Of a stretch of 64,000 nt of DNA, positions 1-64,000 are shown piece after piece. Origin of the DNA: an uncultured delta proteobacterium (GTDB taxonomy: Bacteria; Myxococcota; Myxococcia; Myxococcales; Myxococcaceae); NCBI GenBank assembly GCA_963776345.1, contig CAVZMH010000013.1, positions 1-64,000 of the forward strand. Reading direction: 5' to 3'. The notes below the pieces were generated by a model. The model did not search any database and had not been told where the DNA came from. It saw nothing but the letters and a program-made list of their open reading frames with translations. The position numbers and the translations under genes are program-made. Each line of letters starts with the position of its first letter. Within the stretch, counting starts at the first letter, position 1.

Positions 1-1322
1 CTGGTCCCTGTCGACCAACGCCTCGGGCGGGTCGATCAACGCCAGCACCGGCGCCTACACCGCTGGCGCGACGGCGAGCGTCACCGACGTGGTCCGGGTG
101 GTCGACTCGCTCGGCAACGCTGCCACCCAGAACGTGGCCGTCGGGTCAGGGATCTCCATCTCGGGAATGACGACCATCGCTCCTCGCGGGTCGGCGACCT
201 TCACCGCCAGCGGAGGCAGCGGGGCCGGCTTCACCTGGTCGCTCTCGACCAACGCCTCGGGCGGGTCCATCAACGCCAGCACCGGAGCCTACACCGCCGG
301 CGCGACGGCGAACGTCACCGACGTGGTCCGGGTCGTCGACTCGCTCGGCAACGCTGCCACCCGCAACGTCGCCGTCGGACCGGGCGTCTCCATCTCCGGC
401 GTGGGCACCATCGCGTCCGCGCGGGCCGCGACCTTCACCGCCAGCGGCGGGAGCGGGACCGGCTTCACCTGGTCGCTCTCGACCAACGCCTCGGGCGGAT
501 CCATCAATGCCAGCACCGGCGCCTACACCGCCGGCGCGACGGCCAGCGTCACCGACGTGGTCCGGGTCGTCGACTCGCTCGGCAACGCCGCCACCCAGAA
601 CGTGGCGGTCGGGGCAGGCGTCTCCATCTCCGGCGTCGCCACCATCGCGCCGCGTGGGGCGGCGACCTTCACCGCCAGCGGAGGGAGTGGCGCCGGCTTC
701 ACCTGGTCGCTGTCGACCAACGCCTCGGGCGGGTCGATCAACGCCAGCACCGGCGCCTACACCGCGGGCGCCACCCCGAGCGTCACCGACGTGGTCCGGG
801 TCGTCGACTCGCTCGGCAATGCCGCGACCCAGAACGTGACGGTCGGGCCGGGCGTCTCCATCTCCGGGGTGACGACGATCGCTCCGCGCGGGTCGGCGAC
901 CTTCACCGCCAGCGGCGGCAGCGGCGCCGGCTTCACCTGGTCGCTCTCGACCAACGCCTCGGGCGGGTCCATCAACGCCAGCACCGGCGCCTACACCGCG
1001 GGCGCCAACCCCAGCGTCACCGACGTGGTCCGGGTCGTCGACTCGCTCGGCAACGCTGCCACCCAGAACGTGGCGGTCGGGCCAGGGGTCTCCATCAGCG
1101 GTCCGGCGACGGTCCCGGTCTCGACTTCGGCGACCTTCACCGCCACCGGCGGGAGCGGGACCGGCTTCACCTGGTCGCTCGTCGACCAACGCCTCGGGCG
1201 GGTCGATCGATGCCAGCACCGGCGCCTACACCGCCGGCGCCACCCCCAGCGTCACCGACGTCGTGAGCGTCCAGGACTCCCTGGGGAATGCCGCCACCAC
1301 CCCTGTGTCCGTGACGCCCTGA
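1..1322 (+). CDS. C-terminal part of a large Ser/Thr/Gly/Ala-rich repeat protein (78-aa beta-rich, Ig-like repeats; probable surface protein or adhesin); 5' end outside window; +1 frameshift near 1180
   Basis: Frame is open from position 2 and repeats WSLSTNASGGSINASTGAYTAG...VTDVVRVVDSLGNAATQNV. The last unit reads tcgctcgtcgacc where the others read tcgctctcgacc or tcgctgtcgacc (one extra base). The corrected frame ends VSVTP-TGA at 1320-1322. Confidence 0.8.
2..1300 (+). repeat. Tandem 234-bp coding repeat, 5 full units plus a partial sixth
   Basis: Units start at 2, 236, 470, 704, 938 and 1172 (tggtc(c/g)ct...). Many of the differences are at third codon positions. Confidence 0.95.
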
Positions 1323-1323
1323 G

Positions 1324-1360
1324 CGAGACCGCCGGGTCTCTGCCCGGAGTGCCGGCAGAG
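1324..1360. terminator. GC-rich stem-loops between the repeat-protein stop and the distal att copy
   Basis: gagacc-gccg-ggtctc and an overlapping ctctgcc...ggcagag inverted repeat; no U-tract. Confidence 0.35.
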
Positions 1361-1388
1361 GACGGAGCGGCTCTCGGGCGCTTCGACT

Positions 1389-1431
1389 GAGCGGGAGACG
1401 GGGGTCGAACCCGCGACCCTCGGCTTGGGAA
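1389..1431 (-). repeat. att site (distal copy): 43-bp duplicate of the 3' half of tRNA-Gly(CCC)
   Basis: gagcgggagacgggggtcgaacccgcgaccctcggcttgggaa is identical to 33429-33471 and stops exactly at the anticodon loop. Identity with the middle copy extends to 55 bp (1377-1431 = 16680-16734). Confidence 0.95.
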
Positions 1432-1532
1432 TTGGCTCTCCGAGCCTCCAGGTGCGTCCCGGGGTGTCCAACGCCGCGAATTCTCTCCGGGGCGCTGGAG
1501 CCGTTGGACGCCCTGAGAGTGCTTGGACGGGC

Positions 1533-1564
1533 TCCCGCACGGCGCCCGCACGGCAGAAACCGAT
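1533..1564 (+). promoter_or_regulatory. Paired direct repeat (CACGGC, 11-bp spacing), candidate arm-type integrase site of element B
   Basis: tcccgcacggcgcccgcacggcagaaaccgat matches tcccgcacggcagattcacggcagaccgat at 16597-16626, the other end of the same element. Confidence 0.65.
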
Positions 1565-1751
1565 GGCCTTGGGTCTTGTCCGCGGTCCGGCGCTGCTGAC
1601 GGTCCGCGAGGCGGCCGAGCTGCTCCGGGTGCGCCCGGTGACGGTCTACCGGCTCTGCGCCCGCGGCGCCCTGCCCCACTCCCGTGTGTCGAATGCCATC
1701 CGGATCCGCACCGAGGACCTCGAGCGGCTCCTGATCGGAGGCGAGAGGTAG
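1563..1751 (+). CDS. Excisionase-like helix-turn-helix (HTH_17/MerR-like) domain; frame is open upstream across the att core
   Basis: LLTVREAAELLRVRPVTVYRLCARGALPHSRVSNAIRIRTEDLERLL; nearly identical to the protein at 16940-17095. Confidence 0.8.
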   Translation: MALGLVRGPALLTVREAAELLRVRPVTVYRLCARGALPHSRVSNAIRIRTEDLERLLIGGER

Positions 1752-1966
1752 ACAGTGGCGCTGATGCCTCCAGGAGGTCCGGATCAGGCCCACGGTGCGA
1801 AGAAGCCGGCAATCCCCATGGGCCGGGGAACGGCGTCGTTCCTCCGGCCGCCACGCGCTTCCGGCGAGGCTTCAGCGGAAACCGGCCGGTCGGCGGCCGC
1901 TCGCTCCGGAGGGGAAGAGCGCCCATGAGCTGGCCTGCGAGGCGGCACCGAGAGCCGTCCAGAGCT

Positions 1967-3043
1967 TCACACCCGAAGCTTTTCCAACTCGCCGACTAGC
2001 CCGTCGATGGTCTTCATCGAGAAGACCTGGGTGCCCCAGCGCTCCAGCACCTCCCGGGCCTGAAGCCGTTCGCGCATCCGATTGTCGGTCACCACGTAGT
2101 GCGCGACGGGGATCGCCTTGGAGAGGAAGGCAACGTCCTGCGAATCGCTCTCCTTGACCGGTTCATCGCCAGTCATGAGATCCGCGAGCAGGGCGGAGGT
2201 CACCTGCACGCAGGGGAGCGCACGATGATGGCCCGAGCGGAAGAACTCCCGCATTGCCTCCGGCGACGTCGGCTCCCCCGCGGCTACCTTCCAGACCTGC
2301 CACCAGTAGTTGACCCACGGGTGGTTCGGAAACAGGTCTTGAAAGAGCTGCTCGACGTCGCGCTGCGTTGGAGAAATCGCCCAGACCTGCTCGAGCCATT
2401 CCCGCTTCCTGGCGATCGCGGCGTCTACCATCTTGGCATGCGCCCCGAGCTCGAGCTCGAGCTGCTCGGTGTAGCGGGTGCCACGGGCGCGCGTCGCAAG
2501 CCGGACGGCCTCGGTGTTCGCTCGCGCAGCTTGCCGGACTTCCTCCTTGAGCTGGGCCAGAGCCTGTGAGTCGTCGATGTCGGCCCAGATCACCAAGCCC
2601 AGCCGCTCGGTCTGTCGCAGGTGCGCCATCGGGTTACCGCCGAAGAAGACCGCGGTGGGAAGGGAGAAGGAGGGCTCGCCCCGAACGTAGGCCTTCATCG
2701 CCTCGAAGAGCTCGGCGTCCTCGACATGGGCCTCGGGCTCGAGGCTGACTCCTTGTGACAGCTGGGCCCACTTCCTCGCGCACTCCTTCCCGAGCGAAAA
2801 GCGGACGTACTCCTCGCGATGGCCCGCCTGAGGGCAGAGCAGCCTCTCGACCCTCACCAGGTCGAAGACGAGCAGCTGCAACCTCTCCAGCCGTGCCCGG
2901 TGCCGCGGATCGACGATCTTCTGCTGATCCAGCTTCACCAGGTCGCTCACGACCGAGGTGTCGAGCCAGAGCGTCGTCAACGGCGTGCGCTCGACCATCA
3001 CCCGGATCCCGTTCCCGATCGTCTCGGCCATCATGGACGCCAC
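1967..3043 (-). CDS. Hypothetical protein with PIN-like motifs
   Basis: 358-aa ORF with natural composition. N-terminal LWLDTSVV and C-terminal SDSQDVAFLSKAIPVAHYVVTDN resemble the acidic PIN motifs. Start uncertain (3043, 3033 or 2997). Confidence 0.6.
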   Translation of the reverse strand: MASMMAETIGNGIRVMVERTPLTTLWLDTSVVSDLVKLDQQKIVDPRHRARLERLQLLVFDLVRVERLLCPQAGHREEYVRFSLGKECARKWAQLSQGVSLEPEAHVEDAELFEAMKAYVRGEPSFSLPTAVFFGGNPMAHLRQTERLGLVIWADIDDSQALAQLKEEVRQAARANTEAVRLATRARGTRYTEQLELELGAHAKMVDAAIARKREWLEQVWAISPTQRDVEQLFQDLFPNHPWVNYWWQVWKVAAGEPTSPEAMREFFRSGHHRALPCVQVTSALLADLMTGDEPVKESDSQDVAFLSKAIPVAHYVVTDNRMRERLQAREVLERWGTQVFSMKTIDGLVGELEKLRV

Positions 3044-3339
3044 TTCCTGGCCAGGACTCTATGCGAGCCTCGGTGCCGGTGCCGTTCGCTACGCTGAAGA
3101 AGGCCGGACTGCTGGCGAACCGCTACGTCTTGACCTTCGTCGTTGCCCCGCCGGCAGAGCCGTCGCTCGCTCTCGGCGCTTTCTTGTACGGCCTGTGGGG
3201 CCCCTGCACCTTCCTCCGACCTCGCGGTCGACGCGGCGTCCTACTGCGCCATCTCCTCCTCGAGGCGCTTGAACGAGAACGTGCGCTCGATGCCGCTGGT
3301 GGCGTCCAGCTTCTGGAAGATCACCTGGATGTCTTCGTG

Positions 3340-3606
3340 AGACCAGCACAGGCCCGAACCATCCCCGTGAGCTCGGCCTTTTCCGGCTATCCCGTTGGGA
3401 TCGATCCCCAAACCGGTCCTCCTTACGAGCTGTGGTTCGGCCACCGAAGGCTCGGCTGGATTAACCTCGAGGCCGAACCGCCGACCATCACTGCCTCGCC
3501 AGCTGCACTTGTAGAACCCGAAGAACACCCCAAAGGAGATGCAGATTCGCTGACCAACCCGTCCCTCGAAGTCCCCTGAGCCCACACCGATCTGTTACCC
3601 ATGTCT
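3340..3606 (+). pseudogene. IS481-family transposase C-terminal remnant with an end-like motif
   Basis: IPVSSAFSGYPVGIDPQTGPPYELWFGHRRLGWINL resembles the IS481 C-terminal segment. Stop at 3577-3579 is followed by tgttacccatgt, typical of IS481-type ends. Recognised by eye. Confidence 0.5.
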
Positions 3607-3612
3607 TGTCCC

Positions 3613-3682
3613 CACCCCCGAGTTTCCCGTCCACGCCCTCAGTTCAGTGGTTGCGAGGGCGTGGACGGGAAACTCGGGGGTG
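3613..3682. repeat. Perfect 28-bp inverted repeat with 14-nt loop
   Basis: cacccccgagtttcccgtccacgccctc (3613-3640) and gagggcgtggacgggaaactcgggggtg (3655-3682). Confidence 0.95.
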
Positions 3683-3886
3683 CTCCCGGTGCTGGGCACG
3701 AAACGGCTGGGCGAGGGCGCAAGGCCGTGAAACGCCCGATAGCGGCCGTCTGAATCCGCCCGCACTTCCGCTCCGGAAGTGGCCCGGGAGCACGCCCGAT
3801 CCGGGAGCGCATTCTCGGGCGCATTTGCGGGCGAGTTGGAGAGCCATTTCGAGGCTCGAAAGGGCGATCCCGCAATCGATTGCGGG
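3613..3886. other. Conserved non-coding block shared with element A (inverted copy at 28415-28641); candidate oriT/origin; ends in the 18-bp palindrome cccgcaatcgattgcggg
   Basis: Collinear similarity to the reverse complement of 28415-28641 (for example gggcgagggcg, tgaatccgccc, cgcccgatccgggagcg, gagagcca, and the palindrome). Confidence 0.6.
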
Positions 3887-4049
3887 GCCGAGAATCTCGG
3901 GATGAACCGGACGAGGGCCCCGCGCACCGTCCAGCGCAGTTGACGAGCACCTCGGCGATGGCCCGGGTGGGAAGCGCCGAGAGGTCGTCGGCCTGGTTCA
4001 GGGACCTGGCTTGCGGTCCGTGTGATTTGCGGAGTAGACACCCGCCCCG

Positions 4050-4457
4050 ATGCGCGCGGCGAGTGCAACGCAACGTGCCCCGAAGGCCGTCCTGCTGACG
4101 GCGCTCGTGCTCCTCGTCCTGCACCTGGTGCAGCTCGGGCACCTGGTTCTCGGCCGGCACGGCATCTGCCCCGAGCACGGCGAGATGATCGAGCTGGGCG
4201 CTCCGGCATCCGAGCCATGGACTGCCGATTCGCCGGGACCCGGAGATGCGCTGGTCACGGACGGCGCTCAACCCGCCGACCACGCCCACTGCCCTGTCCT
4301 CTACGGACGCCGGGACGCGATCGTGCGGACCGGACCGGTGGTGCGGATCCTGGCGCTTCACCCGCTTCCGTCGAGCGTCGCGACGCCGATTGTCTGGCCG
4401 CCCGATTTCTCCGGCCGGCTCGGCGTCGCACCCAAGCAGTCACCTCCGGCGGCGTAG
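4050..4457 (+). CDS. Small His/Cys-rich protein with signal/TM segment and C-terminal APKQSPP (DUF2946-like leader protein)
   Basis: Hydrophobic N-terminus, HxxCxEHGE and DHAHC motifs, Pro-Pro C-terminus; located upstream of a TonB operon. Confidence 0.65.
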   Translation: MRAASATQRAPKAVLLTALVLLVLHLVQLGHLVLGRHGICPEHGEMIELGAPASEPWTADSPGPGDALVTDGAQPADHAHCPVLYGRRDAIVRTGPVVRILALHPLPSSVATPIVWPPDFSGRLGVAPKQSPPAA

Positions 4458-4623
4458 CGCCGCCGATCCGCTGACGCAGACGCTCGCCCCGGGTCGACTC
4501 CCGTCCGGGTGAGGGTCCGTGGCGCCATTGGACCGTCGCGGCGCATCGCCTGCTGTGCCTGGCCAGAGAAGCAGGCCTGGCAACTCGGTCCCTTGAACCC
4601 ACTCACTTTCAGAGGTGTCCCTC

Positions 4624-5880
4624 ATGCTTCGTCTCGTCATTCTCGGTTCGGGCGTTGCGCTGGTCGCGCTCGCCGGCTGTGGAAGTAGCTCTGGCAACCC
4701 CGACGGAGGCACGGACGGGGGCGTCACCCGAGCCTTCACTCCTCCCTTCACTCCCAACTCGCAGCAGCTCGACAAGTCCATCCGGGTGACCTTTTCCGGA
4801 GAAACGTTCGGGGTCGACGGGTTGCCGTATCCCGGAAACTGCAACGGCGGGCCGGACGCCTTGTTCTTCGTCGACGGCTGGAGCGTCAGCTTCGACGAGT
4901 ACCTGGTCGTGGTGGACAACATCCGGCTGAACGCCACGGCCGGGAACGCGATCCAGACCGACGTGGGTTCGCTGGTGGCGAGCTCCACGGGCGGACCCTG
5001 GATCCTCGACATGCACAAACCCTCCGGGTTCGTCGGAGCGGATGGCGAGGAACCGGCCGGAGCGCTCTACCTCTTCACGGGTCCTAACGGCGGCGGGAGC
5101 TTCGATCCGGCCGTCAAGTACGCGTTCACCTACGACGTGGTCCAGGCCAAGGCCGGCATGGTCAACGTGAACCTCTTCGACTCCCAGGTGAGCAACGAGG
5201 TCGCCCAGATGATCAGCAAGGGCTGGAGCAAATTCGTGAAGGGCAAAGCGGTCTTCGCCGGAACCGCAGGCTACCCGGGTGATGCGACGCTCGACGCCAA
5301 GTTCAAGGCTTTTCCCCAGACGGTCTATTTCAGCTTCGGCTGGGACGATCACGACAGCGCCATCAACTGCAACAACCCCGACTTCAACCTTCCCGAGGAC
5401 GATCCAGCGGGTCGGGGCGTCCAGGTCACTCCCACCGGCGCGGTCTACGCGCAGGTCACCCTGCACACCGACCACATCTTCTGGGACCAGCTGATCATCC
5501 ACGGCACTCCGCTGCACTTCGACCAGATCGCCGTCTGGGCCACTGCTGCCAACTCCAACCCGAGCACCCCGCTGGCGATCGACCAGGTTCTCGGGAAGCC
5601 GCTGGCAGCGACCTTCGCCGACGGCACGCCGCTGCCTGACCGGGGGCCCACGCAACCGACGGCCGCCTGCTACGACAGCTCGTTCCAGCCCAACCCGGCG
5701 CAGCTGACCTTCCATCTCTCGGGAAGCGCGGGATCGGTTCCTTCCTCGGTGGTGAAGAACCTGGCTGACTTCATGGCCTTCAGCGGCCAGTCGCAGATGC
5801 ACCTGAACGCCGACGGCCTCTGTTACAACACCGGCCAGCACGCCAGCGATCCGTTCTACGTCCCGGGTCTTCCGAAGTAG
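4624..5880 (+). CDS. Lipoprotein, first gene of the TonB-dependent uptake operon
   Basis: Lipobox LAGC after a hydrophobic signal; coding-like composition; His/Cys motifs (LHTDHIFWD, QMHLNADGLC). Alternative start at 4615. Confidence 0.8.
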   Translation: MLRLVILGSGVALVALAGCGSSSGNPDGGTDGGVTRAFTPPFTPNSQQLDKSIRVTFSGETFGVDGLPYPGNCNGGPDALFFVDGWSVSFDEYLVVVDNIRLNATAGNAIQTDVGSLVASSTGGPWILDMHKPSGFVGADGEEPAGALYLFTGPNGGGSFDPAVKYAFTYDVVQAKAGMVNVNLFDSQVSNEVAQMISKGWSKFVKGKAVFAGTAGYPGDATLDAKFKAFPQTVYFSFGWDDHDSAINCNNPDFNLPEDDPAGRGVQVTPTGAVYAQVTLHTDHIFWDQLIIHGTPLHFDQIAVWATAANSNPSTPLAIDQVLGKPLAATFADGTPLPDRGPTQPTAACYDSSFQPNPAQLTFHLSGSAGSVPSSVVKNLADFMAFSGQSQMHLNADGLCYNTGQHASDPFYVPGLPK

Positions 5881-5893
5881 TCGCGTGCACTCC

Positions 5894-5925
5894 GGACGGC
5901 CGACTTCCTCAGTGGTCGGCCGTCC
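5894..5925. terminator. Intercistronic stem-loop (11-bp stem)
   Basis: ggacggccgac-ttcctcagtg-gtcggccgtcc just after the lipoprotein stop; no U-tract. Confidence 0.45.
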
Positions 5926-5991
5926 TCGCCCGAGAGCCCAGGTCGCTGCGAGGCCCCGAGCGCTCGAACGTTTCCCGATGCAAGGACCGAT

Positions 5992-6686
5992 ATGTCCCTG
6001 ACCGAGCACCTCAAGCACGTCCTGCTGGACCTTCACGCGTCCTGGGTGATGTGGATCCTCATCGTCCTCTCTCTGGCCAGCGTCCTGGTCACCGTGGAGA
6101 GGGCGCTCTTCTTCCGGAGCATCCGGGACGACATCCGCGGGCTCTCCGGTGAGCTCGACGGGCTCCTCCGGGCGGGCCGCCATCGAGAGGCGCTCGAGCG
6201 GCTGAGCCGCTCTCCCTCCGCCGAGGCTGCGGCTGCCGCCGCGGGCCTGCGAAGCGCGGACCTGGGCCCGGTCGCTGCGGAGAAGGCCGTGGCCGGTGCG
6301 CTGGCTCTGGAACGGAGCCGGATGGAACGCGGGCTGGCCTTCCTCGGGACGCTGGGGAACAACGCCCCCTTCATCGGGCTGCTGGGCACGGTCATCGGCA
6401 TCGTGGAGGCCTTCGACGTGCTTGGACGTCCCGAGGCGCTCTCCGCGACGGGCTCGCTGGCCCCGCAGGGGATCATGAGCAGCATCGCCGAGGCCCTGGT
6501 GGCGACGGCGGTCGGCCTCTTCGTGGCCATTCCCGCGGTCGCAGCCTTCAACTACTTCCAGCGTCGCATCGCCACCATCATGGCCAGGAGCGAGGCGCTG
6601 ACCAACGTGGTCCTGGCCCACCTCAATGCGGAGGCTCCTCCCGGCACGGCGAACGTCGAGGTCCGTCCGGCCGCGCGGAGGGTCGA

Positions 6687-6690
<4 letters not shown>
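5992..6690 (+). CDS. exbB: MotA/TolQ/ExbB proton channel family protein
   Basis: LGTLGNNAPFIGLLGTVIGI and IAEALVATAVGLFVAIPAV motifs. Confidence 0.92.
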
Positions 6691-7114
<424 letters not shown>

Positions 7115-7118
<4 letters not shown>

Positions 7119-7924
7119 GCGCTCGCCCTCGGCGGCGAAGGAACCTGCTCCACCGGGTGGTCCTGCTCCCGGGGCCGCCTGGGGCCGCATACGAGGCCGC
7201 GGAGGCGCTCGGCAGCGCCGAGCTCCGCAGACGGGTAGGTCTCGCCCTGGCGGGAACGCTGCTCTTCCACGCAGGCCTGGCCGGTCTGGCCGTCTGGGGC
7301 GACATCGCCCACGACAGGCGGCCCCCGCCGCCGACCACCACCACGGCGGTGACGCTGGAGCGGATCCCGCCGGCTCCGGAGCCGGCCCGGGAGTCCCCGC
7401 CACCGCCACCTCCTCCCGCTCGCCCGATCCATCGGGCACCACCGGCGGCGGCAAGGGCCGGACGGGTGGTGACCGCGCCGGAGGATCCGAACAAGCCGCT
7501 GGATCTCACGCAGTTCGACATGCCGGTGGGGAAGAGCGAAAGCTATGCCGGTGGCTTCACCGCGCCCAGCGGGACCAGCCAGGTGGCGGTGAACGATCCT
7601 CGAGCCCGACCGCATGGGGTGGTCGGCGGGACTCCGGGCGGAAGTCTGGCCCGTCCAGCCACCCCCGCGCGGCGAGACTGGGCCTGTCCCTGGCCGGACG
7701 AGGAGCAATCGTCCGATCTTCGCGAGACGCGGGTCTCGGTCCGTATCCAGGTGGATCGCGACGGGGCCGCACAGAACATCGAGGTGCTGCAGAGCCCCAC
7801 TCCGGCCTTCGCGGTGGCTGCCCGGGTCTGCGCTCGATCCGAACGGTTCTCTCAGGCGCGTGACGATGCCGGGCAGTCCATTCCCGGAACGATTCCCTCG
7901 CTGTCCATCCACTTCGTTCGATGA
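7115..7924 (+). CDS. tonB: Energy transducer TonB-like protein
   Basis: TM helix with conserved His (LLFHAGL), Pro-rich linker and TonB_C-like C-terminus; ATGA overlap with exbD. Confidence 0.75.
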
Positions 7925-10428
7925 CTCGAGCCCTTCTGCTGTTGAGCAGCGTCCTGGGAACCGCCGTCCTGGCACAGTCGGTCACGCCGCCCCAGGTGGT
8001 GGAGTCCCCTCCCGCCGAATACCCGGTCGGAGCAACCACCAGCGCGACGGTGGTGACCCAGGTGACGGTCGACACGACCGGACACGTGACCACCGCCGAG
8101 ATCGCCGAGTCGGCCGGGAAGGCCTTCGATGACGCGGCGCTGGCGGCCGTGCGGAGATGGACGTTCCGGCCCGCGCTTCGCGACGGACAGCCCTTCGCCG
8201 CGCGGATCCGGATCCCGTTCCGCTTCGAGCCTCCCGTGGCTGCGACACCACCGGCGCAGCCCGATGCGGGAACACCGTCCGCTCCAGGCACCGAGGCTGC
8301 ACCGGTGGTGACTCCAGTGACATCGCCCGCAGAAGGTCCCGCCACTCCTCCCCCGTCCGGCGAGGTCACGGTGCGCGGGACCCGCCGCGTGGAGCGGGGC
8401 GGAAGCGACTTCCAGATCGAGATCGGCAAGCTCTCGGTCGTGACCAGGAGCGGAACGGCCAGCGATGTGCTCCTTCTCGCCCCCGGCATCTTCATCGCCA
8501 ATGAGGGCGGGGAAGGGCATGCGGACCAGGTCTTCCTTCGTGGCTTCAACCTCGAGCAGGGCCAGAGCCTGGAGTTCACGGTCAACGGCGTACCGATCAA
8601 CGACGTCGACAACCCGGACGGCCACGGCTACGCCGACTACCACTTCGTCATCCCCGAGCTGGTGAAGAACCTCCGGGTGATCGAGGGTCCGTTCGATCCC
8701 CACCAGGGCGACTTCGCCGTGGCCGGAAGCGCCGACTACCAGCTGGGGGTGGTCGAGCGCGGCATCCGCCTGCAGGGAGGCCTGGGAAACTACGGAACCA
8801 AGCAGGCCCTGGGCATCGTCGCTCCACCCGGCGAGCGAGAGGGGACATTCCTCGGGGTGAAGTACGAGAGCAGCGATGGCTGGGGATCGAACCGCGCCTA
8901 CTCGTACCTGAGCGCGATGGGCCAGTACGAAGGCGAGCTGGGCGAGCGCGGGCTCTGGCATCTTCTGGCGACGGCTTACTCCGACCACTACCGGAGCGCC
9001 GGCGTGGTCCGGCGGGACGCCCTCGACACCGTCGGCTTCTACGGCACGTTCGATCCGAGCCAGGGAGGCGATGCCCAGCGCTACACGATCGCCGCGGACA
9101 TCCTCTCGCCGGTGGGCGGGGGAACGTTGACCCAGCAGGTCTTCCTCACCTACCGCTCCCACAGGCTCGTGGAGAACTTCACCGGATTCCTGGAGGACGT
9201 CCAGGAGATCGGCCAGAGCCTGCACGATCAGCGGGGCGATGCGCGCCAGCAGGCCTACAACGCCATCGTCGCCGGCGCGCGAGGGAGCTATCGCGCTTCC
9301 ACCACCCTGCTGGGGCAGGAGCAATCGCTCGAGGTCGGCTACTACGCGCGCTACGACCACGTGACGCCGCAGGCTCAGCGTCTTCGCTTCGGAACACAGA
9401 TTCCGTACAAGACCGAGGACGACTTCGTCGACGACATCTTCAACCTCGCCGGCTATCTCGACCTCGACCTCCGGCCCGTGTCCTGGTTCTCGCTCCGCGG
9501 CGGGCTCCGCCAGGAGTACTTCTCGTACAACGTCCTCAACCAGTGCGCGACCTCGGGCAACTACACCCGCGGCCAGCCTCTGGACGTGGACTGTCCGCCC
9601 TACGACCGCGCGGGACCACGGCTTCCCGAGACCCGGGTCTCGGCGAGCGGCAGTGTCCTCGAGCCGAAGCTCACCGCCCTGGCTCGGGTCCACCCGTGGA
9701 TCACCCTGACCGCGAGCTACGGCATCGGCGCGGCCTCGTCGGACGCCCGGTACGTCTTCCAGAACAGCGAGTCGCCGTTCTCGAAGCTCCAGGCGGCCGA
9801 GGGTGGGGTGCTCTTCCACCACCAGTGGACCGATCTCGACCTCTCGGCGCGGGCGGTGGGCTTCTGGACCCACGTCGACCACGATCTCATCTTCGATCCC
9901 CAGCTCGGTCGTCTGGATCAGACCAACGGGACGACCCGGAAAGGCTTCGTGGGCGCCCTGCGAGCCACCGGCCGGTTCATCGACGAGAGCGCCTCCGTCA
10001 CCTACGCCTATGCGACCTACGACGACACGGGCCTTCTGGTGCCGTACGTGCCTGCCTGGGTCGCGCGCTCGGACACGTCGCTCTTCGGGCCGTTCTTCGG
10101 GCTGCGGATCAGCGACCAGCCCATCACCGGGACGCTGGGAGTGCGCTTCAGCTACATCGGCTCGCGCGCGTTGCCCTTCAGCCAGACCGCGCCCGGGAAC
10201 TTCGTCGTCGACCTTCACGCCACGCTCCGGTGGAGCTTGCTGGAGCTGGGGGTGAACGTCTGGAACCTCTTCAACCGGCAGTACGCGCAGAGCGAGTTCT
10301 TCTATGCCTCGGATTTCCACACGCGGCCGTACGCGACCCTCGCTCCGGCGTCTCACTTCACCGCCGCGGCCCCGCGCACGTATCTCCTAACTCTGGCCCT
10401 GATCTTCGACCAGGAGACTCGCCGATGA
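7921..10428 (+). CDS. TonB-dependent receptor with N-terminal TonB_C domain
   Basis: Signal peptide, FDDAALAAVRRWTFRPA (TonB_C), plug motifs GHADQVFLRGF and VIEGPFDPHQGDFAVAG, beta-barrel C-terminus. Confidence 0.9.
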   Translation: MTRALLLLSSVLGTAVLAQSVTPPQVVESPPAEYPVGATTSATVVTQVTVDTTGHVTTAEIAESAGKAFDDAALAAVRRWTFRPALRDGQPFAARIRIPFRFEPPVAATPPAQPDAGTPSAPGTEAAPVVTPVTSPAEGPATPPPSGEVTVRGTRRVERGGSDFQIEIGKLSVVTRSGTASDVLLLAPGIFIANEGGEGHADQVFLRGFNLEQGQSLEFTVNGVPINDVDNPDGHGYADYHFVIPELVKNLRVIEGPFDPHQGDFAVAGSADYQLGVVERGIRLQGGLGNYGTKQALGIVAPPGEREGTFLGVKYESSDGWGSNRAYSYLSAMGQYEGELGERGLWHLLATAYSDHYRSAGVVRRDALDTVGFYGTFDPSQGGDAQRYTIAADILSPVGGGTLTQQVFLTYRSHRLVENFTGFLEDVQEIGQSLHDQRGDARQQAYNAIVAGARGSYRASTTLLGQEQSLEVGYYARYDHVTPQAQRLRFGTQIPYKTEDDFVDDIFNLAGYLDLDLRPVSWFSLRGGLRQEYFSYNVLNQCATSGNYTRGQPLDVDCPPYDRAGPRLPETRVSASGSVLEPKLTALARVHPWITLTASYGIGAASSDARYVFQNSESPFSKLQAAEGGVLFHHQWTDLDLSARAVGFWTHVDHDLIFDPQLGRLDQTNGTTRKGFVGALRATGRFIDESASVTYAYATYDDTGLLVPYVPAWVARSDTSLFGPFFGLRISDQPITGTLGVRFSYIGSRALPFSQTAPGNFVVDLHATLRWSLLELGVNVWNLFNRQYAQSEFFYASDFHTRPYATLAPASHFTAAAPRTYLLTLALIFDQETRR

Positions 10429-11183
10429 AGCGGTCCCTGCTCAGCAGTGCCCTGCTGCTTCTCATGTCTTGTGGAAACACCACCGGCGGCGCGCTCATTC
10501 ACCTCCCGTTCACGGTCGGTGGACTGGAGCGGCCTGCGGCCGGGCCCCTGTCATTCGCCACGCCACTTGGATGGACGGTGACGCTCGACGAGGCGCGGAT
10601 CTCCCTCGGCCCCTATTACTTCAACGTCAGTCCGCCCTCCGGCGCCGCGATCCGAACCGGAATCGTGATCGTCCAGGCGACGCAGCAGCTGGTAGTGGAT
10701 CCGCTCGACCCGACCCTGGTCCCGATCTCGGATGGTGCCGACGGCCAGACCGGCACTGCGGTGGCGGTGGAGATGGGCCTCCTTCCCCCCGATCCCAGCC
10801 AGTCCCAGGACGCGCAAGATCTGCTCGGTCAGTCGGAGGCCTACGTGCGCGGGACCGCCACCAAGGCGGGGATGACGGTGCCGTTCGCCGGGTTCGTGAT
10901 CATCGACATCAGTCAGGCCAGCCCGCAGAAGCCGCCCGAGGCGCTCCAGCGGATCATCGGCTCCTTCGCTCCGTCGCTGATCTTCACCGCGACGCCCCAA
11001 CAGCTCGCGCTGCGGGTCGATCCCGGGCCCTGGTTCGATACCACCGACTTCTCGCAGCTCCTGGGATCGACACCGGATTCGGCCGGGAACTACACCTGGG
11101 ACAACAAGACCACCTTCCATGCGCAGTTGCTCCAGGGAATGCAGACGTTGACCGGATACTTGTTCACGCTCTCGCCGCAGTGA
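10425..11183 (+). CDS. Lipoprotein of the TonB operon
   Basis: MKRSLLSSALLLLMSC lipobox; ATGA overlap with the receptor stop. Confidence 0.8.
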   Translation: MKRSLLSSALLLLMSCGNTTGGALIHLPFTVGGLERPAAGPLSFATPLGWTVTLDEARISLGPYYFNVSPPSGAAIRTGIVIVQATQQLVVDPLDPTLVPISDGADGQTGTAVAVEMGLLPPDPSQSQDAQDLLGQSEAYVRGTATKAGMTVPFAGFVIIDISQASPQKPPEALQRIIGSFAPSLIFTATPQQLALRVDPGPWFDTTDFSQLLGSTPDSAGNYTWDNKTTFHAQLLQGMQTLTGYLFTLSPQ

Positions 11184-11195
11184 AGGGGCTCTCCG

Positions 11196-12109
11196 ATGCA
11201 CGAAGTGACTCTCGAACCCTGGATGCACCCGCATCGCTTCCTCGGCGCGCGGCATGACGAGCATGCCCGCAGGACGCGATGGGTCGTCGTGCTCACGTTC
11301 GGGATGATGGTGGTCGAGGTTACGGGTGGCCTCTGGACTCACAGCATGGCGCTCCTGGCCGATGGCCTGCACATGTCCACCCACGCGCTGGCGATCGGCA
11401 TCGCTACCCTGGCCTACGGCTACGCCAAGCGACACGGGCAGAGCGACCGGTTCGTCTTCGGGACCGGCAAGGTGGGAGACCTCGCCGGCTTCGCGAGTGC
11501 CATCCTGCTCGGGGTGGTGGCGGTTGGAGTGGCTGTCGAGAGTGTCCAGCGGATGATCGCATCCCGTGTCCCTCGCCTTCTCGGAGGCGCTGCCAATCGC
11601 CTGCGTGGGCCTGGCCGTCAATCTCGTATCCGCCGCGCTCCTGCACGACGAGGACGAGGGCGACCACGACAACAACCTTCGTTCGGCGTACGTGCATGTC
11701 GTGGCAGACGCCGCGACCTCGGTGCTCGCCATCGGCGCGATCCTCGGAGTGCACTACCTCGGATGGCGCTGGCTGGACCCGGCCATGGGCCTCGTCGGAG
11801 CAGCGCTGATTTCCAGCTGGTCCTTCGGCCTGATGCGTCGCGCAGCCGCAGTCCTGCTCGACCTCGCCGTCGCGCCGGAGCTGGCGGGACAGATCCGGAC
11901 GCAGGATCGAGCGGGGAGACGTGCGGATCAGCGATCTGCACGTCTGGAGGGTCGGCCCCGGCCACCACGCAGCCATCGTCTCCCTCGTCACGCACCAGGC
12001 CACCAGCGCGGATCGCTTCAGGCAGGCGCTGGCGGACCTCCCGGCCCTGAGCCACCTCACGGTGGAGGTCCAGTGCTGCGAGGAGCCGCCGCCGACAGCG
12101 TCCCTGTGA
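11196..12109 (+). CDS. dmeF: Cation diffusion facilitator (DmeF-like Co/Ni efflux), split by two frameshifts (about 11565 and 11915)
   Basis: SMALLADGLHMSTH, DNNLRSAYVHVVADAATSVLAI and DLHVWRVGPGH...LSHLTVEV lie in three successive frames. Confidence 0.8.
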
Positions 12110-12121
12110 CCACCCGTCCAG

Positions 12122-13978
12122 TCAGGCGCGGATGCGCCTCCGGGTCGACAGACCGAGTCCGATGAGCAGAGCGAGGACGGGGAGGGACTCATCCCCGGCG
12201 CTCGAGCAGCCGCCGTTGCTCGCGCCGCCCGTCGTTCCATATCTTCCATTGACCGCGATGGTCGCGATGTCGTTCACCGCGTTGAAGTTGGACGGCGAGG
12301 CGACGGTGACGTTGGTGCTCGCGGGGCTGCTCGAGCTCGCCTGGAACATCGAGGTCACCACCCGCGAGGTCTTTGGAGGGATGTCCCCCAGATTGCACGG
12401 GAAGGCGGTGGCGCAGTCGCCCGAATTGGACACGAAGCTCAGCCCGTTGCTCGCGTTCGTCAGAGTCACGCTGCTCGCTGTGGACGGCCCAGGATTGGTC
12501 ACGGTGAAGGTAAAGCTTCCGGTGGCCCCGGCCGCGAGCGTGCTCGGCCCCGTGCCGGTGACCGACACGTCGACCAGGAACCAGCCGACGTCCCTGAGGA
12601 GCGGCACGGTCAGGTCCAGTTCCGAGCCCAGAGAGGGGCTGATGACGGGCTCCATGAGGAGTGGAGGCGCGGCCGAGGTGTCCCAGTGGACGAGCGAGGA
12701 GCCGGTCAGGACCGTGCTCGGCGCGTACATGAAGGCCCGGGCCGAGGTGTCCGCGCCGGCGTAGCCCTTGGTGGCATCGCGGCGCAGCGAGGCGGTGACC
12801 GGACCGGCGGCCACCGCCGTCTTCAGCGTGGCGCCGTCGGCCTGGGTGATCCCGAGCACGGGGATGGTGAGGTCGGGCGCGTTGCCGCCCGGTGCGACCA
12901 GGCCGGTGGTGTAGTTCGCGATGAGGATGCCCTGCGCCCCGGCTGCCTGTGCGTTCCTCGCCTTCTCGACGAAGCTGCAGGGCGCGGCCTGCGGGCCTCG
13001 ATCGACGATGGCCAGCGCGCCCGTGAGCGGCTGGAGAGTCCCGCTGGCGGTGCAGGCATCAGACGGCGAAGCGACCTTGACCGGGCCCGAGATGGGATTG
13101 GTGCCGATGGTCGCCCCGAACTCCGCCGGGGCCAGGCTCAGGTAGTCCTTGACCGCGCCCGGACTCTGCGGCGCGGAGGTGACCGTGAACACGAGGGCGG
13201 GCTCGAGGGAAGTGGGAACCAGCGATTTCACCGTCGGCCCGTCCCAGGCGAGCCCGTTCCCGCTGGTCAGCGAGGCGAGACGGCCGCTGTCGTCGAGGTC
13301 GACCCAGTGCTTGCCGGTGCCCTCGTCGAAAAGGAAGTGCGACCAGATGTCGTTCTGCCCGTTGAGCTCCTTGCCGGTGGTGGGGTCGACGAAGGAGGAG
13401 AAGCCGAGGCCGTGTCCGAACTCGTGGAGCACGACGCTGAGGAGGTTGAGCTGCTGGCCGTGGTTCCCGTCGAAGCCGTAGTACCAGTCCACCCCGCCGA
13501 GGCAGCCGGACGTCCCGATGCTGGAGTTGAAGTTGGCGACGATGTCGTAGTTGTCAGAAACCGTCCCTTGGCCGGAGAGGAGGGCGCGGCCCGCGTAACG
13601 CTCGGTCTGGGCCGCCACGTACCAGGTGTTCTGCTCGGGGAAGCTCACCCCCGAGTTGCCGCTCGCGTAGACGACCGGAGAGTAGGCGCGGCCGAGAACT
13701 CCCGAGGTGGCGTCACAGGTGAGGGGCTGGAAGCTGGCCAGGATGTTGATCGTCACGTCGCTGTCGATCATCTGGCCCCAGAGTCGCGCCGCCTCCTCGA
13801 ACACCGCGAGGCGCTGGGCTCCGAGCGTGGTCCCCGGGTTGCCACCGACTGGAACCACCGGGGTCGGGTCGTTGAAGCCCGTTCCGGCCGCATCGGCGTT
13901 GGTAACCACCAGGTTCGCACCCGCAGATGCGGTGGCGCCGGCGAGCAGCGAGGCCGCCAGAATGCTTCGAAGCGTCAC
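12122..13978 (-). CDS. Secreted PA-domain zinc metallopeptidase with DUF11-like domain and MYXO-CTERM-like anchor
   Basis: HEFGHGLGF zincin motif, VDRG...CSFVEKARNAQAAGA (PA domain), C-terminal GGCSS...LALLIGLGLSTRRRIRA. Confidence 0.85.
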   Translation of the reverse strand: MTLRSILAASLLAGATASAGANLVVTNADAAGTGFNDPTPVVPVGGNPGTTLGAQRLAVFEEAARLWGQMIDSDVTINILASFQPLTCDATSGVLGRAYSPVVYASGNSGVSFPEQNTWYVAAQTERYAGRALLSGQGTVSDNYDIVANFNSSIGTSGCLGGVDWYYGFDGNHGQQLNLLSVVLHEFGHGLGFSSFVDPTTGKELNGQNDIWSHFLFDEGTGKHWVDLDDSGRLASLTSGNGLAWDGPTVKSLVPTSLEPALVFTVTSAPQSPGAVKDYLSLAPAEFGATIGTNPISGPVKVASPSDACTASGTLQPLTGALAIVDRGPQAAPCSFVEKARNAQAAGAQGILIANYTTGLVAPGGNAPDLTIPVLGITQADGATLKTAVAAGPVTASLRRDATKGYAGADTSARAFMYAPSTVLTGSSLVHWDTSAAPPLLMEPVISPSLGSELDLTVPLLRDVGWFLVDVSVTGTGPSTLAAGATGSFTFTVTNPGPSTASSVTLTNASNGLSFVSNSGDCATAFPCNLGDIPPKTSRVVTSMFQASSSSPASTNVTVASPSNFNAVNDIATIAVNGRYGTTGGASNGGCSSAGDESLPVLALLIGLGLSTRRRIRA

Positions 13979-14337
13979 TGTACGTCCGCCCGGCGACCGC
14001 CAGAGAGGAACGCTTCCGCCTGCGGGGCGCTGTCGACGCAGGCCGTGGATACGGTTCCGTCCGGCTCGAGGCGGCCAACGACGACGTGCTGGTAGCCCTC
14101 ACCGAGGTTGACTCGCTTCAGCTGGCCCCCGTTGGGTGAGGGAACGACCTCCGTCGGGCTGGCGGAGCGGGTGGTCGCGGCTCGAACCGCCTCCACGACC
14201 TGGGGGGAGGCCCTGGTGGAAGACCCGGGAGTACCGCCGGAGGGGCTTGGGGCCGCCGGCTCAGCACAGGCGCCCACGCCTGAGATCACGAAGACGAGGA
14301 GCGCCCCGCCCGGGCCGAATCGAGTAATCCAGCACAT
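13975..14337 (-). CDS. Small exported protein translationally coupled to the peptidase
   Basis: Hydrophobic N-terminus with GAC; stop overlaps the peptidase start (GTGA). Confidence 0.6.
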   Translation of the reverse strand: MCWITRFGPGGALLVFVISGVGACAEPAAPSPSGGTPGSSTRASPQVVEAVRAATTRSASPTEVVPSPNGGQLKRVNLGEGYQHVVVGRLEPDGTVSTACVDSAPQAEAFLSGGRRADVQ

Positions 14338-14625
14338 ACAACCTCCAACGGCCCCTCGACGCCGGGTTTAGCGGCTTCATTCTCCAGCGGTCAACCGCGA
14401 GCGAGCACGCGCAACGGGGTGACAGCTGTCCACTCGCACGCTCGCCCTGGCAAACAGTCACACTCGGGCAGAGAGTGTCAACGCCACGTCACCCAGGACG
14501 CGCTGCTGAACGCGCGAGCCGTAAACGTCCTGAGAAACCCGCCGTCACCCTGCAGTCACTGTCAGCGATGTCTGGGGACTGATTCCGACCCGTTCCCCGC
14601 TCGAATATGCCACGGGCATTGACCC

Positions 14626-14656
14626 TTGACAGTAGATTCTAATTAGAATCTACTTA
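14626..14656 (+). promoter_or_regulatory. Candidate promoter with a perfect 24-bp palindromic operator (14631-14654)
   Basis: TTGACA at 14626-14631, then agtagattctaattagaatctact (self-complementary, AT-rich) ending 6 nt before ATG 14661; homologous to 31278-31308. Confidence 0.75.
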
Positions 14657-14660
14657 GGGC

Positions 14661-14993
14661 ATGGGAAGGACTCCACTTCCGAAGGACGAGGCTCTCCAGC
14701 CCCTGAACGTGAAGGTTCCCTCCGAGGACCTGTACTTCGTCCAGGAAGTGCTCAGACCCATGCTCGGGGTCTCGTACAACGCCGAAGCGGTCCGCGAGGT
14801 CCTCGTCCAGCTCCGGACCTGCTTCCGGCTTCCCCGGTACGTCGTCGATGTTCTCGAGGCCGAGATGAAGGCCAAGAAGCTCAACATCCTTGGCTACGTC
14901 CAGGAGCTCCTGCTCCGCCGCTACGAGGCTCTTCGCGACGGAAGGGCCCCACAGGCCACGAGCCGGCCAGTGGGTGGACGTCGAGAACGCTAG
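14661..14993 (+). CDS. Small conserved element protein, tandem ribbon-helix-helix-like DNA-binding protein
   Basis: 89 of the first 93 aa are identical to 31313-31645. Two strand-helix-helix patterns (LNVKVPSEDL..., TCFRLPRYVV...). Fold is inferred. Confidence 0.75.
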   Translation: MGRTPLPKDEALQPLNVKVPSEDLYFVQEVLRPMLGVSYNAEAVREVLVQLRTCFRLPRYVVDVLEAEMKAKKLNILGYVQELLLRRYEALRDGRAPQATSRPVGGRRER

Positions 14994-15068
14994 GCTAGGC
15001 CGTCCGGGAGGGTTGGAGGCCCCGATGGAACTCTCGAGCGAGTGCTGGGAGAGGAAGCGAGGCGCCGG

Positions 15069-15329
15069 ATGAGCCAGCACGGACTGCCAACGCCCACGGA
15101 GCTCGTCGACGCACCGGAACCCGAGGCCGAGCTCGCGACTGTAGGGGAGGCAGCCCGCTTCCTGCGCGTTTCGAAGAGCTGGCTCTACGCCAAGGCGGCC
15201 GAGAATGCCGTTCCGCACGTGAGCGTCCTCGGCCGACTCCGGTTCCACATGCCGACGCTCCGGGCGTGGGTGCTCGGGCGATCCGAGCCGCGCGGAACCG
15301 TGCTTCCCTTCACCAGGAACGGACCGTGA
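15069..15329 (+). CDS. Excisionase/AlpA-like HTH protein upstream of the integrase
   Basis: LATVGEAARFLRVSKSWLYAKAAENAVPHVSVLGRLRF. Confidence 0.8.
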   Translation: MSQHGLPTPTELVDAPEPEAELATVGEAARFLRVSKSWLYAKAAENAVPHVSVLGRLRFHMPTLRAWVLGRSEPRGTVLPFTRNGP

Positions 15330-15369
15330 GTCAGCCGCTCGAGGTGTCATTGGCGGGAGGAGAACGGCG

Positions 15370-16827
15370 GTGGCCTACCAGCGCCAGGACTTGAAGGGAC
15401 GGAGCCGCTGGATCGCCCAGTGGACTGACCCGGCGACGGGCCGACTCCGGCAGAAGTCGGTCCGGGCGAAGGACAAGCGGGAGGCGGATCGGCTCGAGTT
15501 CGAGCTTCAGCGCCATGCGCAGCGGCAGCGCGAGGGCCTCGAGCCGCTTGGCTCGGACGCTGGAGCCGCGACGGTCGGTCGGCTCTTGGACCGCTGGCTC
15601 ACTGCGAAGCAGCACGCGCCATCCGCCGCGCGCGACGCCAGTGCGGTGCGCAAGCACCTCCTCGCCTCGGCCCTGGCGGACATCGTGGTGTCGCAGCTCA
15701 AGGCGTCGGACGTCGAGAACTTCCTGGACGAGAAGCTCGCCTCAGGGCTCGCCCCGCAGACGGTGAACCACCTCCGGGGGTACGTATCGCGCGCGTTCAC
15801 CACCGCCCGGCGCAAAGGCTGGTGGACGGGCGTGAACCCGGTGGCCGACGTGCAGCGCCAGCCAGTCCCCAAAGGCGTCGTCGGGGACTACCTCCGCGTC
15901 GAGGAGGTGCCGCTCGTCCTCGGGCAGCTTGCGCGACGCTGGCGGCCGCTCTTCGCCGCAGCGCTGTACACGGGGCTGCGAAAGGGCGAGCTCCGGGCGT
16001 TGCGGAAGGAGGATGTGGATCTGGAGCGCGGCCTCATCCTCGTCCGGCGCTCAGGTGCGCGGGCGACGACGAAGGGCGGGCACGCCGACGCCATCCCCAT
16101 CCACCCGGAGCTGGTGCCCTTCGTACGGCACGCCATCGACAGCTCACCGAGCCCGCTCGTCTTCCCAGGGCACGACGGCGGCATGTTCGCCGAGGACACC
16201 GACCTGGCCGCGGTGCTGCGCCGGGCGATGGCCCGGGCGGGCCTGGTGACGCACTGGACGCACGTCTGCCGGCGGAAGCGCTGCGCGCACCGGGAGGATG
16301 CGCCGGACAACGGCCAGCGGCGCTGTCCGGAGCACCGCTGCCTGCTCTGGCCGAAGCCGCACGTGCGCCCGATTCGGTTTCACGATCTCAGACACTCGGC
16401 AGCGAGCCTGCTCTTCATGGCCGGCGCGGACGCGGTGGCCGTCCAGAAGCTTCTCCGGCACCGCGACCTCCGGCTCACGACCGAGACCTACGGCCATCTG
16501 GCTCCCGGCTATCTCCAGGCCGAGCTCGGCAAGCTGCGGCTCCTCGGCGAAGCGAAGACGGCGGAGCTCGTCCCGCGGGCCGCCGTCGCGAGCGCTTCCC
16601 GCACGGCAGATTCACGGCAGACCGATCGGGGACGACGAACCGCCCGGCGAAAGGCGGCGGGATTTCCGCCCGCCTTTCAGGCGCTTCGACTGAGCGGGAG
16701 ACGGGGGTCGAACCCGCGACCCTCGGCTTGGGAAGCGCATCGGCGGCGATTCCGCCGCTTCCACGGGTTCAGACCGGTTGCGCCCGGGTCGTCATTCCGT
16801 GGGGTTGGCGACGGCACGGGCGGCTGA
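15370..16827 (+). CDS. Tyrosine recombinase/integrase of element B; reads through the middle att site
   Basis: GLRKGE, TTK, FHDLRH, LRH and TYGH catalytic motifs; SAM-like domain (LAPQTVNHLRGYVSRAF). Confidence 0.93.
   Translation: MAYQRQDLKGRSRWIAQWTDPATGRLRQKSVRAKDKREADRLEFELQRHAQRQREGLEPLGSDAGAATVGRLLDRWLTAKQHAPSAARDASAVRKHLLASALADIVVSQLKASDVENFLDEKLASGLAPQTVNHLRGYVSRAFTTARRKGWWTGVNPVADVQRQPVPKGVVGDYLRVEEVPLVLGQLARRWRPLFAAALYTGLRKGELRALRKEDVDLERGLILVRRSGARATTKGGHADAIPIHPELVPFVRHAIDSSPSPLVFPGHDGGMFAEDTDLAAVLRRAMARAGLVTHWTHVCRRKRCAHREDAPDNGQRRCPEHRCLLWPKPHVRPIRFHDLRHSAASLLFMAGADAVAVQKLLRHRDLRLTTETYGHLAPGYLQAELGKLRLLGEAKTAELVPRAAVASASRTADSRQTDRGRRTARRKAAGFPPAFQALRLSGRRGSNPRPSAWEAHRRRFRRFHGFRPVAPGSSFRGVGDGTGG
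16597..16626 (+). promoter_or_regulatory. Paired CACGGC repeat, candidate arm-type site of element B (integrase side)
   Basis: Matches 1533-1564. Confidence 0.65.
16692..16736 (-). repeat. att site (middle copy), junction between elements B and A; 45-bp duplicate of the tRNA-Gly 3' half
   Basis: Identical to 33429-33473. Confidence 0.95.
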
Positions 16828-16871
16828 CCCCCTTCCATCGGCTCCACTGGTTCCACCGGATCCGCTCCCGT

Positions 16872-16893
16872 TTGCTTCACCGCTTGCTTCAGG
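16872..16893 (+). promoter_or_regulatory. Paired TTGCTTCA repeat (12-bp spacing), candidate arm-type site of element A
   Basis: ttgcttcaccgcttgcttcagg matches ttgcttcaccccttgcttcacc at 33338-33359. Confidence 0.7.
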
Positions 16894-16939
16894 GGTCCGG
16901 GGGCAGAGCCCCGTGCGGCTCGGCGAAGCCCGGCGCCTC

Positions 16940-17095
16940 ATGACCGTTCACGAGGCGGCCGAGCGGCTCCGAGTACGGCCGGTGACGGTGTACCGGCTTT
17001 GTGCGCGTGGCACCCTGCCCCATCTGCGCGTCTCCAATGCCATCCGCCTGCGGGTCGAGGACCTCGAGGACTTCGTCCACAGGGATGGTCGATGA
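16940..17095 (+). CDS. Excisionase-like HTH domain; frame is open from the att core (16736) and in frame with integrase A on the excised circle
   Basis: MTVHEAAERLRVRPVTVYRLCARGTLPHLRVSNAIRLRVEDLEDF; no stop between 16736 and 17093. Confidence 0.8.
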   Translation: MTVHEAAERLRVRPVTVYRLCARGTLPHLRVSNAIRLRVEDLEDFVHRDGR

Positions 17096-17218
17096 ACTCG
17101 AGCGACAATGCCCTCAAGAGGATCCCCATTCGGCACCTCGGTTGCGGAAGTGGTGCGGCGGGCAGTCGACCAGGACTGTGGTGTGCTACTCCGTCCGGCA
17201 ACCGCGACGGGAGGGGCG

Positions 17219-18864
17219 ATGCACCGCGCAGCCAGTCTCTTCGTCGTCCTACTCTTGCCCGCGGCAGCCTGGAGTTCGCCGCCCGCGCCCGTCGACACGG
17301 TCTACAGGAACGGCAAGGTCTTCACGTCCGACCCGTCCCATCCGTGGGTGGAGGCCCTCGCCGTCCGAGGCGACCGCATCGCGGCCATCGGGAGCAACGA
17401 GGAGATTGGCCGGCTGGCCACTGCCGGAGTCCGGCGTGTCGACCTCGCGGGCCGCAGCGTCATCCCCGGGCTCAACGATGCCCACCACCACTTCGGCGAC
17501 GAGCCGGACGACACCCTCCAGCTCGAGACTTCGCCGGGGGCAACCTGGGCCGAGGTGGCGTCCGCCGTGGGCGCTCGGGCGTCAAAGACGCCGGGCAAGG
17601 CCTGGATCGTCGGGGAGATCGGCCCCAAGGCCTGGTTCGATCCCAAGGCCACGCGGGAATCCCTGGACGCGCTCGCTGGGGACCATCCGGTGGCGCTGCA
17701 GACACTCGGGAGTCATGGGGCCCTCGTCAACACGGCTGCGCTCAGCGCCGTGGGCCTGGGGACGACCCCGCCCGATCCGCCGGGAGGGTGGTTCGAGCGG
17801 ACGGGCAAGAGCTCCACGACGAACGGCCGGCTGCTCGAGTCGGCCTGCTTCGACTTCGACGTCCGCCGGCAGAAGCGGGTCGACCCCGCGACCGTCCGCC
17901 GTGACTTCCAGGACCTCGTGGTCCGCAAGGTCCGGCTCGGGTGGACCAGTCTGCAGACGATGGCCACCGTGCGGGTGACGGAGATGGTTCCGCTCGCCGT
18001 CGCCCATGCCGCTCCGCTCCGCATCCGGGTGATGCGTTTCCCGATCAACACCGCCGACACGGAGGAGATCGCGGCCCGGTCCGGGCCATACCCCCGCCCG
18101 GCTCCTCCGTGACCGTCTCGGGCCTGAAATGGTTCCTTGACGGGACTCCAGCCGAGAAAACGAACGCCATCCGCGGAACCTTCCCCGACGGGACAAAGCC
18201 GCGGCAGATCTACCCCCCGGCCCAGGTGCGCTTCATGCTCCAGCAGGGAGAGACGCTGCACCAGCCGCTGCTCTTCCATGCCGGCGGCGAGGCGGCCATT
18301 GACGAGCTCTTCACGGCCATGGAGTCGATGCCGGGGATCGACTGGCCGGCTCGCCGCGTTCGCATCGAACACGGCGACGAACTCCGGCCCCCGATGTTCG
18401 CCCGCGCCAAGCGGTTGGGAATCGTCCTGGTCCAGAATCCCTTCCACCTCGCGTTGCCACCGGGCATGCCCCGGACCACCCTTGCCCGAGCCTTCCCGCG
18501 CGGACCGGCGCAGCTCCTCCGGTCGGTGGTGGAAGCCGGCATCCCATTCGCCCTGGGCACGGACGGGCCGGACGACCCCGCACTGAACATCCTTCTGGCG
18601 GCGACGAACCCCAACAACCCGGATGAGGCCCTCACCCGGGAGCAGGCTGTCGTCGCCTTCACCCGGGGCGCGGCCTATGCCGAGTTCGCCGAGAAGGAGA
18701 AGGGCACCCTCGCACCCGGCATGCTGGCCGACTTCGTGGTGCTCTCGAAGGACATCTTCACCGCACCGGCCGCGGACGTCCCCACCATCCGACCAGTGCT
18801 CACCGTCATCGGCGGCAAGGTGGCCTTCGACGCCGTCGCCCCGCAGGACGCCGGGACGCGCTGA
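17219..18864 (+). CDS. Secreted amidohydrolase 3 (YtcJ-like), frameshift near 18100
   Basis: VDLAGRSVIPGLNDAHHH, KWFLDG, RIEHGD, ALGTD and KGTLAPGMLADFVVL across two frames. Confidence 0.85.
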
Positions 18865-18999
18865 CCCCTGTGCCAGAGGAGGTTGGCGGCCAGCGCCACG
18901 CCTCCGACGCAGACGGCGCCGCGGACCGAGGCGCTCCAGCCCATCGGGCTCGCCTTCGACACGGCATGCGCAAGGAGGAGCTCCTAGCCCTACGCCGGG

Positions 19000-19162
19000 A
19001 GCAGGTCGCTCTCGATCGCGACCCGACCGACGCTCTTACCGGTCTCTCGCACTAGCTTGACGGCCTGTGCCTTGAACTCCGGGGTGATACTCCTCCGCGC
19101 TCGCATCCCGATGGCGGACATGTACGTCTTTCCGTGGTCTCGACCAAAGCAGCGGAAGCCCA
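19000..19162 (-). pseudogene. IS3-family transposase orfA 5' fragment
   Basis: MRARRSITPEFKAQAVKLVRETGKSVGRVA is a typical IS3 orfA HTH start and is truncated shortly after. Confidence 0.7.
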
Positions 19163-19206
19163 CATCGTTCGAGACGCCGTCGGCCAGGCTTCGAGATCGC
19201 GCGGCT

Positions 19207-20976
19207 TCAGTGGCCGCCGTGCGGCTGCCACACCGGCGCGCCGTCTTCCCACTGGTTGTCGGTGAGCTGTTCGACCTCACTGCCGTCGACGCGCATGACG
19301 AAGATGTCACCGTACGGCTGCGGGTTCTGGGTGTTCAGCGCCTCGTCTTTGAATCCGGCACGGCTGCTCGTGAACACCAAGTGCTCGCCATCGGGGGAGA
19401 AGCTCGCGTGGGCATCGATGCCGCGGGTGTGGGTGAGGCGGCGCAACCCGCTGCCATCCGGATGGATGGTGAACACGGAAAAGTCATCGCCCACCTTGCG
19501 CGTGAACGCGATCAGATTATCGCGCGGTGACCAGGCGGGGAAGTTGTCCCGCTCGCGAGTCAATACGGTGATCGAATGATCGGCGAGGCCCATGAGCCGC
19601 AGTCCCTGGCCCAGGGGGCCGGAGGTGCGGAACACGATCCGCCGGCCCTCGGGCGCAAGCGAGGCGAAGGCGTTGTCGTTGGCGTCCGCGGTCAGGAACG
19701 TCAGCCCCGTCCCGTCCGCGTTGAGGAGGGCGAGCTGCGCCTTGCCGCTCCGCGTCGCCGGCACCACATGGAAGCGGCTGAGGTTGCCCACGGTCACCAG
19801 GATCTGGTGGCCATCGGCTGTCCATTGCGGCGACAGCAGTGATTCGGCGCTCCTGTAGACCTCACGCGGTGGCTGGCCCTCATCGACCACGTACAGGCCC
19901 ATCGTCTTGCCTGGCGCGCGCACCGTGACGGCAAAGCGCTGGCCGGAGCGATCGTAGGCGGGGAAGAAGGCACTTCCAATGAGCTCATAGCGCGGATCCC
20001 TGCTGTGCAGCGCATGCGGGGCAACCGCGAGGTCCCCCGCGAGCCGGCTGTACACGATGCGGGACCCGTCGGGGGACCAGGAGGGGGTGGCAAGGTCATC
20101 TCCCTTCGGTCCACGGCGGCCGCCCTCGTAGAACACGCCTGGCCGGTCGACCCCAACCCAGGCCAATGCACCGGACGGCAGCAACGCCGGGGAGATCATG
20201 ATGCCGTCGCCCGCGGCGATGCGGGTGTAGCGACTGGTGGCGACGTTCAGGCGCAACAGCTGCGTGGCCCCCCGCTGCGTACCGGTACGGAATCCGAACG
20301 AGGCCTCCGACGTGCCGCAGTAGACGATGAGGCTGGCGCTATCGCTCGACCAGCGCGGGCCGCCGCAGAATCCTCCGTGGGCCGAGATGCGCCTGAGCCC
20401 GCGTCCGTCGGGGTGCACGACGTACACATCCAAGAGTTGCAGTCGCTCCCAACCACCCGCGGTGGCCGGCTGGGGACTGTCGCGGTCCGAGGAGAAAGCG
20501 ATCCACTGCCCGTCGGGTGACCAGGCCGGGCGAAAATCCCCGCCTCCGCCCGCGGTCAGAGGATGCACGGCCCGCGTGGCAAGATCGAGAATCCACAGGC
20601 GCGCCTGCCCGCCACCGCGTGTGGAGACGAAGACGATCTGCCGGCCGTCCGGCGAGAACGCTGCCTGGTCATCAAAAGCCGGATCATCCGTGAGGCGTTC
20701 CAGCCCCGTGCCATCCGGGTGGACGCGGTAGATATCCGCCGAGCCGGCCCGCTCCGAGGTGAACGCGATCCAGTCGCCAAGCGCGGACCAGGCTGGGTTG
20801 TAGTCGACGTTGCCGGCGCCGGTCAGCGGCTCCTCGTGCGTTCCATCGGCGTGCGCGATGTAGAGACGACCCGCGGTGGGCGCGAGGCTCATGAACAGGA
20901 TGCGCTCAGCAGCGGCGGCGGCGCCATTGATGCCCAGCACGGCGGCCATCAGGAATCGGATACCCACGGCGCTCAT
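19207..20976 (-). CDS. TolB-like beta-propeller protein (PD40 repeats), exported
   Basis: Repeated PAWSPDG/AFSPDG motifs; signal-like N-terminus from ATG 20976. Confidence 0.85.
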   Translation of the reverse strand: MSAVGIRFLMAAVLGINGAAAAAERILFMSLAPTAGRLYIAHADGTHEEPLTGAGNVDYNPAWSALGDWIAFTSERAGSADIYRVHPDGTGLERLTDDPAFDDQAAFSPDGRQIVFVSTRGGGQARLWILDLATRAVHPLTAGGGGDFRPAWSPDGQWIAFSSDRDSPQPATAGGWERLQLLDVYVVHPDGRGLRRISAHGGFCGGPRWSSDSASLIVYCGTSEASFGFRTGTQRGATQLLRLNVATSRYTRIAAGDGIMISPALLPSGALAWVGVDRPGVFYEGGRRGPKGDDLATPSWSPDGSRIVYSRLAGDLAVAPHALHSRDPRYELIGSAFFPAYDRSGQRFAVTVRAPGKTMGLYVVDEGQPPREVYRSAESLLSPQWTADGHQILVTVGNLSRFHVVPATRSGKAQLALLNADGTGLTFLTADANDNAFASLAPEGRRIVFRTSGPLGQGLRLMGLADHSITVLTRERDNFPAWSPRDNLIAFTRKVGDDFSVFTIHPDGSGLRRLTHTRGIDAHASFSPDGEHLVFTSSRAGFKDEALNTQNPQPYGDIFVMRVDGSEVEQLTDNQWEDGAPVWQPHGGH

Positions 20977-21592
20977 GACCTTCCGCAGCGCGGGTAAAGT
21001 CGTTGGGCGAGTTCGTCCCGGAGCCTGAGCCAGACGAGGGGGAGGAAGTCTGGCCGGAGGTGCTCGGCGGGCGTGCCCACGCCTCGGAGGGTAGAGCAAT
21101 CGAGGCCCGTCGTCAGACTTGGTCCCGGAGTCCGTACCTCTGTTGCGACTGTATGAGTTCTTGCAGAAGTCTGCTGGTCGGGCCTCTAGGCCGACGGTTG
21201 CGTGTTCGGTCATGCCGAGTCGCTCGTCGCCGAGCCGTGCGCTCGGTGGGGCTACCAGCCTTGTTCTTCCTCACCTCGGAAAAGCGGATAGTTGTTGCCG
21301 CCCCTCCGGGCGAGGGGACAATTTCTGGCGTCTGCTCTGCCTCCGGAGGCGGAATGCGGTCCGGGTGGAGGCGAAGGCCGACCGACGTAGGTCGCGCTCC
21401 GCGAGGTCAGACGTGTGCAGGTCACTGAAGGCAGGCAGAGCCTGAACGCCGCGGAGTGCGGACCGCGTCGTTACCCGGGGGTGCGCGGCGTGGTCGCCGC
21501 CGTGCCGGGAACCACTTCACCCCCGGCTGAGGCCGGGGCTTCCTGAAGGCCGCGATGTCCTCCGGCGCGCATGTTCTGCGTGAACCCGGGGC

Positions 21593-24022
21593 ATGGGCCC
21601 CAAACTCGCCTCCCGGACGGTTCTCCCCTTCCTGGCCGCACTTCTGTTCGGCTGCTCGGGCGGCGGATGCGGATTGGAACCCCCGCGTGCGGGGCCCGGT
21701 CCCTTCGGGATGCGCTCTGCTCAGCAGATCGAAGGTGGGATGCAGCTCCGGCTCACCGCCGCCGGAGTGCAGCGTCTGGCCGCCGGGCTGGCACCCGCCA
21801 TCGACAGCGCGCTCGGCGCGGTGTGCGTGCCGCCGATCACCTACTCCGAGGGTTCGGACTGCTTCGGCACCCAGGTGACGATCTGTGGCCACCCCGACTG
21901 CCCGGGTGGCCAGCTGGGCTGTCCGATCGCCATCCGGCCGATTCCGGATGGGCTCGCGGTCGACGCGTTCTCCGACGCGGGAACCCCGGGCCTCGCGCTG
22001 GCGCTCCTCTTCGATGCCGAGGTCAACGCCAAGGTGGACTTCACCACCTCGCTCGCCTGCATCTCTTCGTCGGCCAGCTGCACCCTCGCCGTCACCTCCA
22101 ACCACCAGGTCGATCCGACCCGGCCCCCCCTCCGGGGAACCGCGCACATCGTTCTTTCCATCGACCCGGTCAGCGGAGCGCTGGACGCAACCGTGACGGA
22201 TGCCGCGATCGACACCACTGAGCTCGGCGCGACCGGTTGCGCCGGTCTTGGCTCCGTGGTCACGGCCTTCCTCCCCGACGTCGGGGCAGAGCTGTCCAGG
22301 GTCCTCACCGGGACGCTGAATCCGGTGCTCGCCGCTGCACTGCCGGTCCCCGCCGGCATCGCCGGAACCCTCGACCTGGGACAGCTCCTAGGACCGGCCG
22401 TGCCACCCGACACCAGCCTCGAGGTGCTCGCGGTCCTCGGCGGGTGGGTCCAGGCCCCGAACGGCGGCCTCTCCGTCGGCGTGCTCGCCGGGGCGAACAG
22501 CGACCGCGACCCGGCGACGCGCACGCCCGATGCTTCCTCGGAGCCCTCGGCGTGCGTCCCCGGCTTCCCGAGCACGCTTGACCTGGGGGCCGCGCCCCAC
22601 GCGCTGCCCTTCAATCCGGGACGGCAGGACTACCTCCTCTCGCCCGCCGACCAGAGCCTGGGGGCACCCGAACCTCTCCTCTCCGACGGGGGGCTGGCGG
22701 ACTTCTCCCTGGCCGTCTCCGAAGATCTCCTCGCGCTCCATGCGTTCCACGTCACGAGCGGAGGCCTCCTCTGCTTCGGCGCGTCCGACCCCGGCTTTCT
22801 CACCCTGGGATCGCTCTCAACGCTCGCCGAGGTGAGCGGTTCCGGGCGCGACGCCTACCAGTCACCGCTCACCGTTGCTCTCCGCCCGACCCAGCCGCTT
22901 CGGATCCAGCTGGGCAGCGGCGAAGCGGGCGATCCGTTGCTCCAGCTCCGCCTGAACGGCGTCGGCGCAGCCCTGGTGGCGGATGGCGGCTCCGCCGTCG
23001 CTCCGGGCGCGGACGTCACGCTCGGCTTCGACCTCGAGGTGATTCCCACCGCTTCGGGCCTCGCCCTGGAACCGTTGCTCGTCGCGGTGGACGTCGCCGA
23101 CGGGGGAAGCTGGCAACAGGCCATCGCCGGCGCAGCCGAGCTGCTGGCAGGCTCGGTGGTCACGCCGCTCCCGCTGCCCTCGGTTCCCGGGCTGTCCGCG
23201 GAGGCCGTCACGCTCCAGCGGTTCGACACCACCCAGTCCCGGTTCCTCGCGATCCAGGGGGCCTGGAGTGCGTCAGCTCCGGCCCGGACGCAGACGGTCG
23301 ACGCGGTCGGTGCGGTGACCTCCGTCGTCGCCCCGGGACTCGACGGCCTGCGCGCCGCCGCCGCGGGGGACGGGGACGGCGGAGTGCCCGCGGTCCGGCT
23401 GGCGCTGCAGGGCGACGCCGGGCCCACCGAGTGGAGCGTGCGAGTGGATCGCGCGCCCTGGCACGCCTGGAGCTCCGATCCGGCACCGGTGGTCACCGAT
23501 CCGCTGCTGTTTCTCCAGGGCCACCACGTCATCGAGGTGCGGGCACGCATTCGGGGAGCCCCGCTGTCCACCGGCGGGCAAACCCTTCGGCTCCCGGTCC
23601 TGCTCGACACCGTCCCTCCGACGCTCGAGCCAGGAGTGGACCCCGACGACGGGACGCAGATCGCCTTCAACGCGCGGGACTTCGTCTCTCCGCCCGAGGC
23701 GATGCAGTACGCCTGGAAGGCGGGTGACCGGAGCAACCCCTTCACCGCGGCGAGGACAGTCGCCGTCGCCGACGCGCTGGCCGCGACGTCACAGGGGAAG
23801 TTGGCGCTGGTGCTGATGGCGCGCGACGAGGCGGGGAACATCGGCCAGGCGTCGTTCGACGTCTCCTCGCTGACCGGGACCAAGACCGGTTGTGGCTGCA
23901 CCAACACTTCCGGGGCCGAGCTCGGCCCCGGGCTCGCCCTGCTGTTGCTCGGGCTCCGGCGTCCGAGGCGGGGCCGATCTGCACCACCACCGCCATCCGC
24001 CGGTGGTCCGGAGCGACCCTGA
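21593..24022 (+). CDS. Large exported Cys-containing (lipo)protein with MYXO-CTERM-like anchor
   Basis: LLFGCSGGGC N-terminus; C-terminal GCGCTNTSGAELGPGLALLLLGLRRPRR. Confidence 0.75.
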   Translation: MGPKLASRTVLPFLAALLFGCSGGGCGLEPPRAGPGPFGMRSAQQIEGGMQLRLTAAGVQRLAAGLAPAIDSALGAVCVPPITYSEGSDCFGTQVTICGHPDCPGGQLGCPIAIRPIPDGLAVDAFSDAGTPGLALALLFDAEVNAKVDFTTSLACISSSASCTLAVTSNHQVDPTRPPLRGTAHIVLSIDPVSGALDATVTDAAIDTTELGATGCAGLGSVVTAFLPDVGAELSRVLTGTLNPVLAAALPVPAGIAGTLDLGQLLGPAVPPDTSLEVLAVLGGWVQAPNGGLSVGVLAGANSDRDPATRTPDASSEPSACVPGFPSTLDLGAAPHALPFNPGRQDYLLSPADQSLGAPEPLLSDGGLADFSLAVSEDLLALHAFHVTSGGLLCFGASDPGFLTLGSLSTLAEVSGSGRDAYQSPLTVALRPTQPLRIQLGSGEAGDPLLQLRLNGVGAALVADGGSAVAPGADVTLGFDLEVIPTASGLALEPLLVAVDVADGGSWQQAIAGAAELLAGSVVTPLPLPSVPGLSAEAVTLQRFDTTQSRFLAIQGAWSASAPARTQTVDAVGAVTSVVAPGLDGLRAAAAGDGDGGVPAVRLALQGDAGPTEWSVRVDRAPWHAWSSDPAPVVTDPLLFLQGHHVIEVRARIRGAPLSTGGQTLRLPVLLDTVPPTLEPGVDPDDGTQIAFNARDFVSPPEAMQYAWKAGDRSNPFTAARTVAVADALAATSQGKLALVLMARDEAGNIGQASFDVSSLTGTKTGCGCTNTSGAELGPGLALLLLGLRRPRRGRSAPPPPSAGGPERP

Positions 24023-24082
24023 TCCGGCCCCCTTCCCGGGCGATGCCGGCAGTCCCTCCCGGCGGCGAAGTAGTCTCCGGGC

Positions 24083-24601
24083 ATGTCCAGCGGTGGAGTC
24101 GCCTCCCCAGGGGAGAGCTTCAGCGCCGTCTACGCAGTGCTCCGGCGGCTGGCGACCCAGCAGCTTCGACGCCGCGGACCGGGCACCCTGGAGACCACCT
24201 CGCTGGTCCATGAGGCCTGGATGCGACTGGCGCAGAAGACCCATTTCGAGAGCCGTGGACACTTCCTCGCCGTGGCGGCGACCGCGATGCGCCAGATTCT
24301 CGTCGACCACGCACGGAAGCGCCAGGCGGAGAAGCGCGGCGGCGGCGCGGTCTTCGTCACTTCCGGGCTCGGGGAGGCGAAGGTGGAGGCCAACGTGGAG
24401 CTGGTGCTCGGTGTCCATGCTGCGCTCAGCAAGCTCGAGGCGCTCGATGCCCGGCTGGCCCGGATCCTCGAGTGGCGCTTCTTCGCCGGGTTGGACGAGG
24501 AGGAGATCGCCAAGGCGCTGGACGTGGACGTGCGAACGGTCCGCCGTGGATTCCGCAAGGCCCGCGCTTTCGTCCTTGCCGACTTCTCCGAGCTGCCATG
24601 A
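24083..24601 (+). CDS. ECF-type sigma factor of the kinase-associated type
   Basis: LETTSLVHEAWMRL, HFLAVAATAMRQILVDHAR..KRGGG, RFFAGLDEEEIA. Confidence 0.9.
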   Translation: MSSGGVASPGESFSAVYAVLRRLATQQLRRRGPGTLETTSLVHEAWMRLAQKTHFESRGHFLAVAATAMRQILVDHARKRQAEKRGGGAVFVTSGLGEAKVEANVELVLGVHAALSKLEALDARLARILEWRFFAGLDEEEIAKALDVDVRTVRRGFRKARAFVLADFSELP

Positions 24602-27051
24602 GATCCGAGCAAGCTTGCTTCCAGGCGGCGCTGGAGCTCGTCGATCGAGCGCTGGATCTGCCTTTGGCGGAGCGGGAGGCAGTGCTGCAGGGCGAGGCCG
24701 ACCCGGAGGTACAGGCGCAGGCCAGGAGATTGCTCGAGGCCGACCAGCGGGCCGACGACTTCCTGAATGAGCCGGCAGCGCACCATCTCTCCTCGGCGGT
24801 CGCCTCGCTCGCCCGGGCCGCGCCAGCCGCCCGGGCCGGTGAGCAGATCGGCCCCTTCCGGCTCCGCTCACTCCTCGGCCACGGAGGAATGGGCGAGGTG
24901 TGGCTCGCCGAGCGCGCCGGCGCCGATTTTCAGCAGCAGGTAGCGATTAAGCTCCTCCCTCTCTCCAGCGGTCCCGAGGCCGCCGCCCGCTTTCGTCGGG
25001 AGCGACGCATCCTCGGCCGGCTCTCCCATCCGCACATCGCCCGGTTGCTCGACGGAGGGCTGACCGCCTCGGGGCACCCCTGGCTGGCCATGGAGCTGGT
25101 GCCTGGCACCAACCTCGCCGAGCACTGCGCCAGGGAGCGCCTAGGAGTGGAAGCCCGGCTGCGGCTCATCGCGGAGGTCTGCGACGCGGTGCAGTTCGCA
25201 CACCAGAACCTGGTGGTCCATCGAGATCTCAAACCGAGCAACGTCCTGGTCGGACCGGGCGGAGCACCGAAGCTCCTCGACTTCGGCATCGCCAAGCTCC
25301 TCCAGGAGAGGAGCGAGGACGGGGTCCTCACCCACGCCGAGGAGCGGCCGATGACCCTGCAGTACGCCGCTCCCGAGCAGCTCCGGGCGGGCGACATCAC
25401 CACTGCCACCGACGTCTGGGCCCTGGGGGTGATGCTCTACGAGCTCCTCTCCGGACGGAAGCCCTTCACCGGGGCGAGCCGGGTGGAGACGGAGGAGGCG
25501 ATCCTCGCCGCCTCTCCCCTCAGGCCGAGCGTGGAGATCGACCCCTCCTGCCTCGCGCCGGGGGAATCACTCTCCGAACGTCGGGGACGGCTCCGCGGCG
25601 ACCTGGAGGCGATCATCCTCAAGGCGATCCGTCCCAGTCCGGGCGATCGCTACCCGTCCGCGGAGGCACTGGCTCTCGACGTTCGCCGGCATCTCGCCCG
25701 CGCCCCGGTCTCTGCTCGCGGCGATGCGACGGGCTATCTCCTCCGGACGATGCTCCGGCGGCACCGGGCTGCATTCAGCCTCGTCGCCACCGCGCTGCTC
25801 GCCCTCGTGCTCGGGATGGCGACCACCCTCTGGCAAGCGAGACGGGCGCGGGAGGAAGCGCGGCGTTCGGAGCGGGCGCAGGATTTCCTGGTCGGCGTGC
25901 TCCGCGCGTTCGACCCACGTGACTCGGGCGACCGGCCCATGACCCAGCGGGAGATACTGGCCAGGGGCGAGGACCGGCTGGACGAGCTGAAGGGCGAACC
26001 GGAGATCCAGGCCCGGCTCCTCCAGGTGTTCGCCGAGACCTGGTACGACCTCGGCGACTACCAGCGGGGAAAAGCCTCGGCCGAGCGCGCGCTGGAGCTG
26101 CAGCGAGCGGTCGCCCCGCGTAGCGCCGACGTCGCCCGGACGCTCCTGCTGCTGGGAAATCTCCACTTCGAGCTCGGCGAGTATCTGGAGGCAGCGCGCC
26201 TCATCGACCAGGCGCTCCCCATTGCCCGCGCGGCGGAAGGAGCTCGCGGCGCGCTGGTGGCACGGGCGCTCAATGATCTGGCCGGCGTCCAGCGGCGCTT
26301 GACCCACTTCGCCGACGCCGAGCGGCTCCGGCGAGAGGCACTGGAGATCTATCGCTTGACGCTCGGGGATCGGAATCCCGAGACGTTGGGGGTGATGAAC
26401 GATCTCGCGGTGCTGATCGGTGACGAGGGTCACTTCGCCGAGAGCGCCCAACTCCAGGAACAGACCTGCCGGTTGATGGAGAGCGCAGGCGGCAAGACCC
26501 ACGCCGACACGCTGATCTGCTGGAGCAACCTGGCGCGGGACCTGGTCGAGCTCGGCCGAGCAAGCGACGCCGAGGCGCTGGCCTCCAGGGTCCAGGCGCA
26601 GCAGATCGCCACCTTTGGCGGCGAGTGGGGGGACCTCCCGGCGGTGGAGACGATCCGCGCCCGGGCCCTGGACGCGCTTGGCCGTTCGGCTGAGGCGGTG
26701 CAGGTGTTCGAGGACGCGATCTCCCGGGCCACCCGGTCCTCGGGCGCCGAGCCCGGCCAGATCGCCTCATTCCTCACCTACGAGTCCATGGCGCTGCGAC
26801 ACCAGCGGCGGATTCCGGAGGCGGAACGTGTCGCGCGCCAGGCCCTCGCCATCGCCGTGCGCCGCTTCGGCGAGGAGCACGCCACGACCGCCAGGGCTCA
26901 CTATGCGCTGGGGTGTGCCCTCTTCGACCTCGGTCGTCGGGACGAGGCCCGGGCGGAGACCACCCGCGCCCTCGGCGTCCAGGAGAGGATGCTCGGGGCC
27001 GGACATGCCGATACCCTGCGGACGCGGGCCGAGGCCGCGCACCAGCTCTGA
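24598..27051 (+). CDS. Hanks-type Ser/Thr protein kinase with TM segment and TPR repeats
   Basis: GHGGMGEVW, VAIK, HRDLKPSN, DFG, YAAPE and DVWALG motifs; ATGA overlap with the sigma gene. Confidence 0.93.
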   Translation: MRSEQACFQAALELVDRALDLPLAEREAVLQGEADPEVQAQARRLLEADQRADDFLNEPAAHHLSSAVASLARAAPAARAGEQIGPFRLRSLLGHGGMGEVWLAERAGADFQQQVAIKLLPLSSGPEAAARFRRERRILGRLSHPHIARLLDGGLTASGHPWLAMELVPGTNLAEHCARERLGVEARLRLIAEVCDAVQFAHQNLVVHRDLKPSNVLVGPGGAPKLLDFGIAKLLQERSEDGVLTHAEERPMTLQYAAPEQLRAGDITTATDVWALGVMLYELLSGRKPFTGASRVETEEAILAASPLRPSVEIDPSCLAPGESLSERRGRLRGDLEAIILKAIRPSPGDRYPSAEALALDVRRHLARAPVSARGDATGYLLRTMLRRHRAAFSLVATALLALVLGMATTLWQARRAREEARRSERAQDFLVGVLRAFDPRDSGDRPMTQREILARGEDRLDELKGEPEIQARLLQVFAETWYDLGDYQRGKASAERALELQRAVAPRSADVARTLLLLGNLHFELGEYLEAARLIDQALPIARAAEGARGALVARALNDLAGVQRRLTHFADAERLRREALEIYRLTLGDRNPETLGVMNDLAVLIGDEGHFAESAQLQEQTCRLMESAGGKTHADTLICWSNLARDLVELGRASDAEALASRVQAQQIATFGGEWGDLPAVETIRARALDALGRSAEAVQVFEDAISRATRSSGAEPGQIASFLTYESMALRHQRRIPEAERVARQALAIAVRRFGEEHATTARAHYALGCALFDLGRRDEARAETTRALGVQERMLGAGHADTLRTRAEAAHQL

Positions 27052-27102
27052 GGCGTCCGGTGGGGGTGTCCTCTCCCCTGCTCCGATTGCGTGAACCTGG
27101 GC

Positions 27103-28263
27103 ATGACGCCCACCACCCAGCGGATGCTCCTGGCCCCTCTCGCCCTCTGTTGCACCCTCGTCGCATGCAGCGGGGGGGGCTCCCCGAACACCGGGGGTCC
27201 CCCCGACGCCGGTGCCGGGGGATTCGGATTCTCGCCCTCCAACGTGGACCCGTCGCAGCTCGATTTCAGCAACGTGGGAGACCTCATGGTCACCTCGGAC
27301 CGGACCTGGGAGACGGGCAACGGTGGACTACTGGGGAGCGACAACGCCGCCGGGTACCACTACCGGGAGGTCTCCCAGCTGACGACCAACCTCAAGCTCG
27401 GCGTCTTCACCGTCCGCTCTCTCACCATCGCCGCCGGCAAAACGGTTCGCGTGGTCGGCCCGGACGCTCTGGTGATCGTCGCGCTCGACCGCATCGACAT
27501 CCAGGGAAACCTCTTCGGCAACTCCCAGTTCGTGCCCGCCTTTCTCGGACCGGGGGCGGAGCAGAATCCGCCTGGCGACAACACCCCGGGCGTCGGAGCC
27601 GGTGGGGGTGGTACTGGCAGCGACGATTCATCGGGGGGTGGTGGAGGGTTCTGCGGCAAGGGTGGGAAGGGGGCCTCGCTGGCCCCGGGCGGTGATGCCC
27701 AGGGAGGGGGGATGAACGGAACCCCGTTCCTCGTCCCGCTCACCGCCGGGTCTGCCGGCGGATCGGGCGCCGGGCCGGGCGGTGCAGGGGGAGGGGCGAT
27801 CCAGCTCGTCGCCGCGAACGCCATCGCCGTCCCCGGGAAGATCCACGTGGGCGGCGAGGGCGGCTACACCGGTGGCGTCTACAATCCAGCCGGCTCGCAG
27901 GAAGCCGGCGGCGGCGGGAGCGGTGGGGCGATCCTGCTCGAGGCGCCCTCGGTGCAGATCACCGGAACGCTGGCGGCGAACGGCGGAGGTGGGGGGCAAG
28001 GCGACGGCACGTTCGGAGCCGACGCCACCCCCGACTCCACCGCGGCCAAGGGCGGCAACGACGGCATGCACGGGTCGCTCGGCGGCGACGGAAGCTCGAG
28101 CAGCGGCATCGACGGTGAGGATGGCAAGGTGGACCCCGACACGACCGCCGGTGGTGGAGGCGGTGCTGCCGGCCGGATCCGCATCAACAGTCGTCCCGAC
28201 GGCTCCTTCATCGGCGGGACAATCTCGCCGTCGTCCATCTGCACGACCCTGGGAACGCTCTGA
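27103..28263 (+). CDS. Glycine-rich lipoprotein
   Basis: LVAC lipobox; GGGAIQL, GGGGSGGAILL and GGGGAAGRIRI repeats. Alternative start at 27091. Confidence 0.75.
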   Translation: MTPTTQRMLLAPLALCCTLVACSGGGSPNTGGPPDAGAGGFGFSPSNVDPSQLDFSNVGDLMVTSDRTWETGNGGLLGSDNAAGYHYREVSQLTTNLKLGVFTVRSLTIAAGKTVRVVGPDALVIVALDRIDIQGNLFGNSQFVPAFLGPGAEQNPPGDNTPGVGAGGGGTGSDDSSGGGGGFCGKGGKGASLAPGGDAQGGGMNGTPFLVPLTAGSAGGSGAGPGGAGGGAIQLVAANAIAVPGKIHVGGEGGYTGGVYNPAGSQEAGGGGSGGAILLEAPSVQITGTLAANGGGGGQGDGTFGADATPDSTAAKGGNDGMHGSLGGDGSSSSGIDGEDGKVDPDTTAGGGGGAAGRIRINSRPDGSFIGGTISPSSICTTLGTL

Positions 28264-28414
28264 ACTCGTTCTCAGTGGCCCCGGCGCTGGCGTCCGTCTG
28301 ACGGCAGCCGGCTCCGCCGTCCTCGCCCGACTCCGCCACCCGGGCGAGCTGCGCCTTCACCGCCGCCAGGGCCACGGTGTTCCCCTCCTGGACGTAGCCC
28401 TCGCTGAAAACCCC

Positions 28415-28641
28415 TCCCGCAATCGATTGCGGGACCGTGCTTTGGGAGCTCGAACTGGCTCTCGAATCGGCCCGAAAATACGCTCCACAGTACGCTCCCG
28501 GATCGGGCGCATTCTCGGGCCGTTTCCCGGGCGGTAAGCGGGGCGGATTCAAGCGGCCGTCGTCAGGCATTTCGGGCCCTTCCGCCCTCGCCCACCCGTT
28601 TCGCATGCAGCACGGAGAGCACCCCCAAATTCGACGGGGTG
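28415..28641. other. Conserved non-coding block (candidate oriT) with 20-bp palindrome tcccgcaatcgattgcggga
   Basis: Inverted homologue of 3613-3886; lies just upstream of a relaxase-like fragment. Confidence 0.6.
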
Positions 28642-28744
28642 GGCGAGGGCGAAAAGAGTTCATCAGGAGAGTCCGGAGGAGGGCGAAGGCAAAGAGCAGA
28701 GTGGTACGGACCGGATACATGGGTGACAGACCAGACCGGAGCCG

Positions 28745-29020
28745 ATGGGGACAGAGGAGCTCGAGCTGACCGGTCGGCCTGGGCGACTGAGGCGAAAGGA
28801 CCGACAGCTGGTTGGCGCACTTGGATTCGGTCGGTACCTGACCATCCAGCAAGTCATCGAACTCCGAGTGGGCGCGAGGACGGAGAAGGCCACCGGGTAC
28901 AGGCTCCGTGGACTCGCCGGCGAGGAAACCAGGTCCAAGGTGCGGGCGTCGAGGCCCGCGCTGTTGAGACGCTTTCCCTTCCGTTCCTTCGGGGGCGAGC
29001 GGCTGCACCTGTGGGCATGA
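28745..29020 (+). pseudogene. Truncated replication-relaxation (Replic_Relax-like) protein N-terminus
   Basis: KDRQLVGALGFGRYLTIQQVIEL...TGYRLRGL...HLWA resembles the winged-helix start of Replic_Relax proteins; ends after 91 aa. Recognised by eye. Confidence 0.5.
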
Positions 29021-29178
29021 GCTTCACCCTTTGGTACTACCGATGGACGATGATCCTGGAGACGCTCCAGCAGGCCGCCGCCTCACCCGGCGTGAACGCG
29101 ACGGACGGGCTGCTCGACGTTCGGCTTCGTCCTCTCGCCATTCTTCGGATCAAGCAGCGTCGATAGGGGGGAGGATGG

Positions 29179-30519
29179 ATGCACGACAGAGCTCGTAGTC
29201 ACGTTCGTGCGGGGTCGTGGATGTTCGTCACCCTGCTGCTGCTGAGCAGCGGTGTTCTGCTCGCGCAGCCGCCTTCGCCCGACGACGGCCCCGCGGCGCG
29301 GCAGTTCGCGAGCTGGCTGGCGCTCTTCAATAAGGGCGATCGCGCCGCGCTGGAGGCGTATCACCGGCAGGCGTTCGCCTACAGCGCGGCCCCTCCGGAG
29401 CTCGGCAACATCGAGCGCGAGCTCTCGCTGCTCCTCGAGACGGCCGGCTTCGACATCAGGAAGCGCGAACGGGGTTCGGCGACCCAGTTCTCCGCCATCC
29501 TCAGCGATCGCGCGACGCACCTGTTCGCCCGCGCCACCATGCGCGTCGAGGCGGCCGGGCCCCATCGCGTCCTCGACTTCGCGCTGGTGCCCATTGCCAC
29601 GCCCGCCGAGTACCAGGTGCCCGAAGGGCCGCTCGATGCCAAGCGGCGGCTGGCGCTCCTCGACGCGGCGGCGCGGGCGATCGAGGCCAACTACGTCTTC
29701 CCCGACGTCGGCCGGCGCATGGCCGCGGCTCTGCGCGAGCGCGGCGCGCGCGGGGACTACGAGCACATCAGCGACTGCACTGCCTTCGCCGCCCGGCTGA
29801 CCGACGACTTGCGCGCGCTGTGCCACGACAAGCACATGCGCGTCACCTACAAGGATGGGCTGCAGCTGCCGCCCTCGGACGGGGGTGGGCAGGGCCTCGG
29901 CTTTGGCGACATCGAGCGGCTTCATGACAACATCGTTCGCATCGCCATCAGTGGCTTTCCGCCTGTGCGCTTGGCCCGCGACGCGATCGCCGCCCTCATG
30001 TCGAACGTGGCCGATGCCGACGCGCTCATCATCGACTTGCGCGCCAATCACGGCGGCGATCCGTCGACGGTCGCGGTGGTGGCCAGCTACCTCTTCGACG
30101 ACCAGCCCGTGCACCTTAACGACGTAATCGAGCGCGACGGCACTATGCGGACGTTCTGGACCGAGCCCACAGTGGCCGGCAAGCGCTTCGGCGGCAACAA
30201 GCCGGTGTATGTCCTCACCAGCGCGGAAACGTTCTCGGGCGGTGAGGAGCTCGCCTACGATCTGCAGAGCCTGCATCGCGCGACTCTCATTGGCGAGACG
30301 ACCGGCGGCGGGGCCAATCTTACCGGCGCGCACACGCTCGACGATTGGTTCGTGATCGGCGTGCCATGGGCGCGCCCCATCAATCCGGTGACCAAGACCA
30401 ATTGGGAAGGTGTCGGAGTGCGGCCCGACGTGGCGACGAAGGCGACCGCGGCGCTCGACGAGGCGGTGCGACGGGCGGCGCTCGACATCGGTTTGACGCC
30501 GGCGCGTTCGCCCAACTGA
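29179..30519 (+). CDS. S41-family peptidase (IRBP-like), exported
   Basis: LIIDLRANHGG, VYVLTSAETFSGGEELAY, IGETTGGGAN, NWEGVGVRPDV. Confidence 0.9.
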   Translation: MHDRARSHVRAGSWMFVTLLLLSSGVLLAQPPSPDDGPAARQFASWLALFNKGDRAALEAYHRQAFAYSAAPPELGNIERELSLLLETAGFDIRKRERGSATQFSAILSDRATHLFARATMRVEAAGPHRVLDFALVPIATPAEYQVPEGPLDAKRRLALLDAAARAIEANYVFPDVGRRMAAALRERGARGDYEHISDCTAFAARLTDDLRALCHDKHMRVTYKDGLQLPPSDGGGQGLGFGDIERLHDNIVRIAISGFPPVRLARDAIAALMSNVADADALIIDLRANHGGDPSTVAVVASYLFDDQPVHLNDVIERDGTMRTFWTEPTVAGKRFGGNKPVYVLTSAETFSGGEELAYDLQSLHRATLIGETTGGGANLTGAHTLDDWFVIGVPWARPINPVTKTNWEGVGVRPDVATKATAALDEAVRRAALDIGLTPARSPN

Positions 30520-30796
30520 GCGAACGCTACGGCCTATCGCCGCCCGTTGCTCGCCCCGGAGGGTGCTCGGCCGGCACGCGGCGCCCGCATGCCGGAAGCC
30601 AGGGCGTAGCAGAGCCCGGGGACCCGGACCGCGCGGGCGCGCCTGTCGCTCGCCGGTCGCCCACTCCCTCAGGGAGAAGCGTCCGGCTCGCAAGGAAGAA
30701 AACACCCGTCCGCCGCATTGCTTGAAACGGCGCCTCGGAGGCAGGGCGGGCCGTTTTCGGCCGTTCTGGGGGGGTTCCGCGCGCGTGTCCGTAACC

Positions 30797-30996
30797 TCAC
30801 TGCGACCCTCCGCGACCGATGAAAGCATCCAAGTCCTCCTGCCAGACCCGGATGGCGTTGCTGACCCGGATAGCCGGGAGCTGCCCCCAGCTCACCAGCC
30901 GGTACACGGTGGCACGGCACACCCCGAGGGCGTCGGCCACCTGGGGCGCGGTGAGCAACCGCCCTCCCCCACCATCGACCGCTCGCAGTGTCGGGA
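30797..30996 (-). CDS. Third excisionase-like HTH domain (orphan arm of a relic element); start uncertain
   Basis: RLLTAPQVADALGVCRATVYRLVSWGQLPAIRVSNAIRVWQEDLDAF, homologous to 1563-1751 and 16940-17095. Confidence 0.7.
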
Positions 30997-31132
30997 TGGG
31001 TCCCACGGGGGTCCCACGCGGAGCCGTCCAGGGGCATCCAACACGTCGGGAACTGGCTCCGGCGGGGTACTCAGCCGCAGTTCTCTCGACCGGTTGGACG
31101 CTGGCGCACGTGGTGGATGGCTCGAGCGCCCC

Positions 31133-31174
31133 CTCCGGAGCCAAAGGTCACAGGTTCGAATCCTCTATCGCACG
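31133..31174 (+). pseudogene. 3' half of a tRNA-Arg(CCG), probable relic att site
   Basis: ctCCGga loop, gccaa, aggtc, acagg-ttcgaat-cctct T-arm (one mismatch), then 7 nt plus discriminator; no 5' half upstream. Confidence 0.75.
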
Positions 31175-31277
31175 AACGCCGGAGGGATCGGCAGTTCACG
31201 AGGTCTTTCTCGGTCGCTTCCGTTAGTACCCCACGCGCGAGCCGTAAACGCCTGAGAAACGCAAGCCACGCGCTCGC

Positions 31278-31308
31278 TTGACTATGAGTTCTAATTGGAA
31301 TCTACTTA
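31278..31308 (+). promoter_or_regulatory. Candidate promoter/operator of the element A backbone operon
   Basis: TTGACT-N17-TCTACT with imperfect palindrome ttctaattggaa; homologous to 14626-14656. Confidence 0.65.
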
Positions 31309-31312
31309 GGAG

Positions 31313-31645
31313 ATGGGAAGGACTCCTCTCCCGCGAGACGAAGCGCTCCAGCCGCTCAACGTGAAGGTCCCGTCCGAGGACCTCTACTTCGTCCAGGAAG
31401 TCCTCAAGCCGGCCCTCGGTGTCTCTTACAACGCCGAGGCGGTCCGGGAGGTCCTGGTCCAGCTCCGGACCTGCTTCCGCCTCCCCCAGTACGTCGTTGA
31501 CGTTCTCGAGGCGGAGATGAAGGCGAAGAAGCTCAACATCCTCGGGTACGTCCAGGAGCTGCTGCTTCGCCGCTACGAGGCCCTCCGCGACAAGCCCGAC
31601 AGCGCGAAGAAGGGCCCGGCTGGCGCTCGCCACCGCCCCCGCTAG
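31313..31645 (+). CDS. Tandem RHH-like element protein (paralogue of 14661-14993)
   Basis: 89/93 aa identical to the element B copy. Confidence 0.75.
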   Translation: MGRTPLPRDEALQPLNVKVPSEDLYFVQEVLKPALGVSYNAEAVREVLVQLRTCFRLPQYVVDVLEAEMKAKKLNILGYVQELLLRRYEALRDKPDSAKKGPAGARHRPR

Positions 31646-31888
31646 ACACTCGCAACGCCCCGGGAGGGCAGGAGGTCCCATGGGACGCTCGACCGAGGGA
31701 TTGGAACTCTCCACCCGGCGGGCGATGCCGAACAGCGTCACGCCCCCTCTGCCGCATGGCGGCGGCACGGGAGCCTCGCCACTCGACCATCACCAGCCCG
31801 CTCCACCAGCGACCGCTCACGAGTTGAAGACCGTTCTTGAGGCCGCGGCGAGCTCCGCTCCACGGAAGCTCCTGGCTCGGGGCCAGGA

Positions 31889-32131
31889 ATGAGCGCTCGG
31901 CATCAGGGCGAGCAGCCCACCCGGCATGGGCTCTGGGACGCGCGGGACGTGGCCTGCTTCCTCAAGTGCTCGCCGAGCGCCGTCTACCGCTGGGCCGAAC
32001 TCGGGCAGATTCCCTGCCGCCGCATCGGCACCCTGCTCCGCTTCAAGCCCGAGGAGGTCGAGGCTTGGCTCGACCGGAACGCCAGCGCGTCGATTCTCCC
32101 CTTCCCCCGTCACGCTGGCGGGCGAGAATAG
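31889..32131 (+). CDS. Excisionase/AlpA-like HTH protein upstream of the integrase
   Basis: LWDARDVACFLKCSPSAVYRWAELGQIPCRRIGTLLRFKPEEVEAWL. Confidence 0.85.
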   Translation: MSARHQGEQPTRHGLWDARDVACFLKCSPSAVYRWAELGQIPCRRIGTLLRFKPEEVEAWLDRNASASILPFPRHAGGRE

Positions 32132-32134
32132 GCC

Positions 32135-33490
32135 ATGGCTGACCCGTTCCTGTTCCGAGGTCGGTGGTTCCTCCGGTTCCAAGACGAGACCGAGCGGTGG
32201 AGGCAGCGGCCCTCGGCGGCTCGGACGAAGACCGAGGCGAAGCGCCTTCAGGCCGAGTTGGAGTACCAGATCGGCCGTCGTCGCCTCGGACTCGAGGGCA
32301 CTGTGTCCGCGGAGGTGTCGACCCTCGGCGAGCTGCTCAAGCGCTGGCTGCGCGAGACATCCTCCACAGCGTCCGCCTCGAAGAACACGAGCGCGGTCGC
32401 GAAACACCTGCTCGGCGAGGCCCTCGCGACAAGGCGGCTCGATCAGGTGCGGACGGCGGACGTCAATGACCTGATCGCCCGGAAGAGCAGCGAGGGACTC
32501 GCGCCGCAGACGGTGAACCACCTGCGGGGGTTCCTCTCGCGGGCCTACTCGATGGCGATTGAGCGCGGTTGGTGGACCGGCGCCAACCCGGTTGCGAGGG
32601 CGAAGAAGCTCGCCATTCCTGAACTCGACCGCGACGAGCGCGAGTGGCTCCGCGAGGAGGAGTTCCGCGGGGTGCTCGAGGAGTTGGATCCGCGCTGGCG
32701 GCCGCTCTTCGCGACGGCCGTCTACGGCGGTCTTCGAAAGGGCGAGCTGCGTGCGCTCCGCAAGGACGCCATCGACTTCGAGGTCGGCTGCATCAAGGTC
32801 GCTCGGAGCGGCGGTCGCAGGACGACGAAGAGCGGCAAAGTGCGCCGTGTGCCCATCCACCCGGAGTTGCTCCCCTACCTCCAGCGCGCGGTCGACTCGT
32901 CGCCCTCCGCCGCCCTGGTCTTCCCCGGCCCGGACGGAGAGATGATGCGCGAGGATGCGAAGCTGCAGGCCGTCCTACGACGCGCCTTGGCCCGCGCCGG
33001 CATCGTCAACGGGTATGAGCACCGCTGCCGGAAGCACGGGTGCAAGCACTGCGAGCGGCACTCCGACCAGGACCAGCGCCGGTGCCCGAAACACAAGGTC
33101 ATCCTCTGGCCGGTGCCCGTCCACCGGAAGGTCCGGTTCCACGACCTGAGGCACACGGCCGCCTCGCTCTACCTCGGCGCCGGGGTGGACCCAGTCGTCG
33201 TCCAGCGGACCCTCGGGCACGCCGATGTGACGATGACGGTCGGCCGGTACGGGCACTTCCGGCCCGAGCACGAGCTGCGGCAGTTGTCGAAGCTCCAGCT
33301 CGGGATCCCAGCGCCGGAGCCCGTGTCCCGGGAATCCTTGCTTCACCCCTTGCTTCACCCCGACGCCGGACACTCGAAGGCCCCGACCGCGCCCGCCGAA
33401 ATCGTGAGCGCTGCCGGGGCCTTCCAGAGAGCGGGAGACGGGGGTCGAACCCGCGACCCTCGGCTTGGGAAGCCGATGCTCTACCACTGA
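32135..33490 (+). CDS. Tyrosine recombinase/integrase of element A; terminates inside the antisense strand of tRNA-Gly
   Basis: GLRKGE, TTK, FHDLRH, LGH and RYGH motifs; the last 20 codons overlap the tRNA. Confidence 0.93.
   Translation: MADPFLFRGRWFLRFQDETERWRQRPSAARTKTEAKRLQAELEYQIGRRRLGLEGTVSAEVSTLGELLKRWLRETSSTASASKNTSAVAKHLLGEALATRRLDQVRTADVNDLIARKSSEGLAPQTVNHLRGFLSRAYSMAIERGWWTGANPVARAKKLAIPELDRDEREWLREEEFRGVLEELDPRWRPLFATAVYGGLRKGELRALRKDAIDFEVGCIKVARSGGRRTTKSGKVRRVPIHPELLPYLQRAVDSSPSAALVFPGPDGEMMREDAKLQAVLRRALARAGIVNGYEHRCRKHGCKHCERHSDQDQRRCPKHKVILWPVPVHRKVRFHDLRHTAASLYLGAGVDPVVVQRTLGHADVTMTVGRYGHFRPEHELRQLSKLQLGIPAPEPVSRESLLHPLLHPDAGHSKAPTAPAEIVSAAGAFQRAGDGGRTRDPRLGKPMLYH
33338..33359 (+). 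promoter_or_regulatory. Paired TTGCTTCACC repeat, candidate arm-type site of element A (integrase side)
   Basis: Matches 16872-16893. Confidence 0.7.
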
Positions 33491-33501
33491 GCTACTCCCG
33501 C
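33430..33501 (-). tRNA. tRNA-Gly (anticodon CCC), CCA not encoded
   Basis: Reverse complement GCGGGAGTAGCTCAGTGGTAGAGCATCGGCTTCCCAAGCCGAGGGTCGCGGGTTCGACCCCCGTCTCCCGCT folds as a full cloverleaf. Confidence 0.97.
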
Positions 33502-33590
33502 GGACGGCGCGATCGAGGTACTACGACCGGGCCCCCCGGTTCAAGCCGGTTGATCCCAATCGCGGGCCGGCGTGACTACCGTACCTTCCG

Positions 33591-34371
33591 ATGGCGCGCA
33601 TCCTGGTCGGGACCAGCGGATACCTCTACCGGGACTGGCGGAACGTGCTGTACCCGCCGGGCCTCGGCACCGGGCGCTGGCTCCAGCGGTACGCGAGCGT
33701 CTTCCCGACGCTGGAGCTCAACACCACCTTCTACCGGCTCACCACGGCCGTGGCCGCCGCCCGCTGGCGCGACGCGACGCCACCCGGCTTCGTCTTCACC
33801 GTCAAGGGCAGCCGGTACATCACTCACATGAAGAAGCTGAAGGACCCCGCCGCGGCGCTCGGAGCGCTTCTTCGCCCCACTCCGGCCGCTGCGGCCGAAG
33901 CTGGCGGTGGTTCTGTGGCAGCTCCCGCCCCGATTCGACGTGGACGCGCTGCCGCGGCTGGACGCCTTCCTCGCGGCACTGCCACCTGGTGTCCGGTACG
34001 CGGTCGAGTTCCGCGAGCCGAGCTGGTACCTCCCCGAGACCTGCGAGGTGCTCGACGCGCACGGCGCGGCATTCTGCGAGCACGACCTCGTCCCGCTCCC
34101 CCCGCCCCGGCTCACCGGTGGCTTCCGCTACCTCCGCTTTCACGGCGCGGGCGCGAAGTACGGCGGCCGTTACGGCCCCGCGGCGCTCGACCCGGTCGCC
34201 CGCGACCTCCTCCGGACTCGTCGCCGGGGCAAGGACGCCTACGTCTTCTTCAACAACGACTTCTGCGGTCACGCGGTGCACGACGCGCTGACGCTCCGCG
34301 AGGCGCTGGGAGAAACGATGCGCCTTGACACCCCCCACCCCGACGGACAAAAGCCCGGGGCCACTCCATGA
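33591..34371 (+). CDS. DUF72 (YecE-like) protein, frameshift near 33860
   Basis: VGTSGY, ELNTTFY, KGSRYITH, then LWQLPP, AVEFR, YLRFHG, YVFFNND in the next frame. Confidence 0.85.
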
Positions 34372-35348
34372 AGCTGGCGACCCTGCGAGACGGAACCCGG
34401 GACGGCGCGCTGGTGGTCGTCCGGCGCGACGGCGCCGCGTTCGCCCGCGCCCACGACGTGGCGCGCACGCTGCAATCGGCGCTCGACGCCTGGGAATCCA
34501 CCGAGGCGGCCCTCCGGGCGCTGTCCGAGCGTCTCGACTCGGGCGCGCTCGACGGCGAGCCGCTCGAGGTCCACCACCTTCACGCGCCGCTGCCCCGGGC
34601 GTACGAGTGGGTGGACGGCTCGGCGTACCTCAACCACGTCCGACTGGTGCGCAAGGCACGAGGGGCCGAGCCGCCGCCGACGCTGGAGACGGATCCGCTC
34701 GTGTACCAGGGCGGCTCGGGCGTGCTGCTCGGACCGACCGACGACCTGGTGCTGCCGGACCCCGCCTGGGGCCTCGACTTCGAGTCGGAGATCGTCGTGG
34801 TCCTGGGCGACGTGCCGCTCGGCACCAGGGCAGCCGAGGCGGGCAAGTACGTCCGCCTGGTCACCCAGTGCAACGACGTCAGCCTGCGGAACCTCATCCC
34901 CGCCGAGCTGGCCAAGGGCTTCGGCTTCTTCCAGGGCAAGCCGGCCACCGCGTTCGGCCCGTTCGCCGTCACCCCGGACGAGCTCGGCCCCGCCTGGCGC
35001 GACGGGCGAGCGCACGTGCGAGTCCGCTCCACGCTCAACGGCCGGGTGGTCGGCGACACCGACGCCGGGCCCGAGATGCACTTCTCCTTCTTCCAGCTCC
35101 TCGAGCACGTGGCGAAGACCCGGGCCTTCACCGCCGGGACGCTCCTCGGCAGCGGCACGGTGAGCAACGAGGACCGCGCGCGCGGCATCAGCTGCCTGGC
35201 CGAGCGGCGGATGATCGAGACCATCGAGCAGGGCAAGCCGTCGACGCCCTTCATGGCGGTGGGCGACCGGATCGAGGTCGAGACCTTCGACGCCCGGGGA
35301 GGGAGTCTCTTCGGCCGCATCTCGCAGACGGTGAGGGCGCCCGGATGA
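34368..35348 (+). CDS. Fumarylacetoacetate hydrolase family protein
   Basis: MKLATLRDGTRDG, LDFESE, NDVSLRNLIPAELAKGFGF, GSGTVSN; lies in the tyrosine catabolism operon. Confidence 0.9.
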   Translation: MKLATLRDGTRDGALVVVRRDGAAFARAHDVARTLQSALDAWESTEAALRALSERLDSGALDGEPLEVHHLHAPLPRAYEWVDGSAYLNHVRLVRKARGAEPPPTLETDPLVYQGGSGVLLGPTDDLVLPDPAWGLDFESEIVVVLGDVPLGTRAAEAGKYVRLVTQCNDVSLRNLIPAELAKGFGFFQGKPATAFGPFAVTPDELGPAWRDGRAHVRVRSTLNGRVVGDTDAGPEMHFSFFQLLEHVAKTRAFTAGTLLGSGTVSNEDRARGISCLAERRMIETIEQGKPSTPFMAVGDRIEVETFDARGGSLFGRISQTVRAPG

Positions 35349-35989
35349 AGCTCTACGGGTACTGGCGCAGCGGGGCGACGTGGCGGGTGCGGATCGCGCT
35401 CGCCTGGAAGGGCGTCCCGTACGACTACCAGCCGGTGAACCTCCTCGAGGGCAAGCAGCACGAGGACCCTTACCGCTCGCTGAATCTCATGCAGTCCGTC
35501 CCGCTGCTCGAGTGGCAGGACCACGGGGCCATCCGCCGGCTCGCGCAGAGCCTCGCCATCCTCGACCACCTCGAGCAGCGCTTCCCCTCCCCGCCGCTCC
35601 TGCCGATGGACCCGTGGCTCCGGGCCCGCGCCCGCCAGCTCGCGGAGATGGTGAACTCGGGCATCCAGCCCTTCCAGACCCCGGTGGTGCTCGGACAGGT
35701 CAAGGCGTTCGGCGGCGACGACCGGGCCTGGGTGCACTTCTTCCTGGGGCGGGGCCTGGCCGCGCTGGAGGAGGAGACCTCCCGGACGGCCGGCAGGTTC
35801 TCGGTGGACGACGCGCCGTCCTTCGCCGACTGTTGCCTGGTGCCACAGCTCTACGCCGCGCGGCGCTGGAAGATCGACCTCGCTCCCTTCCCCACCCTCA
35901 CCCGCATCGAGGCGGCTTGCGAGTCCCTGCCCGCCTTCCAGGCCGCCCATCCCGATCGCCAGCCGGACGCAGCACACGCTCCGCGCTAA
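35345..35989 (+). CDS. maiA: Maleylacetoacetate isomerase (GST zeta)
   Basis: MKLYGYWRSGATWRVRIAL, QSLAI, SGIQP, DCCLVPQ, AHPDRQPDA. Confidence 0.92.
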   Translation: MKLYGYWRSGATWRVRIALAWKGVPYDYQPVNLLEGKQHEDPYRSLNLMQSVPLLEWQDHGAIRRLAQSLAILDHLEQRFPSPPLLPMDPWLRARARQLAEMVNSGIQPFQTPVVLGQVKAFGGDDRAWVHFFLGRGLAALEEETSRTAGRFSVDDAPSFADCCLVPQLYAARRWKIDLAPFPTLTRIEAACESLPAFQAAHPDRQPDAAHAPR

Positions 35990-36004
35990 TCAAGGAACGA
36001 CGCC

Positions 36005-37162
36005 ATGCCCCAGAACGAATCTCTCGGACTCCTCGGACTCGAATCCGCGCACTGGTACGTGCGCGATCTGGAGCGGAGCCGCCGCTTCTACACGGCCGGG
36101 ATGGACTTCAAGGAGATCGGCGGCAGCGACCCCGACCTCACCGCGCGCGGCAAGCAGCAGAGCCTGGTGTTCCAGGCCGGGGACGTCGTCCTCGTCGTCA
36201 GCCAGCCCCGCGGAGAGGGCGGGCGCGCGGCGCGCTGGCTCGCCAAGCACCCCGACGGGGTGGGAACGCTCACCTTCGCGGTCAAGGACGTCGAGCGGAC
36301 GTTCCGCCTCCTGGAGCGGCGCGGGGCGACGGCCATCGACGACATCCAGACCGTCCGGGACAACCGCGGCGGGAAGCTGAGCTGGTTCTCCATCACCACC
36401 CCGTTCGGCGACACGACCTTCCGCTTCGCCCAGCGCGACGGCTACCGCCCCCTCTTCCCGGGGATGATCTTCCACGAGAAGCCCTCCGGCGGTCAGAACC
36501 GCTTCGGCTTCAACGTCATCGACCACGTGACGTCGAACTTCCGCACCCTGATGCCGGCGATCATGTGGATGGAGCAGGTGCTGGGGCTGGAGCGGTTCTG
36601 GAAGATCGAGTTCCACACCGACGACGCCGCGGACAAGCTCCAGAAGGGCTCGGGGCTGCGCTCCACGGTGATGTGGGATCCGGAGTCGGGGGTGAAGTTC
36701 GCCAACAACGAGCCCGCCCGCCCCAACTTCCGCGCCTCGCAGATCAACATCTTCGTCGAGGACAACCGCGGCGAGGGCATCCAGCACCTGGCGCTCGGCG
36801 TCGAGGCCATCATCCCCGCGGTCGAGGGCATGCTGAAGACCCGGGCGGTCCAGTTCATGGACACCCCGGACAGCTACTACGACCAGCTCGGGAAGCGGCT
36901 GGAGGTGTTCGGGATCGGGCGGATCGACGAGAACCCGGACGATCTTCGCCGGCTCCGCATCCTCATCGACGGCAACAAGGAGCACAGCTACCTGCTCCAG
37001 ATCTTCATGAAGGACGCGGCGAGCCTGTACGGCGACCGGGAGGCCGGGCCCTTCTTCTACGAGGTCATCCAGCGCAAGGGCGACAAGGGCTTCGGCGCGG
37101 GGAACTTCCGCTCGCTGTTCGAGAGCATCGAGCGCGACCAGAAGGCCGCGGGCCGGGTCTAG
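36005..37162 (+). CDS. hppD: 4-hydroxyphenylpyruvate dioxygenase
   Basis: IDHVTSN, GIQHLAL, LLQIF, FFYEVIQRKGDKGFGAGNFRSLFESIE. Confidence 0.93.
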   Translation: MPQNESLGLLGLESAHWYVRDLERSRRFYTAGMDFKEIGGSDPDLTARGKQQSLVFQAGDVVLVVSQPRGEGGRAARWLAKHPDGVGTLTFAVKDVERTFRLLERRGATAIDDIQTVRDNRGGKLSWFSITTPFGDTTFRFAQRDGYRPLFPGMIFHEKPSGGQNRFGFNVIDHVTSNFRTLMPAIMWMEQVLGLERFWKIEFHTDDAADKLQKGSGLRSTVMWDPESGVKFANNEPARPNFRASQINIFVEDNRGEGIQHLALGVEAIIPAVEGMLKTRAVQFMDTPDSYYDQLGKRLEVFGIGRIDENPDDLRRLRILIDGNKEHSYLLQIFMKDAASLYGDREAGPFFYEVIQRKGDKGFGAGNFRSLFESIERDQKAAGRV

Positions 37163-37173
37163 GGAGAAGGGCG

Positions 37174-38358
37174 ATGATCGAGCGGCTGGTGTTCGGAACC
37201 GTCCCCAGGAAGCACCACATCCAGCTCCGGCTCGAGGGCGGCGCGCTGGCCTTCGAGGAGTGCTTCACCCAGGAGGGATTCGACGGCCCGTACACCATCG
37301 CTTACCACCAGCGGGCGCCGCACACCCAATCGCTGAGCGAGGCGAAGCACGGCTGGGCCCAGCCGGTGGACGCCGCCGAGGGCCGCCGGCTCGCCAAGCG
37401 CCACTACAAGACCCAGGACATGGCGCGGAGGGGCGGTGCGCCGGTGAACGCGCGCACCCCGCTGCTCTTCAACGCCGACGTGACGCTGGGGATGCTGTTC
37501 CCCGACCGTCCGGACCCGGTCTACGTGAGCAACGCCGACGCGGACGAGCTGTTCTGGATCCAGCAGGGGGGCGGGACGCTGCGGACGGCGCTCGGCGATG
37601 TGCGCTTCACCGCCGACGACTACCTGTTCGTGCCCCGCGGGCTCCTGCACCGGCTCCTCCCCGACGCGGGGCCCCAGGCCTGGCTGTGGATGGAGCTGAA
37701 TGGCGGCCTCCATCTGCCCCGCCAGTGGCGGAACGAGGTGGGCCAGTTGCGGATGGACGCCCCCTACAGCCACCGCGACTTCAAGCGGCCCGAGTTCAAG
37801 GGGCCGATGGACGAGGACATCCGCGAGCTGGTGGTGAAGAAGGGCGGCGCCTTCCACGGGTTCCGGTACCGGCACTCGCCGCTGGACGTCGTCGGGTGGG
37901 ACGGCACGGTCTACCCGTGGGCGTTCCCCATCCTGAACTTCCAGCCGCGGGCGGGCCTGGTGCACCTGCCGCCCACCTGGCACGGCACGTTCGCCGCGCG
38001 CGGGGCGCTGGTCTGCAGCTTCGTGCCCCGGGTGGTGGACTTCCATCCCGAGGCCATCCCCTGCCCCTACCCGCACGCGTCGATCGACTGCGACGAGTTC
38101 CTCTTCTATGCGCGGGGCAACTTCACCAGCCGCCGGGGCGTCGGCCCGGGGAGCGTGAGCCACCACCCGGCGGGCGTGGCGCACGGGCCGCATCCGGGCG
38201 CGTACGAGGGCAGCATCGGGCATCCGCGGACCGACGAGCTGGCGGTGATGCTCGACACCACGCTGCCGCTGAGGACCACCGCCGCGGCGCTGGCGGTCGA
38301 GGACCCGGGGTACCAGGACAGCTTCATCCCGGCGGGGGAGTCGTCCTCGAAGTCTTGA
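37174..38358 (+). CDS. hmgA: Homogentisate 1,2-dioxygenase
   Basis: NADADEL, HSPLDVVGWDG, HLPPTWHGTF, PYPH..DCDE, HGPHPG, ELAVMLDT. Confidence 0.92.
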   Translation: MIERLVFGTVPRKHHIQLRLEGGALAFEECFTQEGFDGPYTIAYHQRAPHTQSLSEAKHGWAQPVDAAEGRRLAKRHYKTQDMARRGGAPVNARTPLLFNADVTLGMLFPDRPDPVYVSNADADELFWIQQGGGTLRTALGDVRFTADDYLFVPRGLLHRLLPDAGPQAWLWMELNGGLHLPRQWRNEVGQLRMDAPYSHRDFKRPEFKGPMDEDIRELVVKKGGAFHGFRYRHSPLDVVGWDGTVYPWAFPILNFQPRAGLVHLPPTWHGTFAARGALVCSFVPRVVDFHPEAIPCPYPHASIDCDEFLFYARGNFTSRRGVGPGSVSHHPAGVAHGPHPGAYEGSIGHPRTDELAVMLDTTLPLRTTAAALAVEDPGYQDSFIPAGESSSKS

Positions 38359-38392
38359 CCTGAACGCCCGTTCACGTCCAGCATCCGGCCGC

Positions 38393-39421
38393 ATGAAGCC
38401 GCGCGCCTGGTCCAATCCGCCGAATCCCTTCGCCCCGACCGCGCTCGAGTACCTCGAGGAGGACCACCCGCGGGCCGCGGTGCACGTCTGGGACGACGCG
38501 ACGAAGGGCATCCTGGCCACCAACGACAGCCCCGACATCGGCTTCCGCTTCAGCGTGAATCCCTACCGGGGCTGCATGCATGCCTGCGCCTACTGCTACG
38601 CGAGGCCGGGCCACGAGTACCTGGGCTTCGGCGCCGGCACCGACTTCGACACCCAGGTGGTGGTGAAGCGCCGTGCGCCCGAGCTGCTCCGCGAGGCGTT
38701 CTGGAAGCCGTCCTGGACGGGTGAGCTGGTGGTCTTCAGCGGGGTGACCGACTGCTACCAGCCGCTCGAGGCGTCGCTCCGGCTGACCCGCGGCTGCCTC
38801 GAGGTCTGCGCCGAGTTCCGGAACCCGGTGGGCATCATCACCAAGTCGCCGATCATCGAGCGCGACCTCGACGTGCTCCAGGACCTCGAGCGGAACGCGA
38901 GCCTGAGCGTGGCCATCAGCCTGCCCTTCCACGACCAGGAGGTCGCCCGCGCGCTCGAGCCGGGGGTCGCCACCCCGCGTCGGCGCCTCCAGATCGTCGA
39001 GCGGCTCGCCGCCGCGGGCATCCGGGTCGGGGTCAGCATCGCGCCCATCGTCCCCGGCCTCGACGAGGGCGTGTCGCGGGTCCTGGCGGACGCGGCCAGC
39101 GCCGGCGCCCGCTTCGCCGGCTACGTGCTCCTGCGCCTGCCCGGGTCGGTGCGGCCCGTCTTCGAGCAGCGGCTGCGCGAGGCCCTGCCGCTGCGCGCGG
39201 AGAAGGTGCTTCACCGCATCCAGGAGACCCGCGGCGGCAAGATGTACGACTCGACCTGGGGGCTCCGTCAGCGGGGCGAGGGCCAGTACGCCGAGGCCAT
39301 CGCCGCGCTCTTCGCCGCGCAGGCCCGGAAGGTCGGCCTCGCGCCGCGCTGGCCGGACGAGACCCGGCCCGACACCTTCCGCGGCCCGGACCGTCCGGGG
39401 GACCAGCTCGCGCTGCTCTAG
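38393..39421 (+). CDS. Radical SAM protein, PA0069/Rv2578c family
   Basis: NPYRGCMHACAYCYARP (CxxxCxxC), TDCYQPLE. Confidence 0.9.
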   Translation: MKPRAWSNPPNPFAPTALEYLEEDHPRAAVHVWDDATKGILATNDSPDIGFRFSVNPYRGCMHACAYCYARPGHEYLGFGAGTDFDTQVVVKRRAPELLREAFWKPSWTGELVVFSGVTDCYQPLEASLRLTRGCLEVCAEFRNPVGIITKSPIIERDLDVLQDLERNASLSVAISLPFHDQEVARALEPGVATPRRRLQIVERLAAAGIRVGVSIAPIVPGLDEGVSRVLADAASAGARFAGYVLLRLPGSVRPVFEQRLREALPLRAEKVLHRIQETRGGKMYDSTWGLRQRGEGQYAEAIAALFAAQARKVGLAPRWPDETRPDTFRGPDRPGDQLALL

Positions 39422-39439
39422 GGAGCCCTGGCGCGGGCG

Positions 39440-41509
39440 CTACCAGACCTCGCAGCGGTTCTGCGCCACCATCCGGTCGCCCGCCTTGCACCCGAAGGCC
39501 TGCTGGAACTGGGGCAGGTTGGAGAGCGGGCCGTCGATCCGGAACCGCGGCGGCGAGTGGGGATCCACCGTCGCCCGCCGGCGGGCCTCCTCCGGGCGGG
39601 TGTTGGTGCACCAGGCCTGGGCGGCACCGAGGAAGAACTGCTGCTCCGGGGTGAACCGGCTCGGAGGCGCGGCGCGCTCAGGGTGGGCCCTGGCATAGGC
39701 CTGCATCGCGGCGAAGGCGAGCTTGAGCCCGCCCAGGTCGGCCACGTTCTCCCCGAGCGTCAGCGCGCCGTTCACGTGAAGGTCGTCCACCGCCACGTAG
39801 CCGTCGAACTGCTTCTTCACGCACTCGGCTCGCTCCACGAAGGCCTTGCCCGACTCGGGGGTCCACCAGTCGGCGAGGTTCCCCTTGGCGTCGAACTGGC
39901 GGCCCTCGTCGTCGAACCCGTGGGTGAGCTCGTGGCCCACCACCATGCCCATCGAGCCGAAGTTGACCGCGTCGGTCGCCTCCTTGTTGAAGAACGGAGG
40001 CTGGAGGATGCCGGCCGGGAAGACGATCTCGTTGAGCGGCGGCTCGTAGTAGGCGTTCACCGTCGGCGGGGTCATGAGCCACAGTCCCCGGTCGAGCGGC
40101 TTGCCGATCTTCTTGAGATCGCGGGCGTTCTCGTGGGCCATCGACCGCATGCGGTTGCCGAGGAACGTCCCGCGGTCGGTGACCAGCCCGTCGTAGGTCT
40201 TCCACCTGTCGGGGTAGCCGATCTTGTCGAACACCGCCTTCGCCTTCTCCCGGGCACGGGCCTTGGTCGCCGCGTCCATCCAGGCGAGCGTGTCCAGATT
40301 CGCCTGGAACGCCTCCTCGATCTCGTTGACCATCGACTTGGTGACCTGCTTCCCGTCCGCTCCGAAGGTCTGGTTGATGAACGGGACCGCCAGCGCCTCG
40401 CCCAGCGCATGGTCGGTCGCGTCGACGCACTTCTTCCACCGAGGCTGGTCCTCCTTGGCTCCGGTGAGAAACTTGCTCTCGAAGGCGAACGCCGCGTCCT
40501 GGAACTGCCTGGGAAGCGCGACCACCTGGGAGGAGACCAGCCGCCAGGTCAGGTAGCTCCGGAGCTGCGACCGCGGAGCCTTCCGCACCAGCGTCCCCAC
40601 CTCCGCGGCGAACGCGGGGTGGGTGACGTTCAGGGCCTGAACGCCTGGCGTTCCCACCGCGGCGAAGTAGTGCGCCCAGTCGAACCCGGCCGCGGTCCGC
40701 ACCAGGCCCTTCGGGTCGGTGCGGTGGTAGACCTTGTTCGGGTCGCGGCGTGACACCCGGTCGAGGCTCGCCTGCGCGAGCTTGGTTTCGAGGTCCATCA
40801 CCTGGTCGGCCTTCCTCGCCGCCGCCGCCGGAGCATCGCCGAGGAGCCCGAACATCTGCGCCACGTAGGCCCGGTAGCCCTCGCGGATCTCCTTCATCTT
40901 CGCGGAGTCGCTCAGGTAGTACTCGCGGTCGGGCAGCCCCAGCCCACCCTGGTCCACGATGCCGATGACCTGGGTCGCGTCCTTGGCGTCCTGGCCCGAC
41001 CCGTACCCGAACAGCGCCCTGGCGCCGTCGTCGTGGAGCCGCGCCACCTCGGTCGCCACCTGCTTGGAGGTGGTGACCCGGTCGATTCGCCGGATCGCGG
41101 TGCGCAGCTCCGGCAGCGCGTTCTCCAGCTTCGACTCGTCCATGCACGTCGCGTAGAAGTCGCCGAGCTGCCTGGCGTACGGAGTTCCCTCGGGCGCCTT
41201 CCCCTCGGCGACCGCCTCGAGGATCTCCTTGAGGATCTGCTGGTTGCGCTCCTCGATGACGTTGAACCCGCGCCCCCACTTGCTCCGGTCCGGCGGGATG
41301 GGCGTCGCCTTGAGCCAGCCGCCGCAGGCGAACTGGTAGAAGTCGTCACAGGGGTTGACCGACGGGTCCATGGCCGCGGCGTCGAGCCCCGCGGGCATCG
41401 GCGGCGGGGTCGGAGCGACAGCCGCCTTCGGAGCGGGCGGGGACGGGGCGGGGGCGGGCGCGGAGGCGCAGCCCGCTGCGAGCAGGGCGAGGACGAGGAG
41501 ACGCTTCAC
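39440..41509 (-). CDS. M13 family metallopeptidase (lipoprotein)
   Basis: AAGC lipobox, PCDDFYQFACGGW, VNAYY, GHELTHGFDD, GENVAD. Confidence 0.95.
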   Translation of the reverse strand: MKRLLVLALLAAGCASAPAPAPSPPAPKAAVAPTPPPMPAGLDAAAMDPSVNPCDDFYQFACGGWLKATPIPPDRSKWGRGFNVIEERNQQILKEILEAVAEGKAPEGTPYARQLGDFYATCMDESKLENALPELRTAIRRIDRVTTSKQVATEVARLHDDGARALFGYGSGQDAKDATQVIGIVDQGGLGLPDREYYLSDSAKMKEIREGYRAYVAQMFGLLGDAPAAAARKADQVMDLETKLAQASLDRVSRRDPNKVYHRTDPKGLVRTAAGFDWAHYFAAVGTPGVQALNVTHPAFAAEVGTLVRKAPRSQLRSYLTWRLVSSQVVALPRQFQDAAFAFESKFLTGAKEDQPRWKKCVDATDHALGEALAVPFINQTFGADGKQVTKSMVNEIEEAFQANLDTLAWMDAATKARAREKAKAVFDKIGYPDRWKTYDGLVTDRGTFLGNRMRSMAHENARDLKKIGKPLDRGLWLMTPPTVNAYYEPPLNEIVFPAGILQPPFFNKEATDAVNFGSMGMVVGHELTHGFDDEGRQFDAKGNLADWWTPESGKAFVERAECVKKQFDGYVAVDDLHVNGALTLGENVADLGGLKLAFAAMQAYARAHPERAAPPSRFTPEQQFFLGAAQAWCTNTRPEEARRRATVDPHSPPRFRIDGPLSNLPQFQQAFGCKAGDRMVAQNRCEVW

Positions 41510-41563
41510 GGTGCCTGGGGCTCCTTGGAGGTTCGAAGGGCCCGGCACCCTAGCGGAAAATCG

Positions 41564-42121
41564 TCAGCCGCCGAGCAGCTTCCGCTTCAGATCTGCATCC
41601 ACCGGGTCCGGGCCCAGCCACACCGAGAACAGCGCATCGGCGAAGTCCTTCCCCGGGATGACCGTCTCCTTCGCCACTCCGCCCATCACCACCCCCTTCT
41701 CGGGGACGTAGGTGAGCGAGAGCAGGTCGCCCTTCTTGAGGTCGGGGACGGCGGCGGCCAGCTGGTCCAGCCGGCCCTGGAGCGCCGGCATCTGGGCCTT
41801 GGACTGCTTCTCGAAGCCCTCGCGGATGGACTCGATGATCTTCTCCTTGCCCACGTCGCGGAGCAGGTGGAGGTCCATCCGCTTCGCCTGCTCGGACTTG
41901 ATGAGGTTGGCCGCGTTGAAGGTGGGCTTCTCGGCGTAGAGCGCCCCCGCGTAGACGTCGAACATCCACTTGGTCCGGACGCCGCCGCCGATGAGCCGGA
42001 GGGTCTTCCCGTCCTGGGTGAGCGTGTCCGGGACCTGCGTCCCGTCGACGTCCTTCGCCGCCACCGGGAACGCCACCAGCGAGCACAGCAGCACGACCGC
42101 CACGCGCAAGGTTCCAGACAT
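41564..42121 (-). CDS. Chalcone isomerase-like exported protein
   Basis: [43 protein letters not shown]. Confidence 0.85.
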
Positions 42122-42153
42122 CGTCGTCCCCTCCTGTGAATGCAGCTCGAGTC

Positions 42154-43246
42154 TCAGCCGTTGGCCTTGGCGAACGACTCCATGAAGGACACCAGCGTGC
42201 GGATGTTCGTCCGGGCTCACCGCGTTGTAGGCGCTGACGCGGATGCCGCCGGCGCTCCGGTGCCCCTTCAGGCCCACCATCCGCTGCTTCTTGGCCTCGG
42301 CGACGAAGCGGTCGTCGAGCTCCTCGGTACGGGAGCCGGAAGACGATGTTCATCGTGCTCCGGGCCGGCCTTCTCCACCGGCGCCCGGTAGAAGCCGCTC
42401 ATCCGGTCCAGCGCGCCGTAGAGGAGCTCGGCCTTCTCGGTGTTGCGGCGCTCCATCGCGGGCAGCCCGCCCTGCTCCTCGATCCAGGCCAGCACGTTCC
42501 GCATCAGGTAGATCCCGAAGGTGGGCGGCGTGTTGTAGAGCGAGTTGTTCTCCGCGAAGGTCGTGTAGCGGAGGATCTTCGGGATGTCCTTCCGCCCCTT
42601 GGCCATGAAGTCCTTCCGGATGATCACCACCGTCACGCCCGAGGGCCCCAGGTTCTTCTGCGCCCCGGCGTAGATCAGCCCGAAGCGCGAGACGTCGGTC
42701 GGACGCCAGAGGAAGTCGGACGACATGTCCGCCACCATCGGCACCGAGCCGACCTCCGGCCAGGCATGCCACTGCGTGCCGAAGATGGTGTTGTTGCTGG
42801 TGAGGTGGACGTAGGCCGCCTTGGGGTCGAGCTCGCAGCTCGGACTGCTTGGGGATGCGGGTGTAGCGCTTGTCCGGGTCGATGGTGGTCGCCGCCACGC
42901 GCGGGGTGCCGAGCAGCTTGGCCTCGTCGAGCGCCTTCTCGCTCCAGGTCCCGGTGAGGACGTAATCCGCCGAGCCGTCCTTCGGCAGGAAGTTCATCGG
43001 CACCATCGCGAACTGCAGCGACGCGCCGCCCTGGAGGAACAGCACTTGATGGGTGTCCGGGATGCCGAGGAGCCGGGTCAGGAGCGCGATGGCCTCGTCG
43101 TGGACGGCCTCGTACTCCTTGCCGCGGTGGCTGTGCTCGAGGATGGACATCCCCGAGCCCTTGAAGTCGATGAGCTCGTCCCGCGCGCGCTCCAGCGCCG
43201 GCAGCGGGAGGCCCGCCGGCCCCGCGTTGAAGTTGATGGCTCGCAT
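42154..43246 (-). CDS. serC: Phosphoserine aminotransferase, with several apparent frameshifts
   Basis: [46 protein letters not shown] and [15 protein letters not shown] are distributed over successive frames. Confidence 0.9.
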
Positions 43247-43293
43247 GCCGGGCCTTCTACACCCCGCGGGCGGGGGGTAGAAGCACAGTGCGC

Positions 43294-43827
43294 ATGGACC
43301 GGCCGCGGGTCTCGGCATTCCTCGGAGCGAGCCTGGACGGCTTCATCGCCGAGGCCGACGGCTCCCTGGGCTTCCTCAAGCCCTTCGAGCAGGAGGAGCA
43401 CGGGTACGCGGCCTTCTACGCAGGGGTGGACACGCTCCTCATGGGCCGAAAGACCTACGAGACCGTGCTCGGCTTCGGCGCCTGGCCCTTCGAGGGCAAG
43501 CGGGTCGCCGTCCTGAGCCGGAGCCCGCGGACGTCCCGGTTCGGCGAGCGCTTCCTCTCCGGCGAGCCCAGGGAGGTGCTGGCCACGCTCGCGGCGGACG
43601 GCGCGCGCCACGTCTACGCCGACGGCGGCGAGGTGGTGACGCAGTTCCTCGAGGCGGGCTGCCTGGATGCGCTGGTGGTCTCGGTCGTTCCGGCCGTGTT
43701 GGGGACGGGCATCCGTCTGTTCGCCCGCAGCCCCGGCCAGCACCGGCTCACGCTGGAGTCGGCGCAGGCGTACGACTCGGGGCTGGTGCAGCTCCGTTAC
43801 CGCGTCGCCGCTGGCTCGCGGAGCTGA
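43294..43827 (+). CDS. Dihydrofolate reductase/RibD C-terminal family protein
   Basis: [38 protein letters not shown]. Confidence 0.88.
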
Positions 43828-43969
43828 ACGAGCGAGGCGCGTCTCCAGCGCGCTTCACCGCGGCTGCGGGCACGACCACCTGGGTGGCGAGGTTCACGAC
43901 ACGAGATTGGCCCATCCAGGAAGCGGAAGTCGCCGGCCACCTCGGAGCCGGGGGATGGCAGGGCGTCGG

Positions 43970-45190
43970 CTAGAACGGATGCAGGAACAGACCCGAGCGC
44001 AGCTTCGGCTCGAACCAGGTCGACTTGGGCGGCATGATCTGCCCGGCGTCGCTGATGGTCAGTAGCTCCTGCATCGACGTGGGCCACAGCGCGAACGCCG
44101 CGCGGGCCTCGCCCCGGTCCACCCGGGCCTGCAGCTCACCCGTGCCCCGGATGCCGCCCACGAACTCGATGCGTGGGTCGCGCCGCGGGTCCTGGATGCC
44201 GAGGAGCGGGCCGAGCACCGCGTCCTGGAGGATGGAGACATCGAGCGCGCCGTGCGCGTCGGCCGGGATGGCGTCGGACCGGGTCACGAGCCGCCACCAC
44301 CGGCCGTCGAGGTAGAGCCCGAAGCGGTGCGGACCCTCGGGCTCGGGCCGCGCCGACGGAGCGACGTCGAACCGGGCGCGAAGCCCCTCGAGCAGCGCGG
44401 CGCTCCCGCCCGGCCCGAGGTCCTTCACCAGCCGGTTGTAGGGGAGGATCTGCAGCGCCTGGTGCGAGAAGACCACCGCCAGGAACCACGCCGCCTCCCC
44501 TCCCCCCTGCCCTCGCCCACGGAGCAGCGCCTCGACCCGGGCGGCGGCCGCGCTCCGGTGATGTCCGTCGGCGATGTACAGCGTGTCCACCTCCGAGAGC
44601 GCCGACTCGATGGCCGCATTCTCGGACGGCGGCAGCACCCACACCGTGTGTTCCACGCCGTCGTCGCTGCGGAAGTGGACGTCCGGAGCGCCTCCGGCGC
44701 CGCGGCGAACGACCGCGTCCACCGACGGACGGGCCCGGTAGGCCAGAAAGACGGGCTCGTCGTTCGCGCGCAGCGCCTCGATGTGCCGGGTGCGGTCGTC
44801 CTCCTTGTCCGCCCGGGTCAGCTCGTGGCGCTTGATGTCCCCGCGTCCGTAGGCCTCCACGCTGGCGCAGGCCACGAGGCCCGTCTGCTCGTGGGTCCCC
44901 ATCCTCTGCCGGTAGAGCGAGAAGCGGGGCGCGTCGTCGAGCAGGAGCCAGCCGTTCCGGCGGAACTCGTCCAGCGCCTGGCGCCCCTTCGCGTGCACCG
45001 CGTCCGAGTGCTCGTCCACCTCGGGCGGGAGGTCCACCTCGGGGCGGCTGATGCGGAAGAAGCTGTGCGCGTTCCCGGCGGCGAGCGCCCGTGCCTCGGA
45101 CGAGCTCACGACGTCGTAGGGAGGCGAGGCGATGCTGGAGGCCAGCGCCGGCGGCGGCCTGAGGGCACGGAAGGGGGCGAGGAGTCGCAT
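43970..45190 (-). CDS. DUF1015 family protein
   Basis: PPYDV, IKRHELT, YIADGHHRSAAA, MPPKSTWFEPKLRSGL. Confidence 0.9.
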   Translation of the reverse strand: MRLLAPFRALRPPPALASSIASPPYDVVSSSEARALAAGNAHSFFRISRPEVDLPPEVDEHSDAVHAKGRQALDEFRRNGWLLLDDAPRFSLYRQRMGTHEQTGLVACASVEAYGRGDIKRHELTRADKEDDRTRHIEALRANDEPVFLAYRARPSVDAVVRRGAGGAPDVHFRSDDGVEHTVWVLPPSENAAIESALSEVDTLYIADGHHRSAAAARVEALLRGRGQGGGEAAWFLAVVFSHQALQILPYNRLVKDLGPGGSAALLEGLRARFDVAPSARPEPEGPHRFGLYLDGRWWRLVTRSDAIPADAHGALDVSILQDAVLGPLLGIQDPRRDPRIEFVGGIRGTGELQARVDRGEARAAFALWPTSMQELLTISDAGQIMPPKSTWFEPKLRSGLFLHPF

Positions 45191-45485
45191 CGGCGGTCCC
45201 GGCGCTTCTAGCAGGCCGGGCGAGATTCCGGTCGCTTCCGAGAGGCTTCCACGCACCTCCAGTGACAGTCTTGCGAACGCGTCTCGTGCGCTGGCGGCGG
45301 CGCCTCGGCCGAGCACCCCCGGACCTCTCGCGATACCCCCTCCACGGTCGTGGCCAGGGCGAGGGCCCCTCCCGGGGTGGCAAGCGCCGGGGTACCGGCG
45401 TCGGCCACGGTCGCCGGGACCTCGCGGCCGCGCGCGTCCGCCGCCGCGCTGGCTCCGACTGGCGGCTCCTCGCTCCTCCTGCGTC

Positions 45486-47006
45486 TCAGTCACCTTCGGA
45501 TGCCGGCCGGTAGAGCGACAACCGTTCGCCGGTCGATTCACCCGGGAGCGGGCGGAGGACGACGACATCGGGCTCGGCGAGGACCAGCGCCGTCCCGTAC
45601 GCGACGAGGCTCGCCGGGGGCGGTCCCGTCTCGACGTCCGGCCGGCCGACGAGCACCGGCCGGCCGCTCCGGAGCGAGGCCGCCCAGTCCGGACGGCGGT
45701 TCCACTCCCCCTCCCGGGGGACCGGGATGACCGTCCACGGCGGCAGCAGCGCCGCCAGGGCATAGGTCCACCAGTAGCCACCGACGTACACCGCGCCCGG
45801 GAAGCGCCGGCCAATCTCCTCCGCGGCGGGGCGGAGCACCGACTCGCGCGGGTCGGGGCCGGCGCGCGGGACGCCGAGCACCAACGCCGCCAGGGCCAGC
45901 GCCGCGAGGACGCCCGCGCCTGCCTGGGGCCGGCGCCGCTCGACCAGGGCCCGGACCAAGAGCCCGGCGGCGACGGAGACGCCGAGCACCGCAAGCGCCA
46001 GACCCACCCCGAGGTAGCGAGGGGCGTACGCGTTGTCCCGCACGTGCCGCACGGCCACCACGACGAGCAAGGACGTCGCGCAGCCCGCCCCGGCCCCGAC
46101 GACCGTGCCGCGCCCGGAGTCCCATGGACGGGCGCGCCCGGCCACCAGCGCCACCGCCGCGCAGGCCAGCGCCGCGACCAGCCACGGCACGGCCTCCACG
46201 CTCCAGGCGACCCTGGCGACCTGTCCGAGATTCTCGACCAGGTGCCCGGCGTCGAGGCGTGCCGGGGTGCGGACGTCACGCCAGCCGCGAGCCCGGATCG
46301 CCGCGTGCCAGGCGGTGCGCACCCCCCACTCGACGAGCGCGCCACCGAACGCGGGGACCACCAGCAGCGCCCGCCGTCGGCCGGGAGCGCGGGCTCCGGC
46401 GCCCTCGAGGAGGCCGAGCATGAGCAAGAGCGGCGCGCTCACCAGCGAGGTCCAGCTCGCGAGGGCCGCCGCCACCGCAGCGAGCGCAAGCCAGCCGCCC
46501 GCGCGCTCGCCCCGGGACGCCCGGCGCAGGCCCCACCAGGCCCAGAGCAGGGCCGGAAGCTGCCAACCATCCACGGTGCCGAGGTCCGTCAGCACGCTCC
46601 CCAGAAGCGGGTTCAGCGCTGGCAGGAGCAGGAGCCCGGCGCCCGCCACCACCCCGGCGCGCCCGGCGAGCGCGATCCACGGCCACAGCGCGGCGGTCAT
46701 CCAGAGCGTCCGGAGCACGTGCATCGCATGCGGCGTCCAGGCCCGGCCCACCAGCGCGCCACCGGCCCGGGCGAGCAGGAACGGCCAGCTCCCGAACCGG
46801 TCCTGTCCCCAGAAGAGCCAGTCCACCGGGGCGCCGGTGGCGAGGTTGGACATCAGCACCGGGATGGCACTGTCGGAGTTGTAGAGCCCCTCGGGCGGGA
46901 CCGGGCCGAGGAAGGGCAGCGTGCGCCACAGGACGACCGCCCCCATCGCCCCGAGCACGAGAGCCATTGTCGTCCGCTCCGAAGTCAGCGAAAAGCGCGC
47001 GCGCAC
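45486..47006 (-). CDS. Polytopic membrane protein, possibly a GT-C-type glycosyltransferase
   Basis: Multiple hydrophobic segments; first-loop YNSDSAIP..FWGQDRFG motif. Start uncertain. Confidence 0.6.
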   Translation of the reverse strand: MRARFSLTSERTTMALVLGAMGAVVLWRTLPFLGPVPPEGLYNSDSAIPVLMSNLATGAPVDWLFWGQDRFGSWPFLLARAGGALVGRAWTPHAMHVLRTLWMTAALWPWIALAGRAGVVAGAGLLLLPALNPLLGSVLTDLGTVDGWQLPALLWAWWGLRRASRGERAGGWLALAAVAAALASWTSLVSAPLLLMLGLLEGAGARAPGRRRALLVVPAFGGALVEWGVRTAWHAAIRARGWRDVRTPARLDAGHLVENLGQVARVAWSVEAVPWLVAALACAAVALVAGRARPWDSGRGTVVGAGAGCATSLLVVVAVRHVRDNAYAPRYLGVGLALAVLGVSVAAGLLVRALVERRRPQAGAGVLAALALAALVLGVPRAGPDPRESVLRPAAEEIGRRFPGAVYVGGYWWTYALAALLPPWTVIPVPREGEWNRRPDWAASLRSGRPVLVGRPDVETGPPPASLVAYGTALVLAEPDVVVLRPLPGESTGERLSLYRPASEGD

Positions 47007-48605
47007 GTGGATCCGGCCCTGTTTCTACACCGGCCGCCGGCGCGAAACGCCGGCTCGGCCCTCGCACCGGTCCTGGCGGCCGCCGTGTCGCTGCTCCTGG
47101 CCCACCACGCCGTGGTGGCGAGCGGGCTGCGCCAGGTCCCGGGCGATGCGGGCGACGTGCGCTTCGTGCACTTCTGCATCGAGCACACCTGGGCCTGGCT
47201 GGCCGGGCACCCGCTGCACCGGCGCTTCTGGGATCTCCCCTTCTACTTCCCGGCCCCCGACGTCGGGGCGTACAGCGACGTGCTCCTCGGGGTCGCCCCG
47301 CCCTACTGGGTGCTGCGCGCGCTGGGAGCAGGCCCGGACCGGGCGTATGCGCTGTGGCTCCTCTGCACCACCGCGCTGAACGCGGCGGTGGCCACCTGGT
47401 TCCTCCGGAGCGCGCTCGGGGTGGGAGGGCTCGCGGCCGGGGCCGGCGCGGTCCTCGTCGCCGCGGGCGCGCCGCGCATCCACGTGCTGAACCACCCCCA
47501 GCTCGTGGGCTCGTACTGGTTGCTCGCGGTGCTCGGATTGCTCGTGCAGGCGCTGCGGGCGCCTGGAACCCGCCGGGCGCGCCTGGCGTGGGTGGGGGCC
47601 GGCCTCGGCTTCGCCGCCCAGGCCTGGTCGAGCTACTACCTCTGGTGGTTCCTCGCGCTCGCGCTCCTGGTGGCCACCCTGGCGGCGCTCGGGGAGCCGA
47701 GCACCCGCGCCGCCTTGCGCGAGGCCCTGCGCCAGGACGGCACGGCGATCGCCGCGGCGGCGGTGCTCTCGGGCCTGCTGCTCTTCCCGCTGCTCCGCGC
47801 CTGGTGGAGCGTGGCCCAGGTGGTCGGGGTCCGCGAGGTGCAGGCCGTCTTCCTCGCCCGCGGCCAGACGTGGCTGAACCCCGGTCCGGACAGCTGGTGG
47901 TACGGCGGACTCGTCCGGCGGCTGGCGGGGCTGCGGAGCCAGACGGGCGAGCAACAGATGGGCGTGGGGCTCCTCGCGCCGGCGGTGGCCCTGGTCGGCC
48001 TCTGGCGCGCGCGGCACCGCGGCGGCGTGGTGGTGCTCGCGGCGACCACCCTGGCGCTGGTGGTGCTCGCAACCCAGCTGGGGCCGTGGCGCGCGGTCTC
48101 GCCCTGGAGCGCGGTCTCGGCGCTGGTCCCCGGGGCGGCGGCGATCCGCGCCGTCCCGCGACTCGGTCTCCTGGTGCTCGTGGCCTGGGCGGCGGGGCTG
48201 GCGCTCGCGATCGACGCCGCGCGCCGGCGAAACACGGGCGCCGCGGCGGTGCTCGGCGCGCTGTGCCTGGTCGAGCAGGGCGTGTCGTTCGCGCACTTCA
48301 CGCCCGCGGTGGAACGGGCGCGCGTGGACCAGGTGGCGGCCGGGGTCTCGCCCGGGTGCACCGCCTTCGTCTACACCCCTGCCGCGGAGGGCTTCCCGGC
48401 CTGGAGGAGCCAGATCGACGCCCTCTGGGCCACCAATGTCGCCGGCGTGCCCACGTTGAACGGCTACTCCGGCAACTCCCCGCCGGGGTGGATGCTCGAA
48501 GACTGCCTGGTGCGGAGCCCCGCGGACCGGACGCGGCTGGACGCGGCGGTGGCGGCCTGGGTGCAGCGATGGGGCTTGCCGCAGCCGGTCTGCCGGATCC
48601 AATGA
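47007..48605 (+). CDS. Polytopic membrane protein, YfhO/GT-C-like
   Basis: GDAGDVRF..IEH, FWDLPFYFP..AYSD, TLNGYSG motifs; many TM segments. Start uncertain. Confidence 0.65.
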   Translation: MDPALFLHRPPARNAGSALAPVLAAAVSLLLAHHAVVASGLRQVPGDAGDVRFVHFCIEHTWAWLAGHPLHRRFWDLPFYFPAPDVGAYSDVLLGVAPPYWVLRALGAGPDRAYALWLLCTTALNAAVATWFLRSALGVGGLAAGAGAVLVAAGAPRIHVLNHPQLVGSYWLLAVLGLLVQALRAPGTRRARLAWVGAGLGFAAQAWSSYYLWWFLALALLVATLAALGEPSTRAALREALRQDGTAIAAAAVLSGLLLFPLLRAWWSVAQVVGVREVQAVFLARGQTWLNPGPDSWWYGGLVRRLAGLRSQTGEQQMGVGLLAPAVALVGLWRARHRGGVVVLAATTLALVVLATQLGPWRAVSPWSAVSALVPGAAAIRAVPRLGLLVLVAWAAGLALAIDAARRRNTGAAAVLGALCLVEQGVSFAHFTPAVERARVDQVAAGVSPGCTAFVYTPAAEGFPAWRSQIDALWATNVAGVPTLNGYSGNSPPGWMLEDCLVRSPADRTRLDAAVAAWVQRWGLPQPVCRIQ

Positions 48606-48644
48606 AGGAGCGCCGAGCCCTACCGTGGCGGCGGCTGTGCCCTC

Positions 48645-48707
48645 TGTAAATTTTCGACGCAAGGCGCCGTAACCGCGCGCCGTCTCTGCAGATTCGTTTG
48701 TAAATTT
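48645..48707. promoter_or_regulatory. Repeated TGYARATT motifs upstream of the XRE regulator, candidate autoregulatory sites
   Basis: tgtaaattt at 48645 and 48699 and tgcagatt at 48687, in an AT-rich patch. Confidence 0.4.
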
Positions 48708-48752
48708 GGCTGACCACTGCTACAGCCAGAGGCCGGGCCCCCTTCGCCCCGA

Positions 48753-50264
48753 ATGAACGAGAGCAGCCTCAACGCCAGCGTCGGCCTCAAGCTCCGGACG
48801 CTCCGCCTCCAGCGCCACGTGAAGCAGGCGGACGCCGCCCGCGACCTCGGGGTGTCCCCGGCCTATCTGAACCTCATCGAGAAGGGGAAGCGGGTGATGC
48901 CCTTCCCCCTCCTGTGGAAGGCGCTCCGCTACTTCGACCAGGACCCCGAGCAGTTCATGGGCTCGCTCGGCCAGGGCCCGGTCGACGAGACGCTGGCCAA
49001 GCTCCTCGACGAGCCGCTGCTCAAGTCGCTGGAGATCGACCCCGAGGATCTGCAGCACCTCTCCGCCGAGCCGAAGCTGGCCGGAACCGTGGCCGCCCTC
49101 TTCAACCTCTACAAGAACACCCGGACCCAGCTGGAGAAGCTCACCACCCAGCAGACCTCCGGCACCGGGCCCGCGGGGGCCACGACCGGCGGGGCCGAGG
49201 TCCCGCTCGACTACTCGCCATTCGACGAGGTGTCGGACTTCCTCCAGGCCAAGCGCAACTGGTTCCCCGAGCTCGAGGAGGAGGCCGAGCGGCTCCGCCG
49301 GGACCTGGCGCTGGAGCGGCAGGTCACCGCGCAGCAGCTGGTGGAGCTCCTCGGCGACCGCTTCGGCTACCGGGTGGAGCTCGCGCCCGGACCGGCGGGC
49401 AGCTCCGTCGTCCGCCGACTCGACCTCGAGCGGCAGGTGCTCACCCTGTCGCCCAGCCTCACCGAGCAGCCGCTCAAGTTCCAGCTGGCCACGTCGATCG
49501 GTCTGCTGCTGATGGACCGTGACAAGCTCCTCGAATCCATCCTCGGCGGCACCCGGACCCGCCACGCCGAGACGCCGAAGCTCATCAAGGTCAACCTGGC
49601 CAACTACTTCGCCGGCGCGCTGCTCCTCAGCTACGGCGACTTCTTCCGCGAGGTGCAGCGCACCCGCTACGACGTGGAGCTCTTGAGCCAGGTGTTCGGC
49701 ACCACCTACGAGACGGTGGCCCACCGCCTCTGCAACCTGAGCGACCCCAAGCAGCTCGGCGTACCGTTCCACTTCCTGCGCTCGGACGTCGCCGGCAACA
49801 TCAGCAAGCGCTACAGCGGGACGGGGCTCAAGTTCGCCTCCGGCGGCTCGTGCGGGAAGTGGGCGGTGCACCTCGCCTTCCTCAACCCGTCGCAGCTCAC
49901 CCGGCAGTACTCGATGATGCCAGACGGGACGACGTACTTCTGCTTCGCCAAGGTGCAGCTCCAGCCCATCGGCGGGTCCATCGTGCACGGGACGGCGTAC
50001 AGCATCGGGCTGGGGACGCACGCCGAGAACGCGCAGTTCCTGGCCTACGGTCTGCCCACCACCGACCTCCGACGGGACGCGGTCCCCACGGGCATCAGCT
50101 GCCGCTTCTGCGAGCGGACCGACTGCAACCAGCGCGCGGCCGCCAGCTACCGCTTCGCCTTCTCCTTCGACGAGTACACCAAGAAGGACTGCTTCTTCTC
50201 CCCGCTCCTGGTGCACGAGGCCGGCAAGGACGCCGGCTCGCGGCGACGCCGCGACGGCGACTGA
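48753..50264 (+). CDS. XRE-family short-chain fatty acyl-CoA regulator (ScfR/RamB/PrpR type)
   Basis: N-terminal HTH (SPAYLNLIEKGKR), ANYFAGALL, DVAGNISKR, C-terminal CRFCERTDCNQRA. Confidence 0.9.
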   Translation: MNESSLNASVGLKLRTLRLQRHVKQADAARDLGVSPAYLNLIEKGKRVMPFPLLWKALRYFDQDPEQFMGSLGQGPVDETLAKLLDEPLLKSLEIDPEDLQHLSAEPKLAGTVAALFNLYKNTRTQLEKLTTQQTSGTGPAGATTGGAEVPLDYSPFDEVSDFLQAKRNWFPELEEEAERLRRDLALERQVTAQQLVELLGDRFGYRVELAPGPAGSSVVRRLDLERQVLTLSPSLTEQPLKFQLATSIGLLLMDRDKLLESILGGTRTRHAETPKLIKVNLANYFAGALLLSYGDFFREVQRTRYDVELLSQVFGTTYETVAHRLCNLSDPKQLGVPFHFLRSDVAGNISKRYSGTGLKFASGGSCGKWAVHLAFLNPSQLTRQYSMMPDGTTYFCFAKVQLQPIGGSIVHGTAYSIGLGTHAENAQFLAYGLPTTDLRRDAVPTGISCRFCERTDCNQRAAASYRFAFSFDEYTKKDCFFSPLLVHEAGKDAGSRRRRDGD

Positions 50265-50269
50265 CCCCC

Positions 50270-51790
50270 ATGCCCGAGACCTCCGCCCCTCGATTCGCCC
50301 TGGCGTCCGGGGCCTCCGTCGGCACCCGAGCCGACGTGCTGGTGCTCTTCGCCGACGAGTCACCGCGCCGGGACGGGCCGGTGGCCGCGGTCGACCGCGC
50401 CCTGGCCGGACAGCTGCTCCGCGCCGCCGCCGAGGAGGGGTTTCGCGGCAAGCCGGACCAGACCTTCGTGCTCCACACGCATCGGCGGCTGCCCGCGGCG
50501 CGGGTGGTGCTCGTCGGGACCGGCCCGCGTGACAAGACCGACGCCGAGTCTCTCCGCCAGGCGGCCGGGCGGGGAGTGAAGGCGGCGCAGCGGGTTCGGG
50601 CGCGCTCGGTGGCCATCGCCGTCCCGGGAGATCCGGCTCAGACGCTCGGCCCTGTCGCCGAGGGCGCAGCGCTCGGCGCGTACCGCTTCGACCGCTACCG
50701 GACCGATGGGCGCGACGAGCGGGTCGAGCTGGAGTCGGTCCGCCTCCTGCTCCCCGACGGCGCGGCGCGGTCGCGGGCGCTCGGGCAGACGCTGGCCCGG
50801 GTGCTCCACGTCGCCGAGGCGGCGAACTTCGCCCGCACCCTGGTGAACGAGCCGGCGGGCCACCTCACCCCCGAGACGCTGGCCGAGGAGGCTACGCGCG
50901 CGGGCAAGGCGCACGGGCTCGAGGTCCGGGTGAGCGGGCCGCGGGAGCTGAAGAAGCTCCGGATGGGGATGTTCTCCGCCGTCGGCCAGGGGAGCCACAA
51001 CACGCCTCGGCTGATCGAGGTCATCTACCGGCCGAAGAAGGCCTCGGCGGCCAGGGCGCGCCCGGTGGCGCTGGTGGGCAAGGCCATCACCTTCGACTCC
51101 GGCGGCCTCTCGCTGAAGACGGCCGAGAACATGGCGGACATGAAGACCGACATGGCCGGGAGCGCCGCGGTGCTCGGGGCGGTGCAGGTGGCCGCCGAGC
51201 TCGAGCCGCCGTTCCCGGTGCACGGGTACCTGGGTGCGGCGGAGAACATGCCCAGCGGCACCGCGTACCGCCCCGGCGACATCCTGGTCTCCCGCGTGGG
51301 GAAGACGGTGGAGGTGACCAACACCGATGCCGAGGGCCGGCTGGTCCTGGGGGACGTCCTGGCCTACGCCGTGGAGGAGAAGCCGCGGGCGGTCATCGAC
51401 ATCGCCACCTTGACCGGCGCCTGCGTGGTGGCGCTGGGCAACTGGGTGGGCGGGCTCTTCTCCACGAGCGATGCGCTGGCGAACGAGCTGCTGGGGGCAG
51501 CGGCCCGGGCCGGCGAGTCGTTCTGGCGGCTGCCCCTGGTCGAGCTCCAGAGGGAGACGCTCCGCTCCGACGTCGCGGACATGAAGAACCTCGGCGAGCG
51601 CTGGGGCGGGGCGATCAGCGCGGCCATGTTCCTCCGCGAGTTCGTGGGCGACACGCCCTGGGCGCACCTGGACATCGCCGGGCCGTCGCAGGCGCCACGC
51701 GAGCGCGGATACCTCGCCAAGGGCGCCACCGGTGTCGGCGTGCGCACCCTGGCGGAGTTCCTCGCACAGCGTGCGCGGAACGGCGACTGA
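50270..51790 (+). CDS. pepA: Leucyl aminopeptidase (M17)
   Basis: GKAITFDSGG, MKTDMAG, NTDAEGRL, ATLTGA, WAHLDIAG. Confidence 0.93.
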   Translation: MPETSAPRFALASGASVGTRADVLVLFADESPRRDGPVAAVDRALAGQLLRAAAEEGFRGKPDQTFVLHTHRRLPAARVVLVGTGPRDKTDAESLRQAAGRGVKAAQRVRARSVAIAVPGDPAQTLGPVAEGAALGAYRFDRYRTDGRDERVELESVRLLLPDGAARSRALGQTLARVLHVAEAANFARTLVNEPAGHLTPETLAEEATRAGKAHGLEVRVSGPRELKKLRMGMFSAVGQGSHNTPRLIEVIYRPKKASAARARPVALVGKAITFDSGGLSLKTAENMADMKTDMAGSAAVLGAVQVAAELEPPFPVHGYLGAAENMPSGTAYRPGDILVSRVGKTVEVTNTDAEGRLVLGDVLAYAVEEKPRAVIDIATLTGACVVALGNWVGGLFSTSDALANELLGAAARAGESFWRLPLVELQRETLRSDVADMKNLGERWGGAISAAMFLREFVGDTPWAHLDIAGPSQAPRERGYLAKGATGVGVRTLAEFLAQRARNGD

Positions 51791-51835
51791 TCCGCAGATC
51801 CGCTCCCTTGAGTGCGCCTCGCGGGGCGCGCCTAG

Positions 51836-52048
51836 ATGGCGCGGTTGAAGCGCCTCGTCCTCGCCCTCCTCGCCTCCGCCGCGCTCTTGGCCTGCACGGC
51901 GCACGAGCGCGAGGTCGTCCGACCGGGCCCGCCGTGCCCCGGTGGCCTCTGGGTCCCGGGGCACTACGGGAGCAACGGGCTCTGGCACCCCGGCAACTGG
52001 CGCTGCACCGGCCTGGCCGAGGAAGACGTCGTGGTCTTCAATCCCTGA
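51836..52048 (+). CDS. Small lipoprotein with WxxGxW-type repeats
   Basis: LLAC lipobox; WVPGHY..GLWHPGNW. Confidence 0.6.
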   Translation: MARLKRLVLALLASAALLACTAHEREVVRPGPPCPGGLWVPGHYGSNGLWHPGNWRCTGLAEEDVVVFNP

Positions 52049-52673
52049 GCGGCACCGCCAGGCCCTCGCGCCGCTCTCCGAGCCACGACCAGCGTTGCCT
52101 CGGTCCGTCGATGAGCCGCTCGCGCGACGTGGGTCGCCCGAAGCGCGCCCGGTCCGCGCGGGTGAAGGGTCGCAGCAGCGCGTCGAGCCCCTGGACCTGG
52201 AAGCCGAGCGCGCTGCGCCAGCGGGAATCGTCGGGCCGGGGCTCTTCGAGCTGGCGCCCGATGCTGTCCACCAGCATCTCCTTGAGGACCAGCGTCTCGG
52301 GCGTCACCTGGCGGAGGCAGATGCCGTACTCGCCGGAGAGGTAGTCTTCCCAGTCCGCTTCCCGGGTGTTGGGCCCGAAGCCGACCATCCTCGCGGCGAG
52401 CTCCGTCCTCCGCGCGAAGTGGTGCGAAAGGGCCTCGATCCCGCCGGCGGAGCGCAACAGCGAGAGCAGCTCTGCGGGGAACATCGGCACGCCGTCGGGC
52501 AGCAGGTATGCGGGGCGTGGCAGCCGCCCGGTCTCGATCCAGTCCTGGAGCCGCCTGAGGTCGACGCCCTCGCGGTGGGCGACCTCCTCGAGAGGGACGT
52601 AGCCGGCGCAGACGTACCGGAGGTCGTCGCCCTGCAGCACGGGGTGCGGACGATGGGGAACGAGTCGCGACAT
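52038..52673 (-). CDS. Hypothetical protein (DUF6058-like)
   Basis: GRLPRPAY, WEDYLSGEYGICL, LDALLRPFT..DR..R.RLID. Confidence 0.65.
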   Translation of the reverse strand: MSRLVPHRPHPVLQGDDLRYVCAGYVPLEEVAHREGVDLRRLQDWIETGRLPRPAYLLPDGVPMFPAELLSLLRSAGGIEALSHHFARRTELAARMVGFGPNTREADWEDYLSGEYGICLRQVTPETLVLKEMLVDSIGRQLEEPRPDDSRWRSALGFQVQGLDALLRPFTRADRARFGRPTSRERLIDGPRQRWSWLGERREGLAVPLRD

Positions 52674-52836
52674 GGCCGGCAACCTAGGTGGGCCGCCGGC
52701 GCCGATGCTTCGGAGCGGACCGAACGATTCCGCCGCCGCCCTGGAGCGTTCCGGAAAAGCGCCGCCACGGCCGACGCGGTCATGCTCGGCTGGCCGGTCT
52801 CGGCCCGAGCCCCGGACGCGTCGAGCGAGAACGCGC

Positions 52837-53556
52837 TCAGCCCAGCGCCGCGGCGACCTCGTCGTGCAGCGCCTTCGCCGCAGCCGCCGGGTCCGCCGCG
52901 CCGTGCAGAGGCCGGCCGACGACCAGCAGGCTCGAGCCCGCGGCGATGGCCGCCGCCGGCGTCTCCACCCGGGCCTGGTCTCCCGTCGACGCGCCCGCCG
53001 GACGGATTCCCGGGGTGCAGAGGAAGAGGCCGGCATGATGCGCGCGCAGCGCGCCCGCCTCCTGCGCGGAGCAGACCAGCCCGCCCGCGCCGGACCTGAC
53101 CGCGACCTCGGCCAGGCGCCCGGCCATCGCCGCGGCGGAAGGACCGAACCCGAGCGACGCCACCTCGGCGTCGCCGAGCGAGGTGAGCGCGGTCACCGCG
53201 AGGATCCGTGGTGGCGAGACGCCCGCCCGCTCCGCACCGCGCGCGGCGCCCCGCACCGCGGCCCGGAGCATCTGCTCGCCACCCGAGCCGTGCACCGTGA
53301 GGTAGGCCGCCCCGAGCGCCCCGGCCGCCGCGGCGGCGTTCTCCACGGTGTTGGGGATGTCGTGCAGCTTGAGATCCAGGAACACCGCCGCGCCCTGCGA
53401 GCGGAAGGCGCGGACCGCCGCCGGGCCGTGCTCGACGAAGAGCGACAGCCCGACCTTCACCACCCCCACCGCGGGGCTGAGCAGCGGCCACAGGCGGAGC
53501 GCGTCGTCGAGCGGCACGTCCGCCGCCCAGGCGATGCGCTCCCGGGCCCTGCTCAC
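52837..53556 (-). CDS. pyrF: Orotidine-5'-phosphate decarboxylase
   Basis: KVG, FLDLKLHDIPNTV, VTALTS, TPGIRP, DQARV, VVGRP. Confidence 0.95.
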   Translation of the reverse strand: MSRARERIAWAADVPLDDALRLWPLLSPAVGVVKVGLSLFVEHGPAAVRAFRSQGAAVFLDLKLHDIPNTVENAAAAAGALGAAYLTVHGSGGEQMLRAAVRGAARGAERAGVSPPRILAVTALTSLGDAEVASLGFGPSAAAMAGRLAEVAVRSGAGGLVCSAQEAGALRAHHAGLFLCTPGIRPAGASTGDQARVETPAAAIAAGSSLLVVGRPLHGAADPAAAAKALHDEVAAALG

Positions 53557-54599
53557 TTCGAGGCCAGCTCCCCGTCGATGACCTTCTTGAACTCGTCGAT
53601 GGGCTGGGCGCCGTTGAGGAAGATGCCGTTGATGAAGAAGGCCGGCGTGCCCCCCACCCCGGCCTGGAGGCCGGCCTGCTGGTCGGCGTCGACGGCCTTC
53701 TTCTTGTCGCCGGAGTCCAGGCACTGACCGAACTTCTGCGAGTCGATCCCCACCTCGGTGGCGTGCGCCTTGAGGTCGGTCGGCTCGAGCTTCTTCTGAT
53801 TCTTGAAGAGCACGTCGTGGTACTCCCAGAACTTCCCCTGGTCCGCCGCGCACAGCGACGCCTCGGCGGCCTTCGCCGCGTGGGGGTGGAAGCTCAGCGG
53901 GAACTGCCGGTAGACCAGCCGCACCTTGCCGGCGTAGGTGCTCATCACCTGCTCCACCGTGTCGTGGGCGGCGCCGCAGTACGGGCACTCGAAGTCCGAG
54001 AACTCCACGATGGTGATCGGCGCGTCCTTCGGTCCGCGCGCGGGGCCCTCCGCGGCCACCTGCACCCGCGGCTGGGGCAGGTCGATCTTGAGGTTGGCCT
54101 GCTTCTGGAGCTCCTGGACCACCTTCTGCATCTGGGTCTGCCGCTGCTGGTTCACCAGCGCCTGGGCGATGCGGTCCTTCAGGGACTCGAAGGTCGCGTC
54201 GGGGGGAATCTGCCCGCCGCTCTTCAGCCGCTCGTAGAACTGCCGCTCCTGCGCCTCGGTGGGCGGCTGGACCGGCGCCTCGTCGATGCGCTTGCGGATG
54301 TAGTCCTGGTCGGAGAGGTTGGCCTTCGCCGCCTCGGCCTTGACGATGCGCTCCATCGCCATCTGCTCCAGGACCTGGCGCTTGGTCTGGAACATCTTGT
54401 TCTCCAGCTCGGCGAGCTGCGGCCGGGCCTCCTTCTCCAGCTCACCGGCGGTGACCTTGCCGCCGTTGAAGGTGGCCACCACCCGGTCGGGCGCGGTGGA
54501 GCCGGAGGTGGAGGAGGCCGTGCTGGCCTGCTTGGAGCAGGCGCAGGCCAGCAGGAAGGCGGCGAGCGCCGCGGGGGCGATGGACCGGGAAACGTTCAT
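53553..54599 (-). CDS. DsbA/thioredoxin-domain lipoprotein
   Basis: EFSDFECPYC, GVGGTPAFFING; LAC lipobox-like segment. Confidence 0.9.
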   Translation of the reverse strand: MNVSRSIAPAALAAFLLACACSKQASTASSTSGSTAPDRVVATFNGGKVTAGELEKEARPQLAELENKMFQTKRQVLEQMAMERIVKAEAAKANLSDQDYIRKRIDEAPVQPPTEAQERQFYERLKSGGQIPPDATFESLKDRIAQALVNQQRQTQMQKVVQELQKQANLKIDLPQPRVQVAAEGPARGPKDAPITIVEFSDFECPYCGAAHDTVEQVMSTYAGKVRLVYRQFPLSFHPHAAKAAEASLCAADQGKFWEYHDVLFKNQKKLEPTDLKAHATEVGIDSQKFGQCLDSGDKKKAVDADQQAGLQAGVGGTPAFFINGIFLNGAQPIDEFKKVIDGELASK

Positions 54600-54710
54600 G
54601 GGGAGGCGCACCTTTCCAGCAATGGACATTGCGGCGCAAGCCCGAGGAGCGTCGTGAACCCGGGAGGGGCCGGGGGTCTTCCCACCGGCCACGAGCGCCC
54701 TGCCCAAGGC

Positions 54711-55643
54711 TCAGATCGACTCGAGCGCCAGCGCGAAGTCCGGCAGCCGGAGGTCCAGCCGCTCGAGCTCGCGCCGCCGCGCACGGACGATCGAATAGGA
54801 CGAGGCGTCCGCCAGGACCCGGCTGACGAGCCGGTGGTGCAGCGCGTGGCCGCTCTTCTTGACCTTGAGGTGCCCGATGACCGGATGCCCGAAGAGGGCC
54901 AGGTCGCCGAGCGCGTCCAGGGTCTTGTGGCGCACGAACTCGTCCGGGAAGCGCAGCCCCTCGGGGTTCAGGATGCTGAACTCGTCGACGACGATCGCGT
55001 TCTCCAGCGAGCCGCCGCGGGCGAGCCCCGCCGACTTGAGCCGCTCCACGTCCTTGAGGAAGCCGAAGGTCCGGGCCCGGGCGAGCTCGCGGCTGAAGGC
55101 GCTCGCGGAGAAGTCGATGGAGAGGGACTGCCCGGGCACCAGCGGGTGGTGGAAGTCGATGGCGCAGTCGATGCGGAGCCGGTCGGAAGGGGCGAGCGAG
55201 GCCTCGCGGTCCCCGTCCCGGAGCACCACCGGCCGCTTGACGACCACGAAGGACTTGGGCTCCTCGAGGATGCGGATGCCCGCGGAGCGAACCAGGTAGA
55301 GGAAGGGGGCGGAGCTCCCGTCGAGGATGGGCACCTCGGGACCGTCCAGCTCGACGCGGAGGTTGTCGATGCCGAGCCCGCTCAGCGCGGCGAGCAGGTG
55401 CTCCACCGTGCTCACCCGCGCCGCGCCGTTGCCCAGGCTGGTGGCCAGGGCGGTGTCCACCACGAAGGGCGCGGTGGCCGGGATGCCGCGGGAGCCGGGC
55501 AGATCCATGCGGTGGAAGACGATGCCGTGGTCCGCCGGCGCCGGCCGCAGGGTGAGGGTGACCTGGGCGCCCGTGTGCAGCCCGACTCCCCGGGTGGCGA
55601 CGGGTTTCTCCAGGGTCCGCTGGTGGAACGATGCGTCGCTCAT
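54711..55643 (-). CDS. lpxC: UDP-3-O-acyl-N-acetylglucosamine deacetylase
   Basis: GVGLHTG, TVEHLLAAL, PILDGSS, ARTFGF, EFVRHKTLDALGD, SGH. Confidence 0.97.
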   Translation of the reverse strand: MSDASFHQRTLEKPVATRGVGLHTGAQVTLTLRPAPADHGIVFHRMDLPGSRGIPATAPFVVDTALATSLGNGAARVSTVEHLLAALSGLGIDNLRVELDGPEVPILDGSSAPFLYLVRSAGIRILEEPKSFVVVKRPVVLRDGDREASLAPSDRLRIDCAIDFHHPLVPGQSLSIDFSASAFSRELARARTFGFLKDVERLKSAGLARGGSLENAIVVDEFSILNPEGLRFPDEFVRHKTLDALGDLALFGHPVIGHLKVKKSGHALHHRLVSRVLADASSYSIVRARRRELERLDLRLPDFALALESI

Positions 55644-55815
55644 GGCTCCCGGGTCACGAACACCGACCTGCGCCTCGAAGTTGTGCACGGCTGGCGACTC
55701 CCCCCCGCATGCCGCAACGTGACAACGCCCGCAATTCTTAATCGACAGGTCGACGGCCGCGCAACTATCCGTCCTGTGAGACTTTTCTGCTGTCCTGCCG
55801 CGGCCAGGTACTTTT

Positions 55816-57243
55816 CTACACTTGCTGGAAGCGCCCCAGCACCGCCTTCGCGTGGGCCTCGTCGAACCGGCGACCGGCCACGTCGGAGCGGCGTCCCACG
55901 GAGACGAAGCAGCTCTCGGCCGCCTCGGCGAAGGCGCGGCATTCCTCGGCGAGCCGGGCGCGGGCCATGGGCCCGGCCGGAATCGCGCCTGCCTCGCGGA
56001 GGATGGCGGCGAACTGGTCGAACACCTGGAGGTCCCCGTACCGGAGCAGCTGGTAGCTGACGTCCTGGAAGTACGAGAGGAATGCGCCCAGCGCGGCGAG
56101 CCCCTGGACCGCCTGCTCGCTGCCGGAGGTGAGGGCCTCGTCGGCCGCGCGGGCGAGCTGGGCGAAGACCCAGAGGTCGTTCCGGAGCCGCTGGGCGAGG
56201 ATGACCGGCGAGACCAGGCGGCCGAAGCTCTCGTCCGCCGGGAGCCGGGCCTCGACCGCGCCGGCGAGACGGACCACCTGCGCCTTGAGCTGCTCGGCGG
56301 CCGCAGACCCGATGTCGAGCACGCGCTGCGGGTCGTCCGCCTCCTGGCGCAGCCGCCGGCCGATCTCCTCCGCCAGCCGAGCGAGATCGCGGGAGACCTT
56401 GAGCGCCGCGCCCTGGTGCCGTCGGAGCGCCACCCTCGGCGCGAGCTCGGTGCGAAGGTAGCCCACGAGGGTGAGCGCCTCGCTGCGCACCAGCCCCAGC
56501 ACCACCCGCGCCCGCCGCTCGACCCCTTTCGGGGTGGCGCGCACGTAGCCGAGGTAGTGCAGGAGCCGGAACAGGCCGAGGAACACCGTGGTGAAGAGCC
56601 GCCGCTCCGGGTCGCCGAGCTTCCGGAGCGCGTCCAGCACCGGCACCGACTTCACCCGGTCGAACTCGAGGCAGAACTCGAGCGGACGGAAGGGGCGGAA
56701 GTACTGGTTGTGGAGGACGGCCCGGAGGACGAGGTTCCCCACCTCGTGGAAGACGCGGAAGCTCACCGTCTCCAGCTTGAGGAGCGAGTCGACCACCGTG
56801 CGGAGCGACTCGAAGCTCTGCCGGAGGAGGAAGAGGCTCTCCGGGGGCGTGTCCTCCTCCAGCTCCTCGTCGAGGAGCGCGCGGCGGGCGCGGTCGTCCA
56901 CCAGCTGGTTCCGCACGTAGCGGCGGAACATCATCCGCTGGTCCTCGCCCGGGTCGAGCAGCCGGCGGGCGAGCTTGATGGCCTGCCCCAGCGCGTCGCG
57001 GACGTCGCGCAGCTCGTCGGAGAAGTCGCGGGTGACGACCGGACGGGCCACCGAGTCGATGGGCAGGTTGTGGAGCTTGAAGTACCGCTCCATGCCCCGG
57101 AGCAGCATCTCGAACTCGAAGAGCCGCTCCTCCCGCCCCTCCACCCGGCAGCTCCGGAGCCAGCGTTCGCGCTCTGCCGAGAGGCCCGGGTGGGGCTGGC
57201 TGTCTCGGACCAGGTCGTGGAAGTAGTCGCGCGCGAGCCGCAC
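55816..57243 (-). CDS. Hypothetical alpha-helical protein
   Basis: 475-aa ORF with coding-like composition, co-oriented between ruvB and lpxC. Confidence 0.75.
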   Translation of the reverse strand: MRLARDYFHDLVRDSQPHPGLSAERERWLRSCRVEGREERLFEFEMLLRGMERYFKLHNLPIDSVARPVVTRDFSDELRDVRDALGQAIKLARRLLDPGEDQRMMFRRYVRNQLVDDRARRALLDEELEEDTPPESLFLLRQSFESLRTVVDSLLKLETVSFRVFHEVGNLVLRAVLHNQYFRPFRPLEFCLEFDRVKSVPVLDALRKLGDPERRLFTTVFLGLFRLLHYLGYVRATPKGVERRARVVLGLVRSEALTLVGYLRTELAPRVALRRHQGAALKVSRDLARLAEEIGRRLRQEADDPQRVLDIGSAAAEQLKAQVVRLAGAVEARLPADESFGRLVSPVILAQRLRNDLWVFAQLARAADEALTSGSEQAVQGLAALGAFLSYFQDVSYQLLRYGDLQVFDQFAAILREAGAIPAGPMARARLAEECRAFAEAAESCFVSVGRRSDVAGRRFDEAHAKAVLGRFQQV

Positions 57244-57305
57244 CTCGCCGCCCGGGCCGATGCGCGGGAGCGGGATGGCAGGCGAGCGGGGGTCGGCCGG
57301 CGCGG

Positions 57306-58322
57306 TCAGAAGAGGGCCCCCTGAGAGTCCGCCGGCGGCGGCTTGTCGAAGTACCTCCAGCAGCGGGCGGTGGCCACCCGGCCCCGGGGCGTCCGGTGGA
57401 GGAACCCCTCCTGCATCAGGAACGGCTCGTAGACGTCCTCCACCGTGTCGCGCTGCTCGCCCACGCTCGCGGCGATGGTGTCCAGGCCCACCGGACCCCC
57501 GCCGAACTTCTCGAGGATGGTGAGGAGGATCTTCCGGTCCATCGGGTCGAGCCCGCTCCGGTCGACCTCCAGCCGCTCCAGGGCCCGCGCGGCGACCTCG
57601 CGCCCCACCCGCCGCACCCCGGCGACCTCGGCGAAGTCGCGGATGCGCCGGAGCAGCCGGTTGGCGATGCGGGGCGTGCCCCGGGAGCGGGTGGCGATCT
57701 CCCGCGCGCCGTCCTCGGCCAGCTGCACGCCGAGGATGCCCGCGCTCCGGGCGAGGATGGTCTCGAGGTCCGCCGGGGCGTAGTAGTCGAGCCGCTCCTG
57801 GATCTGGAACCGGTCGCGCAGCGGCGAGGTGAGGAGGCCGGTGCGCGTGGTCGCCCCCACCAGGGTGAAGGGCGGCAGGTCGATCTTCATCGCCCGGGCC
57901 GCGGGCCCGGAGTCGATGGTGATGTCCAGCCGGAAGTCCTCCATCGCCGGGTAGAGGTACTCCTCGACCGGCGCGGGCAGCCGGTGGATCTCGTCGATGA
58001 AGAGGAAGTCCCGCGGCTGGAGGTTGATGAGCAGCCCGGTCAGGTCTCCCTTCCGCTCCAGCGCGGGCCCGGAGGTGACGTGCAGCCCGACGCCCAGCTC
58101 GGCGGCGAGGATGTGCGCCAGCGAGGTCTTCCCCAGTCCCGGCGGCCCGGAGAAGAGGCAGTGGTCCAGCGCGTCGCCCCGCGCCCGCGCGGCGGCCACG
58201 TAGACCTTGAGCTTCTCCACGACGGTGGATTGCCCCACGTACTGCTCGAAGTTCCGCGGACGGAGCGAGGCCTCCACGCGCTTCTCGTCGGGGCTGGCGA
58301 CTTCGGGAGGCACGCGGGACAT
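57306..58322 (-). CDS. ruvB: Holliday junction branch migration helicase RuvB
   Basis: [32 protein letters not shown]. Confidence 0.97.
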
Positions 58323-58358
58323 GGCGGAAACGACCGGACCTCCGGAGGGTACCACCGG

Positions 58359-58961
58359 CTACGGCGCCGTGCTCAGGCTGCGGAGCGCCTCCCGGAGGAG
58401 CGCCTCGAGCTCCGCCGCGCCGAGCTTGTCCAGCGCCGCCTCGGCCGCGGCCTCGGCCTGCGCCGGTCGGTAGCCGAGGTTCGCCAGCGCCGAGACCAGG
58501 TCCGCGCGGGCGCCCCCGGCCCGCGGCCCGTCGGCCGGTGCGGACGCCGCGCGCGGCAGCACCTTCACCTTGTCCTTGAGCTCGAGGACCAGCCGCTCGG
58601 CGGTCTTCTTCCCCACCCCGTGGATGCGGGTCAGCCGCGCCACCTCGCCGCGCTCGAGGGCGACCACCAGCTCGTCCACCTCGAGCCCGGAGAGCACGGT
58701 CATCGCCAGCCGCGGGCCCACGTGGGAGACCGAGGTGAGGAGGGTGAACATCGCCTCCTCCACCGGGGTGAGGAACCCGTACAGCTCGAGGGCGTCCTCG
58801 CGGACCACCGTCCGCACGCGCACCCGCACCGGCTCGCCGGCACGAGGGAGCCGGGCCAGGGTGAGCACCGAGAAAGCCACCCGGTACCCCACGCCGGCGA
58901 CCTCGATGATCGCCTCGTCCGCGGACTTCTCGAGCACGGTGCCGTGCAGGCCGGCGATCAC
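58359..58961 (-). CDS. ruvA: Holliday junction branch migration protein RuvA
   Basis: GVGYRV, VREDALELYGF, VGPRLA, GVGKKTAERLVLELKDK. Confidence 0.96.
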   Translation of the reverse strand: MIAGLHGTVLEKSADEAIIEVAGVGYRVAFSVLTLARLPRAGEPVRVRVRTVVREDALELYGFLTPVEEAMFTLLTSVSHVGPRLAMTVLSGLEVDELVVALERGEVARLTRIHGVGKKTAERLVLELKDKVKVLPRAASAPADGPRAGGARADLVSALANLGYRPAQAEAAAEAALDKLGAAELEALLREALRSLSTAP

Positions 58962-59530
58962 GCGCCGGACCTGGCCGGCCGGGTCACCGCCGGACGGAGC
59001 CTGGCGCTGAGGTCCGGGGCGGGACGACGGGCGCGCCGGAGGGTGAGGGGCGACCCCGCGCGGTGCAGGTGGCAGACGGCGACGGCCAGAGCGTCGGTCG
59101 CGTCCGCCCGGGGCGTGTCGGTCAACCCGAGGAACGCCGAGACGGCACGGGAGACGGCCTCCTTCGCCCCCGCCCCGCCCACGCCGATGGCGCGCTTCAC
59201 CAGGGCCGGCGCGTACTCGAAGACGGGGAGGCCGGCCCGGGCGGCGACCAGCAGCGCCACCCCGCGGGCCTGGCCGAGGACCAGCGCGCTCCGGGCGTTC
59301 CTGAAGGTGAAGACGCCCTCCACCGCGACCGCGGCTGGCGCGTGGCGGAGCAGCGTCTCGGACAGCCGGGCGAAGAGCTCCACCAGCCGGAGCTCGAGCG
59401 GCGCGGAGCCGTCCAGGCGCAGGATGCCGTGGGCCACGTGCCCCACCCCGCTCCCTCTCGGCTCGACGACGCCCCACCCCACCACCCGGCTTCCGGGGTC
59501 GATGCCGAGGACGCGCGTCGGACCGAGCAC
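58958..59530 (-). CDS. ruvC: Crossover junction endodeoxyribonuclease RuvC
   Basis: VLGIDPG, AVEGVF, LGQARG, DATDALAVAVCH. Start uncertain. Confidence 0.95.
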   Translation of the reverse strand: MLGPTRVLGIDPGSRVVGWGVVEPRGSGVGHVAHGILRLDGSAPLELRLVELFARLSETLLRHAPAAVAVEGVFTFRNARSALVLGQARGVALLVAARAGLPVFEYAPALVKRAIGVGGAGAKEAVSRAVSAFLGLTDTPRADATDALAVAVCHLHRAGSPLTLRRARRPAPDLSARLRPAVTRPARSGA

Positions 59531-59547
59531 GGAACGGATGTGTAGCA

Positions 59548-60297
59548 CTACGCCCCCATCTGCTCCAGTTCGGGATCGGGGATGTCGGCGTTGGCCCAGA
59601 CGTTCTGCACGTCGTCGTTGTCCTCGAGCAGTTCGAGGAGCTTCACCACCTTCTTCGCCGCCTCGCCGTCGACCTTCACCGTGTTCTGCGGGAGGTAGAC
59701 CCAGCGCTGCTCGCCGAGGTGCAGGCCCGACTTCTCCAGGGCCCCCGAGATCTGGTGGAGCAGCGCGGGATCGGTTCGCACCTCGAAGCCCTCGGTGCCC
59801 TGGGCCACCACGTCGTCGGCGCCGGCCTCGAGCGCAGCCTCCATCACCGTGTCCTCGCTCGGACCCGGCTTCACCACGATGCTGCCCTTCCTCTGGAAGT
59901 TCCAGGCCACCGCGCCCTCGGCGGCGAGGTTGCCCCCGCCCTTGCTGAAGGTCGCCCGGACGTCGCCGGCGGTGCGGTGGCGGTTGTCGGTCAGGCACTC
60001 GACGAGCACCGCCACCCCGCCCGGGCCGTACCCCTCGTAGGTGACCTCGTCGTAGTGCACGCCCTCGAGCTCGCCGGTCCCCTTCTTCACCGCCCGGGTG
60101 ATGTTGTCCCCGGGCATGTTGGCCTCGCGCGCGGCCAGCATCGCCGATCGGAGCCGGGCGTTGCCCGCCGGATCGCCTCCGCCGAGGCGCGCGGCGACGG
60201 TGATCTCCTTGATGAGCTTGGTGAAGAGCTTCCCCTTGCTCGCGCCCATCGCCTCCTTCTGGCGCTTGATCTTCGTCCAACGGTTGTGACCGGACAT
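59548..60297 (-). CDS. yebC: YebC/PmpR family protein
   Basis: MSGHNRWTKIKRQK, YEGYGPGG, TDNRHRT, LEDNDDVQNVWAN. Confidence 0.95.
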   Translation of the reverse strand: MSGHNRWTKIKRQKEAMGASKGKLFTKLIKEITVAARLGGGDPAGNARLRSAMLAAREANMPGDNITRAVKKGTGELEGVHYDEVTYEGYGPGGVAVLVECLTDNRHRTAGDVRATFSKGGGNLAAEGAVAWNFQRKGSIVVKPGPSEDTVMEAALEAGADDVVAQGTEGFEVRTDPALLHQISGALEKSGLHLGEQRWVYLPQNTVKVDGEAAKKVVKLLELLEDNDDVQNVWANADIPDPELEQMGA

Positions 60298-60307
60298 GGC
60301 CCTCGCC

Positions 60308-62192
60308 CTAGGGAATGGACGAGAGCAGCGCCCGCGCCTCGTCCGCCCGGGGGCCCGAGGGCTCCAGGGACAGCACCCGCTCGAGCGCCGACCGGGCCTG
60401 CTGCGCCCGCCCACCCCGGAGTTGGATCCGGGCGAGGAGCAGGTGGGCCCGGGCGTCCGACGGGTCGATGGCTGCCGCTCTCATCGCGGCCTCTTCTGCC
60501 CCGGCGTCGTCTCGGGCGTCAATGCGCTCCGTCGCCCGGGCCACCAGCCGGTCCACCTCGTTCTCCACCACGGGCCCCGCCGGAGCGGCGTGGACTCCGG
60601 CAGGAGGCCGGGGCGGCGCGGCGGTCCGCACCCAGAGGGTGGTCGCGAGGAAGGCTGCGATCACCACCCCGAGTCCGGCGAGCCGGCAACAGCCGCCGCC
60701 AGCGCCGGAGGGTGGCGGCGGAGTGGGCGAGCGCCACCTGGCGGGCAGCGACGGCGAGCGGCGACTCCTCGCCCGCCTCGAGCGCCACCGGCACGCTCGG
60801 CGGCGTGGGCGGCCGGTGCAGGGGGGGCGGAGCCGAGGCCGCTGCCGTGGTGCGCGGCGCGGCAGCGACGGCCGCCGGAGTCTCCAACCGCGGCGAGGAC
60901 GGGGGGAGCGGCTCGAGGCCGAGGGGGACCGCGCGCATCGCCCGCTCGATCTCCCCGACCCCCGACGGGCTCCCCCATCCGGTGACGCCGGGGAGCTCGG
61001 GCGCCGCAGGGCCAGTGAGCGTCGGCTCGCTGCCGGGTGCCGCGGCCCCGGGCGGCACCACCACGGCCTGGGCCACGGTCGGCGCGAGCGCGGGGCTCGG
61101 CATGGGCGTCTGCCCGGTGGACCACGGCACCGCCGGCGTCGCGCCCGGGGTGGAGGTCCGGGGCACCGGGTCGTCCCAGCCGGTGCGGACCCGATGGGGC
61201 ATCGGCTCGAGGCCGCGCGCACGCGCCACCCGCGCCGGGAGCAGCGCGCCCGAGGCGTACAGGCGATTGGTGACCTGCAGCACCAGCGACTCCGGTAGCG
61301 AGGACTCCAGCACCACCGCCCGCACCGTCCGCTCGCCGTCGAAGAGGCGGACCACCGGCTCGACCTCCTCGGGAAGCTGGGCGATCTGCGCCAGGAGCGC
61401 GCGGAGGTCGGGGCAGAGGACGGCCTCGAGCGGCACGCTCACCCGGACGAGCGATCGCCAGGCGGCGAGGGCGTCCGCCCACGGGCCGCACAGAGCACGG
61501 AGGTCGACCGACAGCTCGCCGCGCGTCCGCACCGGGCCGAGGTGGACCGCGTACGCACCCTCGCCCAGGAAGAGCATCCGCCGGAGCGCGCGCTCCCCCT
61601 GGATGGAGCGCACCTGGGCCGAGACCACCTCGCCCCCGCGGAAGAGCAGCTCGGCGCTGGTGCCGAGCACCAGCCGACCGCTCCGGGTCCCGGCCAGGAG
61701 CGCCCGCAGCGCCGCGGCGACGGGGACCTCGCGGGTGGAGGCGACCAGCGTCGGGCTGGCCGGGGCCCGCGAGGACTCGAGCCGCGCCAGCGTCACCAGA
61801 TCTCCGACGAACAGCGGCTTGGCGAGCACGTCGTGCGCGCCGGCCGAGAGCGCCTGCGCGGTGGCCGACTCCGACCGCTGCGTGGTGAGCAGCAACACCG
61901 GCACCTCGGCCAGGGCCGAGCGCCGGAGGCGGGCGCAGAAAGTGACTCCGTCGAGGCCGGGCAGCCGCGTCTCGCTCACCACCAGCGCGGGCGTGGGTCC
62001 CTGGGCCAGCACGCGCTCGGCCTCCTCGGCGGTCCGGACAGAGGTGACCTGGAAGCCTCCGCGCACCAGGCCGAACTGCATCAGGCCCCGGGTGGAGGCC
62101 TGCGGCTCGACGACCAGCACCCGGCGCGCATCCGGGGGGGACCCGCGGCCCACCTGGACCGGGGTGATTGTCCTCTCTTGCGAGACCGGCAT
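60308..62192 (-). CDS. Atypical response regulator with DUF4388 domain, Pro-rich linker, TM helix and C-terminal TPR; frameshift near 60710
   Basis: Receiver-like N-terminus (LVVEP, LVVSETRLPGLDG, KP); the TM segment and TPR tail (DARAHLLLA) are in a second frame. Confidence 0.75.
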
Positions 62193-62326
62193 CCGCGATG
62201 GACTCCCCGCCTCAGGGACGCGGGCGCCGCGTGGCGCCGCTTGTCCCCCAAAGTGGGAGTCTATGCGCCCGCCTCCGCCCTCGGGAAGCGAGCGACAGGG
62301 CTGTTGGACCGGGGGGGCGAGGAGGC

Positions 62327-63712
62327 TCAGCGCACCTGACGCAGCGCCTCGGTGAACTTCTCCGGTCCGAGGAAACCGGTCACCCGCGGGTCATCCAGGA
62401 CCTGACCCTCCGAGGAGATGAACGCCACCGTGGGCAGGCCGTTGACCCCGAACCGCTGGTACAGCGCGTCGACCGGGTCCTGGGCGTTGGTCCCGTCCAC
62501 CTTGATGCGGACGAAGCGCTCGGCCTCCTCCACCACCGCCGGCGCGACGTAGGTCTCGCGGTCCAGTTCCTTGCAGGCCGCGCACCACTCCGCGAAGAAG
62601 TCGATCATCACCGGCCGGTGCTCGGCCCGCGCACGGGCGAGCGCGGCCTCGACGGGCTCGGGGCGGGTCCCCTCCCCCGCATAGCGGAGGTTCCAGACCA
62701 GGCCCGTGCTCTCCACCCCGACGTTGAGGGCGGAGAGCCGGAGCAGCACCGCCCCGGCGACCAGCGCCACACCGGCGCCCTTGAGCAGCGCCTCCCGGGG
62801 CCCGGCGCCGAAGCGGCGGTGGATGGCGCCGAGCAGCACGCCCACCCCGGCCAGTCCGGCGGCGAGCGCGACGCCTCCCGTCGGTCCCCAGGCCCGGGCC
62901 GCGGACGACGCTGCGGTGCGGAGCGCGGGGAAGGCGTCCCGGACGTAGGTGGCGGCGAGGGCGACGAGCAGGATGCCGAGCGCGCTCTTCACCCAGTCCA
63001 TCCAGGCGCCGCTCTTCGGGAGCCGCACCGCGAAGACGCCGATGAGGAAGAACGGCACGCCGATGCCCAGCGCGTAGACGAAGAGCAGCCCCGCCCCGAG
63101 CGCCGTGCTGCGGCTGGTCGCCACATAGGTGAGGAGCCCGGTGAGCACCGGGCCGGTGCAGGGCGCGGCGAGGAAGCCTGCCACGCTGCCCATCAGGAAC
63201 GCACCCGCCAGGCCCGAGCCTCCGACCGAGTTCAGCCGCAGCGCGAGCCCCTCGGGGAGGGTGAGCTCGAACGCGCCGAACATGCTGGCCGCGAGCACCA
63301 GCAGGAACACGGCGAGCCCGATGGCCACCGCCGGATGCCCGAGCAGCTGCCCGAACGCCGCGCCGGTGCGCGCCGCCACGACGCCGAGCGTGGCGAACAC
63401 CACCCCCATCCCCACGACGTAGCTCGAGGTGAGGAGCACCGCCTTGCCTCGCCCGACTCCGGGCCGGGCGCCGAACACGCCCACGGTGATGGGGATGAGC
63501 GGGTAGACGCACGGGGTGAGCGCGGTGAGCAGCCCTCCGAGGAAGACCAGGAGCGCGCCGGCCCCGAGCCGGCCTGCCCCGAGCGCTCCGGCGGCATCGA
63601 GGTTGGCCGACGGCCCGGTGGGCAGGGCGGCGGGCACGAGCGCGAGCCCGAGCGCGGCCACTGCCGCGAGGCCGAGCACCCGGACCAGGCGTGTCGATGG
63701 TGTCGTCTGCAA
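62327..63712 (-). CDS. dsbD: DsbD/CcdA-family protein-disulfide reductase with C-terminal thioredoxin domain
   Basis: LTPCVYPLIPI, AAPCTGP, LPKSGAWM, DFFAEWCAACKE. Confidence 0.88.
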   Translation of the reverse strand: MQTTPSTRLVRVLGLAAVAALGLALVPAALPTGPSANLDAAGALGAGRLGAGALLVFLGGLLTALTPCVYPLIPITVGVFGARPGVGRGKAVLLTSSYVVGMGVVFATLGVVAARTGAAFGQLLGHPAVAIGLAVFLLVLAASMFGAFELTLPEGLALRLNSVGGSGLAGAFLMGSVAGFLAAPCTGPVLTGLLTYVATSRSTALGAGLLFVYALGIGVPFFLIGVFAVRLPKSGAWMDWVKSALGILLVALAATYVRDAFPALRTAASSAARAWGPTGGVALAAGLAGVGVLLGAIHRRFGAGPREALLKGAGVALVAGAVLLRLSALNVGVESTGLVWNLRYAGEGTRPEPVEAALARARAEHRPVMIDFFAEWCAACKELDRETYVAPAVVEEAERFVRIKVDGTNAQDPVDALYQRFGVNGLPTVAFISSEGQVLDDPRVTGFLGPEKFTEALRQVR

Positions 63713-63792
63713 AGAGTTTCGCTCCGGGATCCGAGCAGGAAACGCCCACGGAGCCCGCGGGCTTCCACCTTGATGTCGGGACCCCCATCGTT

Positions 63793-63817
63793 ATAATCGA
63801 CCTGTCCGGTCCACATT
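63793..63817. promoter_or_regulatory. Rrf2/IscR-like operator upstream of iscS
   Basis: ataatcGACctgtccgGTCcacatt has the ATA-N3-GAC-N7-GTC layout of IscR type-1 boxes and overlaps a TATAAT (63792-63797). Confidence 0.55.
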
Positions 63818-63852
63818 GGTAGGCCAATGTAGGCACGGACCCGAACGACCCG

Positions 63853-64000
63853 ATGACGCTCCCTATTTACATGGATAACCATGCCACGACCGCGCTCGAT
63901 CCGCGCGTGCTCGAGGCGATGCTCCCGTACCTCCGGGAGGATTTCGGGAACGCTGCTTCTCGGAACCATGCGTTCGGGTGGCGGGCCGAGGCGGCGGTCG
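63853..64000 (+). CDS. iscS: Cysteine desulfurase IscS, 5' part (runs off the window)
   Basis: [43 protein letters not shown]. Confidence 0.92.

Follow-up and report, generated by a model that had tools for sequence, protein, structure and literature searches.

A predicted integrase-HTH fusion, divided upon integration, in a family of myxobacterial islands inserted at tRNA genes

The analyzed window (the whole stretch of 64,000 nucleotides, from a soil myxobacterium) carries a mobile DNA island inserted at tRNA-Gly(CCC), and it raises the question of whether the integrase at one end of the island and a helix-turn-helix (HTH) domain at the other are parts of a single gene joined upon excision, and of what the exchanged C-terminus would do. 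The two att copies proposed in the initial annotation were recovered, as 16692-16736 is identical to 33429-33473 over 45 bp, 16,737 bp apart. A third copy, absent from that annotation, was found at 1389-1431, and the three copies indicate two elements in tandem, B (1389-16736) and A (16692-33473). The att crossover of element A corresponds to the anticodon loop, with flanking sequences differing immediately beyond the anticodon. The features of the array are the following:

1389-1751, plus strand: HTH end of element B, with att core (1389-1431), linker, arm pair (1538-1556) and tail HTH (1587-1751)
14661-16736, plus strand: Int end of element B, with a regulator-like gene, a free Xis-like gene (15042-15329) and integrase B (from 15370)
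16692-16736: att core of element A on its HTH side, corresponding in antisense to the 3' part of tRNA-Gly CCC
16737-16930, plus strand: linker, an open frame that is stop-free in the Int frame and also the long arm of attP
16872-16891, plus strand: arm-type direct repeat pair (TTGCTTCA) on the HTH side
16931-17095, plus strand: tail HTH_17 (Pfam HTH_17, TIGR01764), a winged HTH that is the C-terminal domain of Int in its excised form
17108-30828: cargo of element A, with an amidohydrolase split over two frames, a TolB-like PD40 protein, an 809-aa ORF without family, a Ser/Thr kinase-TPR protein and an S41 peptidase
30806-31163, minus strand: orphan end left by a further member of this element family, inverted inside A, with a tRNA-Arg fragment (31132-31163) and a tail-type HTH (30806-30961)
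31313-31645, plus strand: 110-aa gene without family, probably a regulator, with 86% identity to 14661-14993 of element B
31889-32131, plus strand: free Xis-like HTH_17 gene directly 5' of int, in the position of Mx8 uoi
32135-33490, plus strand: tyrosine integrase A (PF00589), integrated form, 451 aa
33338-33359, plus strand: arm-type direct repeat pair inside int, sharing its word pair with 16872-16891
33429-33501, minus strand: intact tRNA-Gly(CCC), including the Int-end att core (33429-33473)

No conjugation, capsid, terminase or replication families were detected in the subset of ORFs scanned inside the att pair (Pfam, NCBIfam), and promoter and terminator scans found nothing. No read or contig joining the att pair was found in four of the runs listed, which were soil and sediment metagenomes (shares ≤0.18) and included no RNA data set, and there was no empty attB among the same-genus loci read at tRNA-Gly, each of which was occupied by an Int tail.

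Integrase A carries the residues R201, K232, H336, R339, H362 and Y372, all upstream of the att core, and its fold matches lambda Int and Tn1549 Int. In agreement with the initial annotation, its frame is open through the core, which sits within it, and enters the antisense strand of the tRNA. When attP was rebuilt in silico and translated, a protein of 565 aa was obtained, with 0 internal stops and a C-terminal HTH_17; integration thus swaps a 119-aa tail for 5 aa (565 vs. 451 aa). The Xis-like character attributed to the tail was borne out by the match of 16736-17092 to Pfam HTH_17 (E 3.6e-12), as was that of the second, free gene upstream of int (31889-32131, E 3.7e-11). At att2, however, two of the three frames are open (~200 nt, 70% GC), and since an open frame is cheap at this length and composition, the single locus is little proof and a comparative test carries the case.

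Of 201 genomes of the order, 90 contained IntA homologues, and the HTH search covered 80 of those 90. Pairs were picked by hand among the matches listed, outside which lie 14 Int and 183 HTH matches; before counting, four pairs whose ends had no core of ≥15 bp in common were dropped, together with three farther HTHs of an already counted Int (two out of frame, one in frame). For 45 of the 47 integrated elements, drawn from 36 genomes, Int and the distant HTH joined in frame, stop-free, compared with 8 of 18 junctions between neighboring elements, and chance sharing of the frame was rejected on this comparison, as was the idea, raised beforehand as a possible refutation, that homologues might not conserve the frame. 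All three frames were used across the tRNA (24, 12 and 7 elements, plus 2 unassigned). A minimum of 13 frame changes was counted on the Int tree (41 rows), and the HTH frame moved with them. Moreover, 48 of 58 tail-type HTHs had a tRNA antisense core ≤300 nt upstream, and by hand count the HTH frame was open to that core in 46 of these 48, vs. 34 of 96 for the other frames. One of the two out-of-frame pairs is element B of the window, whose tail is put out of frame by homopolymer runs at 16628-16652 that are together two bases longer than in the G040 orthologue; it was rejected as a counter-example to the frame rule, given that the HTH-B frame is the one used in three related tails of the B type. 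The two bases were not among the indels listed for the four metagenome runs.

The targets in relatives were tRNA-Gly, Arg, Pro, Asp, Val and Met, elements measured 4-18 kb in 39 single-locus cases, and tandem arrays were common. Single proteins combining Int and HTH_17, the search for which had been suggested in the initial annotation, do exist: seven of the best 120 IntA homologues were natural fusions and four more were found. Mx9 Int is a further example, as is a remnant of the B type on contig C3. With a natural fusion as query, one scan of viral contigs returned three weak partial loci; with the tail as query, named genomes returned six loci, including one full-length match at 67%, while the tail alone had no match at E 0.01 in a phage collection, even though the Mx9 HTH_17 was found there by profile. 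Judged by sequence, the Int-HTH fusion appears to be real, conserved and under selection.

The same counts bear on the possibility that the HTH forms a small gene of its own next to att, encoding a free recombination directionality factor (RDF) and sharing the frame incidentally. An ATG is found at 16940, at the start of the domain in element A, some start codon lies within 25 codons in 40 of 47 tails, and many tail ORFs are called as stand-alone genes in databases. Yet the ATG of element A is without a Shine-Dalgarno (SD)-like word, an ATG within 25 codons was present in 14 of 47 tails and an SD-like start in 4 of 47, start positions are scattered, and seven tails have none at all. The N-termini of the database ORFs are likewise arbitrary (median 43 aa), 9 of 135 beginning at the domain. 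Together with the frame counts, these observations largely refute a separate gene, which we consider highly improbable; the tail lacks a conserved start of its own, unlike a small free excisionase or RDF.

The free Xis-like gene was found upstream of int in 38 of 43 full-length elements. Mean identity was 51% among tails, 37% among free Xis and 30% between tail and free Xis, and by these sequences the tail HTH constitutes a family distinct from free Xis. The tail is under purifying selection (dN/dS 0.24, 10 pairs), with the recognition helix as its best conserved stretch. This last feature weighs against a switch acting through stability or oligomeric state, in which the integrated tail would be a degron, or the HTH an oligomerization module with DNA binding being secondary. 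Such a switch would agree with the short, often hydrophobic tRNA-derived peptides in which integrated-form Ints of the family end, and with the head-to-tail oligomers of winged HTHs described in the accessible part of PMC11963761; integrated tails, however, extend 0 to 254 aa beyond the core, a spread too variable for one degron, and we regard this explanation as distinctly improbable.

Arm words of ≥9 nt were common to the two ends in 46 of 47 cognate pairs, vs. 18% of 327 cross pairs, and the linker showed a 10-bp periodicity (6.9% vs. about 2%). The type of tail recognition helix was associated with a linker motif (19/25 vs. 2/14, Fisher p 0.0005), a suggestive but post hoc comparison that did not reach significance in independent pairs (median p 0.375). 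In the model of a natural fusion (P0095), linker residues 377-508 had pLDDT <50 and are predicted to be disordered.

As the best explanation overall, element A is, on balance probably, an integrative island that targets tRNA genes and belongs to a large family in myxobacteria, with an int gene spanning attP. The circular form encodes Int, a flexible linker of ~130 aa and a winged HTH, and the DNA that specifies the linker also serves as attP, with an arm pair, the core, 10-bp-spaced repeats and a second arm pair. Once integrated, the element retains an Int whose catalytic domain is complete and which ends in a short stretch of tRNA antisense; the HTH is cut off from it and has no conserved start. 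The likeliest reading is that integration is favored by the tethered HTH and excision is driven by free Xis, the effect of the tail being opposite to that of Xis. The tethered HTH would bind the helically phased repeats between the attP core and the far arm, and it may bend these repeats or keep free Xis off them, so favoring attP x attB recombination. In the integrated state only the tail-less Int would be present, which would require free Xis for excision and re-integrate poorly. The form of the enzyme would then be picked by the recombination state, with the tail as an integration factor and not an excisionase, given that Int carries it solely in the state that must integrate. Element A itself is without the helix-associated linker motif, which counts against this explanation. 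A more specific version, quite possible if short of probable, holds that, in a widespread Myxococcota integrase family, direction is set by two paralogous winged HTHs with opposing effects: free Xis would promote excision, and an anti-Xis, which recombination attaches to Int and detaches again, would bind phased repeats within the DNA that encodes its own tether. Tandem arrays would then give hybrid long forms.

Two further roles for the tail were weighed against this integration factor. The tail could be a state-specific transcription regulator of the xis-int operon, or of other element promoters, acting outside the intasome. Winged HTHs of the Xis family are often also regulators, according to the accessible portions of PMC7498355 and PMC11963761, and the predicted disorder of the linker does not imply a fixed contact between tail and Int. 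A regulator would nevertheless have no need of a tether to Int, whereas the frame was kept over the frame changes counted above; in addition, the phased repeats sit in attP itself and no shared word was enriched downstream of the tail HTH, so that a purely regulatory tail seems unlikely. The tail could instead be a true tethered excisionase, by which the long Int of the circle excises copies or tandem neighbors, blocks re-integration and amplifies excision. It does belong to the same Pfam and TIGR family as Xis, tandem arrays are frequent, and no other HTH_17 gene was found among the ORFs scanned beside int in phage Mx9, whose tail may thus be the sole Xis-like domain nearby. On the other hand, an incoming circle has the long form only and must integrate, Mx9 integrates with its fusion-type int (PMC10281127), and a separate free Xis-like gene is retained in most elements, all of which makes a tethered excisionase quite unlikely.

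The integration-factor reading provides a concrete candidate role for the swapped C-terminus of Mx8/Mx9-type integrases, a question dating from the 1990s, and one reducible to two protein forms and one 270-bp site. The split Int-HTH arrangement is the rule in a large family of myxobacterial islands (dozens of islands), and many genes annotated next to tRNA fragments as stand-alone excisionases probably represent orphaned tails of integrases. Should the preferred model hold, a site-specific recombinase would have been made one-way through editing its own gene; should the two-HTH version hold, frame-sharing neighbors in tandem arrays would yield hybrid chromosomal long forms, one island tuning the mobility of the next. 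The family targets at least six tRNA types and could widen the integration tools for myxobacteria.

Among known systems, the precedent named in the initial annotation, the C-terminal swapping of the Mx8 integrase, is textbook knowledge and stands, but HTH_17 was not detected in the Mx8 tail (at E 0.05), and the fusion in Mx9 Int (548 aa) had been overlooked. The excisionase-like C-terminus of Mx9 Int was reportedly remarked on by Julien in 2003. Mx9 Int (AY247757, OQ709411) was the best phage match to IntA among the matches listed (36.7%, residues 122-397); its frame continues across antisense tRNA-Gly(CCC) sequence at the anticodon loop, and an HTH_17 lies at 489-537 beyond attP, so the Int-HTH fusion is not new in kind. 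As stated in the available part of PMC6070905, Mx9 attP lies within int. Mx9 is, however, a 53-kb phage, and its attP has the tRNA 5' half with the HTH ~30 nt beyond, whereas the far smaller islands have the 3' half, and their linker, in most cases 160-190 nt long, contains phased repeats and an arm pair; element A, with the 3' half and 194 nt from core to HTH, differs from Mx9 in both respects. The literature search, with most subscription papers outside it, found no publication in which excision restores an Int-HTH fusion, and none on Mx9 with Xis or on a family-wide rule.

The Mx8 system (IntP/IntR, or IntX) resembles the islands in having attP in int, a C-terminus exchanged on integration (112 to 13 aa) and the free HTH_17 gene uoi (xis) immediately 5' of int, yet Mx8 Int was outside the best 25 phage matches listed and is missed by the family profile. 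The truncated Mx8 form is less active, as given in the accessible text of PMC4701971, and the tail is dispensable for excision, according to the title of Tojo and Komano (2003). These data concern a tail devoid of HTH_17, which counts against their transfer to the preferred model. Integrases of the SSV type are cut ahead of the catalytic domain, whereas in element A this domain stays whole and the DNA-binding tail alone is removed. The archaeal enzymes have att inside int, and integration interrupts the gene (PMC5861418, in its accessible part). In streptococcal rumA ICEs, attR lies within the integrase gene and the C-terminus differs after excision, but these are serine recombinases targeting a protein gene, and an HTH tail is not described in the available portion of the source (PMC4701971). 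The fold family of the tail is that of the winged-HTH RDFs (Pukovnik Gp37, 6ama, RdfS, Apl), Gp37 (4j2n) and 6ama being its nearest solved structures. These RDFs bind direct repeats one helical turn apart, according to the accessible text of PMC7498355, a spacing that matches the 10-bp-spaced repeats of the family linker; they are, however, free proteins that promote excision, whereas the tail of the island family is covalently bound to Int in the excised state only.

Two elements, A (16692-33473) and B (1389-16736), lie in tandem in the window, each with the gene order core, linker, HTH, cargo, 110-aa gene, free Xis-like gene, int and core. The att copies, the tRNA and integrase A are located as follows:

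1389-1431, 16692-16736 and 33429-33473: three copies of the 3' part of tRNA-Gly(CCC)
33429-33501, minus strand: tRNA-Gly(CCC)
32135-33490: integrase A (IntA), 451 aa, reading through the last att copy

A distance of 16,737 bp separates the second copy from the third, and joining them in silico resulted in a 565-aa frame with no internal stops, in which the 119 aa gained terminate in a Pfam HTH_17 domain. This stop-free Int-HTH product had been claimed in the initial annotation, and all of its numbers on int, att and the fusion were reproduced on recomputation. Both forms of Int keep the active site, since the catalytic residues precede the att core. Another HTH_17 gene is found directly upstream of int in element A. 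Based on matching element-specific direct-repeat pairs (the pair lying once within int, some 90 nt ahead of the core, and once more in the linker, roughly 115-135 nt beyond the core), the HTH at 16931 was assigned to integrase A and that at 1587 to integrase B.

At one GC-rich locus an open joined frame could be due to chance, two of the three frames behind the second att copy being open, and a comparative search across the order was therefore performed. IntA matched in 90 of 201 genomes, and 80 of these 90 were then searched with a profile of the tail. Among the matches listed, Int and HTH were paired when on the same contig and strand, and joined at their longest shared word; from 54 pairs, four without a core of 15 bp and three representing farther HTHs of an already counted Int were left out. 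The join was in frame and stop-free in 45 of 47 pairs, from 36 genomes including this one; the frame, whose loss in homologous elements had been named as evidence against the fusion, is thus conserved. The naive p value (1.7e-19) overstates the case, because related elements are not independent. Against chance, each of the three possible frames through the tRNA T-loop was used (24, 12 and 7 pairs; 2 without assignment), even at tRNA-Gly(CCC) alone, and a FastTree phylogeny of 41 integrases implied at least 13 changes of frame, yet the HTH still matched its own Int. Moreover, of 18 array junctions at which an Int directly adjoins the HTH of its neighbor, only 8 were in frame and open. Contig C3 carries a B-type int remnant that physically continues in frame into a B-type HTH. 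We regard the fusion as almost certainly real and under selection.

In both out-of-frame pairs, comparison with a close orthologue revealed small indels in the stretch from arm to core: a single base at locus L104, and two extra bases in homopolymer runs (16628-16652) of integrase B of the window, relative to the orthologue in genome G040. The latter possibly reflect real decay or assembly error, the second being conceivable because the amidohydrolase of element A (17108-18864) is likewise split over two frames. Together with a DUF72 gene matched over its first third only (33572-34350), this split hints at indels in the assembly.

That the HTH is a separate gene is very improbable. An ATG within 25 codons was present in 14 of 47 tails and an SD-like start in 4, while 7 had no start at all, and N-termini of database ORFs with the tail domain were scattered. 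A tRNA antisense core occurred within 300 nt upstream on the same strand in 48 of 58 distinct tail-type HTH hits (other strand, 2; downstream, 1/55), and the HTH frame was open back to it in 46 of 48, compared with 34 of 96 for the other frames (counted by hand). The tail domain is under purifying selection (dN/dS = 0.24, 10 non-overlapping pairs). The proposed search for single proteins with an integrase and a C-terminal HTH recovered natural fusions (7 of the best 120 IntA homologues, plus 4 more), which come without genomic context and may derive from circles or tandem arrays. In the AlphaFold2 model of one of them, P0095, the integrase portion has three parts and resembles that of lambda, residues 377-508 form a disordered linker, and the winged HTH is well folded. 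The IntA catalytic domain contains an insertion rich in Cys and His (33010-33110, residues about 295-325) that possibly binds zinc and is common to the natural fusions and the integrases of phages Mx9 and Mx4.

A free Xis-like gene preceded int in 38 of 43 full-length elements (three of the five misses had little upstream DNA), and free Xis-like proteins and tail HTHs form separate families; the tail being the true Xis in tethered form is unlikely. Between core and far arm, the linker DNA showed a 10-bp periodicity (6.9% vs. about 2%), and a word common to the linkers recurred at a constant distance from the core, a pattern described for winged-HTH directionality factors (PMC7498355). The two tail columns most strongly associated with this word are the initial residues of the recognition helix, an association that is post hoc and fails an independent-pairs test; no free Xis column was associated with it at p 0.02. 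Because the tail is attached only in the integrating state, with a free Xis-like gene maintained alongside, we somewhat favor a tethered integration factor, the direction of the effect being inferred. In the excised circle, Int would carry the tail in the state that must integrate, and the tail might bend phased sites in the linker, or keep Xis off them, favoring integration. A role as regulator is improbable, though less so than the tethered Xis, and a stability or oligomer switch slightly more doubtful than either.

No phage or conjugation families were detected among the cargo ORFs scanned, and homologue names pointed to myxobacteria. The 110-aa genes ahead of xis-int (31313-31645 and 14661-14993) are conserved, without Pfam or NCBIfam match, and more alike (86% identity) than the integrases of A and B (50%). 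At 30806-31163, element A contains, in inverted orientation, an orphaned end of a further family member, consisting of a tRNA-Arg fragment and a tail-type HTH, with no partner att copy found within the window. A protein of 234-bp (78-aa) tandem repeats (1-1390) terminates exactly at the first att copy, and a similar end flanks a degenerate core near 13,950 of contig C3. A perfect 28-bp hairpin and a 216-bp inverted pair common to elements B and A (3613-3886 and 28416-28631) are possibly insertion-sequence ends. The tRNA-Gly(CCC) gene (33429-33501; loci L153-L174) is an insertion hotspot in the genus: at each locus examined, the tRNA end was occupied by an integrase tail, and these tails were of at least three types and often occurred in arrays.

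The best phage match to IntA was the Int of Myxococcus phage Mx9 (548 aa), which reads through an antisense tRNA-Gly and has a terminal HTH_17, like the joined IntA form; the Mx9 paper reportedly noted an excisionase-like C-terminus. As its sequence derives from virion DNA (PMC10281127), Mx9 Int represents the excised-state fusion in a characterised phage. The phage Mx4 protein p07 (L002:2090-3466), which carries a hypothetical-protein annotation, is a related tyrosine integrase; it lacks an HTH tail, and a free HTH_17 gene precedes it. A review places attP inside Mx8 int, with Mx9 working in a similar way, and calls this a molecular switch (PMC6070905); PMC4701971 reports that Mx8 integration swaps 112 residues for 13 and that the short form is less active, and a title in the reference list of PMC11610982 states that the Mx8 tail is not required for excision. 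Unlike the joined IntA form, the Mx8 tail has no HTH_17. No report of a family-wide Int-HTH fusion was found in the literature searched, and closed papers may bear on this point. The fusion is real, conserved and selected, and the arrangement of element A is a variant of the Mx8/Mx9 scheme rather than a new kind; its breadth, the frame-tracking, the lack of a dedicated start for the tail and its pairing with a distinct, free Xis seem to be unreported so far.
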